Shown here one piece after another: positions 1 to 64,000 of a stretch of 64,000 nt of DNA. The stretch is from positions 32,001-96,000 of the IMG/VR virus record IMGVR_UViG_3300020037_003256. The stretch is one strand, 5' to 3'. Position 1 is the first letter of the stretch. Each line of letters starts with the position of its first letter. The notes beneath the pieces were generated by a model that worked only from the letters and a program-made list of their open reading frames with translations, searched no databases and was not told where the DNA came from. The stretch comes from a virus. Taxonomy: Duplodnaviria; Caudoviricetes. A program made the translations under genes and the position numbers.

Positions 1-55
1 TTTTGGCTCACAATGATTCTCCGCCGAATAGTATGAAGTCAGCACGTTAACAGGG

Positions 56-439
56 TTAACCGCCGCCTTGATTCTTGAAAAAACTTTGCCCAAGCATGCC
101 TTCGTTTGCGTAGGGATCTCGCCCGACCTTACGCCCGTTAACTGTTCCGCGTGGCCAGCTATTGGGGGCATGTGCTGCGGGTACAACGTCTGTATTTTCT
201 TCAGCAGCAGTCTTGTTGTCTTTCTCTTGCACTTTATCCGAGGCGTACACAGGACGCGTGCTTCCCATACTTGTGGAGATGGTAGGCGCTGCAGGCAAAT
301 CACTCGCAGCTGGCGTCTCTACGACGTTGCGTTTCGTAAGTGCGGTATCCGTGTACGTCCCAACACGGGCTGTGTTGTTGGTACCTTTTACAACCACCAC
401 TTGGTTTTGTGGTGCTGGTGGATCATTTAACTGGGACAT
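56..439 (-). CDS. hypothetical protein (127 aa) downstream of the capsid gene
   Basis: AGGAG SD upstream; collinear with head genes; no recognisable domain. Confidence 0.6.
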   Translation of the reverse strand: MSQLNDPPAPQNQVVVVKGTNNTARVGTYTDTALTKRNVVETPAASDLPAAPTISTSMGSTRPVYASDKVQEKDNKTAAEENTDVVPAAHAPNSWPRGTVNGRKVGRDPYANEGMLGQSFFKNQGGG

Positions 440-482
440 CCCTGTCTCCTACTGGCGAACGGGTTATGCTTGGAACAGAGGG

Positions 483-514
483 ATGTAACGCAGGATTGGT
501 TACCTGCGTTACAT
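483..514 (-). terminator. hairpin just after the capsid gene stop (terminator or mRNA-stabilising stem)
   Basis: 12-bp perfect inverted repeat ATGTAACGCAGG/CCTGCGTTACAT, 8-nt loop; weak U-tract. Confidence 0.5.
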
Positions 515-520
515 GCTTAA

Positions 521-1462
521 TTATTCAAAGTCGATACGAGCCAAACCAGAAGTGTGCCCGATGGTTCCACCCATGGTTTCGTAAGCGAAGAATTCCAACA
601 TGTACGCTTCTCGGCGAATGTACATCGTCGTATCTTCCAAAACGTACGATTTGCCGATGAACTTGGGATCGGCGAACTGGTACATGGTATTGGTGGCGAC
701 AAGACCTTTCTTGATCGTCACAATCCACGTAACGCCCATGAACTTCTGTTGAGACCATCCGTCCTTCATGATCTCTTCAGCAAGCACACCACCCATTTCG
801 TTGTGCGTGAATTTCCCAATTTCCTTGATCGTGATATTGTTGACGAGAACAACGTGCACTTCCAAGTTGCTTGGGGTGTTTGGCATGACCTTCAAGCTGT
901 CCCACAAGGTATCACGAGTGATGCCCCCGAGGATAACTTCGTGTTGAACAGTTCCCGAAGTAGGAACAGTCAACCCGGGTCCAACAATCGCCGTATTTAC
1001 GGCACGTAAAAATTTTCCATCTTCTTCCGCCAGCATGTCTTTGATGGCGTTGTCGCTCAGCACCTGGCGGATATCCATGATCCAGGTTCGCAGTTCGTCC
1101 ACGTCTTTCGTGAATCGCGGGGTCGCGATCCGGTCGAACATGACACGGTAACGAGGACCACGAATGTATAGGTTCATTGGCAGAGTAGCGAAAGGAATGG
1201 AGATAGCTGCGGGGCTATCGGGTTCCTTGTCAACGACTTTGACAGGCTTGTCCGTATCGACTTGACGATCGAGCTCGTCGTTGGTGATAGGGATAGGAGG
1301 CATGATGCGACGATAGAAACCGTCTTCACGCATCTTCGTGCGGGTAAAATCGTTAACAGAGTCTTCCGCTTCTTTAATGAGACTCGGGTCACGGCTGGAA
1401 AGCTTGTCGAAGACAGCTTCAGACATTAATCGCGAGTCTTCCTGTGTCAGCACTTGCGGCAT
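521..1462 (-). CDS. probable major capsid protein (HK97-like), 313 aa
   Basis: Size; position after protease, scaffold-like and decoration-like genes; REDGFYRRIMPP segment resembles large-phage capsid proteins; GGAGG SD; 3' hairpin. Confidence 0.7.
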   Translation of the reverse strand: MPQVLTQEDSRLMSEAVFDKLSSRDPSLIKEAEDSVNDFTRTKMREDGFYRRIMPPIPITNDELDRQVDTDKPVKVVDKEPDSPAAISIPFATLPMNLYIRGPRYRVMFDRIATPRFTKDVDELRTWIMDIRQVLSDNAIKDMLAEEDGKFLRAVNTAIVGPGLTVPTSGTVQHEVILGGITRDTLWDSLKVMPNTPSNLEVHVVLVNNITIKEIGKFTHNEMGGVLAEEIMKDGWSQQKFMGVTWIVTIKKGLVATNTMYQFADPKFIGKSYVLEDTTMYIRREAYMLEFFAYETMGGTIGHTSGLARIDFE

Positions 1463-1470
1463 GGGGTTTG

Positions 1471-1480
1471 ACCTCCGTGT
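1471..1480 (-). promoter_or_regulatory. SD overlapping a CsrA/RsmA-box match (ACACGGAGGT)
   Basis: Matches (A/U)CANGGANG(U/A); 8 nt before the capsid ATG. Confidence 0.45.
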
Positions 1481-1550
1481 GTATGCAATGATTCGTCCAT
1501 GAAGTTCCGCCAGTACGCACCAGCGGAACGTAGGTAATAATCAGTTTGGG

Positions 1551-2078
1551 TTATGGGTTAGGGAATACAGGACATGGCCAGAAAGCGACAGCGTCGTGGT
1601 TGTACCCGTTGTCGACAACCCCGCGAGACACGAGTCCTACGATCATGTCCGTGTACAGGGTTCCGACTTTCAGTTTACCGGCGTCACTGCCACTCAGATC
1701 CGAGGTTAACGGATCGTTTGGTTCATAAGTACCATCCACGAAAGCGGTACTTACAAGCTCGTACGCACCGACAGCCACTAGGGCCATGGCTTGTCCGGTT
1801 GGATTGATTGCAACCCAGGCCCCACGTTCCGTAGCAGGATCTCCGCCATAGTTCGTAACGTCTGGGTCTGCACTGCCGTTGAACATAAACAACGGCATAA
1901 CGGGCAAAGTTCCTACACCTAACGCGTACTTGCCGTTAGCGTCAATGTGCACAACGCTACCTGGTAGCACGGTGCGATCGACAGTAGCGGCAAATTCGGT
2001 ATGAAAGTCCACAGCACTGGTTTGCGGCCAGCCCTTGAGGGCGTTCAAGGTGTTTGCGGTCATTAACGGTACAGACAT
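1551..2078 (-). CDS. putative capsid decoration/cement protein, 175 aa
   Basis: Small Gly/beta-rich protein directly upstream of the capsid gene. Confidence 0.5.
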   Translation of the reverse strand: MSVPLMTANTLNALKGWPQTSAVDFHTEFAATVDRTVLPGSVVHIDANGKYALGVGTLPVMPLFMFNGSADPDVTNYGGDPATERGAWVAINPTGQAMALVAVGAYELVSTAFVDGTYEPNDPLTSDLSGSDAGKLKVGTLYTDMIVGLVSRGVVDNGYNHDAVAFWPCPVFPNP

Positions 2079-2086
2079 GAACCTAA

Positions 2087-2096
2087 TCCTCCGTGA
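2087..2096 (-). promoter_or_regulatory. SD overlapping a CsrA/RsmA-box match (TCACGGAGGA)
   Basis: Matches (A/U)CANGGANG(U/A) before the 2078 start. Confidence 0.45.
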
Positions 2097-2139
2097 AATT
2101 TTTTACTGACTGACTTGCGTGTCAATCAGGTTGTTTTAG

Positions 2140-2610
2140 TTACTTCCCAATACCCGCAAGACGCATCAACGCTTTATCGCTCTCTTTCACGAAAGCGGTT
2201 TTCTCGCCCACAATTGGATGGGTGAGAGAGTTGTATTCTCCGTTGCTCGGTACACTGATCCCGAATTCTGAGCCGTCTACACCGGTACCCAGATCACCAG
2301 CACGCTTGGAGCCGACACGAGAAAGCGCTTCGCTCAGCTCAGCAATGCGGTCCGTCGCGTTCTTTAACAACTGCAATGTCGTTTCATGCGAGGATAGCAT
2401 AGCGTCTGCTGCTTCCTTCTCTTTAGCCGGAACTAGTTTTCGTGCGATCATGCTCTCCAAAAGGGCCGGACGCATAGCTGCGGCTTTCTCGCTGACGCTG
2501 CGGTACACCGCGTTTTCGTCAAGTGCCCGCTTGGTTGTGAGGCTACTCAACTCGATAAACCCTACGACATTAGAGATAACGCCCGCAGGGACTTGAAGAA
2601 AGTTGCTCAA
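2140..2610 (-). CDS. head-associated helical protein, 156 aa (TTG start)
   Basis: Head cluster; K-x-A motifs (TKRA, EKAA, SKRA, EKTA). Confidence 0.6.
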   Translation of the reverse strand: MSNFLQVPAGVISNVVGFIELSSLTTKRALDENAVYRSVSEKAAAMRPALLESMIARKLVPAKEKEAADAMLSSHETTLQLLKNATDRIAELSEALSRVGSKRAGDLGTGVDGSEFGISVPSNGEYNSLTHPIVGEKTAFVKESDKALMRLAGIGK

Positions 2611-2618
2611 AGGACAGT

Positions 2619-2628
2619 TCCTCCGTGA
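2619..2628 (-). promoter_or_regulatory. SD overlapping a CsrA/RsmA-box match (TCACGGAGGA)
   Basis: Identical 10-mer to the 2087-2096 site. Confidence 0.45.
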
Positions 2629-2652
2629 GCTTTAATAATTTTGAGCATAAAC

Positions 2653-2677
2653 GATGGGGACCACAGTGGTCCCCATC
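2653..2677 (-). terminator. hairpin after the scaffold-like gene
   Basis: GATGGGGACCAC-A-GTGGTCCCCATC perfect inverted repeat 6 nt past the stop at 2684; short U-run. Confidence 0.5.
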
Positions 2678-2683
2678 CGGACC

Positions 2684-4000
2684 TTATCGTTTCATACGAG
2701 ATCGTGTGATGATCTCGTGGATATAGTTGCGTACCTCGGCGGCAGCTACTTTTTGCGTGGTGTTTCGCTTTTGCCCGCCCGCACTAGCTTGCGTTTCCAT
2801 GCCGCCAGGGGGGGGAGCACCCCCTGCGGCATCTCCGCCACCGGCCCCACCGCCAGCAGCGTGCTCTTGCATTGCGGCTTCAAGTTCTTCTGGCGTCACG
2901 CCCATTTCTTCCAAAGCAGAAGCTAATTGCATGACTTCGGCATCTTGTCCGCCTTCTGCTCCGCCCATGTCACCGCCACCTGCATCAGCGCCACCGCCTA
3001 AAGCTGCAAGCATTGCATGGTCGTCGCCCCCTTCTGCACCTCCCCCGTCACCTACTGGCGGCATTCCTCCGCCACCACCGGGAGGCATTCCTCCGCCCAT
3101 GCTAGGGTCTCCACCTGGGGGCATCCCTCCACCCATCGGTGGTTCAGCTTCTTCCAAAGCTCGCTTGGTAAAAGCAGTAGCGTATTGAATGAAAGCGTCA
3201 GCATCGTCCGCAGCGGTTTTAATCACTTCGGTCAAAGCAGAGTGGACCATAGTATCGACAGCTTGCTTGTTCAATCCCTTTCCGGAGATCAAACCTGCAA
3301 GTTCGTTACCTGCGTAGTAGGCAAGTTGTGGATCGATTTGGTTTTGTTGCCCGTAGCTTGCTTGCTTGGTAGCAGCAGCTGGAGCACGTAACCCTTGGGA
3401 CGTGTAAATATCGTGGATCTGGGCCAACAAGGTGTTGCCCATATTACGCATGTCGGATGCCAACTTTTCCAAGTTGTCATTTGCGTATTTGTGTCCGTCC
3501 AGGCTATCGTTTTCGGTATTGGCTGGATGGCTTGTCCCGCCCATGCCACCTTGTTCCTTGTCTTCCTTCCCTGCTTTCGCAGAGTTGGTCTCGTGGGCGG
3601 GGTCTTCCCCGGTAGGAGCAACTTTGGTGGTGGTCGAGATATGGTCGTCTTCTGCGGATCCCGGTTGGCTGACAGCCCCACCTTCTGCGGATTTAGCGAA
3701 AGACGAAAGTGCACCAAAGATACTAGCGGATTTGGTGCTAGCTTCTGGTCGCCCTTCAACGGACGCAGGACCTTGATCTGCCTTCACGTCTTTGCTGTTC
3801 TCTTCAGATCGCTTTCCTGTTTTGGCTTTATCCAAACGGTCGTCAACCCGCTTGACCGGGTGGCTAGTCTCCCCACCGATCGAGCCGGGTTCACTGAGTG
3901 GGGTCGTCCCGTCAGCTGCCTTCTCGGATGCGGTCTTGATCTGGCCCACGGACTTCACGAACTGGTCAATCGTAGCGATTGAACTCTTAGCGGTGGTCAT
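2684..4000 (-). CDS. scaffold-like/internal head protein, 438 aa
   Basis: Between protease and capsid genes; low complexity; about 10 K-x-A motifs; GGGMPPGG repeats; basic C-terminal helix. Confidence 0.55.
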   Translation of the reverse strand: MTTAKSSIATIDQFVKSVGQIKTASEKAADGTTPLSEPGSIGGETSHPVKRVDDRLDKAKTGKRSEENSKDVKADQGPASVEGRPEASTKSASIFGALSSFAKSAEGGAVSQPGSAEDDHISTTTKVAPTGEDPAHETNSAKAGKEDKEQGGMGGTSHPANTENDSLDGHKYANDNLEKLASDMRNMGNTLLAQIHDIYTSQGLRAPAAATKQASYGQQNQIDPQLAYYAGNELAGLISGKGLNKQAVDTMVHSALTEVIKTAADDADAFIQYATAFTKRALEEAEPPMGGGMPPGGDPSMGGGMPPGGGGGMPPVGDGGGAEGGDDHAMLAALGGGADAGGGDMGGAEGGQDAEVMQLASALEEMGVTPEELEAAMQEHAAGGGAGGGDAAGGAPPPGGMETQASAGGQKRNTTQKVAAAEVRNYIHEIITRSRMKR

Positions 4001-4053
4001 TCGACTGGTACTCCTTTACCGGTGTGGTAATCATCTGTTCGGCCAGCAAGACC

Positions 4054-5571
4054 TTAGATGACCTGATTCTGGCACGCGGATAGGCGTGCCGTCAACATGA
4101 ACTCATCGTCAAATGCAGCGATACGTTGTAGTGCTGCAACCTTATAGCAGGCGTAATCTCGAACTAGTTTTTCGGCTTCGTCTTTGTCTGCAGCGGATTT
4201 CTCATTCCAAAAAACGTTTTTTAGAATAGGTGCCGCACAGCTCCGTAGAGTAGCACGTTTGCACCGGGCGTCTACGGCATTCTTCTCCAATGAATGGCTT
4301 GCAACCATTTTGCTTGCAGTTTGTCGCTGTTTGGCTGACGCCAGCTTCTCTGACATACTAAACGGATTCGATGCAAGTCGCTGAGACAACGAACCATCGT
4401 TAATCATTCGCAAGTATACGCCAGGTAACAAAGATCCTGCAATATCGACAAGAGACGCTCGCTTGGTCATATTAGCGAAATCGCGTAACGGTAGAATGAT
4501 TTTCTTATCCGCTAAAGCTGTGAGTCCTGCAGCAATCTTTTCCTGACGTTCGCTGTGTAGTTCCAGCCCAATCAAATCAGCGGGTGGCTGCACTTCCGGA
4601 ACGAACGCCAACTTCACAGGACTAGCGGCCCACTCATCTGCTTGTTGTTCCAATGCCGCCAAGCCGTATGCCAACTTAACTTGCCCAGAAACAAAAGGTG
4701 TACCTAGTGCAAAGTCTTGCGCCATAATAACAGCCATAGGTGCGGTCACGCCTAAATCAGCTGCAGACTTAGCCCCATCAATCCCAAAGAAACCGTCACT
4801 AGCTGCTTTTACCCAGTCCGCACGAACACCGAAAGCGGTGCGGTCTGCTGGGCGGAATACGCCTGACATGTCAAAGAAAATAGGATTGTCGTTTATCACG
4901 TGCAACAGATGCACGTCTTCCGCTGTTTTGATTAGGCGGGTCAGATTGTTGTAGCACCCGCCATACTTGCAGCTCGCTTCTTTGCAGTACTGTTCGCGTG
5001 TACTGGCTTTGTTGCCACAACCAGAGCAAACGTCATACGGAACGCGACAAGCCATACTCACTGGTATGGGTTCGTCTCGTGCCAGCTTTTCTAGTTCTTT
5101 GTCTGCCGGTCCGTCGCACTTCAGTAGCTCTGCCGCTTTCTTAGTCGCAGGCAAACCTACCAGCAACTCAACACGTCGCATTTCGGGATTGTAGGCAGAC
5201 GCCTTTATAATTCCGTAATGCGGATGCCCTTCGGCTTTCTTATTCTTGTGGTTGCGAAACCAATACGCGTATTTCACAAACGTGTCGTGTGTTCTCTTCA
5301 GCGTGGCTTCTGTAAAGCCATCGCCATTGCGGTTTGGTCCCCACGCTTCGCTAGCACCAAGACCGATCAAGTGGACAGGTATCTCGTCTTTGGCAAACTT
5401 AAGCCGCGAGATCTGATCGTCGAAGATGCTGGCTCCGGCGTGCCCGGCACGTTTGACAAATTCACGGCGATCTGACGCACCAAACCGGTTATCGTTTCCA
5501 AGCTTCATGATCGCGGCAATAGGCACGTCCCAGTCCCAACCCGAGGGCGAGATAGTCTTCTCCATAGCCAT
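4054..5571 (-). CDS. prohead (maturation) protease with Cys-rich insertion
   Basis: NRNGDGF, FRNH (candidate catalytic His), VSMAC (candidate catalytic Ser) followed by CSGC...C...C; start moved to MAMEK at 5571 (GAGG SD). Confidence 0.75.
   Translation of the reverse strand: MAMEKTISPSGWDWDVPIAAIMKLGNDNRFGASDRREFVKRAGHAGASIFDDQISRLKFAKDEIPVHLIGLGASEAWGPNRNGDGFTEATLKRTHDTFVKYAYWFRNHKNKKAEGHPHYGIIKASAYNPEMRRVELLVGLPATKKAAELLKCDGPADKELEKLARDEPIPVSMACRVPYDVCSGCGNKASTREQYCKEASCKYGGCYNNLTRLIKTAEDVHLLHVINDNPIFFDMSGVFRPADRTAFGVRADWVKAASDGFFGIDGAKSAADLGVTAPMAVIMAQDFALGTPFVSGQVKLAYGLAALEQQADEWAASPVKLAFVPEVQPPADLIGLELHSERQEKIAAGLTALADKKIILPLRDFANMTKRASLVDIAGSLLPGVYLRMINDGSLSQRLASNPFSMSEKLASAKQRQTASKMVASHSLEKNAVDARCKRATLRSCAAPILKNVFWNEKSAADKDEAEKLVRDYACYKVAALQRIAAFDDEFMLTARLSACQNQVI
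4209..4222. repeat. dispersed palindrome AAAAAACGTTTTTT, copy 1 (intragenic, encodes LKNVFWN)
   Basis: ATTCC-A6CGT6-AGAAT. Confidence 0.9.
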
Positions 5572-5572
5572 G

Positions 5573-6847
5573 TTATTTGTCCTCAGATACGGGTTTCGAA
5601 TACTGTTCCATGATCTCTCGCATGGACTTCTGGTTAGCCTTGTCCTGCAGATTACCACGAATCAAGTATTCCAGACCAATCGGGGCACCGTAAAGCAACG
5701 CTCGCTTACCCGCAGCACTGCCGATGTTTGACGCCCCAGCATAAGTCTTACCAAGCAAGCGGTTGTGGTAGATCTTGCGGCCTGCATATTCCGGATGATT
5801 GTGATAACCCAGATCCTTTAGTTGGTGCGCCGTGCTTTCTGTCATCATGTGTTCAACAGGTTTACCCGGTTCCGTTGTAACGGTCTTAGTGGTTTCCTGA
5901 AGCGGGTTGGCTTTAGCTTTGAGTGGGTCTGCTTCCTTGGGATACGTTTGCGTCGTCTCGACCTGTTTAGGCTTAGACGTGAACACAGAAAGCAAAGGTT
6001 TACTGCTGTTAATATCCGAGCGATGGTCCCCTAATAACTTCGCAATACCGCCTTCAAATTTGCCACTCGGGCCTAATCCTGTGTGGACTGTTACAGCTGG
6101 ATCGTAAGAATGTGTGTTCTTTAGAATCGAGTCTTTCAAAGCCTCGTTAATGTCCTTGTTGCCGTGCAGACCTTTCGTAAGAAACTCCGTGCCCAGCTTA
6201 CCCGCTGCCTCTCCTGGTTTGATCCTAGCCAGGTTCTTAATAGGATTGTGTAAAGCTAAGTCAGTTATCCCCGCAGCTGTAGCTGCGGTGGTAGTCCACG
6301 GGGCGGCATCGTGCAAAGCGGAGTACCCGTCAGATACAGTGCCGCTGACACGACTCTGAATGCTTGGTGACGAAAGCTCCCGCAGCTTCGCGTGCAGGTC
6401 CGGATTGTCTTTCAACGCCCGTGGATCTACCTGCATCATCTTGCCCGTCTTCGGATCTACGAACCGCCCAGGTGTAACCGCGTCCGTACCGTTCAAACGG
6501 TTACTTGGACTCTTTAACCCAGACAGCTGATCGCGAGCCATTCCGATACCAGCACCAGCACCTGCACCAAGCATACCGCCAGCAAGCACCGAACCAAGTA
6601 CACTACGACGCTTGTTTGGGTCCTGCGCGTTGTTAAGCAAGGTGTTGGTACCAAGCGCCGCCGCACCGATACCGCCACCAATCAAAGCATGCTGGGCCAT
6701 TGGGTCTTTGATCGCTTCATGTAACGAAGACAACCAAGCCGGTGCTGCCGTTTTTTGAAAAACGCCAGCACGTGTTCCTGCCTGCAACGTAGCTAGCTTT
6801 TCGACTGCGTCGCCCAGCGTACCGTTCAAAAGAGCCTGGATATTCAT
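5573..6847 (-). CDS. putative virion protein with Gly-rich hydrophobic segments, 424 aa
   Basis: EKLA/QKTAA near N-terminus; GxxxG-type segments. Confidence 0.6.
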   Translation of the reverse strand: MNIQALLNGTLGDAVEKLATLQAGTRAGVFQKTAAPAWLSSLHEAIKDPMAQHALIGGGIGAAALGTNTLLNNAQDPNKRRSVLGSVLAGGMLGAGAGAGIGMARDQLSGLKSPSNRLNGTDAVTPGRFVDPKTGKMMQVDPRALKDNPDLHAKLRELSSPSIQSRVSGTVSDGYSALHDAAPWTTTAATAAGITDLALHNPIKNLARIKPGEAAGKLGTEFLTKGLHGNKDINEALKDSILKNTHSYDPAVTVHTGLGPSGKFEGGIAKLLGDHRSDINSSKPLLSVFTSKPKQVETTQTYPKEADPLKAKANPLQETTKTVTTEPGKPVEHMMTESTAHQLKDLGYHNHPEYAGRKIYHNRLLGKTYAGASNIGSAAGKRALLYGAPIGLEYLIRGNLQDKANQKSMREIMEQYSKPVSEDK

Positions 6848-6863
6848 CGTTGTCCTCTTAGTT

Positions 6864-8387
6864 TTACCCTAACAAAGAGTCTGGTGCGGAACCGCCCAGC
6901 AAGCTCGTGTTCGGCGTCGGTGTTTTAGTCTTAGCCAACCCATGCTCGATATCGAGCAGTTCCTTGGATTCGAACGGTTCTGTATGACCTTCTAGGCGCT
7001 TACGCAAAGCCGGACGTAACGTAGCAACGTTCTCCGCCACGCGGGGTGCAGTTTGCGAGATTTCGTTATAGGCGTTTAATACCTTGTCCGGGTCGTGTGC
7101 TGAAATTGGATCGTTTGGATCCGTCAACATTTGATTTATCATTGCGTGAGCTTTGATTTTACGCAATTCGTTCTCATGCTCTGGATCTTCCAATCCCATC
7201 CAAGCGTCGTCGACCAGAGAGTCTCTGGTCTTGCCAGGTGCACCCAACGTCTTGCCCATAGACGAGCCAATGGCCGTACCCAAACCAACACCGAAGAAGG
7301 CCGATTTGACTCGTGGCTTTCTTCGCATACCAATGGCTTGCTGTGATTGTCGGTTGATAGCCGCAAGTTCTTCATCAAGACTTGCTACGTCCCCGTACGG
7401 ATCTGCAGGCGTTTCATTGTGCGTTGCTTTGTGTGCAAGAATGTCTCCAGCGGCAATTGCCCCGATTTCCGGAACGATGCCGAATCCACGTTTCTCGCCA
7501 ACACCAAAAAGGTTAGGTCCTTCAAGCCCGGTCTCAGCCGCGACATGCGCGGCTTTAGCGAAAGGGCGTAGTTCCTCCGACTTGGCTCGTTCGTACGCGT
7601 TCTTCAACGCACTGGCAGTCTTTTCCAGCGTGTATACGTCACCGGCAAGCTTGATAGCTGTTCGCACAGCTACAAACGGTTCTTTGTTAAGATCGACCGG
7701 TTGGTACATCTGTGCTGAAGCTGCTTTCTCTACGACAGGTAAGCGTTGCTGTACCACATCCATGAGCAGTTTCGCTTCGTCCCCCATGTACGTCATCGCA
7801 GCCGTCTTTACCGTCTGAAACGCCAATCGTTGCGATGGGGCCAACCGGAAGTACTGCACCAACTCAGCCACTTTAGTCATCAACGCGTCCTTGCTCGCAG
7901 ACGCACGGCGACATGCTTCATCCCTAGCCTGCTTAGCTCGCTGGATGTTACCGAATGCTGTATCAAGACTAGGCTTCGTTTCTGCAACCGTCGCAGTGGT
8001 CCCTGGTAGTTTGTATGAAGCAGTCTTTTCGCGTTTAGCCGCAACAGTCTCAGCGAACACAGGCTTGCGACTGTACGCCGGATCGATCACTGCCGCAGAT
8101 TTCTCGCCGTGCTTCAAATACAACGCATTGATTACTGCGTCAGGATCGCACATAGGGAACGACGCTAGCTTGTCCAAAGCCCCGCCAGGATGACGCCACT
8201 GTCCGAGCTGCTGCCCCGTGTTGTATGCTTGCCCAATTAACCGAATCTTGCCAGGACCAAAACCGTTATCTTTAGCGACTTTGGTCACAGCATCGTTAGG
8301 CGAGAGTCCCGCTGTGACTAGATCCGTTGCAGCTTTAACCGCGTCTAATAGCTGTTGCTCTTCGCGGTTATTAACCGTATCACTCAT
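6864..8387 (-). CDS. putative virion structural protein, 507 aa
   Basis: About a dozen K-x-A motifs; helical; in structural cluster. Confidence 0.6.
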   Translation of the reverse strand: MSDTVNNREEQQLLDAVKAATDLVTAGLSPNDAVTKVAKDNGFGPGKIRLIGQAYNTGQQLGQWRHPGGALDKLASFPMCDPDAVINALYLKHGEKSAAVIDPAYSRKPVFAETVAAKREKTASYKLPGTTATVAETKPSLDTAFGNIQRAKQARDEACRRASASKDALMTKVAELVQYFRLAPSQRLAFQTVKTAAMTYMGDEAKLLMDVVQQRLPVVEKAASAQMYQPVDLNKEPFVAVRTAIKLAGDVYTLEKTASALKNAYERAKSEELRPFAKAAHVAAETGLEGPNLFGVGEKRGFGIVPEIGAIAAGDILAHKATHNETPADPYGDVASLDEELAAINRQSQQAIGMRRKPRVKSAFFGVGLGTAIGSSMGKTLGAPGKTRDSLVDDAWMGLEDPEHENELRKIKAHAMINQMLTDPNDPISAHDPDKVLNAYNEISQTAPRVAENVATLRPALRKRLEGHTEPFESKELLDIEHGLAKTKTPTPNTSLLGGSAPDSLLG

Positions 8388-8415
8388 CGATATAGTCCTC
8401 CATGACTAGTCGCAA

Positions 8416-9486
8416 TTAAAGCTCGCTTTTACGCGACGCTACGATAGCCTTTTTGTCTTTCTTTGCAGCAGGCAACGCCTTAGGGAAGTTGGATGGCGTC
8501 ACGGTTTCAGCCGTGCGTCCGCTAGCCAGCAGGATAAGCTCGTCGTCTCTTAACTCGCTAGCCATGGTGTCGAACCGCCCCAAAACAGTGTCGCTGTAGA
8601 TCTGCTCCCCGTCTTCACCTGCAGCCCACGGAATTTCGTTAATCGTTGCGCGGATATGTTTATCAAGCTCAGACTTAGCGTTATCGCTGTTCTCCGCACT
8701 GTTCGCAATCGCCATGAGTTGTGCGTGTGCCGACAGCAACTCCATAACGTTGTACTTGTTGATTTCAAACATTTGTGCTGCTTGGGCCGTACGACGTTTA
8801 ATCGTCGTAGCCACAGTACGGTCTAACCAGTTATCGATATCATCCATACTGACAACCGGCTTGCCAGCCTGCAAACCACCGATAAGCAAGTCGGCCATGT
8901 ACGGCCCGCCGTAATAGGCGAACAGCTTAAGCGTACCGTCCATGAATGGACGAGCAATCGCGTTATCTTTGAACATATTGTGCGGTACGTCGTCGTCCGG
9001 CAGTTTAACACCGGCTGTACGTACCAAAGCCGGTGCGATCACCTGCTTCGTAATCCAATCCCGTTTGTCCAAATGCGGAATCACGTCGAAAAACAAATCG
9101 CAGTACCACTGCACGGAATCGGGAAGCACGCCCATAATGTCAGCAATCGCTTCTGGTGTTTGCCTCGCCAAGATACGAGCTTGGATATACATGGCGGCAT
9201 CTGGATCTTCCTGTGCCCGCTGATGAAACTCGTAGGCGTAGAACAGGCCAGGGTTATCGTACTTCAGGCGCTCGATGGACATTTCATCGCCGTTACGTCG
9301 CTTAGCGATAAACGCACGAGCTGCGCGAACTATATGGTCGTCCCGACGAGAACACCGCCCAGGAATATCTCCCGGGCGATCTACTAATTTCAACACACGT
9401 TCCCAGCGCCAATCAGGTGTGCGGAAGAAGTTGTACTTTTGGTAGTCTGCGTAGGTACCAAGATCCTTAGTTTCGACCATACTCAC
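8416..9486 (-). CDS. hypothetical protein, 356 aa
   Basis: Long globular ORF, overlapping its upstream neighbour. Confidence 0.7.
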   Translation of the reverse strand: MSMVETKDLGTYADYQKYNFFRTPDWRWERVLKLVDRPGDIPGRCSRRDDHIVRAARAFIAKRRNGDEMSIERLKYDNPGLFYAYEFHQRAQEDPDAAMYIQARILARQTPEAIADIMGVLPDSVQWYCDLFFDVIPHLDKRDWITKQVIAPALVRTAGVKLPDDDVPHNMFKDNAIARPFMDGTLKLFAYYGGPYMADLLIGGLQAGKPVVSMDDIDNWLDRTVATTIKRRTAQAAQMFEINKYNVMELLSAHAQLMAIANSAENSDNAKSELDKHIRATINEIPWAAGEDGEQIYSDTVLGRFDTMASELRDDELILLASGRTAETVTPSNFPKALPAAKKDKKAIVASRKSEL

Positions 9487-9935
9487 TCAACCTCTTTCAC
9501 GCCACCGATAGCGACAGCAAAGCTCTTTGCGCCTGCGGTAGTTGGCGTAATCATCAGATATAGTTTTGAGCGGGCCTGCCCCTGCCGATCGCTATTGTGT
9601 TCCATGTTTTTGAACACGAAACCGTAGCCACCTGTTTCGTGATCCGAGAAGTAAACTAACTGCCCAGCCGAGTCACACGGAATCTCGTGTGTTACGCGAT
9701 AACAGTCATTGGGTATTTTACCGACGTCCGGCTGCGCCGAATCAGACGTGGCCGTACCGTCCTTCACTTGGCTGTGGTTATACAACCCCACCGAGAAGTT
9801 CGCTTTTACGCCGTCTGTCTGCACCACAATGATTTTCGAAATCGTTGACCTGTCCGGCCACGCCAGTTCCACAACAACCGGATCCGCGGCGACCTGAATG
9901 TTCGCCATCGGTGCCATTTCGTACGGTACACCCAT
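9483..9935 (-). CDS. hypothetical beta-rich protein, 150 aa
   Basis: GGGAG SD; operon context. Confidence 0.65.
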   Translation of the reverse strand: MGVPYEMAPMANIQVAADPVVVELAWPDRSTISKIIVVQTDGVKANFSVGLYNHSQVKDGTATSDSAQPDVGKIPNDCYRVTHEIPCDSAGQLVYFSDHETGGYGFVFKNMEHNSDRQGQARSKLYLMITPTTAGAKSFAVAIGGVKEVE

Positions 9936-9949
9936 GTTCGCTCCCCTAG

Positions 9950-12622
9950 TTAGTTTCTGGCTGCTTCGTGGATGTTTGGTTCTCCAGCATCTGCAGAACC
10001 CAAGCCAGTGGAGTTCATAGACCCAGGACCACCACCAACCGTTTTCTCTTTCAAGAAGAGTACGACGTCCCCAAGAACCTCGAAAGCGTTCCGGATAGAG
10101 TCTTCTAGTTCTGGCAGATCTTGCTTTCCGTAGCGATCCTCGAATTCTTCTTGATGCCAGTAGAACATGAACAAGATGCGGCCCAACTTGTCCAGGGCCT
10201 TCATCAAATCACCCAAATACCGATCGACTAGTGAGTCCTGCCGCACAGACTTCAACATGCCGCTAATCATGGCAACGTCGAACACTTCTTTCTGTCCGCT
10301 TTGTGCTGCCTGTTGTGCCATTTGCATGGCATGTTGGTCAGGCTGATAAAACGGATCATAAATGGAAGGATCGGTCAGCTGTGACTGCATACCGTCCACA
10401 GGCATGAATTCTTCCTGCGGATAGATTGCATTAACCGCGTTATGCGGTCCCATCTGTTCCATACCCATCTGCGGGGATGGGAACGAAGGGGCACCTGGCC
10501 CAGGTTGCAAGTTTCCGTCCATGTACGGTGAAGCGTACTTCACAAGAAACTTGGCACTAACGTTCCGGTACGCCTTTGCTGCCGCTTCTTTCAACATCTC
10601 ACGCGCCTGAAACTCTCGCAATCCGTGGTCACGAACTAGCGATATCAGTGCAGCTTTCTTCGTAAGTTGTTGTGATCCTCGCGGCCCTTTAATCACCACT
10701 TGCGTGCCTGTATCGAGTAACGACACAACGCTGGCCTGCTTATGAAAAAGCATCTGCAAGTCGATCAGGTTGCCAGGTTGAATTGGCTGCTCTTTGCTTC
10801 CAGCCTCAATGTCTTCGCTTGAGCTAACAGAACACATGATGCTCAACGGTACATCGTCGTCTTCGTCTTTCTTCTTCGGTTTGGGTGGATCCGAGATCTT
10901 AATTAACTTGTAGCTTTCTGGGATAGAAAGCTCACCGTTAACCGACCGAAGACCCGAGCCTTTCCGGTGATTGATATACACGCGAGCCTTAATGGAGTTA
11001 TAGCCAAGCTCCCAGTCCTGAGGTCTATCCAGCTTAGCTACGCACTTACGACGATCGTTGTAAGAGCAGTAATCCATCCACGCTACAGAATACACACCGT
11101 CGCCGAAATCGTCATTCACACGAAACGGACAGGTACCGCTTCCGTTGGCGTGTACAGCAACGTACGTACCACCCTTCTCCAGCGTCTTAACCTCTTTAAG
11201 GTTATCTACGTACTTCGTCCAATCGGCAGGCACCGGACAGTCGCACTGCTTAGCCCAAAGATTGGTACGATGAATGTTTTTCCAATCCCGTGGAGAATCC
11301 TTACGAAGTACGACACAGAAATCTTCTCGACCCCGGCCCGAGTGCGGGTTAGAAATTACGATCATTTCGGAGAACTTCCCAGGCTTTTCCAAAACCTCGT
11401 ACAGCCCTGTCTCGGAAGGATTCGTCATCTCCGCGTTGACTTGCGTGTTGTACGCGATACTTGTAGCATGCGGGTCACGTTTGTCTTTGATGAGGATGGT
11501 ATCCTTCATCAGCTTCTCGCGTTCCTCGTCCGTCAACTCCGGCTTATTTTCTTTAATGCCGCTAGGTGCATCTGCGTCCACACCTAGCTCGTCTGCTGCG
11601 TAGATGTACAAGCCCGCGTTTTTCTCCGGCTTCGGTGGTTCCGGAATCAAGCTCCACGGCTCCTTGGACTTGTTCTCTTTCTTCTTGTCTTTGTCGCTAC
11701 TCGTCTGTGGTGGAACAATGTAGCTTTCTGCTCGTTTAAGTAGGCTGCTTTCATTGTCCTTGATCTTCTGGGCCATCTTCGTGAAGAAGTCGTGGCCATA
11801 GAAGCGATCAAAACCACGTTTGATAAGCGGGTATCGAAGACAAGCTTTCTCAAACGCCGTCTTCAGTACACCAAAGTCCCCAAGGAAATTGTGCATGTCG
11901 AACTTAGCTGCAGTACTGGCCAAAGCCGCAGTCAGAGGTTTTTCTCGCACACTGGAGAACTCAAGCGCACCAGTGTAGCCCGGGAACAAAGCGTTAGCTT
12001 GCTTCGTAGCCATAGCCATGACGACAGGTAAAGCTCCGTGTGTCCACGAGGCCAAACAAGGATTGAGCGGAGTAGAATCACTCCCGTATTTCGTGCCTAC
12101 AGGCGGACGAGACAGCTTAGACATGTTGGGCATTAAGCCGCCAAGCTGGTGCGTGTTTTGGTCAACTCCCTCGCCTAAGACGTGTGGTCTTCGCGAGATT
12201 AAATAGTTGACCCAGTTTTCTTTCATAGGCACAAAGGTGTCTTGCTTCTTTATGTAAAGAAGCTCGTGGCCTTTTAAATCGCCGTTCAAAAAGAATACAG
12301 GCCCGTACAGCCACTGATCGCCAACCTTAAAACCAAATAGCCCCATGGCTTTGGTGTTATCTTCGTTGCGATCGACAAGCTGAAATCCGATGATGAAGTC
12401 AATAAGTCTTGGGGCTTTATCCTTAGCATACGCGTAGGCCAAGGAGCTGAAGGCTTGTTCGAAGCCTTGCTCCTGCTCACCCCCTAGTGACGCCTGTTTC
12501 CAGTGAACTAGCGATGCGTTGTTAAGGATATTGCGTAGCTCAGTACGAGTCGCCTTTGACGTCCAAAAATGGTCAAAGGTGGTCGCCCGTTTTTCAAAAA
12601 GCGTTTTTTGAAGTGCCAACAT
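9950..12622 (-). CDS. large putative virion structural protein (~890 aa)
   Basis: Segmented by K-x-A motifs (EKRA, WKQA, LKRA, EKNA, HKQA, VKYA); start at ATG 12622 with GGAAGG SD. Confidence 0.65.
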   Translation of the reverse strand: MLALQKTLFEKRATTFDHFWTSKATRTELRNILNNASLVHWKQASLGGEQEQGFEQAFSSLAYAYAKDKAPRLIDFIIGFQLVDRNEDNTKAMGLFGFKVGDQWLYGPVFFLNGDLKGHELLYIKKQDTFVPMKENWVNYLISRRPHVLGEGVDQNTHQLGGLMPNMSKLSRPPVGTKYGSDSTPLNPCLASWTHGALPVVMAMATKQANALFPGYTGALEFSSVREKPLTAALASTAAKFDMHNFLGDFGVLKTAFEKACLRYPLIKRGFDRFYGHDFFTKMAQKIKDNESSLLKRAESYIVPPQTSSDKDKKKENKSKEPWSLIPEPPKPEKNAGLYIYAADELGVDADAPSGIKENKPELTDEEREKLMKDTILIKDKRDPHATSIAYNTQVNAEMTNPSETGLYEVLEKPGKFSEMIVISNPHSGRGREDFCVVLRKDSPRDWKNIHRTNLWAKQCDCPVPADWTKYVDNLKEVKTLEKGGTYVAVHANGSGTCPFRVNDDFGDGVYSVAWMDYCSYNDRRKCVAKLDRPQDWELGYNSIKARVYINHRKGSGLRSVNGELSIPESYKLIKISDPPKPKKKDEDDDVPLSIMCSVSSSEDIEAGSKEQPIQPGNLIDLQMLFHKQASVVSLLDTGTQVVIKGPRGSQQLTKKAALISLVRDHGLREFQAREMLKEAAAKAYRNVSAKFLVKYASPYMDGNLQPGPGAPSFPSPQMGMEQMGPHNAVNAIYPQEEFMPVDGMQSQLTDPSIYDPFYQPDQHAMQMAQQAAQSGQKEVFDVAMISGMLKSVRQDSLVDRYLGDLMKALDKLGRILFMFYWHQEEFEDRYGKQDLPELEDSIRNAFEVLGDVVLFLKEKTVGGGPGSMNSTGLGSADAGEPNIHEAARN
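12596..12609. repeat. dispersed palindrome copy 2 (AAAAAGCGTTTTTT, 1 mismatch; intragenic)
   Basis: TTC-AAAAAGCGTTTTTT-GAA; encodes QKTLFE directly before KRA. Confidence 0.8.
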
Positions 12623-12670
12623 GGTATCCTTCCCTGGAACCAACCAAATGTTTAAGACCCAGTATTTTGT

Positions 12671-14038
12671 TTAACGACCAGCGCCAGGGTTAGATTCCTG
12701 CGACTGTGTGTAGTCCCACGGTTGCGGATATGGGCGGAATTCCGAAGGCATCATAGCTGCACCAGCCGCGTACCCCGGGGACCGCGTACGTCCACCAGTT
12801 AACCACGCGCCGTACGGTTTAGCGGCACCAGCCTGGACAGGAACTTGACCAGGCTTCGCCCCAGGAGCCACTACGTGCATTCTCGCCGCATCCATGTACC
12901 TTCGGATATTCTGAGAATCAGGAGCTGCCGTAGGATCACCAGATTGTCGTGTGGCAATGTCTTGCAACTGTCTTCGAATTTGTTCCGCATCGTACGGCAA
13001 AATACTAGAAGAGTTCAGTCGCTCTTGCAACTGCTTCCGTAGATCTGCGTCGCCCGGTTGCGGCGAATTACGGCGAATAGCCCCGTCCAGCTCAGACTGC
13101 ATTGCCTGTTGTTGCGTCAACATATGTTGACGCATCGTGGATACTTGATCCCGATTATCACTCCACGGGTTCAGTCCCCAGAAATGGTAATTTAGCGGAT
13201 TATACCCGGTATTGCCGCGGAAGTTTCCGGCTTGGAGTTTTTGTTCAAGTTCTGCGTACTTCCCAGTATCCCCGGCAAGTCTTGCTTTCTCCATCTCGTC
13301 CCGAAGCGGTTTTGTCGCTGCATCGTATCTTGCATTGTTGTTGTTGTAGATATCCACACGTCGCTGATAAAGCTCTGGCTTAGGTCGATTAGCTTCTGAC
13401 GAACTGAACCATCGCAATGGATTAAAAGAAGTACCGGCTGTATTTTCAGCGTCATTGTCCAAGTGCGCCGCACCTACTGTGGCACCAAAAGGTGCAACCA
13501 CAGTTCCACCGATACGCTTCGCTGCAGACATCGCGCTATATTGATTACCGCCCACCTGCTTACCGCCTAACCACTTGAGCCCGGCACCAAGCCCCTTTAC
13601 CAGTCCAACACTGGCCGTTTTCTCCATACGCGAGATAAGCATGGTGTCAGCTGCGGCTTTTGCCAAAGTAGCAGATACCTGCGGAGCACTACCCAAGGTA
13701 ACAGGCGACTGCATATGGTCCGGCAATTTTGGTAGTGCCCTGTTAGCCAAAGCACCACCCATCCAATTTCCGTTGAAACGCCCAAGTGCCGTACCGCTGC
13801 CAATAGCCGTGGCTGCCGTAAGGCCTTTACCTAAACCACCCTTAAACTTAGCAGCGCTTTGCAACATCTTGTAAATAAGGGCAGCACCAGCCGTACCACC
13901 GACAGCCGTACCAGCCTGGCGTCCAGCAGAACGTCCACCTTCCAGCATACCTTCCGATTTGATTTGGTTTCGCATTAGCGCGTTTTGCCGTAACGCTTCT
14001 AATTTAGCCATTGAGCCAACAATATCTTCGTTAGCCAT
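12671..14038 (-). CDS. putative virion/ejection protein, Gly/Gln-rich, 455 aa
   Basis: Gly-zipper-like N-terminus; AKAAA and EKTAS motifs; AGGAGG SD. Confidence 0.6.
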   Translation of the reverse strand: MANEDIVGSMAKLEALRQNALMRNQIKSEGMLEGGRSAGRQAGTAVGGTAGAALIYKMLQSAAKFKGGLGKGLTAATAIGSGTALGRFNGNWMGGALANRALPKLPDHMQSPVTLGSAPQVSATLAKAAADTMLISRMEKTASVGLVKGLGAGLKWLGGKQVGGNQYSAMSAAKRIGGTVVAPFGATVGAAHLDNDAENTAGTSFNPLRWFSSSEANRPKPELYQRRVDIYNNNNARYDAATKPLRDEMEKARLAGDTGKYAELEQKLQAGNFRGNTGYNPLNYHFWGLNPWSDNRDQVSTMRQHMLTQQQAMQSELDGAIRRNSPQPGDADLRKQLQERLNSSSILPYDAEQIRRQLQDIATRQSGDPTAAPDSQNIRRYMDAARMHVVAPGAKPGQVPVQAGAAKPYGAWLTGGRTRSPGYAAGAAMMPSEFRPYPQPWDYTQSQESNPGAGR

Positions 14039-14104
14039 CGTGTTCCTCCTGAACGCTGATCTTAGATGAAAGTATACTCCACGGATTTACCAATCGCCAT
14101 AGCG

Positions 14105-17100
14105 TTAGTAACCAGGATCAACGATTTGCCGTCGCTGTAAACGATCGAGCATGCTGGCATCTGGTTTGCCGAAGTTGAAACCGCCTATGCCTGCAGCGGG
14201 TGGCTGCGTGTCCGAGAACGTAGGCGTTAGCGGCTGAATTAGCGGCGGAGGCCCTTGGGGCATAAACGAGAAGCGAGCCGGTGTATTGTCCGGTGGTGCT
14301 GCCCGCGGTGTTTGTCTACGTTTATCAGCTGCAATAGCGTCGTTAATTTCGAACGCCAAGCTCGTATTACCGACCTTGGCTGCCCGTTCGGCTAACTGCT
14401 GCAGCTGTGTCACCCTTTGCACATTGGCCGGGGTGCCGGGCGATAACTGCAAAGACGTTAGTTCTTCCCCTAACCACTCCTTGAACGCATCTTTGTCATA
14501 AGGACTCGCCGTATTGTTCAACACTTTATCTGCAACGCCCTTGCCGTGCTGTAGACGCACGTTTTTATACGTCTGCTCAGCGTCTGTCCGTAACTGTCGT
14601 TGCGTACTGAGATACTGTGCATTTGCTTTATCTCCGCCCCAGGCCTGATTTACAAACTTGTTGGTCGAGATATGCTTGGCGTCAGCGTCCTGCACAATCT
14701 TACGGTTACGTACTAGTTTCTCCTGCTCGTCTGCGGTTAGGACTCGGCGACGTGCTGCTTGCTCCAAGTACTGTACGTACGCATGGGCATGTGCCGCTTG
14801 GTTAATATCCGTGCGTTGGGCTTGTTCTTGGTTTGCGTTATGATTCTTCCATGTGTCTTGAAGCACTACGCTAGACGCGCCAATGTTAGCCCCGGGATTG
14901 ATAACGTTGTCCAGTATATTACCGGCGTTGTCCCATATCCCTTCTCGCGGACGCATCTTGTCTTCAAACTTAGCACGCAACTCATCATCAGAAGTCAGGG
15001 CTGTCATCGCAGTCTCAACGCCGATGTTCAGCAGCGGTACTCGTTTTGCTAAGTTCAAAAGTCCCTTACCCGCACGCTTCAGTGCTTCGTCTCTCGCTTT
15101 ACGGGCAATCTCTCGCTCAACTTTGTTACGGAACAAGTCACGAGCACCGTTGTACATCGGACGTACTAACATCCGGTGCACTGCGCTACCCGTGACGGGC
15201 GAGGCCCAGGCGTGAAGAGATTTCTGCCACCACGAATTAGCTCCCTTGGCTTCTTGCAACAGTTCGTAATCCGATACGTCGCCCTCCGGTGCAACATTTG
15301 TCATCAGATGTTGCATCACGTAGTCATTAGGTACGCCCGTGGTCTGAAACTCTCTCAACTCTTGTACGGTCTTCTCCATCTCCGGAATATCCGGATTCGC
15401 AGGCTCGCTTGCCTTGAGCTGCACTATTTGTTCCTGCAGATCCGCGATTCGTTTACCTGGGTCGCCGCCAACCGTTTGCAGTATCTGCCCATTCAGCTGC
15501 TTACGCGTCTCTTCGAATTTTGGCTGCCCCGGTTCGTATCCGTTCTTCTTAAGCAGATACGCACGACGCGCGGAATCCATCATTTTCTGTTGCGCTTGCT
15601 GATCCGTAGTATTCGCACCTAATGTCGCCTTGAAAGCATCAAACTGTTTGTTGCCACTTTCCCATCCGCTCATCTTCGCAATCTGTTGAACAAGTGCATC
15701 AGGTTGCGATAAGTTGGGAACAGCAGTAGGAACTATTGGCGGCAGCGCCGGAGCCTGTGGTTTTGCCTGCATGGCATTAGGCTTCGCAGGATCGTTTTGT
15801 TGTCCAAGCAATCCGTTCCATTTCGGGACGATGGCGTCATTGTCTCCGATCAAAGAATCAGACCCGTCACCGAATTGCCGTGGAGCTCCGTTCTGCCCGT
15901 ACGTTAACGAAGCAACAGCATCGCTATCGAGCAACGAGCCGAATCTCGCGATGTCTCCAAAGTGCCCACCGAAACCCGATCCCGGGTTATTACGATCACC
16001 ACCACCCGCAACGAAATTAGCAGCCATTTCTGGGTCGTCGAACTGTGTCAGTATCCCAGACGAATTGGCTGCCCCCGTAAACGGCGTGTTGGCTTTGTAA
16101 GGTCCACGCTGCACGCTATCTGTCCATGCGTTATCCCGAACACGCCCTGGATGTATTTCACCTGGGGCTGCCGGCGTCGTAGGTGTACCTGGTACGGCTG
16201 TCGCGGTCGGTGCCTGTGGAACCGCGGGAACACTTGGCGGTGTCGGTGGTCCCGCGGCATTGGGTAAGAACGTGTAATTGTTTGCACGAGATTGGCCTGG
16301 TGCGTTGTTTGCACCGGTACTTCCTGGCATCGGGTTACGTGTAGCCGTCACAGGGGCAGCGGTAGAGCTACCAGTAGAACCAGGTGTAGTCGTATCAACC
16401 TTTGGCGCTGACGACATAGCCGCTGCTTTTATCAGGGCCAAAGCTTCTTGTTGCAGTTCGTCCGCGGATAGTTTGAACAACCCAGTAGGTTTTGGTTTAT
16501 CCTCTTTAGGTTTGATCGGTGCCGCGATAGACGGGGCCTGTGATACAGGAGACTTTGCACGAGGATCACCAAATGGCTGTCCTTCTGGTGGTGGGGCCGT
16601 ACCCTTCTCAGAAGAACGAACAGCGCCAACACGGCCAAAGTCAACAGCACGGGCTAGACCTGGTACAAAGCTGGTCCCTAATTCGTCGGATACAGCTCCG
16701 TGGTGCGTCGCATCAAGCAACGACGACTTCAACCCGGAACCGTACATACGCGTCATCCAGTCTGGATCGTACTGAAGTGAGTACATCCCGCGGATCATGT
16801 TCGACTGAAATGGTGCTGGATCTTTATGTACTGCAACAGAGTTTACGCCAAAGTGCTGCAGCTCTTTCAAAACAGACGGGCGTACTTTGGTTCCAATTGA
16901 ATAGTGCAGTACGGGCCGCTCAAGATATTTGCCAAGTGCTTTCTTCGGATCCAGTTCTTCGTGCCCTTCTCGCGGTTCGTAAAGGTGCTCCATGGTGGAG
17001 TACGGAACGACGTCGTCCGGTACGTTGTCACCGTACTCATCCGTAAGCTTTACGTGGTTAATGAGCCCACGAGCCAGTAACTCCACGTTACGCCGGTTGA

Positions 17101-18466
17101 CCTTCATACCGGCGTCTTGCATGGCCTTACGAAAGGCGTTCACGAAGTACCGTTTGCCTTCCCCAATACCTTTGTGTTCTGTAATCACAGCTGGGTTAGG
17201 AAACCCTTCTGTGATAACGTCGCCGGCCTCAACCGAATCCCCTTTCTTTACCTTCAATTCTACGCCAGCAGGTACGTAATGCCGCTGATCTCCGATCCAG
17301 ACGTAATTACCACCGGCAGGCGCTTCCTCAATCGCGGAGACGGTACCATCCTTCTCCGAATGCGTGGCTCCGCCTTTAAAAACTTTCGGTACTTGGATCA
17401 GCTGGTTGATGTAGGCGAAACCGCCAACGGCTTTTTCCTGGCCAGCGACACCACCAGAGTGTTTAGCCGAAAGCTGTCCTTGTGCCAAAGGCTCAGACAA
17501 AGCCTGTGCTGCCGTAAGCCCTACCTGTTCTCCACGACCAGGTAATGTACCTTTCTCGCGTACACCAACGTCGCGAGCGTACACACCGCCATCCGGAGAC
17601 CCGCCAATAAGCGGGCTACGCACAAGGATACGGTCGTGTCCTAGGCTTTTAATGTGCTTTAGTATTTTGGGTGTCAGGGCTGTGTTGCGTTTGTACGGCC
17701 CCACGTCTTTGGCCAATAACGATCCTTCGTTGTCCCCGTCGTCCGTATCGACAGGTAGGCCACGGTCCGGTAGGTCCCGTTCGTCATCATCCCCAACAAC
17801 CATTAAACGGTGCGAGACTTGGTTCAGCTGTTTACTAAGATACCCAGCATCTTGGGTAGCGAACTTAGTCGCCATAGTACCACGGCGAGCACCGTACATG
17901 CTCGCCCAATACTCCATTGGCTTTAACCCTTCACTGTAGCTCGACAGTACAGGTAAAGGGATTACGTCGTCACGATGGTCGGAGTACAGCATGTCCCCGC
18001 CCAGTAACGACCCCAGGTTCATCTTGTTACCACGAGAACCGGATACAACCTGCATAGCAAGCGGGTTGTTAGCCTTTACCGCTTCGTCGTAGATATCGTC
18101 GATTTGTTTCTGTTGATAGGACCCGACCGTCTTTACAATTAGCTGCTTACGTTGTTCTGGCGTGATATCGTCGCGGCTAAGGATCTGCTGCATCTTTCGC
18201 TGGATCGCTATCCGATTGCGTTTAGCTACAGCAGAAGTTCTTAAATGCTGCAGGCCAAAAGTGTACCCGCCGAATTCTGTTGCTACGGTCCGCCCGATAT
18301 CGCTCAGTTTCTTAGACACCTCAACGTACTTTTCCGGATGCTTTTGCGCAAGCTCTTGCAGCAGCTGATTCGACCCTTTCTTGTCAAGTACGCGATTATC
18401 GTCTCGCATGTCTTCGGGTAGTGCTTCGTTAACAAGCAATCGCCCCATGGTTGTCCGTAGCATCAT
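14105..18466 (-). CDS. rpoC: RNA polymerase beta' C-terminal half fused to a ~780-aa extension, 1453 aa
   Basis: TTMGR; SGSRGN; bridge helix EGLKPMEYWASMYGARRGTMATKFATQDAGYLSKQL; trigger loop GEQVGLTAAQALSEPLAQGQLSAKHSGG. Confidence 0.9.
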   Translation of the reverse strand: MMLRTTMGRLLVNEALPEDMRDDNRVLDKKGSNQLLQELAQKHPEKYVEVSKKLSDIGRTVATEFGGYTFGLQHLRTSAVAKRNRIAIQRKMQQILSRDDITPEQRKQLIVKTVGSYQQKQIDDIYDEAVKANNPLAMQVVSGSRGNKMNLGSLLGGDMLYSDHRDDVIPLPVLSSYSEGLKPMEYWASMYGARRGTMATKFATQDAGYLSKQLNQVSHRLMVVGDDDERDLPDRGLPVDTDDGDNEGSLLAKDVGPYKRNTALTPKILKHIKSLGHDRILVRSPLIGGSPDGGVYARDVGVREKGTLPGRGEQVGLTAAQALSEPLAQGQLSAKHSGGVAGQEKAVGGFAYINQLIQVPKVFKGGATHSEKDGTVSAIEEAPAGGNYVWIGDQRHYVPAGVELKVKKGDSVEAGDVITEGFPNPAVITEHKGIGEGKRYFVNAFRKAMQDAGMKVNRRNVELLARGLINHVKLTDEYGDNVPDDVVPYSTMEHLYEPREGHEELDPKKALGKYLERPVLHYSIGTKVRPSVLKELQHFGVNSVAVHKDPAPFQSNMIRGMYSLQYDPDWMTRMYGSGLKSSLLDATHHGAVSDELGTSFVPGLARAVDFGRVGAVRSSEKGTAPPPEGQPFGDPRAKSPVSQAPSIAAPIKPKEDKPKPTGLFKLSADELQQEALALIKAAAMSSAPKVDTTTPGSTGSSTAAPVTATRNPMPGSTGANNAPGQSRANNYTFLPNAAGPPTPPSVPAVPQAPTATAVPGTPTTPAAPGEIHPGRVRDNAWTDSVQRGPYKANTPFTGAANSSGILTQFDDPEMAANFVAGGGDRNNPGSGFGGHFGDIARFGSLLDSDAVASLTYGQNGAPRQFGDGSDSLIGDNDAIVPKWNGLLGQQNDPAKPNAMQAKPQAPALPPIVPTAVPNLSQPDALVQQIAKMSGWESGNKQFDAFKATLGANTTDQQAQQKMMDSARRAYLLKKNGYEPGQPKFEETRKQLNGQILQTVGGDPGKRIADLQEQIVQLKASEPANPDIPEMEKTVQELREFQTTGVPNDYVMQHLMTNVAPEGDVSDYELLQEAKGANSWWQKSLHAWASPVTGSAVHRMLVRPMYNGARDLFRNKVEREIARKARDEALKRAGKGLLNLAKRVPLLNIGVETAMTALTSDDELRAKFEDKMRPREGIWDNAGNILDNVINPGANIGASSVVLQDTWKNHNANQEQAQRTDINQAAHAHAYVQYLEQAARRRVLTADEQEKLVRNRKIVQDADAKHISTNKFVNQAWGGDKANAQYLSTQRQLRTDAEQTYKNVRLQHGKGVADKVLNNTASPYDKDAFKEWLGEELTSLQLSPGTPANVQRVTQLQQLAERAAKVGNTSLAFEINDAIAADKRRQTPRAAPPDNTPARFSFMPQGPPPLIQPLTPTFSDTQPPAAGIGGFNFGKPDASMLDRLQRRQIVDPGY

Positions 18467-18483
18467 GCACCTTGAGGTATTCT

Positions 18484-18497
18484 AAAAAACGTTTTTT
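18484..18497. repeat. dispersed palindrome copy 3 (intergenic, 17 nt before the beta'-C start)
   Basis: CT-A6CGT6-AG, perfect 18-bp palindrome. Confidence 0.9.
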
Positions 18498-18547
18498 AGC
18501 GTCGCACCGTTCATCCTGCAACGGTGCGATGGATAGCGAGAATTGCG

Positions 18548-19132
18548 TCAGTCTGCGTCATCGTCTTCAGTAGTTTCTTCCGCAGGTGCTGTGGGTTGTG
18601 CTTCCACAGGATCAGCCGGTAGAACTTCTTCGGTACCCGCCAAGAACGCGAACTCGTTAGTCGGTTCTTCCGGTGCCTTCGCCGCAATCGCCTGAGTTGG
18701 TACGACCGCAGTGTCAAGATCTTGGCGAGCGATCGCAATGCGCTGATACTGTGCTTCTGTAATCTCAGATCGCGTTACCGCGAGATCCCAAGCAACCCAG
18801 AACTTTTTGCGAAGCCCCTCATCGGGAATATGGAGGCGTACGGATTGGTCTGTGTCCCGCACAACCGCGATCGCATCCTTTACTCTCGCCCGTAAATTCT
18901 CCAAGGTATCAACTGTGAACTGTACCACAGTCGCACCAACACGCTTGGTACCGGCCTTACTCCGTGCCGTATGTCGCGTGTCGTTTACATGGGGGCCAAG
19001 TGCCGAGGCACTACCGGACGCATAGATTTTGTCCGTCGATTTGTCGTCGTTCCACTTTGTAACGTTCCACTTATCCGCGTCTTTTCTTTGTTGTGGTTTA
19101 CGTGGGGACTGACTTGGAATTTCACTAGCCAA
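18548..19132 (-). CDS. hypothetical protein with acidic tail (~194 aa; probable TTG start)
   Basis: TAGGAG SD (stop of previous gene) before TTG at 19132. Confidence 0.6.
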   Translation of the reverse strand: MASEIPSQSPRKPQQRKDADKWNVTKWNDDKSTDKIYASGSASALGPHVNDTRHTARSKAGTKRVGATVVQFTVDTLENLRARVKDAIAVVRDTDQSVRLHIPDEGLRKKFWVAWDLAVTRSEITEAQYQRIAIARQDLDTAVVPTQAIAAKAPEEPTNEFAFLAGTEEVLPADPVEAQPTAPAEETTEDDDAD

Positions 19133-19142
19133 AAGGAATCTC

Positions 19143-19406
19143 CTATTTAGGTCCTGCAAGCAATCGCACACCAGGATCTGGTTTAGGCATCACCAGCCTG
19201 TCGACAACGACCGTCGTTTTAATGCCCAATACTTGCAACATTCGAGAGAAGTCGCTGCAACCTACACAGCTTACAGCGATCGCGCCATCTGGTCCGTAAA
19301 CGGCACCAACAGAGACAGGCGTATTCAGATCGTCCATGACGACGAACTGATTTACGTCAAGAACTATTGGAGGTCCGCCGACCTTAGGTATTAATTGAAT
19401 TCGCAT
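19143..19406 (-). CDS. hypothetical protein, 87 aa
   Basis: TAATG overlap with the upstream gene. Confidence 0.65.
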   Translation of the reverse strand: MRIQLIPKVGGPPIVLDVNQFVVMDDLNTPVSVGAVYGPDGAIAVSCVGCSDFSRMLQVLGIKTTVVVDRLVMPKPDPGVRLLAGPK

Positions 19407-20104
19407 TAGTTTCTGCTGTTACGCAGCTTAGCTATCGCCGCTGCTCGATTTTGCATTACAGTAAAACCCGTAGTGTCGAACGCTACGCCGTTCGCCTTAT
19501 AGCTTCCTGCCTTCTCCCCGCCAGGAGAACCAGCGCCCTGCATCGGATCCATTCCAGGCATTTGTCCGATAGCCCCTCCACCGCCCCCACCGCCAGCCCC
19601 AGACGTAGTCGGTTGTCCGTTCGCCATAGCTGTCAGCTTTTCGGGCGTGGCCACCATATCCTGTGCGGGGATAGATACACCCAGCGTATCGGCGATCTTG
19701 GCCAAGATATTTTTTATTTGCATAATCTCGACGTTTACGTCGATCTTAGGCTTCAGACCGCCACCCGCACCAGCACCCGCCCCGCCACCACCCGCACCTC
19801 CGCCCATTTGTTGTTGCATCTGCTGGATCATCTGCATCATCTGGTCGATACGTGGGTCACTTGGTGGTGCACCACCTCCACCCATACTAGGATCTCCACC
19901 GGGAGGCATACCACCACCCATGCTAGGGTCTCCGCCTGGAGGCATTCCTCCACCTGCGCTTGGATCACCACCTGGAGGCATTCCTCCCCCACCAGCACTA
20001 GGATCGCCACCAGGCACGAACGCAAACTTACTCATACCAGCTTGTCGCGTCATGCTTAACAACGCCGGGTTGATTAGGTGATCGTCATTGTAACCGTTGC
20101 TCAC
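19406..20104 (-). CDS. Gly/Pro/Met/Gln-rich low-complexity protein, 232 aa
   Basis: Four PGGDPS(A/M)GGG repeats; SKFA and EKAG motifs; AGGAG SD. Confidence 0.7.
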   Translation of the reverse strand: MSNGYNDDHLINPALLSMTRQAGMSKFAFVPGGDPSAGGGGMPPGGDPSAGGGMPPGGDPSMGGGMPPGGDPSMGGGGAPPSDPRIDQMMQMIQQMQQQMGGGAGGGGAGAGAGGGLKPKIDVNVEIMQIKNILAKIADTLGVSIPAQDMVATPEKLTAMANGQPTTSGAGGGGGGGAIGQMPGMDPMQGAGSPGGEKAGSYKANGVAFDTTGFTVMQNRAAAIAKLRNSRN

Positions 20105-20125
20105 GTGAAACTCCTTTTACCGTGA

Positions 20126-21883
20126 TTACTCAAGGATATGCACTTCGGTGTCAGCTGAAATCTCGCCACGTGCAGAGGCTTGTATAGCGTCCGCTTTATT
20201 GCGGAACGTTCTAGCCTTTGCTTTCTTTTTCCCGTCATGCGTTTTAGTCGCATAGTATAAACCCGCAAGATACTGCTGCCCGGGCTTATGCACAGGGCTC
20301 TTAAAGTCAGACGGACTCAACAGTGAGCGACTCGGCAACAGACGATCGTAAGCTTCATTAACCGCAGCATCAGTCATCGGCACGTGAAACTGCATAGCGT
20401 CCCCGTCAAAGTCCGCGTTGAACCCGCTCACAATTAATGGGCTAACCTGCAGCACGTCACCTTTAACGAGCTTTGGCCTGAATGCCATAATCCCAAACTT
20501 GTGGAGCACAGGAGCACGGTTGATATATACCGGTCTGTTCTCCATCTCTTCCTGCAGTATGTCTCTTGCCAGCGGTGTCTTATCTTCGACACTTCGCAAA
20601 GCCGCACGCATATCCATCCCTTTTCGCCGTAGTCGTCGAACGATGGCTTTGCGGTAGACCTCGAAGGCCTGCTTTTCTGGAATACCTACTGTATCCATAT
20701 CGTAGTCCGGGTTGGGTGTGATTACAGCACGCCCAACAGAGTCTACAGTACTGGAAATTAATTTCCGCTGTACCGTACCAAATTTTGGAGAGTTTCCAAA
20801 TATGCTTTTAAGAACTCCTTTAACCCCTTTCTCCTGTAGCTTAGGATGCACAGGATCGCCAAGACCCGTGACAGCTTTGAACGCGTGGTAAACAGCTAGA
20901 CGCTCTGGACCGACACCATCGTCCCCAACCTGTTTCTGTAGATCGGTGTAGTTGTTCTTCGCGTCAAGGAGTTCCTTGTAAAGATAGTTAGGATCAGAGA
21001 TTAACGGGATACCGCTGTCGCCCATCAAACTAACTGGGCGAAATGCTGGTGGAAGCACAGGCACTTTATCCAACACCCACTCTCTTGGATGCAGATTTAA
21101 CCGCTTAGCAGACTTCAAGAAGCCCCATCGCCGCACAGCCGCATCACGCGAAGAAGCTTTCCCGGAGTAGAATTGTGCCTTAGCTTCAGCGATGGATTTA
21201 TCGATATCGATGTTGTCCAAAGCTTTCGCAATTGCCTGTGGGCCAGTACCGAAACCAGATAAAGAATGATCGCCCTGTAGGGTTGCCTCGTACTGTTTCC
21301 CGGTAAGACCCAGCAACCGACGAATTGGTTCTTCCATCACCGGGTTAGGCATTGGCTCTGGTAGCTTGATATAGCTCCACCGTTTACCGTTGTGCCCACC
21401 TGTAAGCACGTCATCAAACAAACCACCTTTAACCGGCTTTAAGTCTTTATCGAAGTGTACGGTTTCCCCTGATTTAATTTCACGGTCGCCAGCCAGTGTA
21501 TCTACGTCTTTTTTGGTCAAAGCCATCACTTGTGTGCGGTGCCCATCACGCACGACGTTGATGCCTGCAGACTTTAGTTGGTTTACAAATTTCTCGTAAA
21601 CCATAGGCACTCGCGGCGTACCTGGTGCGTGTCCCGACATAAACTGCATCCAGATATCTTCGTTCTTCTGTCCGCGAAACGCGCCAGCATCGTTCAACGT
21701 TGCCGTAGCCCCGTGAGACAATAATGCGTTCACGTCCAACAAGGATATCCGCTTAGAATTGGAAACTACGATGCCAGCGGCAAGCGTATACAAGTGCGTA
21801 TCGTCCACACAGATGTCGAACACAGGTACAGTGTGGTTCGCATCTACGGGACCTGCATACGGTGAAATAGATTTAATTTTCAC
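20126..21883 (-). CDS. rpoC: split-intein C-fragment + C-terminal end of RNAP beta + catalytic N-half of beta'
   Basis: GTG start with GAGGTGG SD; intein end ...IVVSN|S; KRISLLDVNALLSHGA (cf. beta QRFGEMEVWALEAYGA); VPVLPPAFRP; NRAPVLHK; FNADFDGDAM catalytic loop. Confidence 0.92.
   Translation of the reverse strand: MKIKSISPYAGPVDANHTVPVFDICVDDTHLYTLAAGIVVSNSKRISLLDVNALLSHGATATLNDAGAFRGQKNEDIWMQFMSGHAPGTPRVPMVYEKFVNQLKSAGINVVRDGHRTQVMALTKKDVDTLAGDREIKSGETVHFDKDLKPVKGGLFDDVLTGGHNGKRWSYIKLPEPMPNPVMEEPIRRLLGLTGKQYEATLQGDHSLSGFGTGPQAIAKALDNIDIDKSIAEAKAQFYSGKASSRDAAVRRWGFLKSAKRLNLHPREWVLDKVPVLPPAFRPVSLMGDSGIPLISDPNYLYKELLDAKNNYTDLQKQVGDDGVGPERLAVYHAFKAVTGLGDPVHPKLQEKGVKGVLKSIFGNSPKFGTVQRKLISSTVDSVGRAVITPNPDYDMDTVGIPEKQAFEVYRKAIVRRLRRKGMDMRAALRSVEDKTPLARDILQEEMENRPVYINRAPVLHKFGIMAFRPKLVKGDVLQVSPLIVSGFNADFDGDAMQFHVPMTDAAVNEAYDRLLPSRSLLSPSDFKSPVHKPGQQYLAGLYYATKTHDGKKKAKARTFRNKADAIQASARGEISADTEVHILE
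21758..21883 (-). other. split intein C-fragment (IntC, 42 aa)
   Basis: MKIKSI N-terminus; block F VFDICVDDTHLY; terminal Ser-Asn followed by Ser+1 (21755-21757). Confidence 0.88.
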
Positions 21884-22167
21884 AGTCCACCTCTGTAACG
21901 TGCACGCATACGTTCCCACCAACTGCTAAGTGCGCTCCGGGCTTTACCCGCGAACACGCTACGTGCTTGTTCGCGATACGTTTGAGGGCGTTGCGAAACT
22001 ACAGGAGGTTTGTAGTTAGCAAACCCTGTCCCTATCGCAGCCATTGGCGCTTGTAACCCGGTAGCAGCAATGCCGTTGCTAGGTTGGTCCAGCAACTCTT
22101 CGCTTGCCAACTTGAAACGTAACGCCGCAGCGTTCACCGTAAGAAAACTCATATCGTCGTGCGGCAT
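21880..22167 (-). CDS. small hypothetical protein (95 aa) between the intein halves
   Basis: GGAGGGG SD; GTGA overlap with the IntC gene; FKLAS motif; no endonuclease motif. Confidence 0.65.
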   Translation of the reverse strand: MPHDDMSFLTVNAAALRFKLASEELLDQPSNGIAATGLQAPMAAIGTGFANYKPPVVSQRPQTYREQARSVFAGKARSALSSWWERMRARYRGGL

Positions 22168-22168
22168 G

Positions 22169-25100
22169 CTACCCCTCCAGTAAATCGTCACCAGGTTTAA
22201 GTTCGGAAGCAAGGATCCTTTTATGGTTCTTCAAAACGAGCACGTGGTTTTTGGTGCAGCTGAACTTCTCCCCGTTAGCCAACTCAATCGTAATCAACTC
22301 GGAGGAAGGGACCCAGTACATAAACCAGTCCGTAACCTTACGCCGCACTCTTTCCGCAGGCTTATATCGCTTTTTAGGTATCTTCACGGAACCTACTGTC
22401 CCGTTGAACCTGTTCGCGACGATATCCTTGATCCGCACCGGCTCTGGTGCCTGTTCGTCGATATCAGTCGTGTCTGGTGAATCCATATACACCATTACTT
22501 CCGTATCGCCCGTAAAACATCCAGACTCTCCGCCTTTTGCCGGAGTCTCGTCTGAAGAATAAGAACCAGAGTCGCGACCTTGGCCTTTTGACTCAGCCGT
22601 ATGGTGTAGCTTCATCATAAAGCGATACCCGGTACCGACGCCAGGCACCTTGGCGTTCTTCTCTGGCCAGTAGACGTCTTCTGTGCTGCTCAAGCCGTGC
22701 TTCTGCAGTAACTTCTCAGACCAGTCTTCAAGGTCGGATATGTCCGTGAAGTCTGGTACCTTGACAGGCTTACCTGTTAAGGCTGCAACCTTTCCCAACG
22801 CAGACTCGATCTTCTGGCTAGGATTCGTTCGAGTGATGATACCATCCGGGCTTAACAGAACCTCGTATGGTTTTCCGTCCTTGTCATGCGGCATTTGCTT
22901 GTCCGGAATGATAGCCGCAATAACTCCTTTGTCCCCGTACCTACCGCTTAACTTATCACCAACCTCGGCTGCAGCCTCTGCCTTTACCAGCACTACGGGA
23001 CCATTCTTTCCCCAGACAACATCCGTTACGACGCCCGGGCTATGATGCTTCCACACAATCGACTCATCGGCGTAACCAGCTTGTCTTTTCTTGTGGATTT
23101 TGTTCAGCGCCCGATCGCGTTCCTTGGCTGCCAGCACAAGCGGTTGCCCGTATTCTACTTGCTCTCCGACGTTTATGATTCCACGATCGTCCATCTTGGC
23201 CAGCGTCGCCTTGTCGTAAGTACCCGCGAACAAGGAGATAAAAGCGTTCTTCCCCATCTTGTGTTTGTCCGATACTTCCAGCTCGTGCTGGTACATATGC
23301 TCGGACGTAAGGCGTTTAGCCGCACTCTCCGAGATAACCTGAGCATCTTCGAAGTTAAGGCCTTTGTACGGGAAGTATGCTACCCGCATGTTGAGTCCAA
23401 GCGCCGTGGCTCCTGTATGGTCTGTATAGTTTGACTTCGCTAGTAGCTGTCCGGGTTTGAACGTGTCCCCGGGTTTGACGGTAGGCTCTTGGTGTACGAA
23501 AGTTTTACGGTTGAACGGGTGATGTTGATACAACTCGATCTCGTCCGTGGCACCGTCTTCGTATTTGACCTGCAGCACTCCGTCCTTATAGCCCATTACG
23601 CGTCCGCCCTTATCCGCTTTAACGGCACCCATATGTTTGCCGTACTCGTCTTCGTAGGACACGTCAGGTTGTCCGGGTATCCCGCCTTGGACAAATGGAG
23701 CTTCGGCGTTCTTCACAGGAAGTGCTTGCGTGATATAGCGAGCACCCATAGACACACGCCCCGGTTTTGTGGCCGACATGAACGGTACCAAGTTAGATAA
23801 CGGACTGAACGCGGCAGAGAAGTCCGGTAATGTGTACTCCACCTCATCCCGTTTCACGTAATCCAGCTTGCCGCCACGCATAACCGGTACGCGTGGCATC
23901 GATTTCCAAAACGGGTCTTTAGCCACCTCCGGTGTCGTAATAGCCGCATCAGCTAAATCCTGCGGAGATCGCCAAACAACTTCACCTTGGTTGTTGCGTA
24001 CTTGCGTATAAATACGCCCGTCTTTTCCTTTGCGACTCGCTCGGGCCATGTAGAGATCGACGCCGACTCGGAAGGATTCCGGCGTACGAATCGGATCAAT
24101 GAAACCCATATGCGATGGCTGCACGCTTCGAGCTTCGTCCGGAATAGAATCAATCGACGGGATACCGCCCTCGCCTAAACGCGTGATCCGCGTTTGTTTG
24201 TCGAACACTTCAGCCGGGTTGATTTCCTCGAGCGCCTGTGCAAGACCACTACCGATCAATACTTGTTCGAGTTGTGGCGTCATTACGCCAGACTTCATTT
24301 TCGACAACGAGCCTGCTTTGACAATGTCACGGAACACCTGTTTCCGGATGTTCCCGTGGTCTCGCTTGATCCGTTCCGCAAACAAGTCTTCTGGCCCTAA
24401 GAACTGCTGATACGCGAGGTGGTCACGATCGTCTGGGTCTACTTCTTTACGGCTGACACGGAGCAGTTTATTTGTGGCGGCAAGAATCGCTTCCTTGGTT
24501 ACACGGTTGAACGGTTGACCAAGTGTACGTTGAGTTACTTCCGGATCTAGCTCCATATTGTTAAAGCGTTCCACCAACTTGCGAGTGGCATCCGTTTCTG
24601 AACTGCCCGCCAGATCCTTTTGGCGTACCAGCTTCTGCGCTAGCTTCTTGAGCGTAGCACCACCATCATCTTTCCCATAATTAGACTGCCACAGGTTGTC
24701 TCCCCAGGCATCTCGTATCTCTCTATCTGTGGCACCCATAGCGCGGAGTAGTGGCATTAAAGGCATTTCGGACTGACCGAATTTCACCTTAAAAATTCCC
24801 TTCTCCGGATCAATGAAGTAGCGGTGACTGACGCCCTTACCTGGCAAGATATTGAAGTGGCTTTCCAACTCGCCGTTATCTTTAACACGTGCGAACACAC
24901 CAGGGTTTAAACGTTGCTGGTGATTTACCGTGTATTCGTTTCCGCGGTGCGTGAACGTACCCATGCTGGACAGGTACGGTACGGCACCGACAATCTGATT
25001 GCGTTGTTCAATCAGCTTTCCCGTACGCTTATCGTAAAGCTCCCACGTACCTTTCATGCGACGTGCTAGTGTTTCGCCGGCCAAGATAGCCTGCTTACGC

Positions 25101-25372
25101 CGCTTACGTGTGAACCTGTCCGGATCAGCCCAGTCTACGTTTGTCAGCTTTAATGAATAATTGTCGTCTTCGATCGGCTCGACGCTCTTAGCCGCATTCA
25201 TCGTCGAGTCATAGATGAACTGCCGTGTCGTTTTGTTGTCTCCGAATTCACGCATCTCCGGTACGGCAGGCTGCACCGGTTTAACTGTTGGCGTTAAGAG
25301 TGACGGTGGTCCGGAAGGTTGAAGGAGATTGAAACTGGGCGAAACCGGTTTCTGTGGTTGAGTCGGTAGCAC
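22169..25372 (-). CDS. rpoB: RNA polymerase beta subunit ending in a split-intein N-fragment, 1067 aa
   Basis: ARSVQPSHMGFIDPIRTPES; ALGLNMRVAYFPYKGLNFEDA; GDKLSGRYGDKG; MMKLHH; then ...GGESG|CFTGDTEV. Confidence 0.93.
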   Translation of the reverse strand: MLPTQPQKPVSPSFNLLQPSGPPSLLTPTVKPVQPAVPEMREFGDNKTTRQFIYDSTMNAAKSVEPIEDDNYSLKLTNVDWADPDRFTRKRRKQAILAGETLARRMKGTWELYDKRTGKLIEQRNQIVGAVPYLSSMGTFTHRGNEYTVNHQQRLNPGVFARVKDNGELESHFNILPGKGVSHRYFIDPEKGIFKVKFGQSEMPLMPLLRAMGATDREIRDAWGDNLWQSNYGKDDGGATLKKLAQKLVRQKDLAGSSETDATRKLVERFNNMELDPEVTQRTLGQPFNRVTKEAILAATNKLLRVSRKEVDPDDRDHLAYQQFLGPEDLFAERIKRDHGNIRKQVFRDIVKAGSLSKMKSGVMTPQLEQVLIGSGLAQALEEINPAEVFDKQTRITRLGEGGIPSIDSIPDEARSVQPSHMGFIDPIRTPESFRVGVDLYMARASRKGKDGRIYTQVRNNQGEVVWRSPQDLADAAITTPEVAKDPFWKSMPRVPVMRGGKLDYVKRDEVEYTLPDFSAAFSPLSNLVPFMSATKPGRVSMGARYITQALPVKNAEAPFVQGGIPGQPDVSYEDEYGKHMGAVKADKGGRVMGYKDGVLQVKYEDGATDEIELYQHHPFNRKTFVHQEPTVKPGDTFKPGQLLAKSNYTDHTGATALGLNMRVAYFPYKGLNFEDAQVISESAAKRLTSEHMYQHELEVSDKHKMGKNAFISLFAGTYDKATLAKMDDRGIINVGEQVEYGQPLVLAAKERDRALNKIHKKRQAGYADESIVWKHHSPGVVTDVVWGKNGPVVLVKAEAAAEVGDKLSGRYGDKGVIAAIIPDKQMPHDKDGKPYEVLLSPDGIITRTNPSQKIESALGKVAALTGKPVKVPDFTDISDLEDWSEKLLQKHGLSSTEDVYWPEKNAKVPGVGTGYRFMMKLHHTAESKGQGRDSGSYSSDETPAKGGESGCFTGDTEVMVYMDSPDTTDIDEQAPEPVRIKDIVANRFNGTVGSVKIPKKRYKPAERVRRKVTDWFMYWVPSSELITIELANGEKFSCTKNHVLVLKNHKRILASELKPGDDLLEG
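22172..22519 (-). other. split intein N-fragment (IntN, 116 aa)
   Basis: Block A CFTGDTEV; block B CTKNH (TxxH); ends ASELKPGDDL then stop. Confidence 0.9.
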
Positions 25373-25383
25373 GGTTTCCTCGC

Positions 25384-26643
25384 TTAGTCGGTCTCGGTGG
25401 GTACAGCTACAGGTTCTGGCTGCGCAAAGATCTCCGTAGGTCGCTGCATGAATTGCCGGCGTTGTCGTTTCTTCAATGCAGATTCTAGTACTGCCTTGCG
25501 ACTACGCTTAGACACTTTGTCGTACACGTAGGCACCAGCGAGCAATCCGGTTAATCCAGAATATACGCCATAACCGTCAGCAACCTGGCCGGCTAAGTTT
25601 GGCAAGTCTAAAGCCTGCTTTGTAAGCACCGCGTCTGTCTGCGAACTCATGGCTTGCAGAAACTTACCGTACAGCTGATCCAACGCCTGCCCAACCTTCA
25701 CCATAGTATCGTCAGACGCTTTCTTGTTAATCAGCTCCGGATGAAGCTCGACAGGTTTGTCGTATTGTGAAATCAGAGCATCGTGGAATTGCGATCGCGC
25801 GTCGGTAAGTTCCTGCTCCATACGCTTACGCCGCTGTCGATCGATAAGCTTGTCCATGCCTTTCCACCCAAGCGCCAATCCACCAATAGTGCTAAGAGCA
25901 GATGCGGCACCGTACCAAGGAATACCGCTTTTAGAACTTGCGTCGTCACCAAAGGCGAACGACCCAGACTTCTCCGGCGTCGCGGGAAATGGCATTGGAA
26001 GATAAGCAGGACCAGTACGAGTTTTCTTCGCTCGATTCGCTCGAAGATGTTGCACGGCTCCAAGTATTGCACGACCAGCTACGCCAATGCCTAGACCAGT
26101 GAGCCCAAAACGTTTAACGTCGCCCAAAGCGTCCGATTGCAGTTGCGTAGACGCCATGTTCTGAACAGCGCCAGAAAAAGCATCTAAGGACGGATCAGCT
26201 GCGTGTTTTTCTTCTAGATCTCTACCAAGCAGCTTGTCTGCGCCTCGCCATCCGGCATAACCACCAAGACCGCCGCCTAGAAGCGTTGCCCCAAGAACAG
26301 CACCAGGACTCGCGCCGAGACCTGCAGCCGCTGTCGAACCGGCGGATATACCCGCGAGTATACCACCGCCCGTTAAAGCCCCACGAGCAGCACCACGTAA
26401 TGTGCCAGCAATTGGTTGCTTCTTGGCCGTACCGTAACCGGCACCAGCTACGGCACCAACTGGCGCACCAAGCATGGCACCACCAATTCCGTTAACCAAT
26501 GGCGTACCGATTAGCGTATTTACAGGGTGCTCTCGGATCAGCTGTTGCAGTTTTTGTTGTGCGTCTTCGTACCCTTCCGCTGCTCTTTTTTCTTTCTCAG
26601 CCTTGACCCGCGCCAAAATTGCTAATGAGGTTTTGCTGTCCAT
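25384..26643 (-). CDS. putative virion membrane-interacting protein, 419 aa
   Basis: Several Gly-rich hydrophobic segments separated by EKRAA, EKHAA, KKAS, TKQA. Confidence 0.65.
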   Translation of the reverse strand: MDSKTSLAILARVKAEKEKRAAEGYEDAQQKLQQLIREHPVNTLIGTPLVNGIGGAMLGAPVGAVAGAGYGTAKKQPIAGTLRGAARGALTGGGILAGISAGSTAAAGLGASPGAVLGATLLGGGLGGYAGWRGADKLLGRDLEEKHAADPSLDAFSGAVQNMASTQLQSDALGDVKRFGLTGLGIGVAGRAILGAVQHLRANRAKKTRTGPAYLPMPFPATPEKSGSFAFGDDASSKSGIPWYGAASALSTIGGLALGWKGMDKLIDRQRRKRMEQELTDARSQFHDALISQYDKPVELHPELINKKASDDTMVKVGQALDQLYGKFLQAMSSQTDAVLTKQALDLPNLAGQVADGYGVYSGLTGLLAGAYVYDKVSKRSRKAVLESALKKRQRRQFMQRPTEIFAQPEPVAVPTETD

Positions 26644-27031
26644 GCTGTAACTCCATTATCCCTTGTGATTGGTACGGCACACGCGATCCGTCTTCCACGT
26701 AATACTCCAACCACTCCACATAATGAAGTGACGTCCTATTGCCGTTCGGATCCGTCCAAAACCGTTCCAGATATACCAACTGAAACCAACCGTTAGCACA
26801 GCACTCCAATACGTCCAAGTATTGTTTATTGCTGACCACGTCATGTACATCGAAGAATCCGTTGCGGGCATCTGCAACCTTGACCGTACGGCTTTCCCAC
26901 TCATCCTCACGATAAGTCGGAGTTATAGGTCCTCGGAACGGCAGGCCGTCCGCGTCGACTCTGCCCCAATGTAGCTTGTCACCGTTCGTTGCAGTTATAC
27001 GGTTTGAAAACTTCAGCAGACCCGACGACAT
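26597..27031 (-). CDS. hypothetical protein, 144 aa
   Basis: GAGG SD; operon context. Confidence 0.65.
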   Translation of the reverse strand: MSSGLLKFSNRITATNGDKLHWGRVDADGLPFRGPITPTYREDEWESRTVKVADARNGFFDVHDVVSNKQYLDVLECCANGWFQLVYLERFWTDPNGNRTSLHYVEWLEYYVEDGSRVPYQSQGIMELQHGQQNLISNFGAGQG

Positions 27032-27042
27032 CGTACACCTCG

Positions 27043-27465
27043 TTACATAAAGATACGTCCGGTTCGCTGGACTTCTTTAGTGTAGTCGCGAACCGTTTTT
27101 TGTCGCTTCAGTCTGTCCGCTTGCCGGTTGTACTCTTCAACCAACTCACGATTCTTGATGTCATCAACATCTGTATCGTCAAGATCGGTCATTTTACCCA
27201 ACCCGTATCCGGCAAGACCCCCAAGAACCGGAGGTGCAGCTAAAGCCAAAGGAACACCGTAGCTGCCAAGAGTTTTTAACAACCCGCCAGCAGTGTTCGT
27301 TGCGGCTCCAACAGTACCCGAAACAATACCGCTGAAACTAGCGTACTTGTCAAATACGGCGTTAGCGTGCTTTACACGCAAAAGTATCTGCTCGGGATTA
27401 AGTCCTTCTGCGGCACACTGCTGCAGGAACCCAACCTTAAATGCCTCGCTGCCTGAGAGTGCCAT
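27043..27465 (-). CDS. small putative virion protein with one hydrophobic helix, 140 aa
   Basis: FKVGFLQQCAAEG module; VKHA and DKYA motifs. Confidence 0.65.
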   Translation of the reverse strand: MALSGSEAFKVGFLQQCAAEGLNPEQILLRVKHANAVFDKYASFSGIVSGTVGAATNTAGGLLKTLGSYGVPLALAAPPVLGGLAGYGLGKMTDLDDTDVDDIKNRELVEEYNRQADRLKRQKTVRDYTKEVQRTGRIFM

Positions 27466-27473
27466 ACTAACTC

Positions 27474-27857
27474 CTAGAAATTAACTGCGTCAGAAACAAC
27501 AACGGTCTTGGGACGGCGACGCACAAGATCGCGGCGTGCGGACGCGTCTGTCGGCATACCTTGTTCTTGGGCCTTCCGGATGACTGCCGTCATGTTGGAA
27601 ACCATGTTCTGAATAGATCGTATGCGTTGCATGTCGAACTGATCGTGACTGTGCTTCTTCCGCTTAGAGTTGCTGTTGTCCAGCATGTCAACTAGCCCCA
27701 GGAGACGCTCCTTAGCTACGTCAACAGAGATAGCGCGGTAGCTGTTATCTTTGGCATCTTCGATGTGAATCAGACCGCGTTCTGCCCACATACGTAGACC
27801 ACCGAACTTAACAAGCTGGTCCGAAGAAAGCGTGGTGTTGCCGATTAATGTCAACAT
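27474..27857 (-). CDS. hypothetical protein (~127 aa)
   Basis: Probable start MLTLIG at 27857; the ORF track extends it to 27917. Confidence 0.6.
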   Translation of the reverse strand: MLTLIGNTTLSSDQLVKFGGLRMWAERGLIHIEDAKDNSYRAISVDVAKERLLGLVDMLDNSNSKRKKHSHDQFDMQRIRSIQNMVSNMTAVIRKAQEQGMPTDASARRDLVRRRPKTVVVSDAVNF

Positions 27858-27867
27858 AAGTAATTCC

Positions 27868-27881
27868 AAAAAACGTTTTTT
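27868..27881. repeat. dispersed palindrome copy 4 (10 nt before the probable 27857 start)
   Basis: ATTCC-A6CGT6-AAAAT. Confidence 0.9.
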
Positions 27882-27906
27882 AAAATGAACGGTAGGTACT
27901 GCGATT

Positions 27907-29064
27907 CTACCGTCCAAACAACTTTGGCACCACAGCGCCTAGTACGCCTAACACGGCACCGGTCGTACCGAAAGAAGAATTCCGAAATGGAGTACCAATT
28001 ATCGTGTTGATTGCCGCACCCGCGAGGTAGCCTTTGGTGTAGTCGCCAGCAACGTTTGCTGCGAGTTGTCCTAGTTGATTTCCGGTAACCCAGCCTGGTT
28101 TGCTCCGCGGATCGGGTAGCTGCTGTGCCGCGTACATACCGGCCATAGTTGTAGCCGCTAGATTTGGCGGAGCACCTGTGTCCCACAACGTGCGACCCAG
28201 TCGATCGATGTTCACGTCTGTTGGAAGACTTCCCAAATGTTCTGGTACCGTACCAAAAGTATCTGCAACCTTCTCAATAGCCGCGAGATACCGTTTACCT
28301 AGTTGGATACCTTCTAGGTCCTGACTAAACTTCACGCGAGGTAATCTGGTCTGATGAAGTGTGTGCCCAACGTCTTCCAGAATCTTTTGTGGCTTATCCT
28401 CCAAAGACGCGTGCGGAAATTGCGTAGCGTTGTTGCCGTCCACGGACGTCGGATAGTTAATAGCCTCACTACCGGCAGGAGGCGACAACAATGAAGGATC
28501 GTTAAAGTTCCTATGGTCCACCAAGTTGGTGGCTCCCCACATTAAGCCAGGAGCTACACCTAACGCTCCGCCCAGAAGCATACCGGTACGCCCCAACTTC
28601 TTGCCGTAGCCCTCTGGCATAAACTGTCCAATTAGGTGCCCAGCACCCCACCCGACACCAGCACCCAATAATCCGCTCGTGAGCATGGCAGCAACAGGAG
28701 ACGGGTTGTTCGGCACACCGTTAGGGTATTGTCCCGGAAAGAAGTTAAGCAACTCGCCCGCACGGCGTAGCGTGGGTGAATAAGCCACTTTTACCCACGC
28801 ACCATCCGGATCTGCGAGTTCCTGATAGCTAAGAAAAAGCGGTTCTGTTTTGGTTACGTTCGCGACTGCTTTCTTGACAAACTTCGCATCAGAATCCGCA
28901 ACCAAAGGTGCGAATATGCCGATGCGAAGTGTTTCGGGATGTACGTAATAACCGACATGTGATCCAGTAATCGCGTCTGCGGCTGACTTTCGAAGGTTAA
29001 ATCCTAGGTCAGCAACGCGAGAGACCCACAAATCCACGGTTTCCGGGATGTTGGCCCACTGCAT
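27907..29064 (-). CDS. putative virion protein with hydrophobic Gly-rich helices, 385 aa
   Basis: GGAGG SD; RKSAA, VKVA, EKVA motifs; first gene of the structural block. Confidence 0.65.
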   Translation of the reverse strand: MQWANIPETVDLWVSRVADLGFNLRKSAADAITGSHVGYYVHPETLRIGIFAPLVADSDAKFVKKAVANVTKTEPLFLSYQELADPDGAWVKVAYSPTLRRAGELLNFFPGQYPNGVPNNPSPVAAMLTSGLLGAGVGWGAGHLIGQFMPEGYGKKLGRTGMLLGGALGVAPGLMWGATNLVDHRNFNDPSLLSPPAGSEAINYPTSVDGNNATQFPHASLEDKPQKILEDVGHTLHQTRLPRVKFSQDLEGIQLGKRYLAAIEKVADTFGTVPEHLGSLPTDVNIDRLGRTLWDTGAPPNLAATTMAGMYAAQQLPDPRSKPGWVTGNQLGQLAANVAGDYTKGYLAGAAINTIIGTPFRNSSFGTTGAVLGVLGAVVPKLFGR

Positions 29065-29094
29065 TCTAAACCTCCAAAAACAGCGTTTGTTAGT

Positions 29095-29125
29095 ATTATT
29101 AGGACAAAATTTTTGTCCTAATAAT
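29095..29125. promoter_or_regulatory. 31-bp perfect inverted repeat in an AT-rich intergenic region
   Basis: ATTATTAGGACAAAA-T-TTTTGTCCTAATAAT. Confidence 0.6.
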
Positions 29126-29219
29126 CAATAAAGATAAATAAAAACACTGCTTACGCAGGTTTTTAAAATAAGAAATACAAGAAGAGAATAACAAAGTATG
29201 CTCTGGAATTGAAGCGCAT

Positions 29220-29253
29220 AAGAAAAGGTACACAGCCAGATAGACTGTGTACC
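29220..29253 (-). terminator. intrinsic terminator after nrdJ
   Basis: GGTACACAG/CTGTGTACC stem followed by TTTTCTT on the minus strand. Confidence 0.65.
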
Positions 29254-29273
29254 CGAACAGATTGTTCTAAGTG

Positions 29274-31583
29274 TTAGTCACAACCACCACCTACGCACGC
29301 GAACGTTTGTGCGCTAGTGGTCATATCGTCGTCTTCGTAGTTTGCCAGCTTAGACCAGTTTAAGTCTGGAAACTCTGCTTCGAACTTCTCGTATAACGCC
29401 GGTGATAGCGCCTCGTTCGGTGTATACTTGTAGTACGTATTATCCTTCGGCGAGAACGACAGACCCGTGATGTGGTCTATGTTCTTGTGTACCAGACCGC
29501 CTAACTCTAACCATTCGTGGTCTTCGACATAAATTGTTGCTGACACAGAGTGCTCAGCCCAGTTTTTCTTCCACTCTAACCAGTTGTAAAACTGATCTAT
29601 TGCCGTCATGTCGTCACGCGTGACGGCACCCTTTGGTGCTTTTCTTGGGAATCCGAACACCAGCATAGATTCTTCTGCTTCTGGTGCCGGTGCGTGCGGT
29701 ACGCCAGAGTCAATTAAGAACCGAGCAACTGGGCTGTCTTTGGTTTCTCGCACCCAACGGATTTGTTGTGCGGCGAACCACGGGCTAACACCGGAACCAC
29801 AATTGAAGAACACAGACGAATCACCGCCTGGTTTTACCGTGGTGTTGGCCGCTGATCGATTAACACCCCAGCGCTTGGAGAGTTCAATATCCACATTCTC
29901 TACGATCTTCTGCAAATGTCGTTGCAGGTTCTCACGATCTTTTGCTTTGTACTGCAGTAACGGACATTCTGCTTGCCCGGTAATGTCTACGCCGAGCAAT
30001 CGTTCTTCTTCGCAATTGATGGCCCAATCTTTGCGGATGTAGTTGAACTTGGTACACAGAGATTGGATCTTGCCAAAGATGGTGGCAAGACGCACCTTAC
30101 GTTCCAAGTCTTTTACCGTATCGTCCTCTCTCGCAATCGCCATACTCAAATTACAGAACTGGTACGGTCGCAGTAGGATTTCCGCACACGGGTTACATCC
30201 TGGCAGGTGTCTGCCCCATTTACGACGTTTCGGTGAATGCTTGATTGCGGCTCTCCGATTGAAGATACCGCGTTCACCAGATTTGGATTTGAATAAAGCT
30301 GCCCACTCGTCCATGAACAAGTCCATTGGTGGTGGTCCGTCGTAATCGTAGACCGCTGAATTGTTCGCCATGGTGCGGTATAGGTGCTTAGTACCCCAAT
30401 CGCCAGACTTGGCATGACGCATCGCAACAGAGTCCAGATCCGATAGGGAGATCTCTGCAGCACGACGAACACCACCGACTTGAACAATTCGACCAGTCAT
30501 ACATGCTAGATCGTGCACGTCGATGTCCAACAATCGCTTTCCTTGTCGCGATTGAATCAGGTTCCGTGCAAACGAAATCAACTCGATAAATGGTTCTGGT
30601 CCACTGGCTCGCCCGCCTTTCGTCCGCAGTCTCGCTCCTTTCTTTCGAATGCGACTGCAGTCTAGGATGGCGTCATGTCCGTCCCATAGACGTTCCAGTA
30701 ACGCGTTATACGCGTCACACCAGCCTTCTGTTGAGTCGTCCACCAGAATTGTGTCTGGCTTTATCTTCTTTTGCCGTTTGATTTTGGGAAGCTCGCTGAC
30801 GTAGTCGTTTTCGCAGCTGAAACCCTCACCAGTACCCTGCATCAGAATGTACAACATCTCGGAGAACGATCGCACGTCTTCCATGGGCTGATACGCGCAG
30901 TTGTAGACGCCGACATGACAACGATCCAAAGCAGGTCCCGCCATCTGCACAACGCGTAACGCTGGACTGACTTCCATGTTGTACATGGAGTCACTTAGCT
31001 CGCGCCACTCGTTTTCTTCTAGCTGTACACCAGGTACCTTTTGAAGCCACGGTATAACTCGGTCGTAGACCGCTTCTTTCCAGGTTTCTCTCCGCTTTTC
31101 CGTCTCGTTCCAGCGGGAGAACTTCGACATGAATTGATAGTACTGCAAATCGGTCGGGATATGTTTCTGGTCTTCAAGTACACGAGCTGCGGTTTCTGGT
31201 GCGATTTGTTTGGTTTGACGTGCTTTGCGACGTTCTTCGCGATAGTTCTGATAGTGCTCAGCCGCGGCGAAGAGGCCTTCGCTCCACAACTGCTGAATGA
31301 TGAACTGCTGAATCTCTTCAACACCGATCTCTGTTTTCCCTTTCGCGGAAATAACGTTTAGTACGGATCGTACGATCTTTCGCACTAAGAACTCTTCTGT
31401 GACGTTTTCCTCCAGTGTGCTGCTGATTTCCGCAGCATGGAAACAGCGATATAACGCTTTCGAGATCTTTTCCGCCTGGAACTCGACAATGGTGTTGTCT
31501 CGTTTTTTGCACTTCCAGCTCTTCGCTTCTTCCACAACATCGACGTTTCGGGCTTTGCTTACTTTCGCATTTGCACTAACCAT
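29274..31583 (-). CDS. nrdJ: class II (B12-dependent) ribonucleotide reductase with N-terminal ATP-cone, 769 aa
   Basis: ATP-cone KKRD...EKI; YNCAY; GGVRRAA; NPCAE; TVKPGG; C-terminal CVGGGC; no small subunit nearby. Confidence 0.9.
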   Translation of the reverse strand: MVSANAKVSKARNVDVVEEAKSWKCKKRDNTIVEFQAEKISKALYRCFHAAEISSTLEENVTEEFLVRKIVRSVLNVISAKGKTEIGVEEIQQFIIQQLWSEGLFAAAEHYQNYREERRKARQTKQIAPETAARVLEDQKHIPTDLQYYQFMSKFSRWNETEKRRETWKEAVYDRVIPWLQKVPGVQLEENEWRELSDSMYNMEVSPALRVVQMAGPALDRCHVGVYNCAYQPMEDVRSFSEMLYILMQGTGEGFSCENDYVSELPKIKRQKKIKPDTILVDDSTEGWCDAYNALLERLWDGHDAILDCSRIRKKGARLRTKGGRASGPEPFIELISFARNLIQSRQGKRLLDIDVHDLACMTGRIVQVGGVRRAAEISLSDLDSVAMRHAKSGDWGTKHLYRTMANNSAVYDYDGPPPMDLFMDEWAALFKSKSGERGIFNRRAAIKHSPKRRKWGRHLPGCNPCAEILLRPYQFCNLSMAIAREDDTVKDLERKVRLATIFGKIQSLCTKFNYIRKDWAINCEEERLLGVDITGQAECPLLQYKAKDRENLQRHLQKIVENVDIELSKRWGVNRSAANTTVKPGGDSSVFFNCGSGVSPWFAAQQIRWVRETKDSPVARFLIDSGVPHAPAPEAEESMLVFGFPRKAPKGAVTRDDMTAIDQFYNWLEWKKNWAEHSVSATIYVEDHEWLELGGLVHKNIDHITGLSFSPKDNTYYKYTPNEALSPALYEKFEAEFPDLNWSKLANYEDDDMTTSAQTFACVGGGCD

Positions 31584-31643
31584 CGTCGCTCCTATAAATT
31601 AGCACAGGTTAACTAAAACGAAACAAACTACAAAACGGACGAC

Positions 31644-32084
31644 CTAGCTATCCAGCTTTGTGATCTTGCCGGTCCTGATATCCAGCACGGTAGCTGGTGG
31701 CTCGTCACGCGGCGGCATGCAAGAGAACTGTAAGCAAAACCGCTTATTTGCAAATCGTCCTTCTGCCGTCATCTCAGCCGGGCCTGCCATTGGGGCCGGC
31801 GCGTGCCACACAAGGATATTCACATCCGACAGACTATCCATAAACCTACCGACGTTAACGGACACGCCTCCGACACATAACGCACCGTCTGCTGGCCCAG
31901 GCCCGCACAGTTCCGTAGGCGTCGGATACGCACTGATGCGCCAGATTTCTTCGTCGTCGTCGTACTCGTACCGAAATCCCAGTGCACCTGTGAACGCGTG
32001 CGATGTAATACACTCACGCAGCTCTTGCACTAAAGCTCGGATCCAAGCTGGTGTTTCGACTATATGCTCTTCAATCATCTTCAC
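31644..32084 (-). CDS. hypothetical protein, 146 aa
   Basis: Operon context; by recollection resembles a Planctomycetota hypothetical family (unverified). Confidence 0.6.
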   Translation of the reverse strand: MKMIEEHIVETPAWIRALVQELRECITSHAFTGALGFRYEYDDDEEIWRISAYPTPTELCGPGPADGALCVGGVSVNVGRFMDSLSDVNILVWHAPAPMAGPAEMTAEGRFANKRFCLQFSCMPPRDEPPATVLDIRTGKITKLDS

Positions 32085-33372
32085 TAGGCTCCTGTGACAT
32101 GCTGCACAACAGGTCAGGTGCAGATATCGTAATTACAGTGTGACGTGTTATTACCACGGAAGGACGCTGACCGTCATTTTCTTCCGTATCTTGTTCTCCG
32201 GATGCGGCAGTAACCCGTCGCAAGATCTCCGGTCCGTGTTCGTCTGGGTCTTCTGCGTTGAAAGCTTTATCGTCCCAATACACGTCTGCGAATACCTTGC
32301 CAGAACTCTCATCCGGTTGATCTGGATTCTCGTTTATGTGGTCGTACGGTACTTCGTTGTCCTTCAACCATTTCGCCACCAGTTTCTTATCTCCGCGAAC
32401 TGTAAAGATAATGATCCTGGCTCCGTTGTCGTAAAACTTTCGCACCCACTCTACCGCACGTTCACGCGGGGCACCTATCGTCTTTACGTTAAACGGTTCC
32501 TCCTTTTCCGCTAACGTACCGTCGAGGTCTATGCATATGGTGAATTGGTGCCCGTCGTCTGCAGACTGTTTTACAAGTAATAGCTTCGGATCTGGATCTT
32601 CAAAAACGTTTTTTAGACTCGCACGTTTCATCGACCGTAATCGCATCTTTAACGCACCACCACATTTTGGGCACGTTTCATTCTCTGGCATTTCGTAGTA
32701 GCGGTGCTGACAGTCTGGGCACGGTATATAACCGTCCCGTACGTGTTGCAAGACGCTGCTTTTAGCCTTCTCTTTAGCTTCTTCGTTGCGAGCCCAAAAC
32801 TCAGCATCCGTTTCCGCGGCCTGCTTCGCGTGTGCTGCTTTCTCTGGCTCTGTATCGAGCCACTGCTTAAAGTCTGGTAACGTCATTGCTTTGATGCTTC
32901 CCAAGCCTGTCCAACCCTTCGAGTAGTTTCGAAGATAGGCTGTCTTGGCTTCAGCTTCTGTAATGCATCCCAGCACGCACTTGTGTTCGTCGAACGATCC
33001 GTCTTTCTTAACTTGGTTGACAACGAATATGATCTCGCTGTCTGGGTGTTCTTCTGAAAAGAAGAAATCGACTTCATCACCATCTGCACCGCTGTCTTTG
33101 TTACCGAAGTAGCCGTAGTGGTCTTTCATCTCGGTAGACCACGCCTTGCCGTCTTTACTTTTACCAAAACGCACAGACCCCTTTGGGTTCTCAATGACAA
33201 GCTGCAGACCATTCCAATCTGTCTTCCCTTTTTTGTACCTCCCGGTTTCCTTCTGTTGTTCCGTAGGCTCTGTGTTTGTCTTGCTTGCCGCTTCTTGTAT
33301 GTCAGCTAACGTGTCTGCTGTCTTTACAACATGCGGTACGCCAAGTGTTTGCAGATATTCGAAATCGTCCAT
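32071..33372 (-). CDS. multidomain protein: inorganic-pyrophosphatase-like + Zn ribbon + HAD phosphatase
   Basis: IENPKGS...YGY...GADGDEVD...FDEHK; CPDC...CPKC; IDLDGT...FTVR...YWDDK. Confidence 0.75.
   Translation of the reverse strand: MDDFEYLQTLGVPHVVKTADTLADIQEAASKTNTEPTEQQKETGRYKKGKTDWNGLQLVIENPKGSVRFGKSKDGKAWSTEMKDHYGYFGNKDSGADGDEVDFFFSEEHPDSEIIFVVNQVKKDGSFDEHKCVLGCITEAEAKTAYLRNYSKGWTGLGSIKAMTLPDFKQWLDTEPEKAAHAKQAAETDAEFWARNEEAKEKAKSSVLQHVRDGYIPCPDCQHRYYEMPENETCPKCGGALKMRLRSMKRASLKNVFEDPDPKLLLVKQSADDGHQFTICIDLDGTLAEKEEPFNVKTIGAPRERAVEWVRKFYDNGARIIIFTVRGDKKLVAKWLKDNEVPYDHINENPDQPDESSGKVFADVYWDDKAFNAEDPDEHGPEILRRVTAASGEQDTEENDGQRPSVVITRHTVITISAPDLLCSMSQEPSEDD
32601..32614. repeat. dispersed palindrome copy 5 (CAAAAACGTTTTTT, 1 mismatch; intragenic)
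   Basis: Encodes LKNVFE directly after KRAS in the inter-domain linker. Confidence 0.8.
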
Positions 33373-33383
33373 TTTAAAACCCC

Positions 33384-33412
33384 TTGTCGTGTCCCTCTTT
33401 AGGGGGTATAAC
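33384..33412 (+). promoter_or_regulatory. sigma70-like promoter for csrA
   Basis: TTGTCG-17 nt-TATAAC, ending 54 nt before the csrA ATG. Confidence 0.6.
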
Positions 33413-33466
33413 ACTAATGACGTACGCCGTCAACGTAACCAGTTCTCTTTTCAGGAAGGAGCCTGT

Positions 33467-33643
33467 ATGCTCGTCCTTACACGTAAGCTTGACGAAAAGA
33501 TCATAGTCAACAACGACATCGTAATCACCGTTGTTGAGATTCTGAATGGGCGTGTACGTATCGGGATTGAAGCGCCTATTGAAGTGCCTGTACATCGCAG
33601 TGAAGTCCAGGCAAAAGTTAAAGCAGCTGAGGCCGTATCTTAG
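33467..33643 (+). CDS. csrA: carbon storage regulator CsrA/RsmA, 58 aa
   Basis: MLVLTRK...VRIGIEAP..VPVHRSEV signature; AGGAAGGAG SD; only plus-strand gene. Confidence 0.93.
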   Translation: MLVLTRKLDEKIIVNNDIVITVVEILNGRVRIGIEAPIEVPVHRSEVQAKVKAAEAVS

Positions 33644-34176
33644 GTTTTAGCTACGGTGTTTCGTCCTAGCACGCTTCTCCGGCGAATAGCAACGACGACG
33701 CAAAAGGAACTGCCACCGTTTGGTAATGGTGTCATACCGTAAGACTTGCGAAGCGTTTGCAACTCAGGAGAGTGTACTTTCAAGTACCAGACATGCGATA
33801 CCCCCGGCCATGCGGGGGTATCAAAACTGTAGAGTTTACCCAGCGAGTAACGAAACTCCTTACCACGTTCCGTTACTTTGTCCGCACCGCCCAATCCTTT
33901 CAGATCCGTAGCAGACATAACCGCGATATGTGCGTTTAGATTGCCGTCAGAGCCCGATGGCGGTAATTCAATTCCCGGCTCACGCATAGCCGAAAACACA
34001 CCACGAACGAGCGAGTTCGGTACAGATAGCAACAAGTGCCCAGATGAGCTAACGTATAACCGACCAGCCAGGTTATACGATACTTCTTCTGCTGCTTGTT
34101 TAACTAGCTCTCTACCGGCTGCGAACAAACGCGCCGCCCAGGTAGGCGGCGAGTCTTGTGTAGATAGTAGCGACAT
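33640..34176 (-). CDS. 2H-phosphoesterase-like protein (second motif degenerate), 178 aa
   Basis: NAHIAV first motif; LRKSYGM helix; FCVVVA where the second HxT/S is expected; VKQAA. Confidence 0.45.
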   Translation of the reverse strand: MSLLSTQDSPPTWAARLFAAGRELVKQAAEEVSYNLAGRLYVSSSGHLLLSVPNSLVRGVFSAMREPGIELPPSGSDGNLNAHIAVMSATDLKGLGGADKVTERGKEFRYSLGKLYSFDTPAWPGVSHVWYLKVHSPELQTLRKSYGMTPLPNGGSSFCVVVAIRRRSVLGRNTVAKT

Positions 34177-34178
34177 TG

Positions 34179-34652
34179 TTATTTCCCGCTGACAACTGCG
34201 TAGAACGCTACGGCAGTTGTAATGATCCAGCCGCCAAACTTCGCGATCTCCCAAATTGCGTTTTTCGTAGACTTGATCGAATCTTGTCCACGATCCAGCG
34301 TACCTACGTGTGACGCTAAAGAAGCCAGCGACTGCCGTAGCTCGGCCATAAGCGCGTGAGTATCTTTAACGTCATCTCGAACACCGGCAATCTGCTCCGT
34401 GTGTCCGCGAGTCACGTTAACTAAGTTTGCTGAATTTGCGTTGTCTTGAATAACGCGATCTAGATTGGCTAATTTGGCTTCTAACTGTTCCAAGGTTTTT
34501 ACGGCTGCGATAATAGCTTTGGCGTTGCTATTCACTTCCGCACCAACGCACTTAAGGCCTTCACTGGCTGCCTTTGTAGCTTCCAGCAGCTGACCAATGA
34601 TTATCATCAGGTTGTCGGTGTCCGCTGCACTAGGCTTCCGTGCCGTAGTCAT
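34179..34652 (-). CDS. coiled-coil protein with C-terminal transmembrane anchor (~157 aa)
   Basis: Heptad-like helix plus FGGWIITTAVAFYAVV; GGGAGG SD before 34652. Confidence 0.6.
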   Translation of the reverse strand: MTTARKPSAADTDNLMIIIGQLLEATKAASEGLKCVGAEVNSNAKAIIAAVKTLEQLEAKLANLDRVIQDNANSANLVNVTRGHTEQIAGVRDDVKDTHALMAELRQSLASLASHVGTLDRGQDSIKSTKNAIWEIAKFGGWIITTAVAFYAVVSGK

Positions 34653-34681
34653 GGGCTGCCTCCCAGAGAGTTTGGATTTAG

Positions 34682-35101
34682 TTACGCTGCACGATTTGGG
34701 TTCAAAGCTGACCCGTTTTGCAGTAGCGTCGTTACATCCGCACAAATTTGATCCATTGTCCTTACCGCGACCTGGATACCTCTGCAGCCACGCAGATGCG
34801 CATGTTGCATGTCTTTGAGTCGCATTAAACACAAATGGAGGGCTATACGCGGCGGAGCATTGACTTTATCACCGTCTGTATCGCTAGCTGGCATGGCAGT
34901 CTCCAGGCTTGTTATTTGCGTAACGTAAGCAGATTGATTCCCAGAACTTCCCCATATTGTCCCAGGCTCCATTCCGCAACACATTACACAATGTGTTGCA
35001 AGAAGACACGGGCAGCGTATGAGCGTGCTACCGGTGCTTGTCATCCTGCTCCGGGCTTTTCGCCATGGAGCTATCTCGTTAATACCCGTTGTTACCTCCA
35101 T
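34682..35101 (-). CDS. Cys-rich hypothetical protein, 139 aa
   Basis: CPC...CVMCC and further Cys residues; fills the gap on the coding strand. Confidence 0.45.
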   Translation of the reverse strand: MEVTTGINEIAPWRKARSRMTSTGSTLIRCPCLLATHCVMCCGMEPGTIWGSSGNQSAYVTQITSLETAMPASDTDGDKVNAPPRIALHLCLMRLKDMQHAHLRGCRGIQVAVRTMDQICADVTTLLQNGSALNPNRAA

Positions 35102-35205
35102 GGCCCAACAGGTATTTCATTACCAGCCGACGCTCGCGGCAACCAATCTACCTCCGTTACATCAACACCAAGTATACCGAAAGACCTTACCTCTGCGGAA
35201 GACAG

Positions 35206-35463
35206 CTACAGTTTTGTGATGTTTCGAACGCCTTCATAGTACTTCCGTGTATGTCCACGCCGACCACAATCACATTTGCGTGACAGATCTAGCACACAAG
35301 CTCGCACCGTAGCTTCAGAATGTCCCCAGTAAGGACCGACCTGTGTCCCGCCGTAGGTGCACATGGCGTATACGCAATCTTGCTTATTACCTGCTGCGTT
35401 CTTTTGCTGTGTAAAGCAAATAACAGCCGGAGCGAACAGCTTGGATTTTCGTTTACGTCGCAT
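35206..35463 (-). CDS. small basic Cys/His-rich protein, 85 aa
   Basis: C...CDCG...H pattern. Confidence 0.55.
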   Translation of the reverse strand: MRRKRKSKLFAPAVICFTQQKNAAGNKQDCVYAMCTYGGTQVGPYWGHSEATVRACVLDLSRKCDCGRRGHTRKYYEGVRNITKL

Positions 35464-35483
35464 GATGCACCGTTAAACAGGTA

Positions 35484-35509
35484 AACCGCTCAGAAGCAGC
35501 TGAGCGGTT
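35484..35509 (-). terminator. hairpin, possible terminator
   Basis: AACCGCTCAG/CTGAGCGGTT 10-bp stem, 6-nt loop. Confidence 0.45.
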
Positions 35510-35542
35510 CATAGAGATCAAATCAAAATGGTGTGTGCCGAG

Positions 35543-35830
35543 TTACTTTTTGACTTTCTTCGCTTTCTTCCCTTCTTCACTGAGAACACCTTCAGAGATC
35601 CAACCTCGCTTTTGGCAGGTCTCAATCGCAACCCGATCCAGCTTTGGAGCATCCTTCACTGGTTTTCCCGTTGAGGTCAACAAGGTTACAGACTTCTTTC
35701 CCTTGTCGTTGGTTTCAACAGAGATCTTTCGACCGTTGCCCAAGGCGTCAAGAACGGCCAGCTGCTTGTCGGTAGGAACGACAGCTTTTGGGGCCTTAGG
35801 TGCTTTAACTGCTTTTGCGTTAGCCATCAT
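35543..35830 (-). CDS. small Lys-rich putative DNA-binding protein (~95 aa)
   Basis: TDKQLAVLDAL...RGWI...LSEEG, winged-helix-like pattern; KAPK repeats. Confidence 0.55.
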   Translation of the reverse strand: MMANAKAVKAPKAPKAVVPTDKQLAVLDALGNGRKISVETNDKGKKSVTLLTSTGKPVKDAPKLDRVAIETCQKRGWISEGVLSEEGKKAKKVKK

Positions 35831-35865
35831 AAACTCCATAAAGAAATTACGCTCTGTTTCTAAGG

Positions 35866-36603
35866 TCAGTCCGCTAACTTGCGGATAGTTCGCCTTTTTT
35901 TGGCGTGTATGTTTCTGACTGTTGGGCCAGAAGCCAACCCATCACAACCGATCGGAATATAACCGTCTGGTTTTTCAACAAATTCAACACCCACGGCTAA
36001 GCTGTTCGCCAATAAAGTAATCAGGGTCTCAGCCACGCTGGGTGTTGGTAACGTTTTACCTGAAAGCATATGTTGAATGCTGAACCGTAAATGCTTCAGC
36101 ATGTCTTCTTGCCAGTCAGGTCCACCGTCTGTGCCGTACGCCGCTATTATATGCTGCAGACACATAGCTGTAGCAGTGTACGTATATGCCAATACTTGTT
36201 TCAACACGTGTTCCGGAATTTTTGCTGTTTTTTCCGAAGAAATACCAACTTGTTTCGGAAACACGTCTACTTGCTTGTTCGGCAGTATCGCCGGCTTCAC
36301 ATGCCGATCCACTTTTACCGGGGACAGCGGACTCAGCGTTAACGCAAACGTATGCGCTTCTTGATAGGTGAAGAACACCTTGTAGATAGACCCGTGACGA
36401 ACACCGAACTGACCTTTGCGTGTAACCGTGATTTCTGGTGGACCTATTGCGCTAGCAAGCAGCACTGGCATTACGCCAGCCATATCCGGTTCCGTAGTCG
36501 TGAACCCGTATGGAAACTGCCCTTGGTATTCTGGCTGCAAGCTACACGTACCGTCTGATCGTTGGTACACAGCAATAACTTCAGCTCCCGGTTGTTCGCC
36601 CAT
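35866..36603 (-). CDS. hypothetical protein, 245 aa
   Basis: Long ORF in operon. Confidence 0.65.
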   Translation of the reverse strand: MGEQPGAEVIAVYQRSDGTCSLQPEYQGQFPYGFTTTEPDMAGVMPVLLASAIGPPEITVTRKGQFGVRHGSIYKVFFTYQEAHTFALTLSPLSPVKVDRHVKPAILPNKQVDVFPKQVGISSEKTAKIPEHVLKQVLAYTYTATAMCLQHIIAAYGTDGGPDWQEDMLKHLRFSIQHMLSGKTLPTPSVAETLITLLANSLAVGVEFVEKPDGYIPIGCDGLASGPTVRNIHAKKRRTIRKLAD

Positions 36604-36604
36604 G

Positions 36605-37108
36605 TTACACCTTGGGTACTTTTAACGTGCCGAGCGTAGCGAGCTGCCCCGCCGTCAAGTCACCGTTATCCTTATTCTTACCAAGCATGTGCTCTGTTAC
36701 GAGCTCCAACGCTTCTACGACACTGTTCTCGAATTTTTCTTTGGTGCAGATTCCGGTCTCCACCATCAGCCGGACAACCGCAAGCATCTGGGCCGCGACC
36801 CATCTATTGTACTGTGCTTGCGTACTGCCCTGCGTATGTGTGGTAGGCTCAGCTACCGGTGCTTTGACTGTATTGTCGCTTGGGCGAAGGGCTAACAAGT
36901 CATCAGCGTTCTTTGTGTAGAAGAATGCTGAGAAAGCTCTACCAGCCCGCATACCGTTAGTGTTAGCCGGAAAGATGCTGGCTACCATGCACGGATATTC
37001 GGTAGGACCGCTGCCCCACGTAATCTCTATTGGCGACTTGACCATCGCCTGCTCTTGTGCTCGCTTGTAGTTTTCCCAGTCATCCAAGTTCCGTAACGCT
37101 GTCCACAT
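36605..37108 (-). CDS. hypothetical protein (~167 aa)
   Basis: Probable start MWTAL after TAGGA. Confidence 0.6.
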   Translation of the reverse strand: MWTALRNLDDWENYKRAQEQAMVKSPIEITWGSGPTEYPCMVASIFPANTNGMRAGRAFSAFFYTKNADDLLALRPSDNTVKAPVAEPTTHTQGSTQAQYNRWVAAQMLAVVRLMVETGICTKEKFENSVVEALELVTEHMLGKNKDNGDLTAGQLATLGTLKVPKV

Positions 37109-37116
37109 ATAACGTC

Positions 37117-37326
37117 CTAGTTTTGATTCTGAAGATTCGCCGAAGCCCAAAGGGCTAATTCGACTTTTGTGTTTACCGCTAGCTTCTTTCGAAGCCTAGA
37201 CGTGTACGACTTTACTGTTTCGAAACCGATGCCTAGATCAGTAGCTATTTGCGGGTATGTCTTACCGAGCAATACGCCACGCAGTACGTCAATTTCGCGG
37301 GAACTGAGTTTCACGTTGTTTTCCAC
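37117..37326 (-). CDS. stand-alone LuxR-type helix-turn-helix protein, 69 aa
   Basis: LSSREIDVL...GKTYPQIATDLGIGFETVKSYTSRLRKKL. Confidence 0.85.
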   Translation of the reverse strand: MENNVKLSSREIDVLRGVLLGKTYPQIATDLGIGFETVKSYTSRLRKKLAVNTKVELALWASANLQNQN

Positions 37327-37346
37327 AAATAGCTCCTAATCTAGCC

Positions 37347-38285
37347 CTACGCGGTCTTCTGAGACGACCCGGTAACAGAAGATCCTGAAACCTTTTGCGG
37401 TTTCTCGCTTACCGCTCTTCCTCCTTGAAAACTACCTTCTACTTTTGGTACTGCCAAGTTTATCGGATGCAACGTACCTGGCCATACCCAAGTCGGTGTG
37501 AAATCATAAGCACCACCATCGCTACCTTCAACGTGCATCGTCGTATCCCAAGGAACACTACTAAGCAACGTTGTCAGTGTTTCCTTTTGTGCCGCCAACC
37601 AAGACGCAGATCTGGCTCGTTTCTGTGCGATCTGGCGATGGTATTCGTAGCCTCGCAAGTTATTGTTGGTTACCCCAACAATATGCTGCAGTACGTCACT
37701 TGCAAGCGGCTGAACCTTACGACCGGCTCGAACCGTGTTGATTAGCATCATCTCAGCGGGCTTTGACCGGATGTTCGGTTCTAGCGTCGGAAAATAACGA
37801 CGAAAGGCCATCAAGCTCGACGGCAGCGTACGATCTGCTATCGTTGAATTCGGGTTAGCGTCTTCACCCAATACAAACAGTTCCGACGTTTCCCAGAAGG
37901 CATACATACCAGAACCGTACACCGTCACAGCTTCCGGATATGCCGCTTGCACTTGCATCTGCTTCTTCAAGCGGTCTGGCAAGTTTATGCAGTCGTCATC
38001 CCACAGCGTCAGAACTTCACCGCTTGCGTGTATGGCCGCAAACGCTAATCCTTCAGCCTGCGACTTTGCTGGACGAGCAATTACATGCATACCCCGTATG
38101 CCGGCTTCTACTCTGGCACGATCTACAAAAGACTGAACCAACGAAACGTAATCTCCGGCGTTGTCGACTACGATAATCAGTTCTTTTTCGTCGTACGTCT
38201 GTGTCGAGAAGCTTAGGATTGTTCTCTGCAGCTGTCCGTAGCGGTGAGGCTGCGAAACACACAGACAAGAAATTAACTCACCCAT
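37347..38285 (-). CDS. GT2-like glycosyltransferase
   Basis: ISCLC...QTYDEKELIIVVD...WDDD...PDRLKKQ. Confidence 0.75.
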   Translation of the reverse strand: MGELISCLCVSQPHRYGQLQRTILSFSTQTYDEKELIIVVDNAGDYVSLVQSFVDRARVEAGIRGMHVIARPAKSQAEGLAFAAIHASGEVLTLWDDDCINLPDRLKKQMQVQAAYPEAVTVYGSGMYAFWETSELFVLGEDANPNSTIADRTLPSSLMAFRRYFPTLEPNIRSKPAEMMLINTVRAGRKVQPLASDVLQHIVGVTNNNLRGYEYHRQIAQKRARSASWLAAQKETLTTLLSSVPWDTTMHVEGSDGGAYDFTPTWVWPGTLHPINLAVPKVEGSFQGGRAVSEKPQKVSGSSVTGSSQKTA

Positions 38286-38293
38286 GAACACTC

Positions 38294-38878
38294 CTAGACT
38301 TTGTTAGAGGCAACCAACGCATCGACAAGGACGTACTCGTCAGGACACGTCACGTCGAGGCTTTCAATCAAAGCAACAGGAACCGTGCCGATCTTCCGTT
38401 GATCTTCCTCGACGTGCGGTCGAAAGACACGTACACTATTCACACGCTCTTGCACTTCCACTGCCTTTCTAATGCCCGCAACAACGACAGGTCTGGCCGG
38501 CATTGCGTGTGTGCATTTCTTGCGTCGCACCGCCGCAACACAAGCTTCGATTTTTCCGCTGGTCAGGAATGGCGAGCTACAAAGTGAGACCAGTACCACT
38601 TCCGCGTCTGCTGCGGGTCCTTCTACCGAAGTGAACCAGGTGTCCAACTCACTGTCTGATGCCTTCTCTAACGCTTTCGGCAGTACCCGCACCTCAATAT
38701 CCTCGCTCAGTAATTTACGTACTGCTGAAGATAACACCTGAGAAGTAACACAGACAATACGATCAATACCCCTCACCTCTTGAAGCTGCGTTAGGCTCCA
38801 CTTCATAATCGGCATATGCCCCAACCACGAAGTATGCTTTGAATCTTTCACAAACAAAACTGCGACGGTCCGTGCCAT
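38294..38878 (-). CDS. acylneuraminate/Kdo cytidylyltransferase-like protein (degenerate N-terminal motif)
   Basis: LGHMPIMKW...IDRIVCVT...SSPF...ESLDV; canonical ARxGSK absent. Confidence 0.55.
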   Translation of the reverse strand: MARTVAVLFVKDSKHTSWLGHMPIMKWSLTQLQEVRGIDRIVCVTSQVLSSAVRKLLSEDIEVRVLPKALEKASDSELDTWFTSVEGPAADAEVVLVSLCSSPFLTSGKIEACVAAVRRKKCTHAMPARPVVVAGIRKAVEVQERVNSVRVFRPHVEEDQRKIGTVPVALIESLDVTCPDEYVLVDALVASNKV

Positions 38879-38889
38879 GCGAGTAGCTC

Positions 38890-39666
38890 CTAGATAAGGT
38901 CGTCTGATTCCATAAGCGATCGAACGTCCTGCGGGACGTCTAGCTTCAATTCCAACCAATTCGATACGCGTTGTGGTATCGTTTTATTTGGTAGTCTGCG
39001 GTAGGTAGATTGTGCCAGTATTGGCAGCTCTGGCAGCTCAATGTGGTCAAAGACTTTTCGCATCACAGATTGGAAGTCCGTAACTATGTCCTTGTACTGG
39101 ATCTCCAATCTGTCTGCACACGATTTGCGAATCTTATCTGTGGTTGCCGCGTGTGTTCGGCAAAACGGTATCAGCTCTTCCGCGTCTATACGTACGGGTA
39201 GCTGCAACTTCTTTTGCTGTTTAGCTCCGTACTTCAAAACCCACAGTTTGGATTGTTGCGCTTGCTTACGACTTACAAAGCAAGCAACCGGGTTGCGTAC
39301 TAGTTGTATGATGCCGAACCCGCCCTCTCGATAGTTTTCCTCCATGAAGTCGTATAGTTCTAACGTCCTTATCGTGTCATACGGGACGTAGCAGCCGATA
39401 GATAGTTCATCGTGCCGCGGTATGAAAACAGTACCTGCCAGGTACTGCCATGGGTTTGTTACCTGGTCTATGAACCACTCTGGGCGGCTCTTGGACGCAG
39501 GTGGGCCAAAATAGCTCTCGTGCGCCTCGCGGCGTATGTCTTTGTCTTCGTGGAATAGGTCCACGTAACAAACGGCACCAGTGCGATTATTAATTGCGGA
39601 CATAATCGCACCAGCGCCGCTTCTACATTCACCAGTCAGCAAGTAGGTCCAAACATGCTCGGACAC
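38890..39666 (-). CDS. Stf0-like sulfotransferase
   Basis: RSG PAPS-loop-like motif; IQLVRNP..CFVS; IQYKDI; GTG start. Confidence 0.6.
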   Translation of the reverse strand: MSEHVWTYLLTGECRSGAGAIMSAINNRTGAVCYVDLFHEDKDIRREAHESYFGPPASKSRPEWFIDQVTNPWQYLAGTVFIPRHDELSIGCYVPYDTIRTLELYDFMEENYREGGFGIIQLVRNPVACFVSRKQAQQSKLWVLKYGAKQQKKLQLPVRIDAEELIPFCRTHAATTDKIRKSCADRLEIQYKDIVTDFQSVMRKVFDHIELPELPILAQSTYRRLPNKTIPQRVSNWLELKLDVPQDVRSLMESDDLI

Positions 39667-39674
39667 GGTAGTTC

Positions 39675-40658
39675 CTAGGCTTGAAGTGGTTGTAACGCTT
39701 CCTGCGGTAACCGAGCTTCTGCCTTGAGCCCGAAACCTTCTAGTGTTTCTGTCATGTACTCTGCTACGTCTTTGCCCAGATCCCATCGCCCAAAGAACTC
39801 GGGAGAGTGGTGCCCCGCCATAAATGTTTCCCGAGGCGTGACGTTGTCTCCTGCGTGGACTCGCATTAACAAAGAGTTCACCGGCCACTCTTTGTTATCC
39901 ACGACGTTGGTGTTCAACGCCCAATGGGTCTGAACAAACGTGTAATCTTCTCCGCCCGTTCTGTCTGCAAACTGAATACCCATACCTGTAGGGCACAATA
40001 CGGTATTTGGAATACCATACGGTTCCACATGCATGTACGCTGTCGCATGTTCAATATCGACACGTACCTGTGTCGTCAGCAACGTTGCTTTTCCACGGAC
40101 GTGCGCACTTACCAAGAAAGACAACAGCTCGTAGTCGTAGACGTCGTCATCGTCCCAAAACGGAAATACCAAATCACCCACAGCATGTTTCAAACCGATA
40201 TTCCGCAGCTCACCGGTTGATGCTGGTGCTACGGATTGCAGTTCCAACACGTTGTTGTGCGGTACGTTTGTGATTGGTGTGTTCGATGCGTTGACGATAA
40301 CGATTTGCTTGTTTGGGTAACTCTGGGCCACAAACTGATTCACGGCCTTTCTGGCCCGTCGTACCCGATTTGCATCACTGAAAACCATGATAGCCGTAAC
40401 AGACGGTAATCTGTTCTTGGCTTGTGCCAGACTGGCGTCGCACACAGCTAGCCGTCTCGCTATTCGTTTTGCATCTGGTGCCACAGACATGGAACGATCA
40501 GACCCGTTCCAGTTCGGACTTGGTGGAACAGGAGCACCAGAACGTAAAGCTTCGATTTGTGCCGCGGTTAAGTGCGGAAAGATTTTGTCTAGATTTGCTA
40601 AGGCCATCTCTTTGACCGGGATGGTCGCCTTCCCGCCGATCTTTTGCCCGTCACTCAT
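39675..40658 (-). CDS. GT2-like glycosyltransferase
   Basis: QSYPNKQIVIVN...GELRNIGL...WDDDD...GED. Confidence 0.8.
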   Translation of the reverse strand: MSDGQKIGGKATIPVKEMALANLDKIFPHLTAAQIEALRSGAPVPPSPNWNGSDRSMSVAPDAKRIARRLAVCDASLAQAKNRLPSVTAIMVFSDANRVRRARKAVNQFVAQSYPNKQIVIVNASNTPITNVPHNNVLELQSVAPASTGELRNIGLKHAVGDLVFPFWDDDDVYDYELLSFLVSAHVRGKATLLTTQVRVDIEHATAYMHVEPYGIPNTVLCPTGMGIQFADRTGGEDYTFVQTHWALNTNVVDNKEWPVNSLLMRVHAGDNVTPRETFMAGHHSPEFFGRWDLGKDVAEYMTETLEGFGLKAEARLPQEALQPLQA

Positions 40659-40710
40659 AGGTATCCTCACAGCTGTACCGCTCAGACAACACTCCGAGCT
40701 CTCGTATGCT

Positions 40711-40739
40711 GTTATACCCGAAAGGGGGACAAAGTCCAG
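40711..40739 (-). promoter_or_regulatory. putative promoter resembling the csrA promoter
   Basis: TGGACT-16 nt-TATAAC; spacer TGTCCCCCTTTCGGG vs csrA TGTCCCTCTTTAGGG. Confidence 0.45.
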
Positions 40740-40742
40740 ACG

Positions 40743-40874
40743 TCATTTTGCTCTTTGTCTGGTGGACAGAATCAGCAACCGCAGAATCTTCAGAAGTAAA
40801 GCTAGTAACATTAAGCCGATCGGCCCGGCTCCCAAGATAAGACACGTCCAGGCACTCTTGTTTAGTTCGTCCAT
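40743..40874 (-). CDS. small single-pass membrane protein, 43 aa
   Basis: GAGGA SD; one hydrophobic helix and basic tail. Confidence 0.45.
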   Translation of the reverse strand: MDELNKSAWTCLILGAGPIGLMLLALLLKILRLLILSTRQRAK

Positions 40875-40900
40875 GTGTCCTCGCTGGGTCCTCAATGGGT

Positions 40901-40950
40901 AAAGAAAAGAGAAGGGACCAGGATAGTAGCTTTGGGCTAAAATCCTGGTC
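40901..40950 (-). terminator. hairpin plus pyrimidine/U-tract
   Basis: GACCAGGAT/ATCCTGGTC stem followed by CCTTCTCTTTTCTTT on the minus strand. Confidence 0.5.
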
Positions 40951-40971
40951 ACCGCTAATCAACCGGGGTGG

Positions 40972-41121
40972 TTATTGATTAGCGGCAGGTACAATAGTGC
41001 AGGTTGCCGGCACTAGCCGGTCAGCCTGTAATTGCACAACGTGCTTAGCTTCTTCGTACTCAGCTTCGATCGCTTTAACGGTAGGTTTTGAAGCCAACGT
41101 GTTCTCGTAAATTCTTAACAT
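40972..41121 (-). CDS. small hypothetical protein, 49 aa (below ORF-track cutoff)
   Basis: AGGAG SD; MLRIYENTLASKPTVKAIEAEY...ANQ. Confidence 0.4.
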   Translation of the reverse strand: MLRIYENTLASKPTVKAIEAEYEEAKHVVQLQADRLVPATCTIVPAANQ

Positions 41122-41204
41122 ACATGCTCCTAAATAAGAAAGTTGCAGAATTAATTCTTTGCATGTATTGTGACGCGTTTCTTACCGTTATTTAGCCCCA
41201 CGTA

Positions 41205-42011
41205 TTACTGGAATACCTTAGCACGTCGCATAGCTTTGGTTGCATTAAGTTGCGGCGTCTGCGAGAAATCTTGATTCGGTAGCTGCTTTCGAATATCTGC
41301 ATACACCTCAGCGTAGGTGCTACCGATGGCTGTAGCCCGCCCGAACGCCTTAGTAGCCCAGTACGAGAAAGCACCGCAAGGCCGTCCAGCTATGTCAGCG
41401 TCTGCGCTAGTCTCACTATCCCTACAGCCAGAAAAATGTACAACGCCGCCCAGAGCCAGATTCGTTTTGACACTTGTACCCTCAGCTAAAGTAAAGCGCT
41501 CGAGCGCTCGAGAATCCCAGGTAAACTTGGTTGGAGGTATCATTCGTACCCTGTGGTCCAATCCGGTGGGTTTTTCGAACGGCAGGGCACGGTAAATCGT
41601 ACCGGAGTGACAACAGTCCGCAATTACGACCAAGCTAGCATCCAACACGAGTTTAGAAAACACGACGGCCAACTCATCGTCAATGATGAGGTTACTGCCG
41701 TCCCGTCCCATGTCGTGCGGACATAATGCCTCGTCTCGCCCATCAGGTTCATCACCGTCTTTGTCCGGTAACCACGTACCATGACCAGAATAGGTAAAGA
41801 CACCCACGTCTCCGGCGTTTAGACCGGAGACTAGCGTAGTTAAGCCATGCAGAATGTTCGCACGTGTGGCTTGGCTTTCTTTTAGCTGTTGCACGCTGAA
41901 GGCGTGTGCCGTAAGCAGATTGGTCCAATCGTCTGCGTCGTTAAGACAACCACGCAAAGCAAATTCAGTACCCGCGTAGTTGATTCCGACACAAAGTGCT
42001 TGCTTCTTCAT
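41205..42011 (-). CDS. metacaspase (peptidase C14)
   Basis: ALCVGINY...LRGCLND; YSGHG; DCCHSG; GAFS; QTPQL. Confidence 0.9.
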   Translation of the reverse strand: MKKQALCVGINYAGTEFALRGCLNDADDWTNLLTAHAFSVQQLKESQATRANILHGLTTLVSGLNAGDVGVFTYSGHGTWLPDKDGDEPDGRDEALCPHDMGRDGSNLIIDDELAVVFSKLVLDASLVVIADCCHSGTIYRALPFEKPTGLDHRVRMIPPTKFTWDSRALERFTLAEGTSVKTNLALGGVVHFSGCRDSETSADADIAGRPCGAFSYWATKAFGRATAIGSTYAEVYADIRKQLPNQDFSQTPQLNATKAMRRAKVFQ

Positions 42012-42051
42012 GTGAGCCTCCATGCTCTAATACATGAATACAGCATACCAT

Positions 42052-42444
42052 TTAGACAGGCGGTAGTACAGCTACTACGTCTACCTCATCCACCAGAACA
42101 AACTCTTCCAGATCCCCTTCCCGGGACAGCGGATCTTTAATTTCCAGACCAGCCCAAGCGGCGACGATTACGCGGTCGCCCCGGTGAAGATCCAGAGGAA
42201 CTAGTACACCGTTAACAAGTGCACCAGGCCCGACAGACCAAACGGTACCCGTCTGACGTTTCGTTTTGCTGAACGCGTCTGGTAATAGCAAACCACCTGG
42301 CGTCTGTTTCTGCGTATCAAGGTCCCGACGAATAACCACACGGCTACCACGAGGCTTGCACAACGCCAACGGATGCTGAATGGAATCATCATTAGCCGAA
42401 GTAACTTCTTCAGCAGGTACACGCAATTTTTCTAAAACACCCAT
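42052..42444 (-). CDS. groES: co-chaperonin GroES-like, 130 aa
   Basis: KPRGSRVVIRR; TPGGLLLPD; GTVWSVGPG; GDRV; DVVAVL. Confidence 0.85.
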   Translation of the reverse strand: MGVLEKLRVPAEEVTSANDDSIQHPLALCKPRGSRVVIRRDLDTQKQTPGGLLLPDAFSKTKRQTGTVWSVGPGALVNGVLVPLDLHRGDRVIVAAWAGLEIKDPLSREGDLEEFVLVDEVDVVAVLPPV

Positions 42445-42482
42445 AAGTTCTCCCGATTAAAGTTAACCAAGGTCCGTATTCT

Positions 42483-42496
42483 AAAAAACGTTTTTT
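42483..42496. repeat. dispersed palindrome copy 6 (intergenic, upstream of groES)
   Basis: TCT-A6CGT6-AGA, perfect 20-bp palindrome. Confidence 0.9.
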
Positions 42497-42501
42497 AGAT
42501 T

Positions 42502-43167
42502 CTAGCCACGCAACACAGCCGTCACCGTATTGAACACCGAACGAAACATGATACGTCCGTTATGTGCTCCGCCACCTAGACCATCCGCAGAGGCCTCGAT
42601 CGTAGCGATTTCCGAAGACGTCAAAGCCGGGTCCAGCTTCTTAGCTGCGCTGATTACCTGATCCCACTCGCCCCACTTTGATAGCTGCTCCTTAGTGAAC
42701 AGCGTATCCCCGATCTGCAAGCCGCCTTCAGGCGTTCTGTGTACTCTGGCAGTGACGTCTGAAGTCTCTTTAAGCTTTTCAGCTAAAAACTTCTCTTTGT
42801 GTAACCGTGTCGTTCGATCGTGCAGATGGGCCAGTGCTCCAGTTATGGCTTTGATGGCTTCTGCATTTTCCTGGCACGGGTTGTTACCGGTTTGCATCAG
42901 TTCGAGTCTGTGCTTTACGATGGCTAATAATACTTCATGTGTGGTGCCATTGTAAGGCATCAACCGCTGCAAACCTACCACTTCGTTCTTATCGTCAAGT
43001 ACTTCTACGTCGTAGTACTTCACTCGCGGTTCGTTCGTCACAGCCGTATGACACGCTACACACGTTATTCGAATTTTGCTATTCGCGTCTTCGGACACGC
43101 CAGGGCATAGGTGATCCGTCACCTGTGTATGTAACTCGATAGGTTCGTTACAGACAAGTGGTTTCAT
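42502..43167 (-). CDS. Tad1/Acb2-like helical-hairpin protein with C-terminal extension, 221 aa
   Basis: NGTTHEVLLAIVKHRLELMQTGNNPCQENAEAIKAITGALAHLHDRT resembles the Tad1 core. Confidence 0.6.
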   Translation of the reverse strand: MKPLVCNEPIELHTQVTDHLCPGVSEDANSKIRITCVACHTAVTNEPRVKYYDVEVLDDKNEVVGLQRLMPYNGTTHEVLLAIVKHRLELMQTGNNPCQENAEAIKAITGALAHLHDRTTRLHKEKFLAEKLKETSDVTARVHRTPEGGLQIGDTLFTKEQLSKWGEWDQVISAAKKLDPALTSSEIATIEASADGLGGGAHNGRIMFRSVFNTVTAVLRG

Positions 43168-43613
43168 GTTTGTTCCTGCTTCTGTTTGCGAGATCGGTTA
43201 TGAAGATGCTGCAATGCCGCTTGAACGGCCTCCAAAGCATTCGTCGTATCGTCACAGGTTGAACCTAGCAGCTGTGTCTGCTCTAAACGGTGCTGCACAA
43301 TAGCCAGGTATACTTCCGGAGGAATAGGCAGGTTTGGCAACAACCAATACCCGTCTTTCCTTCCGTCAACGTCTGCATGCATACGGATAACACAGCGAGC
43401 TAATTTGGTTTGTGGTTCTACATCGCCCTTCGCCGCAACACACTCAAGTTCGAACCTGTTGGCAAGAGCTTGCGGCGCATCAGGGCACAGGTGCGATGTA
43501 ATGGGGCCGTGTACTGAACACCTAACTACCGCATCGAGTCTCGCCATGAAATCATTATGACGTTTAGCCAACGTCTCAAGCGATTCTTGCATGAGGTCCT
43601 CAGTTGTGGACAA
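43164..43613 (-). CDS. divergent paralog of the adjacent Tad1-like protein, 149 aa
   Basis: Shares HLCP...CVA and EVxLAIVxHRLE..Q....C....AL....AL.HLH.R. Confidence 0.55.
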   Translation of the reverse strand: MSTTEDLMQESLETLAKRHNDFMARLDAVVRCSVHGPITSHLCPDAPQALANRFELECVAAKGDVEPQTKLARCVIRMHADVDGRKDGYWLLPNLPIPPEVYLAIVQHRLEQTQLLGSTCDDTTNALEAVQAALQHLHNRSRKQKQEQT

Positions 43614-44235
43614 AGATAGGTGCCGCTACGTGGGCCGTCTTGTTTTTCACGTGAGCGACTAGGCGGTTAATATAATCGCCGTCCCCGTCAAAACCAAAAC
43701 GATCAAACTTCACAACGGGCACGAGCGAGCTGTGAATCATAAAGGCACCTAGGTCTAGTTGCCCCTTCTTGGGTCTGCTGCTGTGTGCAACCCACTGTTT
43801 ATGTGACCGCACAAAGTCAGAATATACAAACAACACTTTCTGCTCTTGGGCTTCTGCCAGCATCCATTCCAAGAACACTGGAGCGTAGTAGTTATCTTGG
43901 TTCGTCTGCAAGAGCCACTGTGCTCCGCCACGCACCAAGATCTCCGCCGTTTGTTGCCGATACGGATGCCCAAACTGCTGTTGCCGCGTTGTCGTTTCAC
44001 GAACCTCTACCCGTTGATCTTTAGTCAGATCCGCGAGTACGGAATGTGCAGCTACAGGAGCAGGCCCGTCGTGTGCGATTTCCATTCGCCAGTTCCCGTA
44101 GGTCTGAGCTTGGAATGACGCAACTAGACAGCGTAGTGCATACAACTCACGACAATTCGCATGCGGTATGTACGCAGCTACGCTGATGCCCACAACAGGT
44201 TGACCTTCAATGACTCTTGGTTTCCAGAATCTCAT
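43600..44235 (-). CDS. GT2-like glycosyltransferase
   Basis: QTYGNW..IAHDG; FGHPYR; TNQDNYY; DGDYI. Confidence 0.75.
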   Translation of the reverse strand: MRFWKPRVIEGQPVVGISVAAYIPHANCRELYALRCLVASFQAQTYGNWRMEIAHDGPAPVAAHSVLADLTKDQRVEVRETTTRQQQFGHPYRQQTAEILVRGGAQWLLQTNQDNYYAPVFLEWMLAEAQEQKVLFVYSDFVRSHKQWVAHSSRPKKGQLDLGAFMIHSSLVPVVKFDRFGFDGDGDYINRLVAHVKNKTAHVAAPIFVHN

Positions 44236-45011
44236 GTTACGCAATCCACCCCAGCATGTAGACAATGATCGAACTCAAACCGCATAGAAGCTTCGTCTCT
44301 GGCGTAGTGGTTGTTAAGACCATACGCCGCGTCTCGTGGGCTAGCACGTGCTCGTCTGGCTAGCATACGCTCCAAGTAGAACTCCCAACCAAGTCTCGGA
44401 TAATGTAACAGGCGTAACCCTGCGTAGGCTCGTGCCTTATACGGTTCTACTACTGCACGTACCTGGTGTGCCCCAGGTGAGAAACTAAGATGCCTTACCC
44501 GATCCGGCATAAGTAAGCACGGCTTGGAGTAGGTTGGAGTTTGAATACCAGTTCTTACGTGGTTGGGCAAGTGCACGCCAACCGGTGGAAATGTACTGCA
44601 AGCCATGTCGAAGCCAGTAGCCGTGCATAGCCCGGTATCTGAGTCTTTCACTGCCGTTAGGAACGCAGGCATGTCGTTGTGATAGACCAGCTCATCGCAG
44701 TCTACAATAAGGACAAAGTCTGCAGACCCTTTAGCATCTTCCCACGCAGAATTACGGATATGCACCATGTGATTCAATTCCGCGTGCTTGTTGCCAGAAC
44801 TGAATGAACGTCGAACCACTTTGGGGTTATCGTCGCAAATCTTAGCTGTGGCATCCGTGCTTTCGTTGTCGAAAACAAAGATACGAGAAGCCCCCATCCA
44901 TTCCAGGTAGTGCTTAAAGAAGAACGGCAACATTCGTTCTTCGTTCCACGCGAACGTATATACCCAGATCTTGTTGCCGCCATTACCACCACCGTGTGCT
45001 AATGTTTCCAT
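44232..45011 (-). CDS. GT2/GT92-like glycosyltransferase
   Basis: WNEERMLPFFFKHY; FDNESTD; VDCDE; LLHY. Confidence 0.8.
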   Translation of the reverse strand: METLAHGGGNGGNKIWVYTFAWNEERMLPFFFKHYLEWMGASRIFVFDNESTDATAKICDDNPKVVRRSFSSGNKHAELNHMVHIRNSAWEDAKGSADFVLIVDCDELVYHNDMPAFLTAVKDSDTGLCTATGFDMACSTFPPVGVHLPNHVRTGIQTPTYSKPCLLMPDRVRHLSFSPGAHQVRAVVEPYKARAYAGLRLLHYPRLGWEFYLERMLARRARASPRDAAYGLNNHYARDEASMRFEFDHCLHAGVDCVT

Positions 45012-45724
45012 TACGTCCCTCGGTTAACTCGAATAGTCGCAGGGTCCCGCACGTACGTGGACGTATCTACGGGCTGCTGAAGCTTAGGTAACTTCAGCAC
45101 GTCACACAGTCTCGCGTAATCCTCGTGGGCGTGTGCTGCTCCAATAAACGGAGTCATGGTCAGCACAGATACACCGTCCTTCCGTAGTACCTCACGCACC
45201 TCTGCCGTGGACTGTCTATACAACGCATACTGATCGTTTGGTTGCATACCAAGCCATTTAACGTGTTGATCGTGTGCGTGGTAATCTCCGTTGAGCGCGT
45301 AACCATCACAGCCGACTAGCACAATGAATCTAGCCGCCATGCGGGAGGCCAGATCCATTGCACAAGTCTGCACGCCTTCTCCTAGATACAGCGTGTCTTT
45401 GGGTTTCGTTGCAACCGTATTGAGGTCATAACTCGTATCGAACACGTAGTACTTGGGATCGTCTAGCGTAAGATCTTCCCGTGGTGGTTTTCTTTTAACA
45501 ATCCACCGCGTAGGCTTTTTAGGTTTCGACGCGTGGTAATCCGCCAACAACTCTGGATGCACCGTAATGGCGTAGCTTGTTGGTAGATGTCTCCACGCTT
45601 GATTCAACCCGATAGTGACTTTGTTTTCAAAAAACGAAAGATCCATACACCGTAGCGACGGTCCGGTTCCAATAATGTAAACGGTGTCGTCACGGCATAT
45701 ATCGGTAAGTTTTTGTATTCGCAT
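45011..45724 (-). CDS. Maf/MptE-like (GT29-related) sugar transferase
   Basis: YIIGTGPSL; IGLNQ; IVLVGCD; YH. Confidence 0.65.
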   Translation of the reverse strand: MRIQKLTDICRDDTVYIIGTGPSLRCMDLSFFENKVTIGLNQAWRHLPTSYAITVHPELLADYHASKPKKPTRWIVKRKPPREDLTLDDPKYYVFDTSYDLNTVATKPKDTLYLGEGVQTCAMDLASRMAARFIVLVGCDGYALNGDYHAHDQHVKWLGMQPNDQYALYRQSTAEVREVLRKDGVSVLTMTPFIGAAHAHEDYARLCDVLKLPKLQQPVDTSTYVRDPATIRVNRGT

Positions 45725-45731
45725 ACAGTCC

Positions 45732-46838
45732 TTAAACAAAAGTGCTTTCAAAACTACACTTCTCGCACCACTGGTAGATCGGGTTACGTAACCCGTCTGG
45801 ACAGTGTATCACGGCTTTGGAGCAGCCTCGCATATACAAAGACTGCAAAGCTGCAAACCACGCAGACATATACAGCTCTCCAAACGTATCAGCTCGTGAT
45901 AAGACTGGATAGTACAACGCGAGCTTCGGAGGTAGCTGCAATGCACTGGGCTTAGGCTTCATTACCTGCCGAAGGTACGCTGCGGCATTACCTTGTGGTC
46001 CGTCCGTGGACGTCACGCAGTAGTCTGCAGGTATCGTATCGATGACCTTTGCCAACCGCTCAGGTAAATCAAACCAAGCCGCCTTACACGGTACAGGGGT
46101 TCGGCTGTTTACCAGATACAAAACGTCAGCGTCCGAGACACAGCGGGACGGGTCACATGTTAGATATGCGTGCTTTGGCGGCTTGGTTTTCAACAAAGCT
46201 CGCAGGTTTTCTAGCGATGCCCGCTCTAAGGCTCGCTCTGCTTTCCAGGCAGCCACTACAGGGTCCTGTCGGCTAAACTTGTGATGCGTAATAACAGGAT
46301 CCTTCACTGCCTGTTTATCGCCGGATAACACGTTGTACTTTGCCGGCAACGATCCCAGCTTAAAGTCGTAACACCCAGGCACTCCATTGATGATCTTCAT
46401 CGTCTCTATAAAAGCGCCCTGGTCACACGTCTCATAACGGTGCCCGTATGTCTCTGTCTCGTACTTCCACTCGGATAGAAAAGTACGCGTAGTAGAATTG
46501 TTCTTTAAAAGCATAACGCCGATATTGTAATTCTCCTTAACATCCGCAGTATTTCCGCGGTGTCGGACTAACACGTCGCACGCCCCTAACAACCTTTCAA
46601 TACCCTGTAGCTTTCCAACTAGCTCGCAATCTGCGTCCACGTACAGGATATTGTCGTTGCTGTACGCACGCATTATGTCGCACAGGATGCCAGGTTTCTC
46701 TCGCACATTACGACACCAAGAACCTCGATCCGGCTGAGAGATAACAACGATCTCTATGCCCTGCGATTTCGCGGCAAGCTTCAAAGCTTTTGCCGAGTCG
46801 GCGTAGGCACCACCGGTCTCGTAACAACAAATCATCAT
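45732..46838 (-). CDS. nucleotide-diphospho-sugar transferase (GT-A fold), 368 aa
   Basis: KPGI...YVDAD; NIGV; DQGAF; LPAKYN. Confidence 0.75.
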   Translation of the reverse strand: MMICCYETGGAYADSAKALKLAAKSQGIEIVVISQPDRGSWCRNVREKPGILCDIMRAYSNDNILYVDADCELVGKLQGIERLLGACDVLVRHRGNTADVKENYNIGVMLLKNNSTTRTFLSEWKYETETYGHRYETCDQGAFIETMKIINGVPGCYDFKLGSLPAKYNVLSGDKQAVKDPVITHHKFSRQDPVVAAWKAERALERASLENLRALLKTKPPKHAYLTCDPSRCVSDADVLYLVNSRTPVPCKAAWFDLPERLAKVIDTIPADYCVTSTDGPQGNAAAYLRQVMKPKPSALQLPPKLALYYPVLSRADTFGELYMSAWFAALQSLYMRGCSKAVIHCPDGLRNPIYQWCEKCSFESTFV

Positions 46839-46863
46839 AGTTATTCACCCTTCCGGAAACCTG

Positions 46864-48669
46864 CTACCACAAGCGCATGTTAAACGCCTTGAACCACGCC
46901 GCGAACGATAGCACAGTAAACAGCTCTTTCTGGGCTGACAGGCCAGGGCCTGTACTTGGTTTACCGCTTACAGGTTTAGGTGGTCCGCCGTGGTCTCGGT
47001 TATTCAGATAACGATTCTCGATATCGTCTGCCGTAAGCTCAAATAACTCACGCACAACTGGATCCGCCAGGGTGCTACGTACATACTCCCGAACTACTCC
47101 ATCATCTGGAGCCGGGTACGTCGCAGTACCTACGATCCACTCATCTGTTGGTGCTCGCCACCCTGTCTTAGGCTTGGTGACGATCTCATCCGGTAGTAAC
47201 CCCCGGTACGCATCCCTTAACAGGATCTTGTTGTTGGTAGCCCGCAAACCTGTACCAAGCTTCAGCTCGCCCGGGATCGAACGGGCAAAGTCTCGAAATG
47301 CCGTACAGAGCATAGGGAACCGCCCCTCCATACCGAATGTCATTCCTAGCTTGTCGTTGCGTATTAGAAAGTCTTCGGCTAGCACAGTCATGCATTCGGT
47401 GTACATGAAGTCATTGACCAAATCACCAGTCAGCCCTTCTACGGGCAACCATCCTTGCAAATAAGAACTCTGGGCATCCGGAGTTAGCTGAAGATCTGGA
47501 TTAGCTAGAAGACGGTGCGGACGAATAGCATCTAATCTCGTCTGATACGGATACTCGCCGTGGTGCTTGTATCCGCACAGCAGCTCATCCCCACCGTCGC
47601 CAGACAAAGTAACCACACACCCTTTCTTAGCCATGAGACGATTACAAGCCAGGTATACCGGATGGCTGCGACCTTGCCGCGGCTCTTCTAACGCAGTAAC
47701 CGCTTCTGCAAACCCATCTACCCACACTTGTTGCGTGACATAAGACTCGTGGTGCTGGTTACGTCGCTTAGCGGTTAGGGCCGCGGCCCTAACTGCGTCG
47801 TCGTTATGGTTGCACCGTTTGTGCGGTACGTCGAACTTGCTGGTAAACGTATCTAAGTTGGAGTGTAGCGCCATTGCTTCGTAATACACTGCAGCACTAT
47901 CGATTCCGCCCGACAGAAACATACCTATCTTTCGTCGTCCGCCTAACGTTAGCTGCACCGCTTGCCGCAACTTAGCCCGTAATAGCTCGCTGATCTCGTG
48001 TGGCTTACCCGGGAAAGGCTTGGGAGCTTTTTGAAGTGAAAACGTGGTACTGGTCTGTTTAACCAAATCGAACGTGATGACCTGCCCCGGTACGAGCCGA
48101 TGGATACCGCGGAACAAGGTAAGCGGGCCACTTACCATACCGGCATGGTAGTAGTGTCGAAAAGCGTCGCGATCTACCACACGATCAAAGCCCAGTGATA
48201 GCAATCCACGGATCTCCGACGAAAACGCGAGCTGCCCGTTAAGAAAGCCAGCATATAGCGGTTTGGCTCCGTTCGTATCGCGAGCCAAAGTTAGGTGCCC
48301 TTGGTGCGGATCGTACCACGCTAGGGCGAACATACCGTCTACACGCCGCAAGAAGTCCAACCCTTGCTCGTGTAGGCCTGCGGCTAGCACCTCTGTGTCG
48401 CAGTCCGTGCGAAACTTGTGTGACAGCCCACTACGTAGGTCGCGGTAGTTGTACACCTCCCCGTTGAACACCAGCACTTTGTTAGCGATTAACCAGGGCT
48501 GCGTGGCGAGATCACGCCGCTCCGTAATAGCCAGCATGTTGTGCCCAAGTGTGACCTTATCGTCGGTCCAGCTACCGACACCGTCAGGTCCACGATGCTT
48601 GGTCGCAGACAGCATCCCTGCCATCTGCATACCCGTATCCTTCCAGACGAATCCGTGAATACTGCACAT
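46864..48669 (-). CDS. asnB: asparagine-synthase-like glutamine amidotransferase
   Basis: N-terminal MC; HRGPD; FNGEVYN; DTEV; LSGGIDS; SGDGGDE; TAATG overlap fixes the start. Confidence 0.9.
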   Translation of the reverse strand: MCSIHGFVWKDTGMQMAGMLSATKHRGPDGVGSWTDDKVTLGHNMLAITERRDLATQPWLIANKVLVFNGEVYNYRDLRSGLSHKFRTDCDTEVLAAGLHEQGLDFLRRVDGMFALAWYDPHQGHLTLARDTNGAKPLYAGFLNGQLAFSSEIRGLLSLGFDRVVDRDAFRHYYHAGMVSGPLTLFRGIHRLVPGQVITFDLVKQTSTTFSLQKAPKPFPGKPHEISELLRAKLRQAVQLTLGGRRKIGMFLSGGIDSAAVYYEAMALHSNLDTFTSKFDVPHKRCNHNDDAVRAAALTAKRRNQHHESYVTQQVWVDGFAEAVTALEEPRQGRSHPVYLACNRLMAKKGCVVTLSGDGGDELLCGYKHHGEYPYQTRLDAIRPHRLLANPDLQLTPDAQSSYLQGWLPVEGLTGDLVNDFMYTECMTVLAEDFLIRNDKLGMTFGMEGRFPMLCTAFRDFARSIPGELKLGTGLRATNNKILLRDAYRGLLPDEIVTKPKTGWRAPTDEWIVGTATYPAPDDGVVREYVRSTLADPVVRELFELTADDIENRYLNNRDHGGPPKPVSGKPSTGPGLSAQKELFTVLSFAAWFKAFNMRLW

Positions 48670-49253
48670 TAAGACGTAGCCTCTTTGTATTTCTTCAAAG
48701 CAATCGTTCCACAATCAGTCACCGATCCGAAGCTAACCAATCCCTCGTGGAAGGGTTGTCGCTTTGCTTCTTCGATCGTGTCGTGTGCGTGTGCCCAGAG
48801 ATCACCCCTGGCAACGGTGTACTTGGTGACCTTACGCACGAGCTCTATTATCTTGCCGTAGACGAACTCGTTGACATTGTGCTTGGGGTCTGTCGTTTCT
48901 TCTTGCTGCCACCCAATCCAGGTAGCGGTGGCAGCGTAATCAGCATGTTCAACATTCGGCGAGCGGACGTCGAATACGTACATACCGTACATTGAGCCAA
49001 ACGTTTCACGGTTAATATAGTTGACAGCAACCTCTATCTTATACGGGTCAAACCTGTTGGTGGCTGTTACGATATTCCGGACGTCTACCCCAAGCGTTGT
49101 GCCATTCTCCGTCAAGTACTCGTGCACAGCCAACTCACCTAACGGTGCTGCGGCCAACGCACACGCCTTCCACGTACTCTGAGCGTAGGCCATCAACTCT
49201 TCTGTACTTGCAAACATTGCAGCGAGTCTTGCCGTTGTATCTTCCGTAGCCAT
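48669..49253 (-). CDS. hypothetical protein, 194 aa
   Basis: Coupled to asnB. Confidence 0.65.
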   Translation of the reverse strand: MATEDTTARLAAMFASTEELMAYAQSTWKACALAAAPLGELAVHEYLTENGTTLGVDVRNIVTATNRFDPYKIEVAVNYINRETFGSMYGMYVFDVRSPNVEHADYAATATWIGWQQEETTDPKHNVNEFVYGKIIELVRKVTKYTVARGDLWAHAHDTIEEAKRQPFHEGLVSFGSVTDCGTIALKKYKEATS

Positions 49254-49264
49254 TTAGCCGTCCT

Positions 49265-49471
49265 TTATTTCTTGTTCCCGCATTTAACGCACGCGTACAC
49301 CGAAAACACCGGCTCTTTGGTGTACGCGTCGCCAAATAGTGTTCGCGTAACTTTGTTACTTACCTCTGTGTCGTATTGCATAGGCGTCCCGCATTTCGGA
49401 CACGGTCGGCCCCTGGCAACCCAGTCCTGGTCCGGTCTCTCGTAAAGATGCTCGTCGTCTTCCATCGCCAT
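49265..49471 (-). CDS. zinc-ribbon protein, 68 aa
   Basis: CPKC...CVKC. Confidence 0.65.
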   Translation of the reverse strand: MAMEDDEHLYERPDQDWVARGRPCPKCGTPMQYDTEVSNKVTRTLFGDAYTKEPVFSVYACVKCGNKK

Positions 49472-50262
49472 TATTTCAAAACTCCCTTCCTGCGGTGCAG
49501 GCCTTTGTCGTGACCCAGGTACGCACCCAACGGCGAGAACTGAATCACGGTGTTGTTCGGACCTACAGCCGTTGCCAAATCTCTTGTGCGGACATCACGT
49601 GCAGCCTGAATTCCTTTCTCCAACTGCACACAATCGTCCCATCTCGCGTCGTTGCGAAACTTGCCGGAACTGTATCGTGTGACCATCTGGTTAATCACCG
49701 TCAAGCCGCCGAACTTCAGATGATAGCCAACAACACCCGTCTCGATAGCGGTGCGTTTGCTCTTCAAATAGATGCAGCCGTACTTGTCCGAGAACCAAGA
49801 TGCCACAACGTCCGCAGGTGTGTGCTGTAGAAACACAGCATCTGAATCCACCCACATCATAATGTCGAAGTCGTTGCGGTACATCTTGGCTATGAGCTGT
49901 GCAGAGCGTACCTTACGCAACCACCGGAAGGCGTTGCGACAAAACCAATAACCGACACAGGGCAAACGGTGGTGCTTTGAGTGTACGTCCAGCGGCTTAA
50001 CGCGGCACCTGCACAGAGGTTCTCTTGCCGTGCCGCCCAACTCCACCGGTATCACAGCCTTGTTGTTGCTGAGGAACGTGTCAAGGAATATGTCTCCCTC
50101 CAACCTGTGCCCTTCAGCGTTAGGCGTTGGAGGAAGGTCCATTCCTTCGGTGAAAGCAACTAGCTTGTCGCCAGTGCCGGTAGCAACAAAAGAAGAGACG
50201 AGCCTGGATGCACTCGTCTCCCACATATCCTTTGAAAAGGTCGTAGCCCAAAGCACTTTCAT
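49471..50262 (-). CDS. putative GT-A glycosyltransferase, 263 aa
   Basis: WVDSD (DxD); ETG; WDD; HDKG. Confidence 0.6.
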   Translation of the reverse strand: MKVLWATTFSKDMWETSASRLVSSFVATGTGDKLVAFTEGMDLPPTPNAEGHRLEGDIFLDTFLSNNKAVIPVELGGTAREPLCRCRVKPLDVHSKHHRLPCVGYWFCRNAFRWLRKVRSAQLIAKMYRNDFDIMMWVDSDAVFLQHTPADVVASWFSDKYGCIYLKSKRTAIETGVVGYHLKFGGLTVINQMVTRYSSGKFRNDARWDDCVQLEKGIQAARDVRTRDLATAVGPNNTVIQFSPLGAYLGHDKGLHRRKGVLK

Positions 50263-50269
50263 ATCAACC

Positions 50270-51424
50270 TCATTTTTTAACTATCACGGGCGTATCTACA
50301 TCGTCGTCGGTAGGCAGAGGCAGGTCCATCTCTACGTGCGGATTGAGTCCGCCCAGGCATTTGGATAACGCGATGAGCTTTTCATTTGTGGCCCACGCGT
50401 TTATCTTCTCCTGCTCTTCCTCAGTACGTTCCGGGAGTGCCGGTAACTTCGTTGGGTCTAACACCCCAGATTCAAGCGGGTGTGCAACTTCTTCCCAAGC
50501 GAAAAAACCTGTTACGGGATCTGTCTGCCGCGTTACAAGACCATCCGGTTCTTTTTCCTTCGGGGTTGGGTCATCGTGCGTCTTTTGTTGTTCAGCCTGT
50601 AACGCTTTGGCCTCTTTCTCGAAATTGTTGTTCAGCCAGTCACGTACCAACGAATAGCGATCGGGTGTATTCGCGCATGCTACGATAACCGATCCCGTAG
50701 TAGGTTCAATCCCGGCTGTAGGGGCCGATCCGTCCGGGATTATCTCTGCGAGGCTTACAGTCAAATCTATCGGGTACTCAATTTGCCGTGATTCTGGCAA
50801 GGCACTGTAAGCTGCGAATTGTTTAGTCCAAGCGTCGTAGTCCGGGGCAGGAGCTGGTTTAACTTCTTGAATGGTCGCAGTACGTGCGTCCGCGGGTTTG
50901 TCGAAAGTCTTCAGATTAGCCAGAACCCGGCTGTACAGAATTTCCCACGCTTGCCGAGCAACCGCGTCAAAGTTAATCGTGTAATGGATAGCGTGTTCAA
51001 CATTCGCGAAATCTGCATACCCTTCACGCCAGGCCCGCACGTGCATTGCAGCAGTCAGAACCCCAAATACGCTTAGGTCCGGAGCCTTTTTACGCGTCGG
51101 GTTCGCGTCGAACCACTTCTGTATCGCGTCACACATAGCCTTACCTGCGGCTACGGTCTCTTCCGTTTTATGCTTCACCCACATTTCCAAAGCCGCAAGA
51201 TCGTCCGTAGCGATAGGAGCTTCCGGGGCAAGTTCCAAATGAACAAACTCTGGGGCCGGTGTAAGCTTCTCTTGCAAGGCTTCACACAATGCCGATGCTC
51301 CCTGCACTGCTGACGCGTCCAATTTAGTTGCAGGATCCGGCGTTTTCGATCCCAATGCGTTTAGAAACATTTCGCACATACGCAAAGCGTCTTCCGTTTT
51401 CTTCTTCAGCTCTTCGCTAACCAT
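50270..51424 (-). CDS. hypothetical acidic protein, 384 aa
   Basis: Long ORF; no motif recognised. Confidence 0.65.
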   Translation of the reverse strand: MVSEELKKKTEDALRMCEMFLNALGSKTPDPATKLDASAVQGASALCEALQEKLTPAPEFVHLELAPEAPIATDDLAALEMWVKHKTEETVAAGKAMCDAIQKWFDANPTRKKAPDLSVFGVLTAAMHVRAWREGYADFANVEHAIHYTINFDAVARQAWEILYSRVLANLKTFDKPADARTATIQEVKPAPAPDYDAWTKQFAAYSALPESRQIEYPIDLTVSLAEIIPDGSAPTAGIEPTTGSVIVACANTPDRYSLVRDWLNNNFEKEAKALQAEQQKTHDDPTPKEKEPDGLVTRQTDPVTGFFAWEEVAHPLESGVLDPTKLPALPERTEEEQEKINAWATNEKLIALSKCLGGLNPHVEMDLPLPTDDDVDTPVIVKK

Positions 51425-51426
51425 GC

Positions 51427-52617
51427 TTATTTCCTACTGTAGAAGTTCTTAATGGTCTCCACCACGTAAGCGACATCCTCGTCGGTTAGGTATTGGTGGC
51501 AACCAATGTAAAATGCGTTATCAATCAACCACGATGCCACTGGGTTCTGCTCTCGCAAGTTTCCGTACCTGCAATACACAGGTTGGTTTACCAGTGGCAA
51601 CAAATCTCTCGTCTCGATCCCACGCTCTTCCAGGTATTGCGTGAGCTTCGGTTTGTCCCCCGCACGCAAGCACACCATTGGGAACATCATGTACACATGC
51701 TCGCACTGGTACGCTACGCGTGGTAACTGCAACACATCCTGCAGGTCGTCCAGGCCGGTCAGATACTTGGTAGCGATCCCCTTGCGTGCGGATACAATTT
51801 CGTCTTTGCGCTCGAGTTGTGCCAGACCAATTGCTGCCTCCAGCTCGGTACACCGGAAACTGTGCCCAATGCTCGTAAACTTGAACCTGCGATCGATAAC
51901 TTCTTTGAGCTTATCCCCGGTTAGCCCGTCATCGTCATCAATGCTTAGATAGATCCCATCCCTACCGTGGTTCATTAAGCTACGCAATTTGACAGCCACG
52001 TCTGGGTTCGAAGTAGTAGCCAGACCGCCAACCCCAGTGACGATGTAGTGAGCCATGTAAGTGCTGAAGCACCCAATGTCTCCCCACGATCCCACCTTGC
52101 GACCAGCACAACTGGCAAAGGTAGTCTCACAGCTGTCTTCAATAATCCGGAGGTCTTTCACTTTGGCAAAATTGGCAATCGCTGGCATCTCTGCAGACTG
52201 GCCCGTAAGGTGCACTGGGATGATTGCCCGGGTGCGTTCTGTGCAGGCCTCAAATAGCTTCATGGTGTCGATGTTGTAGGTGTACGGGTCCACATCCACG
52301 AACACGGGAACCATATTATTATGTATAACCACATTTGCCGTTGCTACGAACGTCGTAGCCGGCACCAAAACCTCGTCCCCGTCTTTCCACCCATGAAGCT
52401 CTTTGAGGGCCTGTAATGCGATATGGAGGGCCGAAGTACCGGAGTTACAGAACACGGCGAACTTGGAATCGTGTTCTTTGGCCCACAATTCTTCAAAAGC
52501 TTTGGAAAACGGGCCATAGGAGAGACGTCCGCTCAGCATTACCCGATTGACGTACGCCCACTCCTTGGAACCCGGTTTGAAATCGCCCACTGTAACTTGC
52601 CGTCCTTGGCTTCCCAT
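51427..52617 (-). CDS. DegT/DnrJ-family PLP enzyme, His-type (ColD/E1-like sugar 3-dehydratase)
   Basis: NSGTSAL; VPATTFVAT; IEDSCE; FSTYMAHY with His at the usual Lys position. Confidence 0.85.
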   Translation of the reverse strand: MGSQGRQVTVGDFKPGSKEWAYVNRVMLSGRLSYGPFSKAFEELWAKEHDSKFAVFCNSGTSALHIALQALKELHGWKDGDEVLVPATTFVATANVVIHNNMVPVFVDVDPYTYNIDTMKLFEACTERTRAIIPVHLTGQSAEMPAIANFAKVKDLRIIEDSCETTFASCAGRKVGSWGDIGCFSTYMAHYIVTGVGGLATTSNPDVAVKLRSLMNHGRDGIYLSIDDDDGLTGDKLKEVIDRRFKFTSIGHSFRCTELEAAIGLAQLERKDEIVSARKGIATKYLTGLDDLQDVLQLPRVAYQCEHVYMMFPMVCLRAGDKPKLTQYLEERGIETRDLLPLVNQPVYCRYGNLREQNPVASWLIDNAFYIGCHQYLTDEDVAYVVETIKNFYSRK

Positions 52618-52626
52618 ATCGCTCTC

Positions 52627-53442
52627 CTAGCTCACGAACTTTAAATAATCTGGGTGCAACCCGTTAGTCGGTCGCCAGTCCTCCTTGACCCCAAACTTAG
52701 CCACTGCAGCTTTCACTTCTTCTGCAGTTACGGCCCCGTCCGCTAAAGCAAGCTTCAATGCGGTTTTCCACAAGTAGGCCAGCGGGTGGCTCGGTTTGTA
52801 CCAAGGTTGCTCCGGCTCCTTGGTGTAGTGTAACAACTTCGTGTGTCCAAGTGTGTAGACGTTTAAGTTGTTCCACGTCTTTTCGATGCGGGTGGGTGCA
52901 GCCGCGGTCCACCAAGGCGTCCGTGCGATCTTTGACGCCGAATCGACATCGAACATCTGGCAATGCATAAACTTGGCATATGTATCCCGAAGAGCTCCGC
53001 TTAGTAATGCAAGTACCCGCGGCATATGCCAGCCACCTTCGTTTTGTGCCCTTTCACAGTCAATCACCATTACAGAGGTCTGCGGTGCTGGGGTCTTGTT
53101 GTACTTATCAGGCTGATAGGTACACCAAATGGACGCGTCTGCAGACGGTTGTTGATCTGGCTTTGTCCATAGGTCTGCGATGTCGGACAACACCAGCTGA
53201 TCGGCATCTAGGTAAATCGCCCGTCCCGTCCAGTTACAAAACGCCGGAATCATCCAACGCCGCAGGGAGAACCCTGTACCAACGGTCAGCCCTTCTGTGG
53301 AGTATTCCCACTCTGGGCCAATCATGGGCACGATCTGAACGTCAGACTTGGTGGTTTTCCGAATGCTGTGTTCCAGCACCTTGCGCGCAATTTCTGTTTT
53401 GGGTTCGGTTCCAATAAAGATACGAATTGGTCCGTCACTCAT
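52627..53442 (-). CDS. GT8-like glycosyltransferase
   Basis: IFIG; TGFS..RW.IP; IYLDAD; TSVM; WN; LLHYT...PW. Confidence 0.75.
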   Translation of the reverse strand: MSDGPIRIFIGTEPKTEIARKVLEHSIRKTTKSDVQIVPMIGPEWEYSTEGLTVGTGFSLRRWMIPAFCNWTGRAIYLDADQLVLSDIADLWTKPDQQPSADASIWCTYQPDKYNKTPAPQTSVMVIDCERAQNEGGWHMPRVLALLSGALRDTYAKFMHCQMFDVDSASKIARTPWWTAAAPTRIEKTWNNLNVYTLGHTKLLHYTKEPEQPWYKPSHPLAYLWKTALKLALADGAVTAEEVKAAVAKFGVKEDWRPTNGLHPDYLKFVS

Positions 53443-54119
53443 TCTCTGTCTCTCTTGGGTCCTTGTGTTGGGCACTGGTTTCCTCGCGGATCGCCTTGGC
53501 AGCCTTGTGGGGCCGCACATACCGAACACGGCGTTCCAACCACTTCAGCACTCTTTTCCACAGGTTTGGCATCTTGCTTTTCTTCCTTAGGAACGGGTTC
53601 GGATTCGCCGCGTTTGTATTTGTCCACAATGTCCAACACGGTCTCTCGCAGCAGGTCCATTCCGCCACTAGCAAACAGTTTCGCTTTCTGGTCGTCTGAT
53701 AAGCTTCGCATCACTTCCAGATACAAGGCTCGATCTTGAAAGCTTAACGTAGCTGGTGGCTCAGCTGAGTGACGATCTGCACCCCAAAGCGGATTTGCCC
53801 GAATGTAGGTGTCGATCTCTTCCGCCGTTAGCACGTCCGCTGTTGTGGTGAAGTTGCTGGCATCTCTGCCACTGTAGGCACCACGTTCTAGCGTGATTTC
53901 GTGGCTGTGAGGATTCTTACGCATTCCGACCAGCATTGCCGGTTCTTCGGGTACAGGCTTTGGAATCTCTCCACCAATCTCTGTGCTTTTCTTTACCGGT
54001 TGCTCAAGCACTTCTGGAGAAGCAATACAATCAGGAAGCACGAACTGTGACGAAATGGATTCTTCTTCCTTAGGTTTTCGCCACAGCCGAGCCAGCCAAT
54101 TCTTTAGGCCTTTCAACAT
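53439..54119 (-). CDS. hypothetical protein, 226 aa (paralog of next gene)
   Basis: ATLSFQDR...AKLFASGG helical domain. Confidence 0.65.
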   Translation of the reverse strand: MLKGLKNWLARLWRKPKEEESISSQFVLPDCIASPEVLEQPVKKSTEIGGEIPKPVPEEPAMLVGMRKNPHSHEITLERGAYSGRDASNFTTTADVLTAEEIDTYIRANPLWGADRHSAEPPATLSFQDRALYLEVMRSLSDDQKAKLFASGGMDLLRETVLDIVDKYKRGESEPVPKEEKQDAKPVEKSAEVVGTPCSVCAAPQGCQGDPRGNQCPTQGPKRDRE

Positions 54120-54706
54120 TTCTCTTTACTCTTTGCGATACGGGACAGGATTGTCTCGTGCACAAAGCTTATACCACCTGCGGCATACAACTTCGCACGC
54201 TCTGTCCCCGACATGTTGTTAAGAATCGTAGTATACGCCAGCCTGTCTTCTGGTGACAAGGTAGCATCTGGTCCCAACGCACTACCGGATGTAGACGCCT
54301 TTGTCGCTACAATGGCGTCCATTTCTTCCGGAGTAAGTGCCGTAGCTTTTGCGGTAAAGACAAGCGTATCACGATACGTCTTTAGGTTCTTGTCTTCTCG
54401 CTTGGCTGCAGCGTCGTACGGATCTTCCTGCTTTTCCTGCGCCGGCACTGCAGACATGTCGCTCAGGTACTCTAAAGCAGACGCCGATCCTGCTATGCGT
54501 AGACCACTGGCCCTTAAGTTGTTGACGTTCACAGGATCAGCCGGAAAGTGTTCAGGCGGAATGCACATAGACTGAATCACTTCGGTCAAAAACGCCTCAC
54601 GATCTCCGGTTGGCACTGTCGGTGCCTCACCAGGTTGCGGTGCCATGTCTTCGAACTTGTATTCTGGTTGTTTCACTTCTTCTTTTGCGGGTTCCACGGT
54701 ATGCAC
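54113..54706 (-). CDS. hypothetical protein, 197 aa (paralog of previous gene)
   Basis: ATLSPEDR...AKLYAAGG helical domain. Confidence 0.65.
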   Translation of the reverse strand: MHTVEPAKEEVKQPEYKFEDMAPQPGEAPTVPTGDREAFLTEVIQSMCIPPEHFPADPVNVNNLRASGLRIAGSASALEYLSDMSAVPAQEKQEDPYDAAAKREDKNLKTYRDTLVFTAKATALTPEEMDAIVATKASTSGSALGPDATLSPEDRLAYTTILNNMSGTERAKLYAAGGISFVHETILSRIAKSKEKC

Positions 54707-54721
54707 CTTTAAGTTAAGGCT

Positions 54722-54735
54722 AAAAAACGTTTTTT
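54722..54735. repeat. dispersed palindrome copy 7 (intergenic)
   Basis: GGCT-A6CGT6-GAAAT. Confidence 0.9.
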
Positions 54736-54739
54736 GAAA

Positions 54740-54976
54740 TCACTCATCACGCTTGCATGATAGGCCGAACTGTCCTGCAACTGAAGCCCAGAACGCGTCG
54801 TTAGGCCTCATGTCTTTTGGTGTGCCCTTGTACCGAATCGTTTGAAACAAATCATCAGAACCACGTGCTTCCATGTCGCGTCTGAAAGCTTCCAATTCTC
54901 GGCACAAAGCCTCGTCAGCCGCAGCATACATTTCCTGCATTATGCTGCAGTTAATCACGTCAGGTTCCATGCTCAT
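54740..54976 (-). CDS. hypothetical protein, 78 aa
   Basis: ATGA overlap with upstream gene. Confidence 0.55.
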   Translation of the reverse strand: MSMEPDVINCSIMQEMYAAADEALCRELEAFRRDMEARGSDDLFQTIRYKGTPKDMRPNDAFWASVAGQFGLSCKRDE

Positions 54977-55302
54977 TGCTCCGGTAAGATCTCTTCAATT
55001 TCCTTGTACAGCCCGTACGCGTCCCAGCCCCAGCGAGGCTGCGGGCCACATAACAACGCAAGCACCTTGACAAGCTTTTCTTCGTCCCAAGGCACTTCCT
55101 TAAGTTCGACACGATAATTGCTGCCACCCTTGCCGTCATAGATTGCCAGACTAAGCGTGTTTTCCAGAATAGTCAGATCCACGTCAAAGCTGACTAGGTT
55201 TATGATTTTGCATCGGAGCAAGGTTGTCCATGCAGCGATTTCTTCTTTAAGTCTCGCAGTCACTTTCAGTACCTCTGGCAAGTTCGCTCTTGATTCTTTC
55301 AA
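54973..55302 (-). CDS. hypothetical protein, 109 aa
   Basis: Operon context. Confidence 0.55.
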   Translation of the reverse strand: MKESRANLPEVLKVTARLKEEIAAWTTLLRCKIINLVSFDVDLTILENTLSLAIYDGKGGSNYRVELKEVPWDEEKLVKVLALLCGPQPRWGWDAYGLYKEIEEILPEQ

Positions 55303-55531
55303 TAAGCCGTAAAGCGTATTCCCTGCTTACGGTCAGCCCAATGTTTTTACCGTCCCCAACGAAAGCGATATCGATCTTTGTTGTGTCTCCGTACGGACAG
55401 ATTGCGTACATGTGCCTTAGCGGTCTGACCGCACCTTGCCCGACCTGCAAGGTGCCACGTAGTTCAACACTCTTCTGTGTTACGTGGGCTTTACGCTCGT
55501 CAGCCATCCTTGCGTACCTCCGCTGCTGCAT
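55247..55531 (-). CDS. hypothetical protein, up to 94 aa
   Basis: Operon context; start uncertain. Confidence 0.5.
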   Translation of the reverse strand: MQQRRYARMADERKAHVTQKSVELRGTLQVGQGAVRPLRHMYAICPYGDTTKIDIAFVGDGKNIGLTVSREYALRLIERIKSELARGTESDCET

Positions 55532-55976
55532 CTACCTGGGCTTTTGAGAGGTATCGCCAGAACTTGTCGTCTTCTTCTTTTATGATGTCGCTAATGGTTT
55601 GGCCCGTGGCACGCTCTGGCGGCTTGGGTGCTTCCGTTTTCTCCGCCGCGTCTATTGCTTCCAGGCGTTCCAATAATGCTTTTGCCTCTGCCACAGCTGC
55701 GTCCGATTCTGCAACGGTTGGTAGCTCAACGAGATTTGCCAGGGACGCCAAAGTTTTCTCTCGGGCTTTTGCTATGTCCTCTTCCAGCTTGGCGAACGTA
55801 CCTTCCGGTCGCTTTATTAGCTCATCTTCCGTGATGCCTAGCTCCCGTAACAGCCGTTGGCATTCGAGCCTTGTCTTCTTGTACTCTTCGGTTAGCGCCA
55901 TGATCCGGTCGACCTGTGCGCTAACTCGTTTACAATCTTCGTCTGTTGGTGGGGTTCGTTTTTCTTTTTTGGACAT
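55500..55976 (-). CDS. coiled-coil hypothetical protein (~158 aa)
   Basis: Charged helical ORF. Confidence 0.6.
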   Translation of the reverse strand: MSKKEKRTPPTDEDCKRVSAQVDRIMALTEEYKKTRLECQRLLRELGITEDELIKRPEGTFAKLEEDIAKAREKTLASLANLVELPTVAESDAAVAEAKALLERLEAIDAAEKTEAPKPPERATGQTISDIIKEEDDKFWRYLSKAQVDAAAEVRKDG

Positions 55977-56601
55977 TTCCACGTTTCTCCGCAATTGGTA
56001 GGCGTACCCAGGTGCCTTTGGCTTTACGCAAGGTACGCTCTATTTCCTTTGTTTGCACGTCAAATGTCTTCTGCCCGTTGGCCAGACACGTATTGGTTTT
56101 GAATGCCTTTCCATAGGCCGTACCACCGTCTACGCCGATCGAGTAAATGGCTTTGAGCCCTGCCGCTGTCAGGATATTGAATGCTGCAACGGCACTAAAG
56201 TACCGCAAACGAATGGTAGGGAGCTTTGGGTGTTTAACTCGAGCGCAACCGGTTGTCGAGTTATAGGACACGACTCTGGCACCCAACTCCACCACTTTGG
56301 GGTATTCCAGCAGGGTTTTGGTCCCTGGCTTGAATTGCACGTGTGGATGCCAGGGCAAACACACTAAACAGTTCAACTGCTTTAGGCGCTCGAGATTCGC
56401 CTCGAAGGCCTCCATATCTACGAAATGGGCAATGTGCGGCACAACCACTTCGCAGGCATGATTCAGTGTAAAAACAAAATGACCGTCCAGTGCCACCTGG
56501 TTAAGGTAATTACTGGACGGTCCCTTACCGACTATCAGCCACTTCCTTGCAGCTGTTGCGGATATGTTCCGCACTGCTTCAACTACCGACTGGGTTTGCA
56601 T
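55930..56601 (-). CDS. second Maf/GT29-like sugar transferase
   Basis: WLIVGKGPS; FTLNHA; IYSIGVDG; start uncertain. Confidence 0.55.
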   Translation of the reverse strand: MQTQSVVEAVRNISATAARKWLIVGKGPSSNYLNQVALDGHFVFTLNHACEVVVPHIAHFVDMEAFEANLERLKQLNCLVCLPWHPHVQFKPGTKTLLEYPKVVELGARVVSYNSTTGCARVKHPKLPTIRLRYFSAVAAFNILTAAGLKAIYSIGVDGGTAYGKAFKTNTCLANGQKTFDVQTKEIERTLRKAKGTWVRLPIAEKRGNVQKRKTNPTNRRRL

Positions 56602-57037
56602 CACTAGCAACAACGGTTAGAGAGATAGGGTCGAACCGAATGGTGCCAGTGCACCACGCTTCCAGCGTCTCCATTGTACATGGCGACTTCAACTTAGTTA
56701 TCGAACCGAAACTGTTGATAAGCGTCAGTACGCGTTTCCAGTCCGGTGGATGCGGGTCCTTAGGTGCCTCACGTTTAAACTTAGTTCGGCGTTCCACGGG
56801 ATAGAATGCCTTACCACGAATAAACGCATAAGCAATAAGGCTCGATCTTTGTTCAGCCCGAACTACTTTCGTGCGGTGCTTCTTAAGCGTGAGCGCCACT
56901 TCTGACGTCAGGGTTAAACCGATTTTTGTTTTAACATTTCCCTTACTCCTGGCTTTGTCCTCTGCAGAACGGATGATACGTGCTTCTGCAGCTAAACTTT
57001 TAATCTTAACTTTCAATTCCATAACACGTGTTCTCAT
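56579..57037 (-). CDS. basic phage hypothetical protein, 152 aa
   Basis: AAGGAG SD; LKVKIKSLAAEARIIR...AYAFIRG. Confidence 0.7.
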   Translation of the reverse strand: MRTRVMELKVKIKSLAAEARIIRSAEDKARSKGNVKTKIGLTLTSEVALTLKKHRTKVVRAEQRSSLIAYAFIRGKAFYPVERRTKFKREAPKDPHPPDWKRVLTLINSFGSITKLKSPCTMETLEAWCTGTIRFDPISLTVVASDANPVGS

Positions 57038-57120
57038 GTTCGTCGTCTCCTTGTTAGGAGAACGACACTAGGTAACTATTTCACAGTCTCATCCTCCAAC
57101 TAAACTAACAACACGGGCGA

Positions 57121-57193
57121 AGTTCTCGGCGGGACTCGAACCCGCAACCGGCGCTTTTAGAGAGCGTTGCTCTACCAATTGAGCTACGAGAAC
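57121..57193 (-). tRNA. amber suppressor tRNA, anticodon CUA (tRNA-Trp-like body, no encoded CCA)
   Basis: GTTCTCG/CGAGAAC acceptor; GCTC-AATTGGTA-GAGC D arm; ACGCT-CTCTAAA-AGCGC anticodon arm; GCGGG-TTCGAGT-CCCGC T arm. Confidence 0.9.
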
Positions 57194-57199
57194 AGGGTA

Positions 57200-57484
57200 C
57201 TAATTACCCTCATCTTCGTCATCAAGTCTGGACGACACCGGATAGCTATTTGTAGGTTCGCCTTTGGAGAAGTCAACGTTGGCAAACTGCTGTGCCAAGC
57301 TCTTTTCTCTCAGACGGTCCACTACCGCTTGCACAGGGGCAGCTTGGCTATCGAATTCCCAAGCCGGATCCGCCTTAGCCATCTCATCCATTTCCTTTTT
57401 GAACTCTTCCGCTATAGCTGAACCGAAACAGAATTCCAGCTTCTTAGCGTACGTGGACATTCGTAGCAAATGCGTAGACCGCAT
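57200..57484 (-). CDS. hypothetical acidic protein, 94 aa
   Basis: AGGAG SD. Confidence 0.55.
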   Translation of the reverse strand: MRSTHLLRMSTYAKKLEFCFGSAIAEEFKKEMDEMAKADPAWEFDSQAAPVQAVVDRLREKSLAQQFANVDFSKGEPTNSYPVSSRLDDEDEGN

Positions 57485-57489
57485 ATCTG

Positions 57490-57858
57490 TTACTCCTTCT
57501 TAGGCTTGTTTCTGCCCCCGGGAGATCCTCGAAAGATATCCTCACCCTCGATACGACCGTAGTAAACCTCCATGAGCTTTACGTTGGTCAGAGCCTCGAA
57601 TTGGTGCATGGTAAACGGTTCAACCGAAAGCACGCATCCCTCTGTAAGCGTATGGGTCGTGATACGCTTACTTTGGTCCCAAACGTGCACCAAAAGAGTT
57701 CCACGCATCACATAGAACTCATTGGTTTTCGCTAAGTGGTAATGTTCGCTGGAGAATCCGCCCTTGCGGATCTCCGCGTACCATACCTCATGCGTTGCAT
57801 CCCGAAAAGCACAATAGGTTTTACCCCACGGTTTTTTTACCTCTTGGAGCTTTTTCAT
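57490..57858 (-). CDS. cupin-fold sugar isomerase-like protein, 122 aa
   Basis: KPWG; SEHYH..K..EFYV; MHQF. Confidence 0.75.
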   Translation of the reverse strand: MKKLQEVKKPWGKTYCAFRDATHEVWYAEIRKGGFSSEHYHLAKTNEFYVMRGTLLVHVWDQSKRITTHTLTEGCVLSVEPFTMHQFEALTNVKLMEVYYGRIEGEDIFRGSPGGRNKPKKE

Positions 57859-60800
57859 TCTTGCGTCCTTGCAAAGTTGTTAGGGTTCCGCATCATCTGA
57901 GAGATCTGTGCCAATCGCTGTTCGTTCTCCTGCTGCTGCAACCATTCGTCCCGAGACTGCGGAACGTTTGGCGGAGCCTGATTCACGGCCTGACCTCTTG
58001 GTCCAATCATACCACCTTGTTGCGGTTGCTGCCCCTGCTGTTGGTTTTGATTACCAAGTAGCAAAGGAAGCAACCCAGCTAGCGTAGATGCTCCGCCCAT
58101 ACCAGCCAATGCAGGCGATCCAGCTGCAATTCCGCCTGCACCACCCATAGCACCACCCAGAATCATGAGTTTCTGTAATGGACTCATGTTGTCTGGATTC
58201 ATTCCTAGGCTGCGGAATATACCATCTGCGTGGCCCATCATGCCACCCAACATACCTTTATTTCCGCCAATGGCCTGCAGAGGATCGAACTTGCCTTCTT
58301 GGTTCAGCAGACCACGTTGGGCCATGTATTTATCCGCAAAGTCTGCTGTGTGGTTTTGAATCTCTGGTAGCATTTCTGCCACTGTGCGACCTGCGGCATT
58401 TCGCATAGATCCTTCCATGCGATCTTCCAGTATGTTCAAACCACCACCAACTGTTGTGGCACCTAAAGCACCCACACCCAAAGCACGACCGACTAGCCCA
58501 GGACGAATACCTAAGCCACGCACAGCTCCAGTTTGCCCAGAACCAATGCGTGTACCGCCTTCCGACAACGTACGCCCAAATAGCGATGGCATGGGTCTGC
58601 CACGCACATAGGCATTAAGGGCTCGTGCGGGGTAGATCAGTGGTTTAAGGAACCCCATAGCAGCTTCGTTTCCGAAGTTGTTTAGTCCTTTGTTAGCGGC
58701 AGCAAACCCCTGATCCGCTTTGCTTAGGATGTTGTGCATCATGGGATTATTAGGAACATACGGCAGTCTGGCTCCGTGATAGTAGTTCGGATTCACGAGG
58801 TTCCCGGTCCCAAGATCAATTGTGTTGCGATTCGCCCCATTGGCATAAAACTTATTTATGCCCCGTTGCTTCAGTACGTGGGCTCCTTGTCCCATTGCAC
58901 CTAAACCCACACCTCCCCACGCTCCTGTGCGTGCAAATGCACCACCTGTGTCGTATCCGAGCAGTTTATCTGCCCCAACGTCCAAAGCCGTACCTGCCCC
59001 TGCGCCTACCCCGGCAAGACGCATACCAGCCATAGGCACTGAAAGACCACCACCTGCAGCTGTATTGGCATATCGCCGTAAACCAGGATTAAATGCAGCA
59101 GCACCAGCCGCCATACCTCGATAATTCAACTTAATGCCCAAACCTGGCACTGTCATATGGTCGCCGCCAAATCCAAGCTCATCCCCTGCAAATCCACCCC
59201 CTAAAGCCCCCATAGTCGTGGCACCGGCCTGGGCCTTAAAGCCGTTAGAGAAACCGCTTCCCCACGATGCAGGTGCATGTGCAGCTGTATTCGCAGCTCC
59301 CGCCGCAGCAGTGTTTGCCGTATTTGCTGCATTGTTTCCACCAGACCACCAATTCTTCAAACCTGTTCGTGCTTTGTTTAATCCTTCACCAAATCGGCTC
59401 CAAGGCCCTGCAATCTTTTCCAACGCTCCTTGCAGCTCATAAGCTGCGTCCGGTCCGTAGTCCATGCCCACTTTCTCTACGGCTAAGTGGGGATCTACCC
59501 CATCTGTAGCACAACGCAGAAAGAACCCTTTGGCAAAAGGGCTCAATTTGGAATACGTAGCCAGCTTCTCCACGGAGAATTGGTTTGCATTCCAAAAAAC
59601 GTTTTTTAGACTCGCTGTCTTCGAACCCAAGGCCATTGCCTCGCTCTGTACGTCTTCCGTGGCTTCTGCGTTCCCTATTGGGTTATCTGCCTGATGTTTG
59701 TCCTGCAACAAAGACTGCGTCACACCCATTTGGTGATTATCTCGCGGAGTAGGCTGCTGCCGCGGAGATGGCACTTTCGGGTTAGTAGGTAAAGGCAATG
59801 GCGGTGGATCCTGCATAGGACTGGTAGTAGGTGCCCCCGTTGTTGGGTCCGGTTGTGTAGGTGGGGGACCGCCAGGACCACCTGGTCCGCCTGGGCCGCC
59901 TGGGCCTGGAGGTGGCCCACCTTGCATTGCGTTAGGATCCTGCATAGGTGCTCCTGTCATAGGGTCTATGCTGGGTTGGCCCATTGTTCCGGGAATAGGT
60001 GCCCCGCCGTTAGGTGGTGGCATAGCCGGAAGGCCTGGTGGTGGAGGTGCCATACCGGCTGGAGGCACTGCCTGATTGGCCGTTAAACCTGGTGTAGGCG
60101 GCAGGGTGGCTGCATGCTTGAACAGAGTAGTTACGATTTTCGGCATGTATTGGGCGGCGGATTTAAGGGTGTCCCATCCAGGTTGTACGACCCCATACGG
60201 CCCCACCTTATTCCCCGGTGCAACCCCCGCCACCTGCTGTTGCTGTCCATTCCCCTGTGCAGCCCCCACATTCATACCAAACTGGGCTCCTGCAACGTTT
60301 CCTGCAAGATTTACCCCATTTCCGCCTCCATATCCTCCCTGTCCATTCCCTGCTCCTGCATACCCTCCCTGCCCACTTGGGCTAAAACCAGCACCTACAC
60401 TTTGTGGTTTATGCAGTGAACTTTGATGGGATTTAGTCAAAGATTTGGTGCCAGTTTGTGGATTTTGCGAAGAGCTAGTCTGCACTTCTGCTCTCTTAAC
60501 ATTTCCCTTGGCAGCTACCACAGCCAATTCCAACCAATCTGGTAGCGCCCTTGCTTCGCCCATTTTCGGCATAGGCATTTGATATTGGCCCTGCGGCATG
60601 GGAGTTTGTTGTTGTAAATTTTGGGTATTTTGCTGTTGTTGGGCTGCCTGTCCCACACCAGCAGCGGTAGCTAATCCGACCTTTCCTGGGGATGCTTTGG
60701 TCACAGGATTAGGATTTCTTTGTGCGGCATTAGCTGCTTGGGCAATACCGGAATTAGGCCCCATTCCGTACATAGATGGAAAGTGCATTTGTCCGCCTAG

Positions 60801-60881
60801 GAACGGGAAACCACCAGGTGTTTGTTGTGTCTTAGGCTGTTGGGGTGCATTGCCAAAAGCGAATTTCGTAAGTATGGACAT
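57855..60881 (-). CDS. large low-complexity (Q/P/G-rich) putative virion/ejection protein (~1008 aa)
   Basis: AAGGAGG SD; segmented by TKFA, VKRA, LKSAA, FKHAA, SKTAS, EKLA, EKIA; Gly-zipper segments. Confidence 0.7.
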   Translation of the reverse strand: MSILTKFAFGNAPQQPKTQQTPGGFPFLGGQMHFPSMYGMGPNSGIAQAANAAQRNPNPVTKASPGKVGLATAAGVGQAAQQQQNTQNLQQQTPMPQGQYQMPMPKMGEARALPDWLELAVVAAKGNVKRAEVQTSSSQNPQTGTKSLTKSHQSSLHKPQSVGAGFSPSGQGGYAGAGNGQGGYGGGNGVNLAGNVAGAQFGMNVGAAQGNGQQQQVAGVAPGNKVGPYGVVQPGWDTLKSAAQYMPKIVTTLFKHAATLPPTPGLTANQAVPPAGMAPPPPGLPAMPPPNGGAPIPGTMGQPSIDPMTGAPMQDPNAMQGGPPPGPGGPGGPGGPGGPPPTQPDPTTGAPTTSPMQDPPPLPLPTNPKVPSPRQQPTPRDNHQMGVTQSLLQDKHQADNPIGNAEATEDVQSEAMALGSKTASLKNVFWNANQFSVEKLATYSKLSPFAKGFFLRCATDGVDPHLAVEKVGMDYGPDAAYELQGALEKIAGPWSRFGEGLNKARTGLKNWWSGGNNAANTANTAAAGAANTAAHAPASWGSGFSNGFKAQAGATTMGALGGGFAGDELGFGGDHMTVPGLGIKLNYRGMAAGAAAFNPGLRRYANTAAGGGLSVPMAGMRLAGVGAGAGTALDVGADKLLGYDTGGAFARTGAWGGVGLGAMGQGAHVLKQRGINKFYANGANRNTIDLGTGNLVNPNYYHGARLPYVPNNPMMHNILSKADQGFAAANKGLNNFGNEAAMGFLKPLIYPARALNAYVRGRPMPSLFGRTLSEGGTRIGSGQTGAVRGLGIRPGLVGRALGVGALGATTVGGGLNILEDRMEGSMRNAAGRTVAEMLPEIQNHTADFADKYMAQRGLLNQEGKFDPLQAIGGNKGMLGGMMGHADGIFRSLGMNPDNMSPLQKLMILGGAMGGAGGIAAGSPALAGMGGASTLAGLLPLLLGNQNQQQGQQPQQGGMIGPRGQAVNQAPPNVPQSRDEWLQQQENEQRLAQISQMMRNPNNFARTQE
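59594..59607. repeat. dispersed palindrome copy 8 (intragenic, encodes LKNVFWN)
   Basis: ATTCC-A6CGT6-AGACT, directly after KTAS. Confidence 0.9.
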
Positions 60882-60967
60882 AGGGTAATAACCCTCCTTG
60901 GCGTCATTAATTGCTTTATTGCTTAACTCAACTCTACCATTTCTGCATGCTTGGGTGGATATGGATT

Positions 60968-61492
60968 TCACTTCGTGCTTTGGCGTGACCGGGAATAAAA
61001 TAATATCCCTTCCAACTCCAACCAAATGCCCATCAAGGACAATTGAAAAATACGATCATATCCGATGGTGTTTAAATTCACATAAACGTTTTGCAGCGTA
61101 ATTGCAGGCTTATCGTTATAAAACAACCTGGCACAATTAAAGCCAAATGCCGTACTTAGCGGCCACAAATATGGACAAGTATTCTCTGGAAAGAAATTAA
61201 ACTCTACAGACACAGCTCTGCCTTGCAGCGGTGAATGTGATGGATAAGGCGACGAATGCAAAGCAGCTGCACCTCTTTTGTCGTGCACGGCTGCAGTAAC
61301 AGTAAAAGAAATGGGATGTGCGTTCCGAAGTACGACTACGGAATCACATTCCAAATTGGCTTCTGTCTGTTTGAGATCCCACTTTGCATTGAAATAGCTG
61401 GCTTTAAGTACCTTGGGCCTGTTTTGTGGGGTAAGTAGGCCATAAGACGTTTTCTCAACATGTTCAAAAACTGCGGTAAGATGCTCTACCAT
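60968..61492 (-). CDS. tandem-array paralog 1 (most diverged), 174 aa
   Basis: EKTSYGLL...KPAITL...GIWLE. Confidence 0.65.
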   Translation of the reverse strand: MVEHLTAVFEHVEKTSYGLLTPQNRPKVLKASYFNAKWDLKQTEANLECDSVVVLRNAHPISFTVTAAVHDKRGAAALHSSPYPSHSPLQGRAVSVEFNFFPENTCPYLWPLSTAFGFNCARLFYNDKPAITLQNVYVNLNTIGYDRIFQLSLMGIWLELEGILFYSRSRQSTK

Positions 61493-61502
61493 TGCGATTC
61501 CT

Positions 61503-62024
61503 TTACGTTATTTCGTGCCCCTTTACAAAGGCATCGAACTCCAACCAACGACCTCTAAGCTCGACATGGACAATACCGCCGTACGCAAAAAACGCACGGA
61601 CACTTCTTATACCCTCACTACGTTTCAGCGTTAAACATGGCTTGTCTTGAAACCAAATAACCACGTTCTCTCCATCCCGTTCCCTTAAATTCATGCGACG
61701 ATTTGGTTTGTGGGGCTGTATGGTTGACCCCGCAGCAGGACAAACCAGCGCTACTTCAGCTAAAGTGCTGTACCTATCAGCAGATTCTTGTCCGTTTCGC
61801 AAGGCTCGCGTGTTTGCTGTGAGATTCACCACATCTTTGCAAACTAGGGGATAGCCATCTACGACAACCACTAAAGCAGGTAGCGTAGCCTGAGAAGGGA
61901 AAGGCACGTGTTCAAAGAAGAATGATTTATACGCCGCATACATACCGCGGCCAGCGTTTTTAGCCGTCAGCAGTCCGTAAGTGGTCTTTTCCATGTAGGC
62001 GTTAATTTCTGCTCGGGTTCTCAT
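61503..62024 (-). CDS. tandem-array paralog 2, 173 aa
   Basis: MRTRAEINAYMEKTTYGLL...DKPCLTL...GRWLEF..FVKGH. Confidence 0.75.
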   Translation of the reverse strand: MRTRAEINAYMEKTTYGLLTAKNAGRGMYAAYKSFFFEHVPFPSQATLPALVVVVDGYPLVCKDVVNLTANTRALRNGQESADRYSTLAEVALVCPAAGSTIQPHKPNRRMNLRERDGENVVIWFQDKPCLTLKRSEGIRSVRAFFAYGGIVHVELRGRWLEFDAFVKGHEIT

Positions 62025-62031
62025 TAAGCTC

Positions 62032-62550
62032 CTATCTCCCTATTGCATGCCCCACTACATAGTCGTTGAACTCTTTCCACACTCCCTTAATGGTTATGAG
62101 GATTAAACCACTATCGAACTTATCAAGACATGGTGGGGCAATGCCGTTGTGCCGCATTAGAGACAAACATGGTCTGTCTTGCTGCCAAATAACCGTGTGC
62201 TCGCTGCCTTTTATTGGAAAGTTGAAAGTACGCCAGGCGGCTGGACGGAACCGCGGCGTTGGTCGAACATCGCTGCAGGCTATTTCTATGGTTGCTGTGG
62301 TGGAGTGCGTTATTGGCGAATATGGCCCGTTTCGCCAAATTCGCACACTTACGTTTAGACTTTTTAGCGCAATGCAGTACACATGCTGACCGTCTACCGT
62401 GTAGATAAGATCAGATCCGGGAGGGGTTGGTGCATGCACGTAGAAGAAAGAGCCACCTCTCGCCCCGGCCACGAACGAAGCCGCATTTTTACTGAGCAAG
62501 CCATAAGTCGTCTTTTTCACATAAGCGTCTATTTGTTCTTTAGTTCTCAT
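62032..62550 (-). CDS. tandem-array paralog 3, 172 aa
   Basis: MRTKEQIDAYVKKTTYGLL...DRPCLSL...WKEFNDYVVGHAI. Confidence 0.8.
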   Translation of the reverse strand: MRTKEQIDAYVKKTTYGLLSKNAASFVAGARGGSFFYVHAPTPPGSDLIYTVDGQHVYCIALKSLNVSVRIWRNGPYSPITHSTTATIEIACSDVRPTPRFRPAAWRTFNFPIKGSEHTVIWQQDRPCLSLMRHNGIAPPCLDKFDSGLILITIKGVWKEFNDYVVGHAIGR

Positions 62551-62557
62551 TGTGCTC

Positions 62558-63073
62558 CTACGATAGTATTGCATGCCCAACGATATAGTCGTGAAACTCT
62601 TTCCACTCTCCCTTAATGAGTATTTGGATTAAACCTGTATCAGCATACTTTTCGATGCAAGGAGGGCTAATGCCTTCGTGCCGCATTAGAGACAAACACG
62701 GTCTGTCTTGCTGCCAAATAACCGTGTGCTCGCTGTCTTTTATTGGAAAGTTAAAAGTACGCCAAGACGCAGGTCGAAGCCATGGCGCTGGTCGAACGTT
62801 TTGGCAAACGATTTCCAGGTTGGCCCAGCTAGTACGCACTATTGACGGATAAGGACCAACTCGCCAAATACGTACATTTACAGTCAGCCGACGCAGATCG
62901 AAACAGTGTACCGGCTGACCGTCTACAGTGTAGGTAAGATTAGATCCGGGAGAGGTTGGTGCGTATGAGTAGAAGAAAGAGCCGCTTCGTGTACTAAGCG
63001 TGGCTGAGTTGTTGTTAAACAGACTGTAGGTCGTCTTTTTCACATAAGCGTCTACTTGTTCTTTAGTTCTCAT
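62558..63073 (-). CDS. tandem-array paralog 4, 171 aa
   Basis: Same motifs; TAGGAG SD. Confidence 0.8.
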   Translation of the reverse strand: MRTKEQVDAYVKKTTYSLFNNNSATLSTRSGSFFYSYAPTSPGSNLTYTVDGQPVHCFDLRRLTVNVRIWRVGPYPSIVRTSWANLEIVCQNVRPAPWLRPASWRTFNFPIKDSEHTVIWQQDRPCLSLMRHEGISPPCIEKYADTGLIQILIKGEWKEFHDYIVGHAILS

Positions 63074-63080
63074 TATGCTC

Positions 63081-63611
63081 CTACGGCAGTATTGCATGCC
63101 CCACTACGTAGTCGTTGAACTCTTTCCACTCGCCCCTAATGGTTATGTGGATTAAACCCGTAGCATACTTTTCGATACAAGGCGGACTAATACCTTCGTG
63201 TCGCATTACGGATAAACATGGCCTGTCGTGCCGCCAAATGACTGTCTGTCTACTACCTCTTATTGGGAAGTTAAAGATACGCGAACCTGCAGGACGAGAC
63301 CACGGCGTCGGATGAACACCACGGCCAGCGATTTCCAGGTTGGTCCAGGCATTACGAACTAGCTGCGGATATGAACCAACTCGCCAAATACGTACATTTA
63401 CAGTCAGCCGGTGTAAATCGAAACAGTGTACCGGCTGACCGTCTACCGTGTAGATAAGATTAGATCCGGGAGGAGTTGGTACGTATGTATAGACAAAAGA
63501 GCCGCTTCGAGTGCTAATCGTGGCAGACGTATCGGGCAAGCCTGTGTTGTTGCCGAGCAAGCCATAAGTCGTCTTTTTAACGTAAGCGTCTATTTGTTCT
63601 TTAGTTCTCAT
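63081..63611 (-). CDS. tandem-array paralog 5, 176 aa
   Basis: Same motifs. Confidence 0.8.
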   Translation of the reverse strand: MRTKEQIDAYVKKTTYGLLGNNTGLPDTSATISTRSGSFVYTYVPTPPGSNLIYTVDGQPVHCFDLHRLTVNVRIWRVGSYPQLVRNAWTNLEIAGRGVHPTPWSRPAGSRIFNFPIRGSRQTVIWRHDRPCLSVMRHEGISPPCIEKYATGLIHITIRGEWKEFNDYVVGHAILP

Positions 63612-63999
63612 TATGCTCCCGTATTTGTATGTCGTGTCCTAGTAGGAATTCGTGGAACTCTTTCCAATGCCCACGAATTCGGACATGGGCCAAATTGTTT
63701 GCATTGGATACGCTAGGGTCCCCTAGCCCGCCACTTTGCGTTAAGGTGAGACAAGGACGGTCTCGCCACCAGATAACCATGTTCCGCACACTAGGCACAG
63801 GAAAATCGAAGTCGAGAAGATCGAGACTTATTCGACCAGGTTCGGGAAGAATTGCAGAACAAGCTATCGTTACCTCCGTTAAGCTGCCCGCTGTCGTTTG
63901 TGTGATCTTGTTTACCCAGTACCACGAATCTACAGTTATGAATACGGTCTTTTGGCAAAGCACGTGCTGTCCATCCACGTCCAGCACCAAGTCTGTAGC
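63601..63999 (-). CDS. tandem-array paralog 6 (5' end outside the window)
   Basis: VDGQHV.C...DRPCLTL...GHWKEFHEFLLGH. Confidence 0.75.
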   Translation of the reverse strand, partial: ATDLVLDVDGQHVLCQKTVFITVDSWYWVNKITQTTAGSLTEVTIACSAILPEPGRISLDLLDFDFPVPSVRNMVIWWRDRPCLTLTQSGGLGDPSVSNANNLAHVRIRGHWKEFHEFLLGHDIQIREHNEN

Positions 64000-64000
64000 A

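What the first reader, a model, noticed from the sequence alone, without database searches (positions are those of the whole stretch)
4204..59612. Eight dispersed AAAAAACGTTTTTT palindromes placed upstream of starts or beside K-x-A linkers
Seen: six perfect copies (4209, 18484, 27868, 42483, 54722, 59594) and two single-mismatch copies (12596, 32601), 4.7-12.2 kb apart, often extended by ATTCY...AGA. Uniform-composition expectation for one 14-mer is 64000/4^14, about 0.0002. Four copies lie 10-38 nt upstream of a start codon. The four intragenic copies all abut a K-x-A motif (LKNVFWNEKSAA, KTASLKNVFWN, KRASLKNVFE, QKTLFEKRA), putting the same peptide into unrelated proteins at apparently tolerant linkers. 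Inference: selection acts on the DNA. This fits a genome-wide site for a dimeric protein (parS/matS-like organisation, packaging or ejection signal, or virion-RNAP loading). Local candidate binders are the LuxR HTH (37117) and the Lys-rich protein (35543).
Basis: partly seen in the sequence, partly recalled or inferred. Interest (0 to 1): 0.85.

Follow-up and report, generated by a model that had tools for sequence, protein, structure and literature searches.

The report
Lineage-specific dyad signals between phage genes
The repeated 14-letter palindrome is the core of a 24-bp mirror-symmetric DNA signal placed about every 9.5 kb at gene junctions of an uncultured 219-kb phage that carries its own RNA polymerase; related phages keep their own versions at some of the same junctions, so it is most likely a private transcription signal read by a paired phage protein.

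Summary
It holds 6 perfect and 2 one-mismatch copies, against 0.02 expected by chance. The whole 219,270-bp virus record holds 23.

In gene orientation the element is a 24-bp dyad, ATTCT-A6-CG-T6-RRAAT. All genes lie on one strand. Eighteen of 23 copies sit in the 4.8% of DNA that is non-coding. The upstream stop codon usually lies in the left arm, and the next start lies 10-56 nt from the dyad centre. Spacing is more even than random.

Relatives carry their own versions: A4-CCGG-T4 (30 copies), A5-GTAC-T5 (14), ATAAG-YR-CTTAT, CGGTGCTTAATTACCG and others. Some occupy the same junctions, for example upstream of the RNA polymerase beta'-C gene. One site inside an orthologous gene reads LKNVFW, LKTGFW or SKSTFW according to each phage's motif, so selection acts on the DNA.

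The RNA hairpin is weak and its arms do not covary. No -35-like block exists. A separate, family-conserved sigma-type promoter motif also exists.

Best reading (about 0.4): a transcription-unit signal read on duplex DNA by a symmetric phage factor, with the 69-aa GerE-type HTH as candidate, most likely a start site for the phage polymerase. A stoperator-like gate is the main rival.

This scan noted similar motifs before, in this genome and in what appear to be related phages.

The parts
4204..4227 (-). Dyad copy (core 4209-4222) inside the 505-aa gene 4054-5571, 56 codons before its stop and 208 nt upstream of the next gene (2684-4000)
   Evidence: The same codon position carries each phage's own motif in G003, G004 and G001.
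12591..12614 (-). One-mismatch copy (core 12596-12609) at codons 5-9 of the 890-aa gene, just after a putative ATG that has its own Shine-Dalgarno (SD) sequence
   Evidence: The N-terminus is not conserved in relatives, so the start is uncertain.
18479..18502 (-). Dyad copy (core 18484-18497), 17 nt upstream of the ATG of the RNA polymerase beta'-C gene and 4 nt after a -16.8 kcal/mol hairpin
   Evidence: The same junction carries the lineage's own motif in G001, G003, G004 and G007.
27863..27886 (-). Dyad copy (core 27868-27881), 25 nt after the stop of the 385-aa gene and 10 nt before the ATG of a 127-aa gene
   Evidence: The orthologous junction has a motif in G001 and G003.
32596..32619 (-). 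One-mismatch copy (core 32601-32614) inside the InPase/HAD-domain gene 32071-33414, read as LKNVFE
   Evidence: Not conserved at the aligned position in G003 or G004.
42478..42501 (-). Dyad copy (core 42483-42496), 5 nt after an upstream stop codon and 38 nt before the ATG of a Cpn10/GroES-like gene
54717..54740 (-). Dyad copy (core 54722-54735), 4 nt after an upstream stop codon and 15 nt before a GTG opening a 197-aa frame
59589..59612 (-). Dyad copy (core 59594-59607) inside the 1008-aa gene, read as LKNVFWN
   Evidence: No homologue of this stretch was found in relatives.
37117..37326 (-). 69-aa stand-alone GerE/LuxR-type helix-turn-helix protein, the candidate dimeric reader of the dyad
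   Evidence: PF00196 at 50.5 bits against a cut-off of 23.5. PDB matches are to DNA-binding domains of LuxR-family regulators and response regulators, including NarL and EvgA. Homologues are in G003, G004, G008 and G001, with a variable recognition helix.
14105..25372 (-). Phage multisubunit RNA polymerase genes: beta (22169-25372), beta'-N (20126-21922) and beta'-C (14105-18466)
   Evidence: Pfam Rpb2_6 at 1.7e-50, Rpb1_2 at 4e-26 and Rpb1_5 at 2.6e-20.
41165..41195 (-). A separate element: a family-conserved sigma-type bipartite promoter-like motif, CTAAAT-N17-CAYAAT, with AACGCGT before the -10
   Evidence: Four copies in this genome, and also present in G003, G004 and G005.

Best explanation
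The 14-mer is the core of a 24-bp dyad, ATTCT-A6-CG-T6-RRAAT in gene orientation. I read it as a lineage-specific transcription signal that marks the heads of transcription units in a jumbo phage with all genes on one strand and its own multisubunit RNA polymerase.

I think it is read on double-stranded DNA by a two-fold symmetric phage factor. The best candidate is the 69-aa GerE-type HTH protein at 37117-37326.

Most likely it makes the phage polymerase start about 10 nt downstream of the dyad centre, in the purine-rich right arm. That would give mRNAs with very short leaders, or none.

Shown: the motif, its copy number, its junction placement, its even spacing, its lineage-specific versions at conserved junctions, and selection on the DNA.

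For: 1. Copy number. There are 23 copies in 219 kb. It is the top over-represented spaced word in this genome, and the equivalent motif is top in G003 and G004.

2. Placement. Eighteen of 23 centres lie in the 4.8% non-coding DNA (binomial P = 4e-20). The upstream stop ends exactly 11 nt before the centre at 7 sites. The next start lies 10-56 nt after the centre in 17 of the 18 cases called, and never closer than 9-10 nt in this genome, G003 or G004.

3. Shine-Dalgarno (SD) use. Genes that begin 10 nt from the centre have no room for an SD sequence. Their N-termini are confirmed by orthologues, and where the SbcD-like orthologue does not abut a motif it has an SD.

4. Relatives. Relatives carry different motifs at some of the same junctions: beta'-C in five genomes, the SbcD-like gene in three, the g11 gene in three by motif scan plus a one-mismatch copy in G005, and the intragenic site ahead of the head genes.

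5. Terminator context. A terminator-like hairpin immediately precedes the motif at the beta'-C junction in this genome and in G003; G001 shows the same by eye.

6. Duplex-DNA reading. The centres ACGT, CCGG and GTAC are all self-complementary. The RNA hairpin is weak (0 to -7.5 kcal/mol) and the arm positions are mostly mismatched rather than covarying.

7. The candidate reader. The sigma-like protein has a nearly invariant region-4 helix and matches a separate conserved bipartite motif, so the fast-changing dyad needs a fast-changing reader. The GerE-type recognition helix varies between phages.

8. Spacing. The coefficient of variation (CV) of the gaps is 0.50 against 0.94 for random placement (P = 0.0002), and the smallest gap is 3.1 kb, as expected for operon-sized units.
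Against: - No transcript ends are available, so a start site is inferred, not shown.
- A directional promoter need not be a palindrome. In G003, G007 and G008 the asymmetric versions occur in both orientations, and both precede gene starts.
- A conventional sigma-type promoter motif already exists in the family.
- Many hairpin terminators are followed directly by the next SD sequence with no dyad, so read-through is common and terminator context proves little.
- SD-less starts make up about 20% of my crude gene calls, so SD-less abutting genes are weak evidence.
- One copy lies just downstream of a putative start (12596).
- No GerE-type homologue was found by tblastn in G005, G006, G007 or the fetched part of G009, although G005, G007 and G009 have junction motifs.
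Confidence: 0.4

Rival explanations
1. Gate rather than start. The same protein-DNA complexes act as roadblocks or repressor sites at gene junctions, like stoperators. They would attenuate or time the long read-through transcripts that begin at the few sigma-type promoters.
For: - Dyad symmetry, self-complementary centres and orientation-independence in G003, G007 and G008.
- Tighter coupling to the upstream stop codon than to the downstream start.
- A separate conserved sigma-type promoter motif exists.
- Published precedents: sites genome-wide in mycobacteriophages that terminate elongation (PMC9283540), and the 17-bp dyad repeats of Cluster O phages (PMC4351075).
Against: - Only about 4 sigma-type promoters were found for 280 genes over 219 kb.
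- No integrase search was done, and nothing suggests a temperate lifestyle for this record.
- Genes abutting the motif lack an SD sequence.
- A terminator directly upstream of the dyad at the beta'-C junction in this genome and G003 would make a roadblock redundant.
Confidence: 0.25
2. Directional single-block promoter read directly by the phage polymerase with its sigma-like or another subunit, with no dimeric factor. The symmetry would be incidental, for example an easily melted A/T block.
For: - In this genome the left half, TCTAAAAAACG, is nearly invariant. Every departure from the 14-bp core in gene orientation lies in the right half, and the first two positions of the right arm are always purines.
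- The step across the dyad centre is pyrimidine-purine in every lineage, including G005, where the centre is G-Y-R-C and often not palindromic.
- In G001 the three copies with the TTACAAA arm upstream sit 13-79 nt before called starts, against 50-102 nt for the three inverted copies.
Against: - Both orientations of the asymmetric versions precede gene starts in G003, G007 and G008.
- Three independent centres are self-complementary (about 2e-4 by chance, my own calculation).
- The sigma-like factor's DNA-reading helix is conserved while the dyad changes.
Confidence: 0.1
3. Chromosome-level site for genome organisation, condensation, packaging or transcription-independent ejection, in the manner of parS, matS or Noc-binding sites.
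For: Even spacing (CV 0.38-0.50), dyad symmetry and 14-30 copies per genome.
Against: - Extreme preference for gene junctions, and fixed register with stop codons and ribosome-binding sites.
- Conservation upstream of particular genes across phages whose motifs differ.
- No ParB or MatP search was made.
Confidence: 0.08
4. RNA-level element: a hairpin that acts as a translational operator, processing site, 5' stabiliser or terminator.
For: It is transcribed in the sense strand, lies next to the SD sequence or AUG, and six of the eight window copies can form an 7-11 bp A-U-rich stem.
Against: - Stability is 0 to -7.5 kcal/mol, and two of eight do not fold.
- Arm positions are mostly non-complementary, with no covariation.
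- The central 4 nt would be loop, yet they are self-complementary in three lineages.
- No G+C-rich stem is followed by a U tract.
- There is no Rfam match.
- The G005 and G007 versions lack T runs.
Confidence: 0.05
5. Selfish or neutral palindromic repeat of the REP type, spread by a copying mechanism and tolerated only between genes.
For: Near-identical copies, an imperfect palindrome with the same asymmetry in all copies, and both orientations in some relatives.
Against: - It is retained at the same junctions, and at one codon position, across phages in which the sequence itself has been replaced.
- Spacing is even.
- No search for a RAYT or Y1 transposase was made.
Confidence: 0.04

Closest known systems
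17-bp dyad repeat of Cluster O mycobacteriophages (TGTTCGG-N3-CCGAACA; PMC4351075)
   Same: More than 30 near-invariant inverted-repeat copies are spread through a phage genome.
   Different: The sequence is unrelated, and those phages are siphoviruses of about 70 kb that use host SigA promoters. Here the phage has its own polymerase, the genome runs in one direction, the motif is A/T-rich, and the motif sequence is replaced between related lineages while some positions are kept.
Stoperators of Cluster A mycobacteriophages (L5 family; PMC9283540)
   Same: Numerous binding sites distributed across the phage genome act on transcription (PMC9283540 abstract). From my own knowledge, they lie in short intergenic gaps with an orientation bias.
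   Different: Stoperators are asymmetric 13-14 bp sites read by a monomeric immunity repressor of temperate phages (PMC9283540). Here the site is a 24-bp dyad, and no repressor or integrase is known.
Single-block promoters of phage-encoded RNA polymerases (T7 group; AR9 and phiKZ non-virion polymerases, PMC5312081, PMC5449584)
   Same: One contiguous conserved block sits close to the gene start, there is no -35 element, and, from my own knowledge of the T7 group, promoter sequence diverges between related phages along with the polymerase.
   Different: Those promoters are asymmetric and strictly oriented. Here the block is a near-palindrome, and in relatives it occurs in either orientation. 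No start site has been mapped.
GerE/LuxR-type regulators and their palindromic boxes (B. subtilis GerE, NarL 7-2-7 sites, lux boxes)
   Same: A small stand-alone GerE-type HTH is encoded (PF00196). From my own knowledge, proteins of this family bind 16-20 bp inverted repeats as dimers and switch late genes on or off.
   Different: Binding is untested. The strongest conservation is at the centre of the site rather than in outer half-sites. No homologue was detected in G005 or G007, which have junction motifs of other types.

Membership tests
Sigma70-type bipartite promoter | Two conserved hexamer blocks separated by 16-18 bp | tested here: not met
   Information content is confined to one block, -12 to +11, with nothing conserved from -50 to -13. 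A different motif in the same genome does meet this feature.
Intrinsic (rho-independent) terminator | A stable G+C-rich RNA hairpin followed directly by a U tract | tested here: not met
   The stems are A-U only, at 0 to -7.5 kcal/mol, and the U run is inside the stem.
Single-block phage-polymerase promoter | A contiguous conserved block immediately upstream of the transcribed gene | tested here: met
   A 24-bp block. The distance from centre to start is 10-56 nt at 17 of the 18 sites with a called start, with a floor of 9-10 nt in three genomes.
Single-block phage-polymerase promoter | A fixed orientation relative to the direction of transcription | tested here: inconclusive
   In this genome the left arm is xxTCT in 18 of 23 copies and the right arm mirrors it in 6 of 23. 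Both orientations occur in G003 (about 16:7), G007 (12:4) and G008 (about equal).
Single-block phage-polymerase promoter | A mapped transcription start at a fixed distance | not testable with these tools
Stoperator | Many sites genome-wide in short intergenic gaps | tested here: met
   Twenty-three sites, 18 of them in non-coding DNA.
Stoperator | An asymmetric site read by a monomeric immunity repressor of a temperate phage | tested here: not met
   The site is a 24-bp dyad with a self-complementary centre. No search for a repressor or integrase was made.
Cluster O-type dispersed dyad repeat | Tens of near-invariant short inverted repeats throughout a phage genome, many at ORF boundaries, shared in position among relatives | tested here: met
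   compared with PMC4351075. The resemblance is one of pattern only; the sequences are unrelated.
parS/matS-type organisation site | Placement independent of gene boundaries, together with a ParB- or MatP-type binder | tested here: not met
   Junction preference has P = 4e-20, with a fixed register to stop codons. No binder search was done.
GerE/LuxR operator | A cognate GerE/LuxR-type HTH protein encoded by the same genome | tested here: met
   PF00196 at 50.5 bits, with PDB matches to LuxR-family and response-regulator DNA-binding domains.
GerE/LuxR operator | Demonstrated binding of that protein to the site | not testable with these tools
   Needs a gel-shift or footprinting experiment.

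The most novel reading that the evidence does not exclude
A stand-alone GerE-type HTH dimer serves as the promoter-specifying subunit for a phage polymerase at dyad-symmetric single-block promoters. Changes in the central four bases (ACGT, CCGG, GTAC and others) would give each phage lineage a private transcription code that co-evolves with the recognition helix. Regular spacing in a one-directional genome might also let transcription pull the 219-kb DNA into the cell.
Probability: 0.15. Interest if true: 0.85.

Novelty: new variant of a known kind. Interest (0 to 1): 0.6.

Why it matters
These uncultured phages of about 180-235 kb form a large group that encodes its own bacterial-type RNA polymerase. 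As far as I could find, their gene control has not been described.

The dyad gives a concrete, testable handle: 14-30 precisely placed sites per genome, a short list of conserved target junctions, natural specificity swaps between relatives, and a named candidate reader.

If the sites are promoters, they would be an unusual symmetric class with lineage-private specificity, which could be useful as orthogonal expression parts. If they are gates, they would extend stoperator-like control to lytic jumbo phages.

In either case, the orthologous peptide that changes with the motif is a clear example of a DNA signal overriding protein sequence.

Tried and rejected
- **Chance or artefact.** Rejected.
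- **Restriction or methylation site avoidance.** ACGT, CCGG and GTAC occur at the expected frequency in every genome (observed/expected 0.88-1.09), so the centre is not a depleted site.
- **RNA hairpin.** Weak, with no covariation and no Rfam family.
- **Exact motif elsewhere in IMG/VR.** TCTAAAAAACGTTTTTT gave only single scattered hits.
- **Megablast against cultured phages.** No match. The nearest proteins are about 32% identical, in Vibrio phages D69, D148 and D181 and Salmonella phage Arash. The Arash paper does not mention promoters.
- **Literature search for the 14-mer.** None found.
- **Terminator enrichment upstream of dyads.** Only modest: mean -11.7 against -9.8 kcal/mol for background. 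Many terminators have no dyad after them.
- **SD-less genes as a signature.** About 20% of my crude gene calls lack an SD sequence, so this is weak.
- **Top repeats in G001, G004, G006 and this genome.** These turned out to be coding repeats or CRISPR-like arrays, not junction motifs.
- **Co-variation of the sigma-like factor with the centre.** No obvious pattern.

Full report
**1. Observation**

The pattern search finds exactly the eight reported copies, six perfect and two with one mismatch. Dinucleotide-preserving shuffles expect 0.02.

The window is bases 32001-96000 of a 219,270-bp virus record that is 98% complete and 50% G+C. The record has 17 perfect copies, 5 with one mismatch and 1 with two, making 23 in all.

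Long ORFs lie almost entirely on the minus strand throughout. A crude gene call gives 280 minus-strand genes covering 95% of the DNA.

**2. Anatomy**

In gene orientation the element is ATTCT-AAAAAACGTTTTTT-RRAAT, a 24-bp dyad. Information content is confined to -12 to +11 around the dyad axis, and nothing is conserved from -50 to -13 or beyond +11.

The left half is nearly invariant: A at -12 in 23 of 23, and A6C in 23 of 23. In gene orientation every departure from the 14-bp core lies in the right half. The first two bases of the right arm are always purines. A fully perfect 24-mer never occurs.

**3. Placement**

Eighteen of 23 centres lie in the 4.8% of the genome that is non-coding (binomial P = 4e-20).

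The upstream gene's stop codon usually sits inside the left arm. At 10 sites the stop ends 4 nt before the core, as in TAATTCT or TGATTCT.

The next start codon follows 3-49 nt after the core. A GGAG often begins 6-8 nt after the core, or an ATG follows only 3 nt after it.

The sites are over-dispersed. The mean gap is 9.6 kb, the coefficient of variation (CV) is 0.50 against 0.94 for random placement (P = 0.0002), and the smallest gap is 3.1 kb.

**4. The phage**

It encodes a multisubunit RNA polymerase: beta, beta'-N and beta'-C.

It also encodes a 251-aa sigma-like protein outside the window. This matches PHROG 351, 'RNA polymerase sigma factor', at 1e-8, and has a weak Sigma70_r4 hit.

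A 69-aa GerE-type HTH protein lies at 37117-37326 (PF00196, 50.5 bits). Its PDB matches are to DNA-binding domains of LuxR-family regulators and response regulators, including NarL and EvgA.

The nearest cultured relatives are remote, at about 32% identity on beta: Vibrio phages D69, D148 and D181 and Salmonella phage Arash. In Arash the polymerase subunits and a sigma factor were detected in virions (PMC10585845).

**5. Relatives**

An alignment of beta'-C retrieved 26 related loci from IMG/VR. All genomes tested for gene strand run in one direction. Each genome examined has its own junction motif:

| Genome | Size / G+C | Motif | Copies |
|---|---|---|---|
| G003 | 224 kb, 69% | GATCY-M-AAAA-CCGG-TTTT-K-RGAWS | 30 (25 with CCGG) |
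| G004 | 202 kb | GATCT-A5-GTAC-T5-RRATC | 14 |
| G005 | 186 kb, 47% | ATAAG-YR-CTTAT | 23 matches, about 11 directly before an SD sequence and a start |
| G007 | 211 kb | CGGTGCTTAATTACCG | 12 forward, 4 inverted |
| G008 | 235 kb | CTAAAA-(G/T)CCAC-TTTT | about equal in both orientations |
| G009 | 177 kb (160 kb fetched) | CTAAAAAACGGATTTT | 4 forward, 1 inverted |
| G001 | 104-kb fragment | TTACAAA-N5-TTT | 3 forward, 3 inverted |

For G003 and G004 the reversed control pattern scored 0.

The motifs are positional equivalents:
- The junction upstream of beta'-C carries the local motif in this genome, G001, G003, G004 and G007.
- The SbcD-like gene carries it in this genome, G007 and G008.
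- The g11 gene carries it in this genome, G001 and G009, with a one-mismatch version in G005.
- Other junctions are shared by two or three genomes, and many are not shared.

**6. Selection on DNA**

The intragenic copy at 4209 lies in a 505-aa protein conserved across the family. At the same aligned codons the peptide reads LKNVFW here, LKTGFW in G003 and SKSTFW in G004. Each is dictated by that phage's motif.

At those codons G001 carries its own motif version, G008 carries TCCAAATCCACTTTTTGGA, which matches its AAA-(G/T)CCAC-TTT core, and G005 keeps the right half.

The peptide is not conserved; the DNA signal is.

The intragenic copies also carry GG or GA instead of AG at the start of the right arm. 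With AG, the reading frame used at three of them would contain a TAG stop (with my own reading of the frames).

**7. What level reads it**

*RNA is unlikely.* The eight window copies fold at 0 to -7.5 kcal/mol, with z-scores from -2.9 to +1.0, and two do not form the hairpin. Arm positions outside the A/T tracts are mostly non-complementary. In this genome C at -9 faces A in about half the sites, and in G003 the -7/+6 pair is mismatched in most sites. Rfam finds only a tRNA in the window.

*The centres point to duplex DNA.* ACGT, CCGG and GTAC are all self-complementary, which a hairpin loop does not require. The chance of this for three independent tetranucleotides is about 2e-4 (my calculation). 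These words are not depleted elsewhere in the genomes.

In G003 and G007 nearly all sites pair two different half-sites, and the resulting asymmetric site occurs in either orientation. In G008 the asymmetric centre is found in both orientations about equally. In all three, both orientations precede gene starts.

Orientation-free recognition of duplex DNA is what a symmetric dimer gives.

**8. What it does**

Evidence for a role at the head of transcription units:
- The junction register.
- A floor of 9-10 nt between dyad centre and start codon in three genomes.
- Abutting genes with confirmed N-termini and no room for an SD sequence. The SbcD-like gene starts MPTIRP..., with its Metallophos domain from residue 9. 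Its G003 orthologue, which does not abut a motif, has GGAG. The g11 start is shared with G001 and G009.
- A terminator-like hairpin directly upstream of the motif at the beta'-C junction in this genome and in G003; the G001 junction shows the same by eye.
- The conserved intragenic site about 200 nt upstream of the next gene, ahead of what the scan's unchecked notes call the head genes.
- Operon-like spacing.

Cautions:
- No transcript data exist.
- Many hairpins are followed directly by the next SD sequence with no dyad.
- About 20% of my gene calls lack an SD sequence.
- One copy lies just after a putative start (12596).

There is also a second, separate motif, CTAAAT-N17-CAYAAT with AACGCGT before the -10. 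It has four copies here, one of them at window 41165-41195. It is conserved in sequence in G003, G004 and G005 despite G+C contents of 47-69%.

That motif fits the sigma-like protein, whose region-4 helix is almost invariant across the family. By inference, the fast-changing dyad needs a fast-changing reader.

The GerE-type protein fits that description. It is found in this genome, G003, G004, G008 and G001, all of which have A-tract/T-tract motifs. The base-contacting part of its recognition helix differs in each: KSYTS, RSYVN, KLHLA, KTYAN and RSILK.

tblastn did not find it in G005, G006, G007 or the fetched 160 kb of G009. G007 has only a weak PF00196 hit inside a larger open frame. The assignment is therefore tentative.

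The Lys-rich protein at 35543 has no homologue in the four relatives tested, G001, G003, G004 and G005.

**9. Verdict**

The best-supported reading is a lineage-specific transcription signal at gene junctions, read on duplex DNA by a symmetric phage factor.

I put about 0.4 on start sites for the phage polymerase and about 0.25 on stoperator-like gates. Smaller weights go to a directly read directional promoter, a chromosome-organisation site, an RNA element and a selfish repeat.

The closest described analogues are the unexplained 17-bp dyad repeats of Cluster O mycobacteriophages (PMC4351075) and the stoperators of Cluster A phages (PMC9283540).

**10. Earlier notes of this scan**

Notes of this scan describe the same motif in another window of this genome, and comparable palindromes in 210-kb phages that appear to be related. 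Those follow-ups favoured an unidentified dimeric DNA-binding protein.

My tests agree on the DNA-level, symmetric reading. They add the positional equivalence across motif types, the codon-level evidence, the separate sigma-type motif and the candidate reader.

**11. Limits**

The metagenome scan was not used.

Noticed in passing
window 41165-41195 (-); also genome plus-strand positions near 199,800, 129,600 and 24,570: A second, bipartite motif, CTAAAT-N17-CAYAAT with AACGCGT before the -10. It has 4 copies here and is conserved in sequence in G003 (3), G004 (2) and G005 (9 or more, clustered near the record ends). It is probably the promoter of the conserved sigma-like factor, and several copies are followed by structured RNA.
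   Followed up: partly
L096:11507-12230 (G004, record 151,507-152,230): A CRISPR-like array in a related jumbo phage: 11 copies of a repeat of about 36 nt (containing TAATACCTGCTCAT) at a 72-73 nt period.
   Followed up: no
L110:4401-5900 (G006): A CRISPR-like array of about 18 repeats (containing GTCGCACCCACGCGTATAGGGAAGATTGG) at a 61-nt period, near the left end of a complete 211-kb relative.
   Followed up: no
whole genome and relatives G003, G004: GCGC is depleted (observed/expected 0.41-0.59), while the other four-base palindromes at or above 50% G+C are near expectation.
   Followed up: no
whole genome: Essentially all of about 280 genes lie on one strand of a 219-kb genome. The same holds in every relative tested.
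   Followed up: partly
L029:18650-23524 (G001) compared with window 14105-18466: The beta'-C gene of G001 carries an insertion of about 450 aa that is absent here, probably an intein. G004's beta'-C match is similarly split.
   Followed up: no
many junctions, e.g. genome 137366-137432, 179499-179564 and 31119-31185 (all outside the window): Hairpins followed by TTTT(C/A)TTTA(Y)GGAG. This is a shared terminator-like tail that runs straight into the next gene's Shine-Dalgarno sequence.
   Followed up: no
genome 141487-141615 and 171280-171391: Two near-identical intergenic stretches of about 100 nt, each with an AT-rich long hairpin.
   Followed up: no
window 57121-57193 (-): A tRNA gene (Rfam, 68 bits). 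Earlier notes of the scan call it an amber suppressor.
   Followed up: no
genome plus-strand near 205,000 (gene-orientation 14,118-14,230): A tandem coding repeat built on GGTATCAGGGATACCAAGG, possibly a collagen-like Gly-X-Y stretch.
   Followed up: no

Follow-up and report, generated by a model that had tools for sequence, protein, structure and literature searches.

A probable naturally split intein within the β gene of a phage multi-subunit RNA polymerase

Introduction

Natural split inteins are known mostly from enzymes of DNA metabolism and from terminases. Dassa et al. (2009; PMC2677866) described a set of fractured genes, gp41-1, gp41-8, NrdJ-1, IMPDH-1 and others, hosted by a terminase and by enzymes of DNA synthesis and repair (the paper nowhere uses the term 'RNA polymerase'). 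The middle gene there encodes a GIY-YIG or Vsr-like homing endonuclease, one locus type (gp41-7) has no middle gene, and the proposed model includes return to a contiguous gene. The locus described here lies in a window of 64,000 nt from a large, uncultured tailed phage (Caudoviricetes; IMG/VR record IMGVR_UViG_3300020037_003256). Its family, too, includes a type without a middle gene (L002/L003), but the middle gene otherwise encodes a cysteine-free non-nuclease protein, and every allele state occurs at one site. With the Npu and Ssp DnaE inteins it shares a long IntN beginning with Cys1 and a short IntC, ending in Ser-Asn as in Npu; DnaE inteins are also the best PDB sequence matches (E 2e-9 to 3e-8) of P0167, a contiguous relative. 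The +1 residue of DnaE split inteins is Cys, whereas here it is Ser. Further differences are that the present host is an RNA polymerase, that the intein halves have remained neighbours and that the lineage has not become fixed for the split state.

Goodwin et al. (2006; PMC1635734) reported inteins in the second-largest subunit of RNA polymerases from eukaryotes and eukaryotic viruses. There, as here, the β homologue is interrupted at conserved positions close to the active cleft; all those inteins are contiguous, and the word 'split' does not appear in that paper. Weinheimer and Aylward (2020; PMC7481178) described mReC phages, large tailed phages from metagenomes whose multi-subunit RNA polymerase resembles the cellular one, and reported neither an intein nor a split. 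The mReC markers PF07068 (capsid) and PF03237 (terminase) have no match in the present genome, although this is a loose filter and the capsid control was blank in every genome. Closest in architecture are Salmonella phage Arash (gp206, 1525 aa, plus gp216) and Vibrio phages D69, D148 and D181, with a two-chain polymerase (β-β′N plus β′C), the layout that would be reached here after splicing. Arash is 30% identical over the whole C-extein, has a colinear junction and is nearly devoid of Cys, but it has no intein at the site, its +1 residue is Ala, and inteins are not mentioned in the Arash paper (PMC10585845). Our literature search, incomplete in coverage, returned no report of a split intein in any RNA polymerase of the multi-subunit type; all that it yielded was a T7 polymerase engineered with a split intein.

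Results

All features of the locus are on the minus strand. The β ORF (25372-22169) consists of the N-extein (22520..25372; 951 aa; Pfam PF00562, E 1.7e-50, and rpoB models), with β double-psi-barrel motifs at residues 810 and 921, and IntN (22169..22519; 116 aa plus a TAG stop at 22171-22169; TIGR01445), whose Cys1 is residue 952 of the ORF (nt 22519). IntC (21758..21883; 42 aa; TIGR01443) starts with a GTG at 21883 directly preceded by GAGGT, and ends in Ser-Asn (Asn codon 21760-21758). An upstream TTG at 21922 was dropped as its start because homologues start in the GTG register. The C-extein (20126..21757; 543 aa; PF00623 and rpoC models) opens with Ser+1 at 21757 and the last ~70 residues of β, corresponding to E. 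coli β 1267-1337, and continues into the N-terminal half of β′ with the catalytic NADFDGD (20419-20399), a motif found once among the genome's ORFs of at least 250 aa. The C-terminal half of β′, the polymerase's second chain, is a separate, intein-free gene (14105..18466; PF04998; TIGR02386 positions 547-1050) encoding ~480 aa of β′ plus a long low-complexity tail. Both intein halves occupy the original locus in the original order; they share a frame, with six in-frame stops between them (four TAG, two TAA). The coordinates and the lengths of the four parts are those originally predicted. A 95-aa ORF between the halves (22167-21880), the spacer gene, was absent from that prediction.

The original prediction had the intein joining β to β′ and thereby creating a fusion. 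Aligned to E. coli β via the relative P0145, however, the N-extein ends at the equivalent of G1266, which places the insertion site at G1266/G1267, inside β and not at the β-β′ boundary. The interrupted segment presumably lies near the active cleft; the nearest of the eukaryotic sites, Cre RPB2-a, we take to be some ten residues further downstream and not allelic. Nor is the fusion the intein's making: β-β′N is the normal state of the family, Arash gp206 included, and splicing would only restore it. What was predicted of the product itself, a rebuilt conserved β segment in a chain of ~1494 aa, agrees with intein-less relatives, with which a comparison had been proposed: the junction is identical in intein-less L005, and the intein-less chain of P0145 has 1489 aa.

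The intein halves are recognisable independently of one another. In the HMM search that the original prediction suggested, both exceed the curated NCBIfam cut-offs (IntN, TIGR01445, 26.2 bits against 24.5; IntC, TIGR01443, 22.0 bits against 15.6). C1, F2, D64, F66, T89, H92 and L113, among them the block B residues Thr89/His92, are invariant in 41/41 IntN sequences, even though median identity among IntN proteins is only 38%; in relatives the IntN stop, whether TGA, TAA or TAG, is identically placed. IntC carries the block F Asp23, His30 and the terminal Ser41-Asn42. D23 and N42 are invariant in 79/79 IntC sequences of 37-46 aa (P0095 is an 80th), Ser41 replaces the usual His in 73/79, and the Asn is followed by Ser-Lys-Arg in every one of the 79. 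The predicted Ser nucleophile at +1 and the penultimate Ser of the Npu DnaE type, the latter by alignment, are thus both found. With the halves encoded by separate genes that have a stop or start of their own, and with the class 1 residues in place, these data support the assignment as a naturally split canonical class 1 intein.

A model of the IntN-IntC complex scored ipSAE 0.75 against 0.00 for the best control, with partner pLDDT of at least 76 and contacts agreeing to at least 90% between runs; the mark is reached by 51/78 solved complexes and 2/108 mismatched pairs, and as split inteins are among solved structures the pass may reflect memory. We infer that this pair splices. It might do so slowly, as this IntN has a long insertion and differs from the consensus of the family at two positions where conservation is high (N98/H99 for D/G; S105 for G). 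Charge complementarity of the Npu DnaE kind is weak (net 0 and -2).

The spacer gene (21880..22167) lies in a different frame from the intein halves, starts 1 nt past the IntN stop and overlaps the IntC GTG with its TGA. Its product is cysteine-free, with a conserved N-terminal motif and a conserved, amphipathic C-terminal one. It has no match in Pfam, NCBIfam or PHROG and no useful one in the ESM Atlas (scores under 0.8); no nuclease motif was found in it, nor a nuclease match in any spacer of the split loci read. Homologous genes sit between the halves in nearly all of these loci, and homologues searched by the spacer's own sequence fell between IntN and IntC in 3/3 cases. Overall, spacers span 76-637 aa, with conserved ends and a widely varying middle, and they were found only in split loci. 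The spacer was not detected in three complete intein-less genomes, although homology search is weak for so short and divergent a protein. L002 and L003 retain the split intein with no spacer and only 31 nt between the genes.

The break is not an assembly error, because independent assemblies show it: one contig from another run (X4) bridges the IntN stop (21968-22433) with 23 substitutions and no gaps, another (X2) bridges the IntC start (21714-21928) identically, and neither has indels or joints listed. The three-gene layout recurs in L128, a strain assembled separately. Synonymous to non-synonymous changes against L128 number 7:3 in IntN, 10:4 in the spacer, 8:2 in IntC and 33:2 in the extein, and the comparison indicates purifying selection on the spacer. 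The contiguous cis-intein ORF that the original prediction named as the outcome against it is therefore not what these assemblies contain.

Dozens of related phages have the same split layout. At the site we counted ~80 IntC proteins, ~40 IntN proteins and 159 intein-less alleles, alongside contiguous mini-inteins (P0123, 161 aa; P0167, 138 aa), a LAGLIDADG intein (P0171, 384 aa; LAGLIDADG_2, E 1e-16) and a further contiguous intein of 408 aa (L085); ~75/80 viral loci are uninterrupted at exactly this bond. A pattern-limited search for IntC in 185,579 prokaryotic genomes gave no match. At 80-84% identity, split alleles are intermingled with empty and contiguous ones; the intein-less neighbours are 80-83% identical. 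On the host polymerase tree a single clade of split alleles is rejected (p-AU 8e-6), and the 38 rows require at least 11 changes, so the cassette has been repeatedly lost, re-fused or regained; trees cannot separate gain from loss. Intein and host distances correlate (rho 0.34-0.40; 0/500 permutations). P0123, whose single-sequence AlphaFold model reached pLDDT 32, nests among split forms, for which reason its re-fusion is favoured, although the AU test on the intein tree is not significant (p 0.12). Ser at +1, considered as a sign of selection, is a strong signal over all alleles (82/82 versus 95/159), yet not within the subclade, where 48/51 empty alleles also have Ser (p 0.056).

Discussion

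In our view it is very probable that the large chain of this phage's single RNA polymerase, β plus the front half of β′, is made in two pieces and ligated by trans-splicing. The three genes (β-IntN, spacer and IntC-β′N) look translationally coupled and would most likely be co-translated. IntN and IntC would fold jointly into a Hint domain, in which Cys1 would form a thioester with the assistance of Thr89/His92, Ser+1 would accept the N-extein assisted by Asp23, and Asn42 would cyclise, giving a cysteine-free 1494-aa chain like that of the intein-less relatives. Judged by its conserved residues, the chemistry appears ordinary.

Two readings would dispense with trans-splicing. A break mended before or during translation, by an intron, amber read-through or ribosome hopping, would leave an ordinary cis intein, and the halves are indeed in frame, the IntN stop is TAG, the genome's sole tRNA has a CUA anticodon, and the gap RNA folds somewhat better than shuffled sequences (z -2.5). 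We rejected amber read-through by this tRNA, however, because two in-frame TAA codons remain and relatives stop mostly with TGA. Their gaps measure 451, 823 and 2336 nt and are in other frames, every IntC has its own start codon in the same register, and the gap has no Rfam intron match. Together with the concurring assemblies, this already largely refutes a mended or artefactual break, to which we give next to no credence. Alternatively, the intein halves could hold the two pieces together non-covalently, in the manner of the tails on the fragmented NrdA of Aeh1 (PMC3045599), with the polymerase working unspliced. Phage polymerases tolerate many natural splits (PMC7824862), β′ in this family is already divided without an intein, and the halves are modelled as binding. 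Yet residues needed only for chemistry (Cys1, Thr89, His92, Asp23 and Asn42) never vary among the 41 IntN and 79 IntC sequences, divergent as these are, a folded intein would occupy a conserved β segment, and no member was seen among the relatives that is split here without intein halves; we regard a purely structural role as very unlikely.

Given trans-splicing, the question is what the arrangement is for. The original prediction suggested that splicing gates activation of the polymerase, which might set its time or place, to a stage after packaging or injection, for example. That the enzyme travels in the virion is plausible because the exteins and second chain are free of Cys (0 in 2947 aa, ~40 expected) and because, in purified Arash particles, no protein is more abundant than the orthologue (PMC10585845), although the authors of that study also allow for co-purification. 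The cysteine-free trait is family-wide, however, empty alleles included; close relatives manage without the intein; promoter and terminator matches between the halves are at chance level; and in most loci the start of IntC overlaps a preceding stop, which points to co-expression. A regulatory role is accordingly unlikely, and we think gated activation improbable. Less improbable, if still doubtful, is that a useful or selfish spacer protein accounts for the maintenance or spread of the cassette. The split intein would then serve as a safe landing pad, by which a cargo gene can reside within an essential one; this would supplement trans-splicing and not displace it. Purifying selection on the spacer, its conserved ends around a variable middle, its restriction to split loci and the interleaving of allele states are in line with such a role, and another intein occurs in β in 11/40 IntN proteins versus 8/70 intein-less ones. 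Spread could proceed by recombination between close relatives or by co-conversion with neighbouring homing inteins, but the candidate 24 residues upstream is present in only 1/40 split and 1/70 empty proteins, which leaves that site unsupported. Against the idea stand the spacer-less L002/L003, the lack of a nuclease, the weakness of homology search for such a spacer and the fact that repeated loss accounts for the tree equally well. One might tentatively see in the split intein and its non-nuclease spacer a mobile or selected cassette housing a probable virion-protein gene within the essential polymerase gene. Conceivably, though we would not presume it, such a cassette moves among related phages without an endonuclease of its own and can switch back and forth between the split, re-fused and empty forms. 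It would then represent a route to split inteins besides endonuclease invasion, and natural evidence for reversible splitting.

As for origin, a LAGLIDADG intein may have homed into the Ser site. Within one subclade its nuclease would have given way to a small phage gene that brought a stop and a start of its own, so that the intein was divided where an endonuclease usually sits; from then on the cassette would have been inherited mostly by descent and often lost, re-fused or exchanged. We infer that it is a tolerated insertion rather than a switch.

The site is unusual in that nuclease-bearing, mini, split-with-spacer, split-without-spacer and empty alleles occur side by side, and the 2009 model of split-intein rise and reversion therefore becomes testable on one locus; a non-nuclease middle gene is unexpected under that model. 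Dozens of divergent natural pairs with a Ser+1 junction and cysteine-free flanks are also worth screening for fast or orthogonal ligation, and a value of the family as a source of protein-ligation tools, as originally suggested for this pair, seems plausible.

Organization of the split polymerase genes

All genes of the polymerase lie on the minus strand. The beta gene (25372-22169) encodes 1067 aa, the last 116 of which, starting with Cys, constitute the N-terminal half of the intein (IntN). It is followed by a gene for a 95-aa spacer protein (22167-21880) and by a 585-aa gene (21883-20126) whose first 42 residues, ending in Asn, constitute the C-terminal half (IntC); three short genes then separate the latter from a 1453-aa gene (18466-14105) encoding the C-terminal half of beta'. 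In agreement with the original prediction, IntN and IntC both score above the cut-offs of the respective NCBIfam intein N-terminal and C-terminal profiles. The virus record is 219 kb long, with an estimated completeness of 98%. Among its ORFs of at least 250 aa, the NADFDGD motif at 20419-20399 (minus strand) has no counterpart, so the phage seems to have no other polymerase of this kind. A search of the genome with models of the intein family detects no further members. The gene for the C-terminal half of beta' carries, at 14105-17000 (minus strand), a low-complexity non-polymerase tail of about 970 residues behind a Lys-x-Ala-rich linker; the whole product measures 1125 to 1862 aa in relatives, compared with about 606 aa for gp216 of Salmonella phage Arash.

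The gene break between IntN and IntC is real. The halves are in one frame with four TAG and two TAA stops between them, and contigs from other runs bridge the IntN stop and, separately, the IntC start with no indels, showing the same break rather than a contiguous cis-intein ORF disrupted by misassembly. A separately assembled strain has the same three-gene set, with synonymous changes predominating in every part, and in split relatives the gaps of 451, 823 and 2336 nt place the halves in other frames. An Rfam search for an intron in the gap gave no match. The single tRNA of the 219 kb genome (57121-57193, minus strand) has a CUA anticodon and resembles an amber suppressor; read-through of the amber stops by this tRNA would be blocked by the TAA stops, and IntN of most relatives ends with TGA at the same position.

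TAG is an ordinary stop in many genes of the genome despite the CUA tRNA. A few TAG-ended ORFs continue in frame for 290-550 codons (e.g. 52629, 87275 and 103648 in window numbering), and these continuations may be chance in-frame neighbours.

The intein interrupts a pre-existing beta-beta' fusion

The intein had been proposed to join beta to beta', and this part of the prediction does not hold. The junction corresponds to G1266/G1267 of E. coli beta, and the alignment of an intein-less relative runs on to residue 1337, so the C-extein opens with about 70 residues of beta, followed by beta'. The beta-beta' fusion is a single ORF in most relatives, as it is in Arash gp206 (1525 aa), where the junction is colinear and the first C-extein residue (+1) is Ala. 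The intein breaks into an existing fusion and does not make it.

At this bond approximately 75 of 80 related viral loci have no interruption, one of them showing an identical junction, and four are split. Protein searches recovered 40 IntN-bearing proteins (IntN of 95-130 aa) and 79 IntC-bearing ones (IntC of 37-46 aa, with Asn followed by Ser-Lys-Arg in all), P0095 being an 80th. Contiguous inteins occupy the split site in the related proteins P0123 (161 aa), P0167 (138 aa) and P0171 (384 aa, including a LAGLIDADG domain) and at locus L085 (408 aa). Cys1, Thr89 and His92 are invariant in 41/41 IntN sequences, at a median pairwise identity of 38%, and Asp23 and Asn42 in 79/79 IntC sequences. 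The penultimate residue is Ser in 73/79; the likeness to Npu DnaE noted originally is borne out by the P0167 alignment, in which the Npu intein likewise ends in Ser-Asn, and the best matches of P0167 among solved inteins are DnaE inteins. The modelled IntN-IntC complex scores 0.75 (best control, 0.00), with at least 90% of contacts shared between runs and a partner pLDDT of at least 76; the mark used is reached by 51/78 solved complexes and 2/108 mismatched pairs, and the model may recall split inteins of solved structure. The split intein is real and probably functional. In the family alignment the +1 residue is Ala in 64/159 intein-less alleles and in Arash; Ala could not support splicing at this position, and such alleles may be immune to this intein.

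Residues 1-220 of P0095 contain a second, contiguous mini-intein about 17 residues past the split site, and the two must therefore splice next to each other. Another contiguous intein, in L002 (7400-7549), L039, P0131 and P0166, precedes the split site by about 24 residues; L002 and P0131 carry both this and the split intein. This family of polymerases has an intein hot spot at the end of beta. The IntC proteins P0019, P0023, P0082 and P0115, at 900-960 aa, probably have an additional intein in beta'. P0064, also an IntC protein, seems to be missing Phe or an Asp in the region of the catalytic motif, or is atypical by coverage (96%) alone; in the family alignment the first motif position is Asn or Gly, the second Ala or Met, and Phe is replaced by Asn, Ser or Leu in a few sequences.

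The spacer gene

In nearly all split loci read, a spacer gene lies between the halves; at L002/L003 the halves are only 31 nt apart. The spacers (76 to 637 aa) have a common N-terminal motif and an amphipathic C-terminus, and 11 of them from relatives contain a single Cys in 1893 residues altogether. No spacer of the split loci read matches a nuclease, and the 95-aa protein has no match in Pfam, NCBIfam or PHROGs. Among the fetched loci, spacer profiles match split loci exclusively; they detect no spacer in three complete intein-less genomes, while a split locus held out of the profile is recovered, and three more homologues found from the spacer sequence alone lie between IntN and IntC (3/3), all in searches whose sensitivity is limited for so short and divergent a protein. 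The spacer stop overlaps the IntC start in most loci, and promoter and terminator matches are no better than chance, which points to co-expression.

Evolution of the split allele

In a tree of 241 C-exteins every split allele falls in one subclade, alongside 51 empty (intein-less) and two contiguous alleles; the nuclease-bearing P0171 is outside it. On 38 close rows, the AU test rejects a grouping of the split alleles into a single clade (p-AU 8e-6); the state changes number at least 11, a count in which gain and loss are indistinguishable. Intein and host distances are correlated (rho 0.34-0.40). The spacer shared by nearly all split loci suggests that the split arose once. The simplest reading is one split, then descent with repeated loss; exchange among close relatives fits the data too. 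P0123, nested among split forms on both the intein and host trees and with no spacer in its neighbourhood, looks like a re-fusion of the split intein, although on the short intein alignment the AU test falls short of establishing this (p 0.12).

Predicted splicing and its likely role

We infer ordinary class 1 trans-splicing: IntN and IntC would associate, an acyl shift would take place at Cys1, the N-extein would be transferred to Ser+1, and Asn cyclisation would end the reaction. The resulting 1494-aa chain is the product originally predicted, and the invariance of the class 1 residues, together with relatives uninterrupted at this bond, is consistent with it. That splicing gates polymerase activation, as also proposed, is unlikely, since neighbours with 80-83% identity lack the intein.

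The exteins and the second polymerase chain contain no Cys in 2947 residues (about 40 expected), a trait common to empty alleles too. All Cys of these polymerase genes reside in the intein and would be excised with it. Arash gp206 is the most abundant protein of purified particles, with co-purification allowed for by the authors (PMC10585845); by analogy, a virion-borne polymerase is plausible.

The split polymerase locus is a fractured gene as defined by Dassa et al. (PMC2677866), but differs from their examples in having an RNA polymerase as host protein and a middle gene that does not encode an endonuclease. Known inteins of polymerase beta homologues are contiguous (PMC1635734). Term searches of the mReC paper, the Arash paper (PMC10585845) and two jumbo-phage reviews found no split intein in these enzymes, and a literature search for one in RNA polymerase returned only an engineered T7 example. 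The intein chemistry is ordinary; relative to the literature covered, the host protein, the middle gene and the completeness of the allele series are new.

Cysteine-free genes abound near the polymerase (521-29064, minus strand: 521-1462, 2684-4000, 5573-6847, 12671-14038, 25384-26643 and 27907-29064). Lys-x-Ala motifs are plentiful in several of them, and the products may be proteins of the virion core that carry protease processing sites. A cluster at 45732-53529 (minus strand), with an asparagine-synthase-like amidotransferase (46864-48669) and a DegT/DnrJ aminotransferase (51427-52617), suggests sugar or surface-modification biosynthesis.
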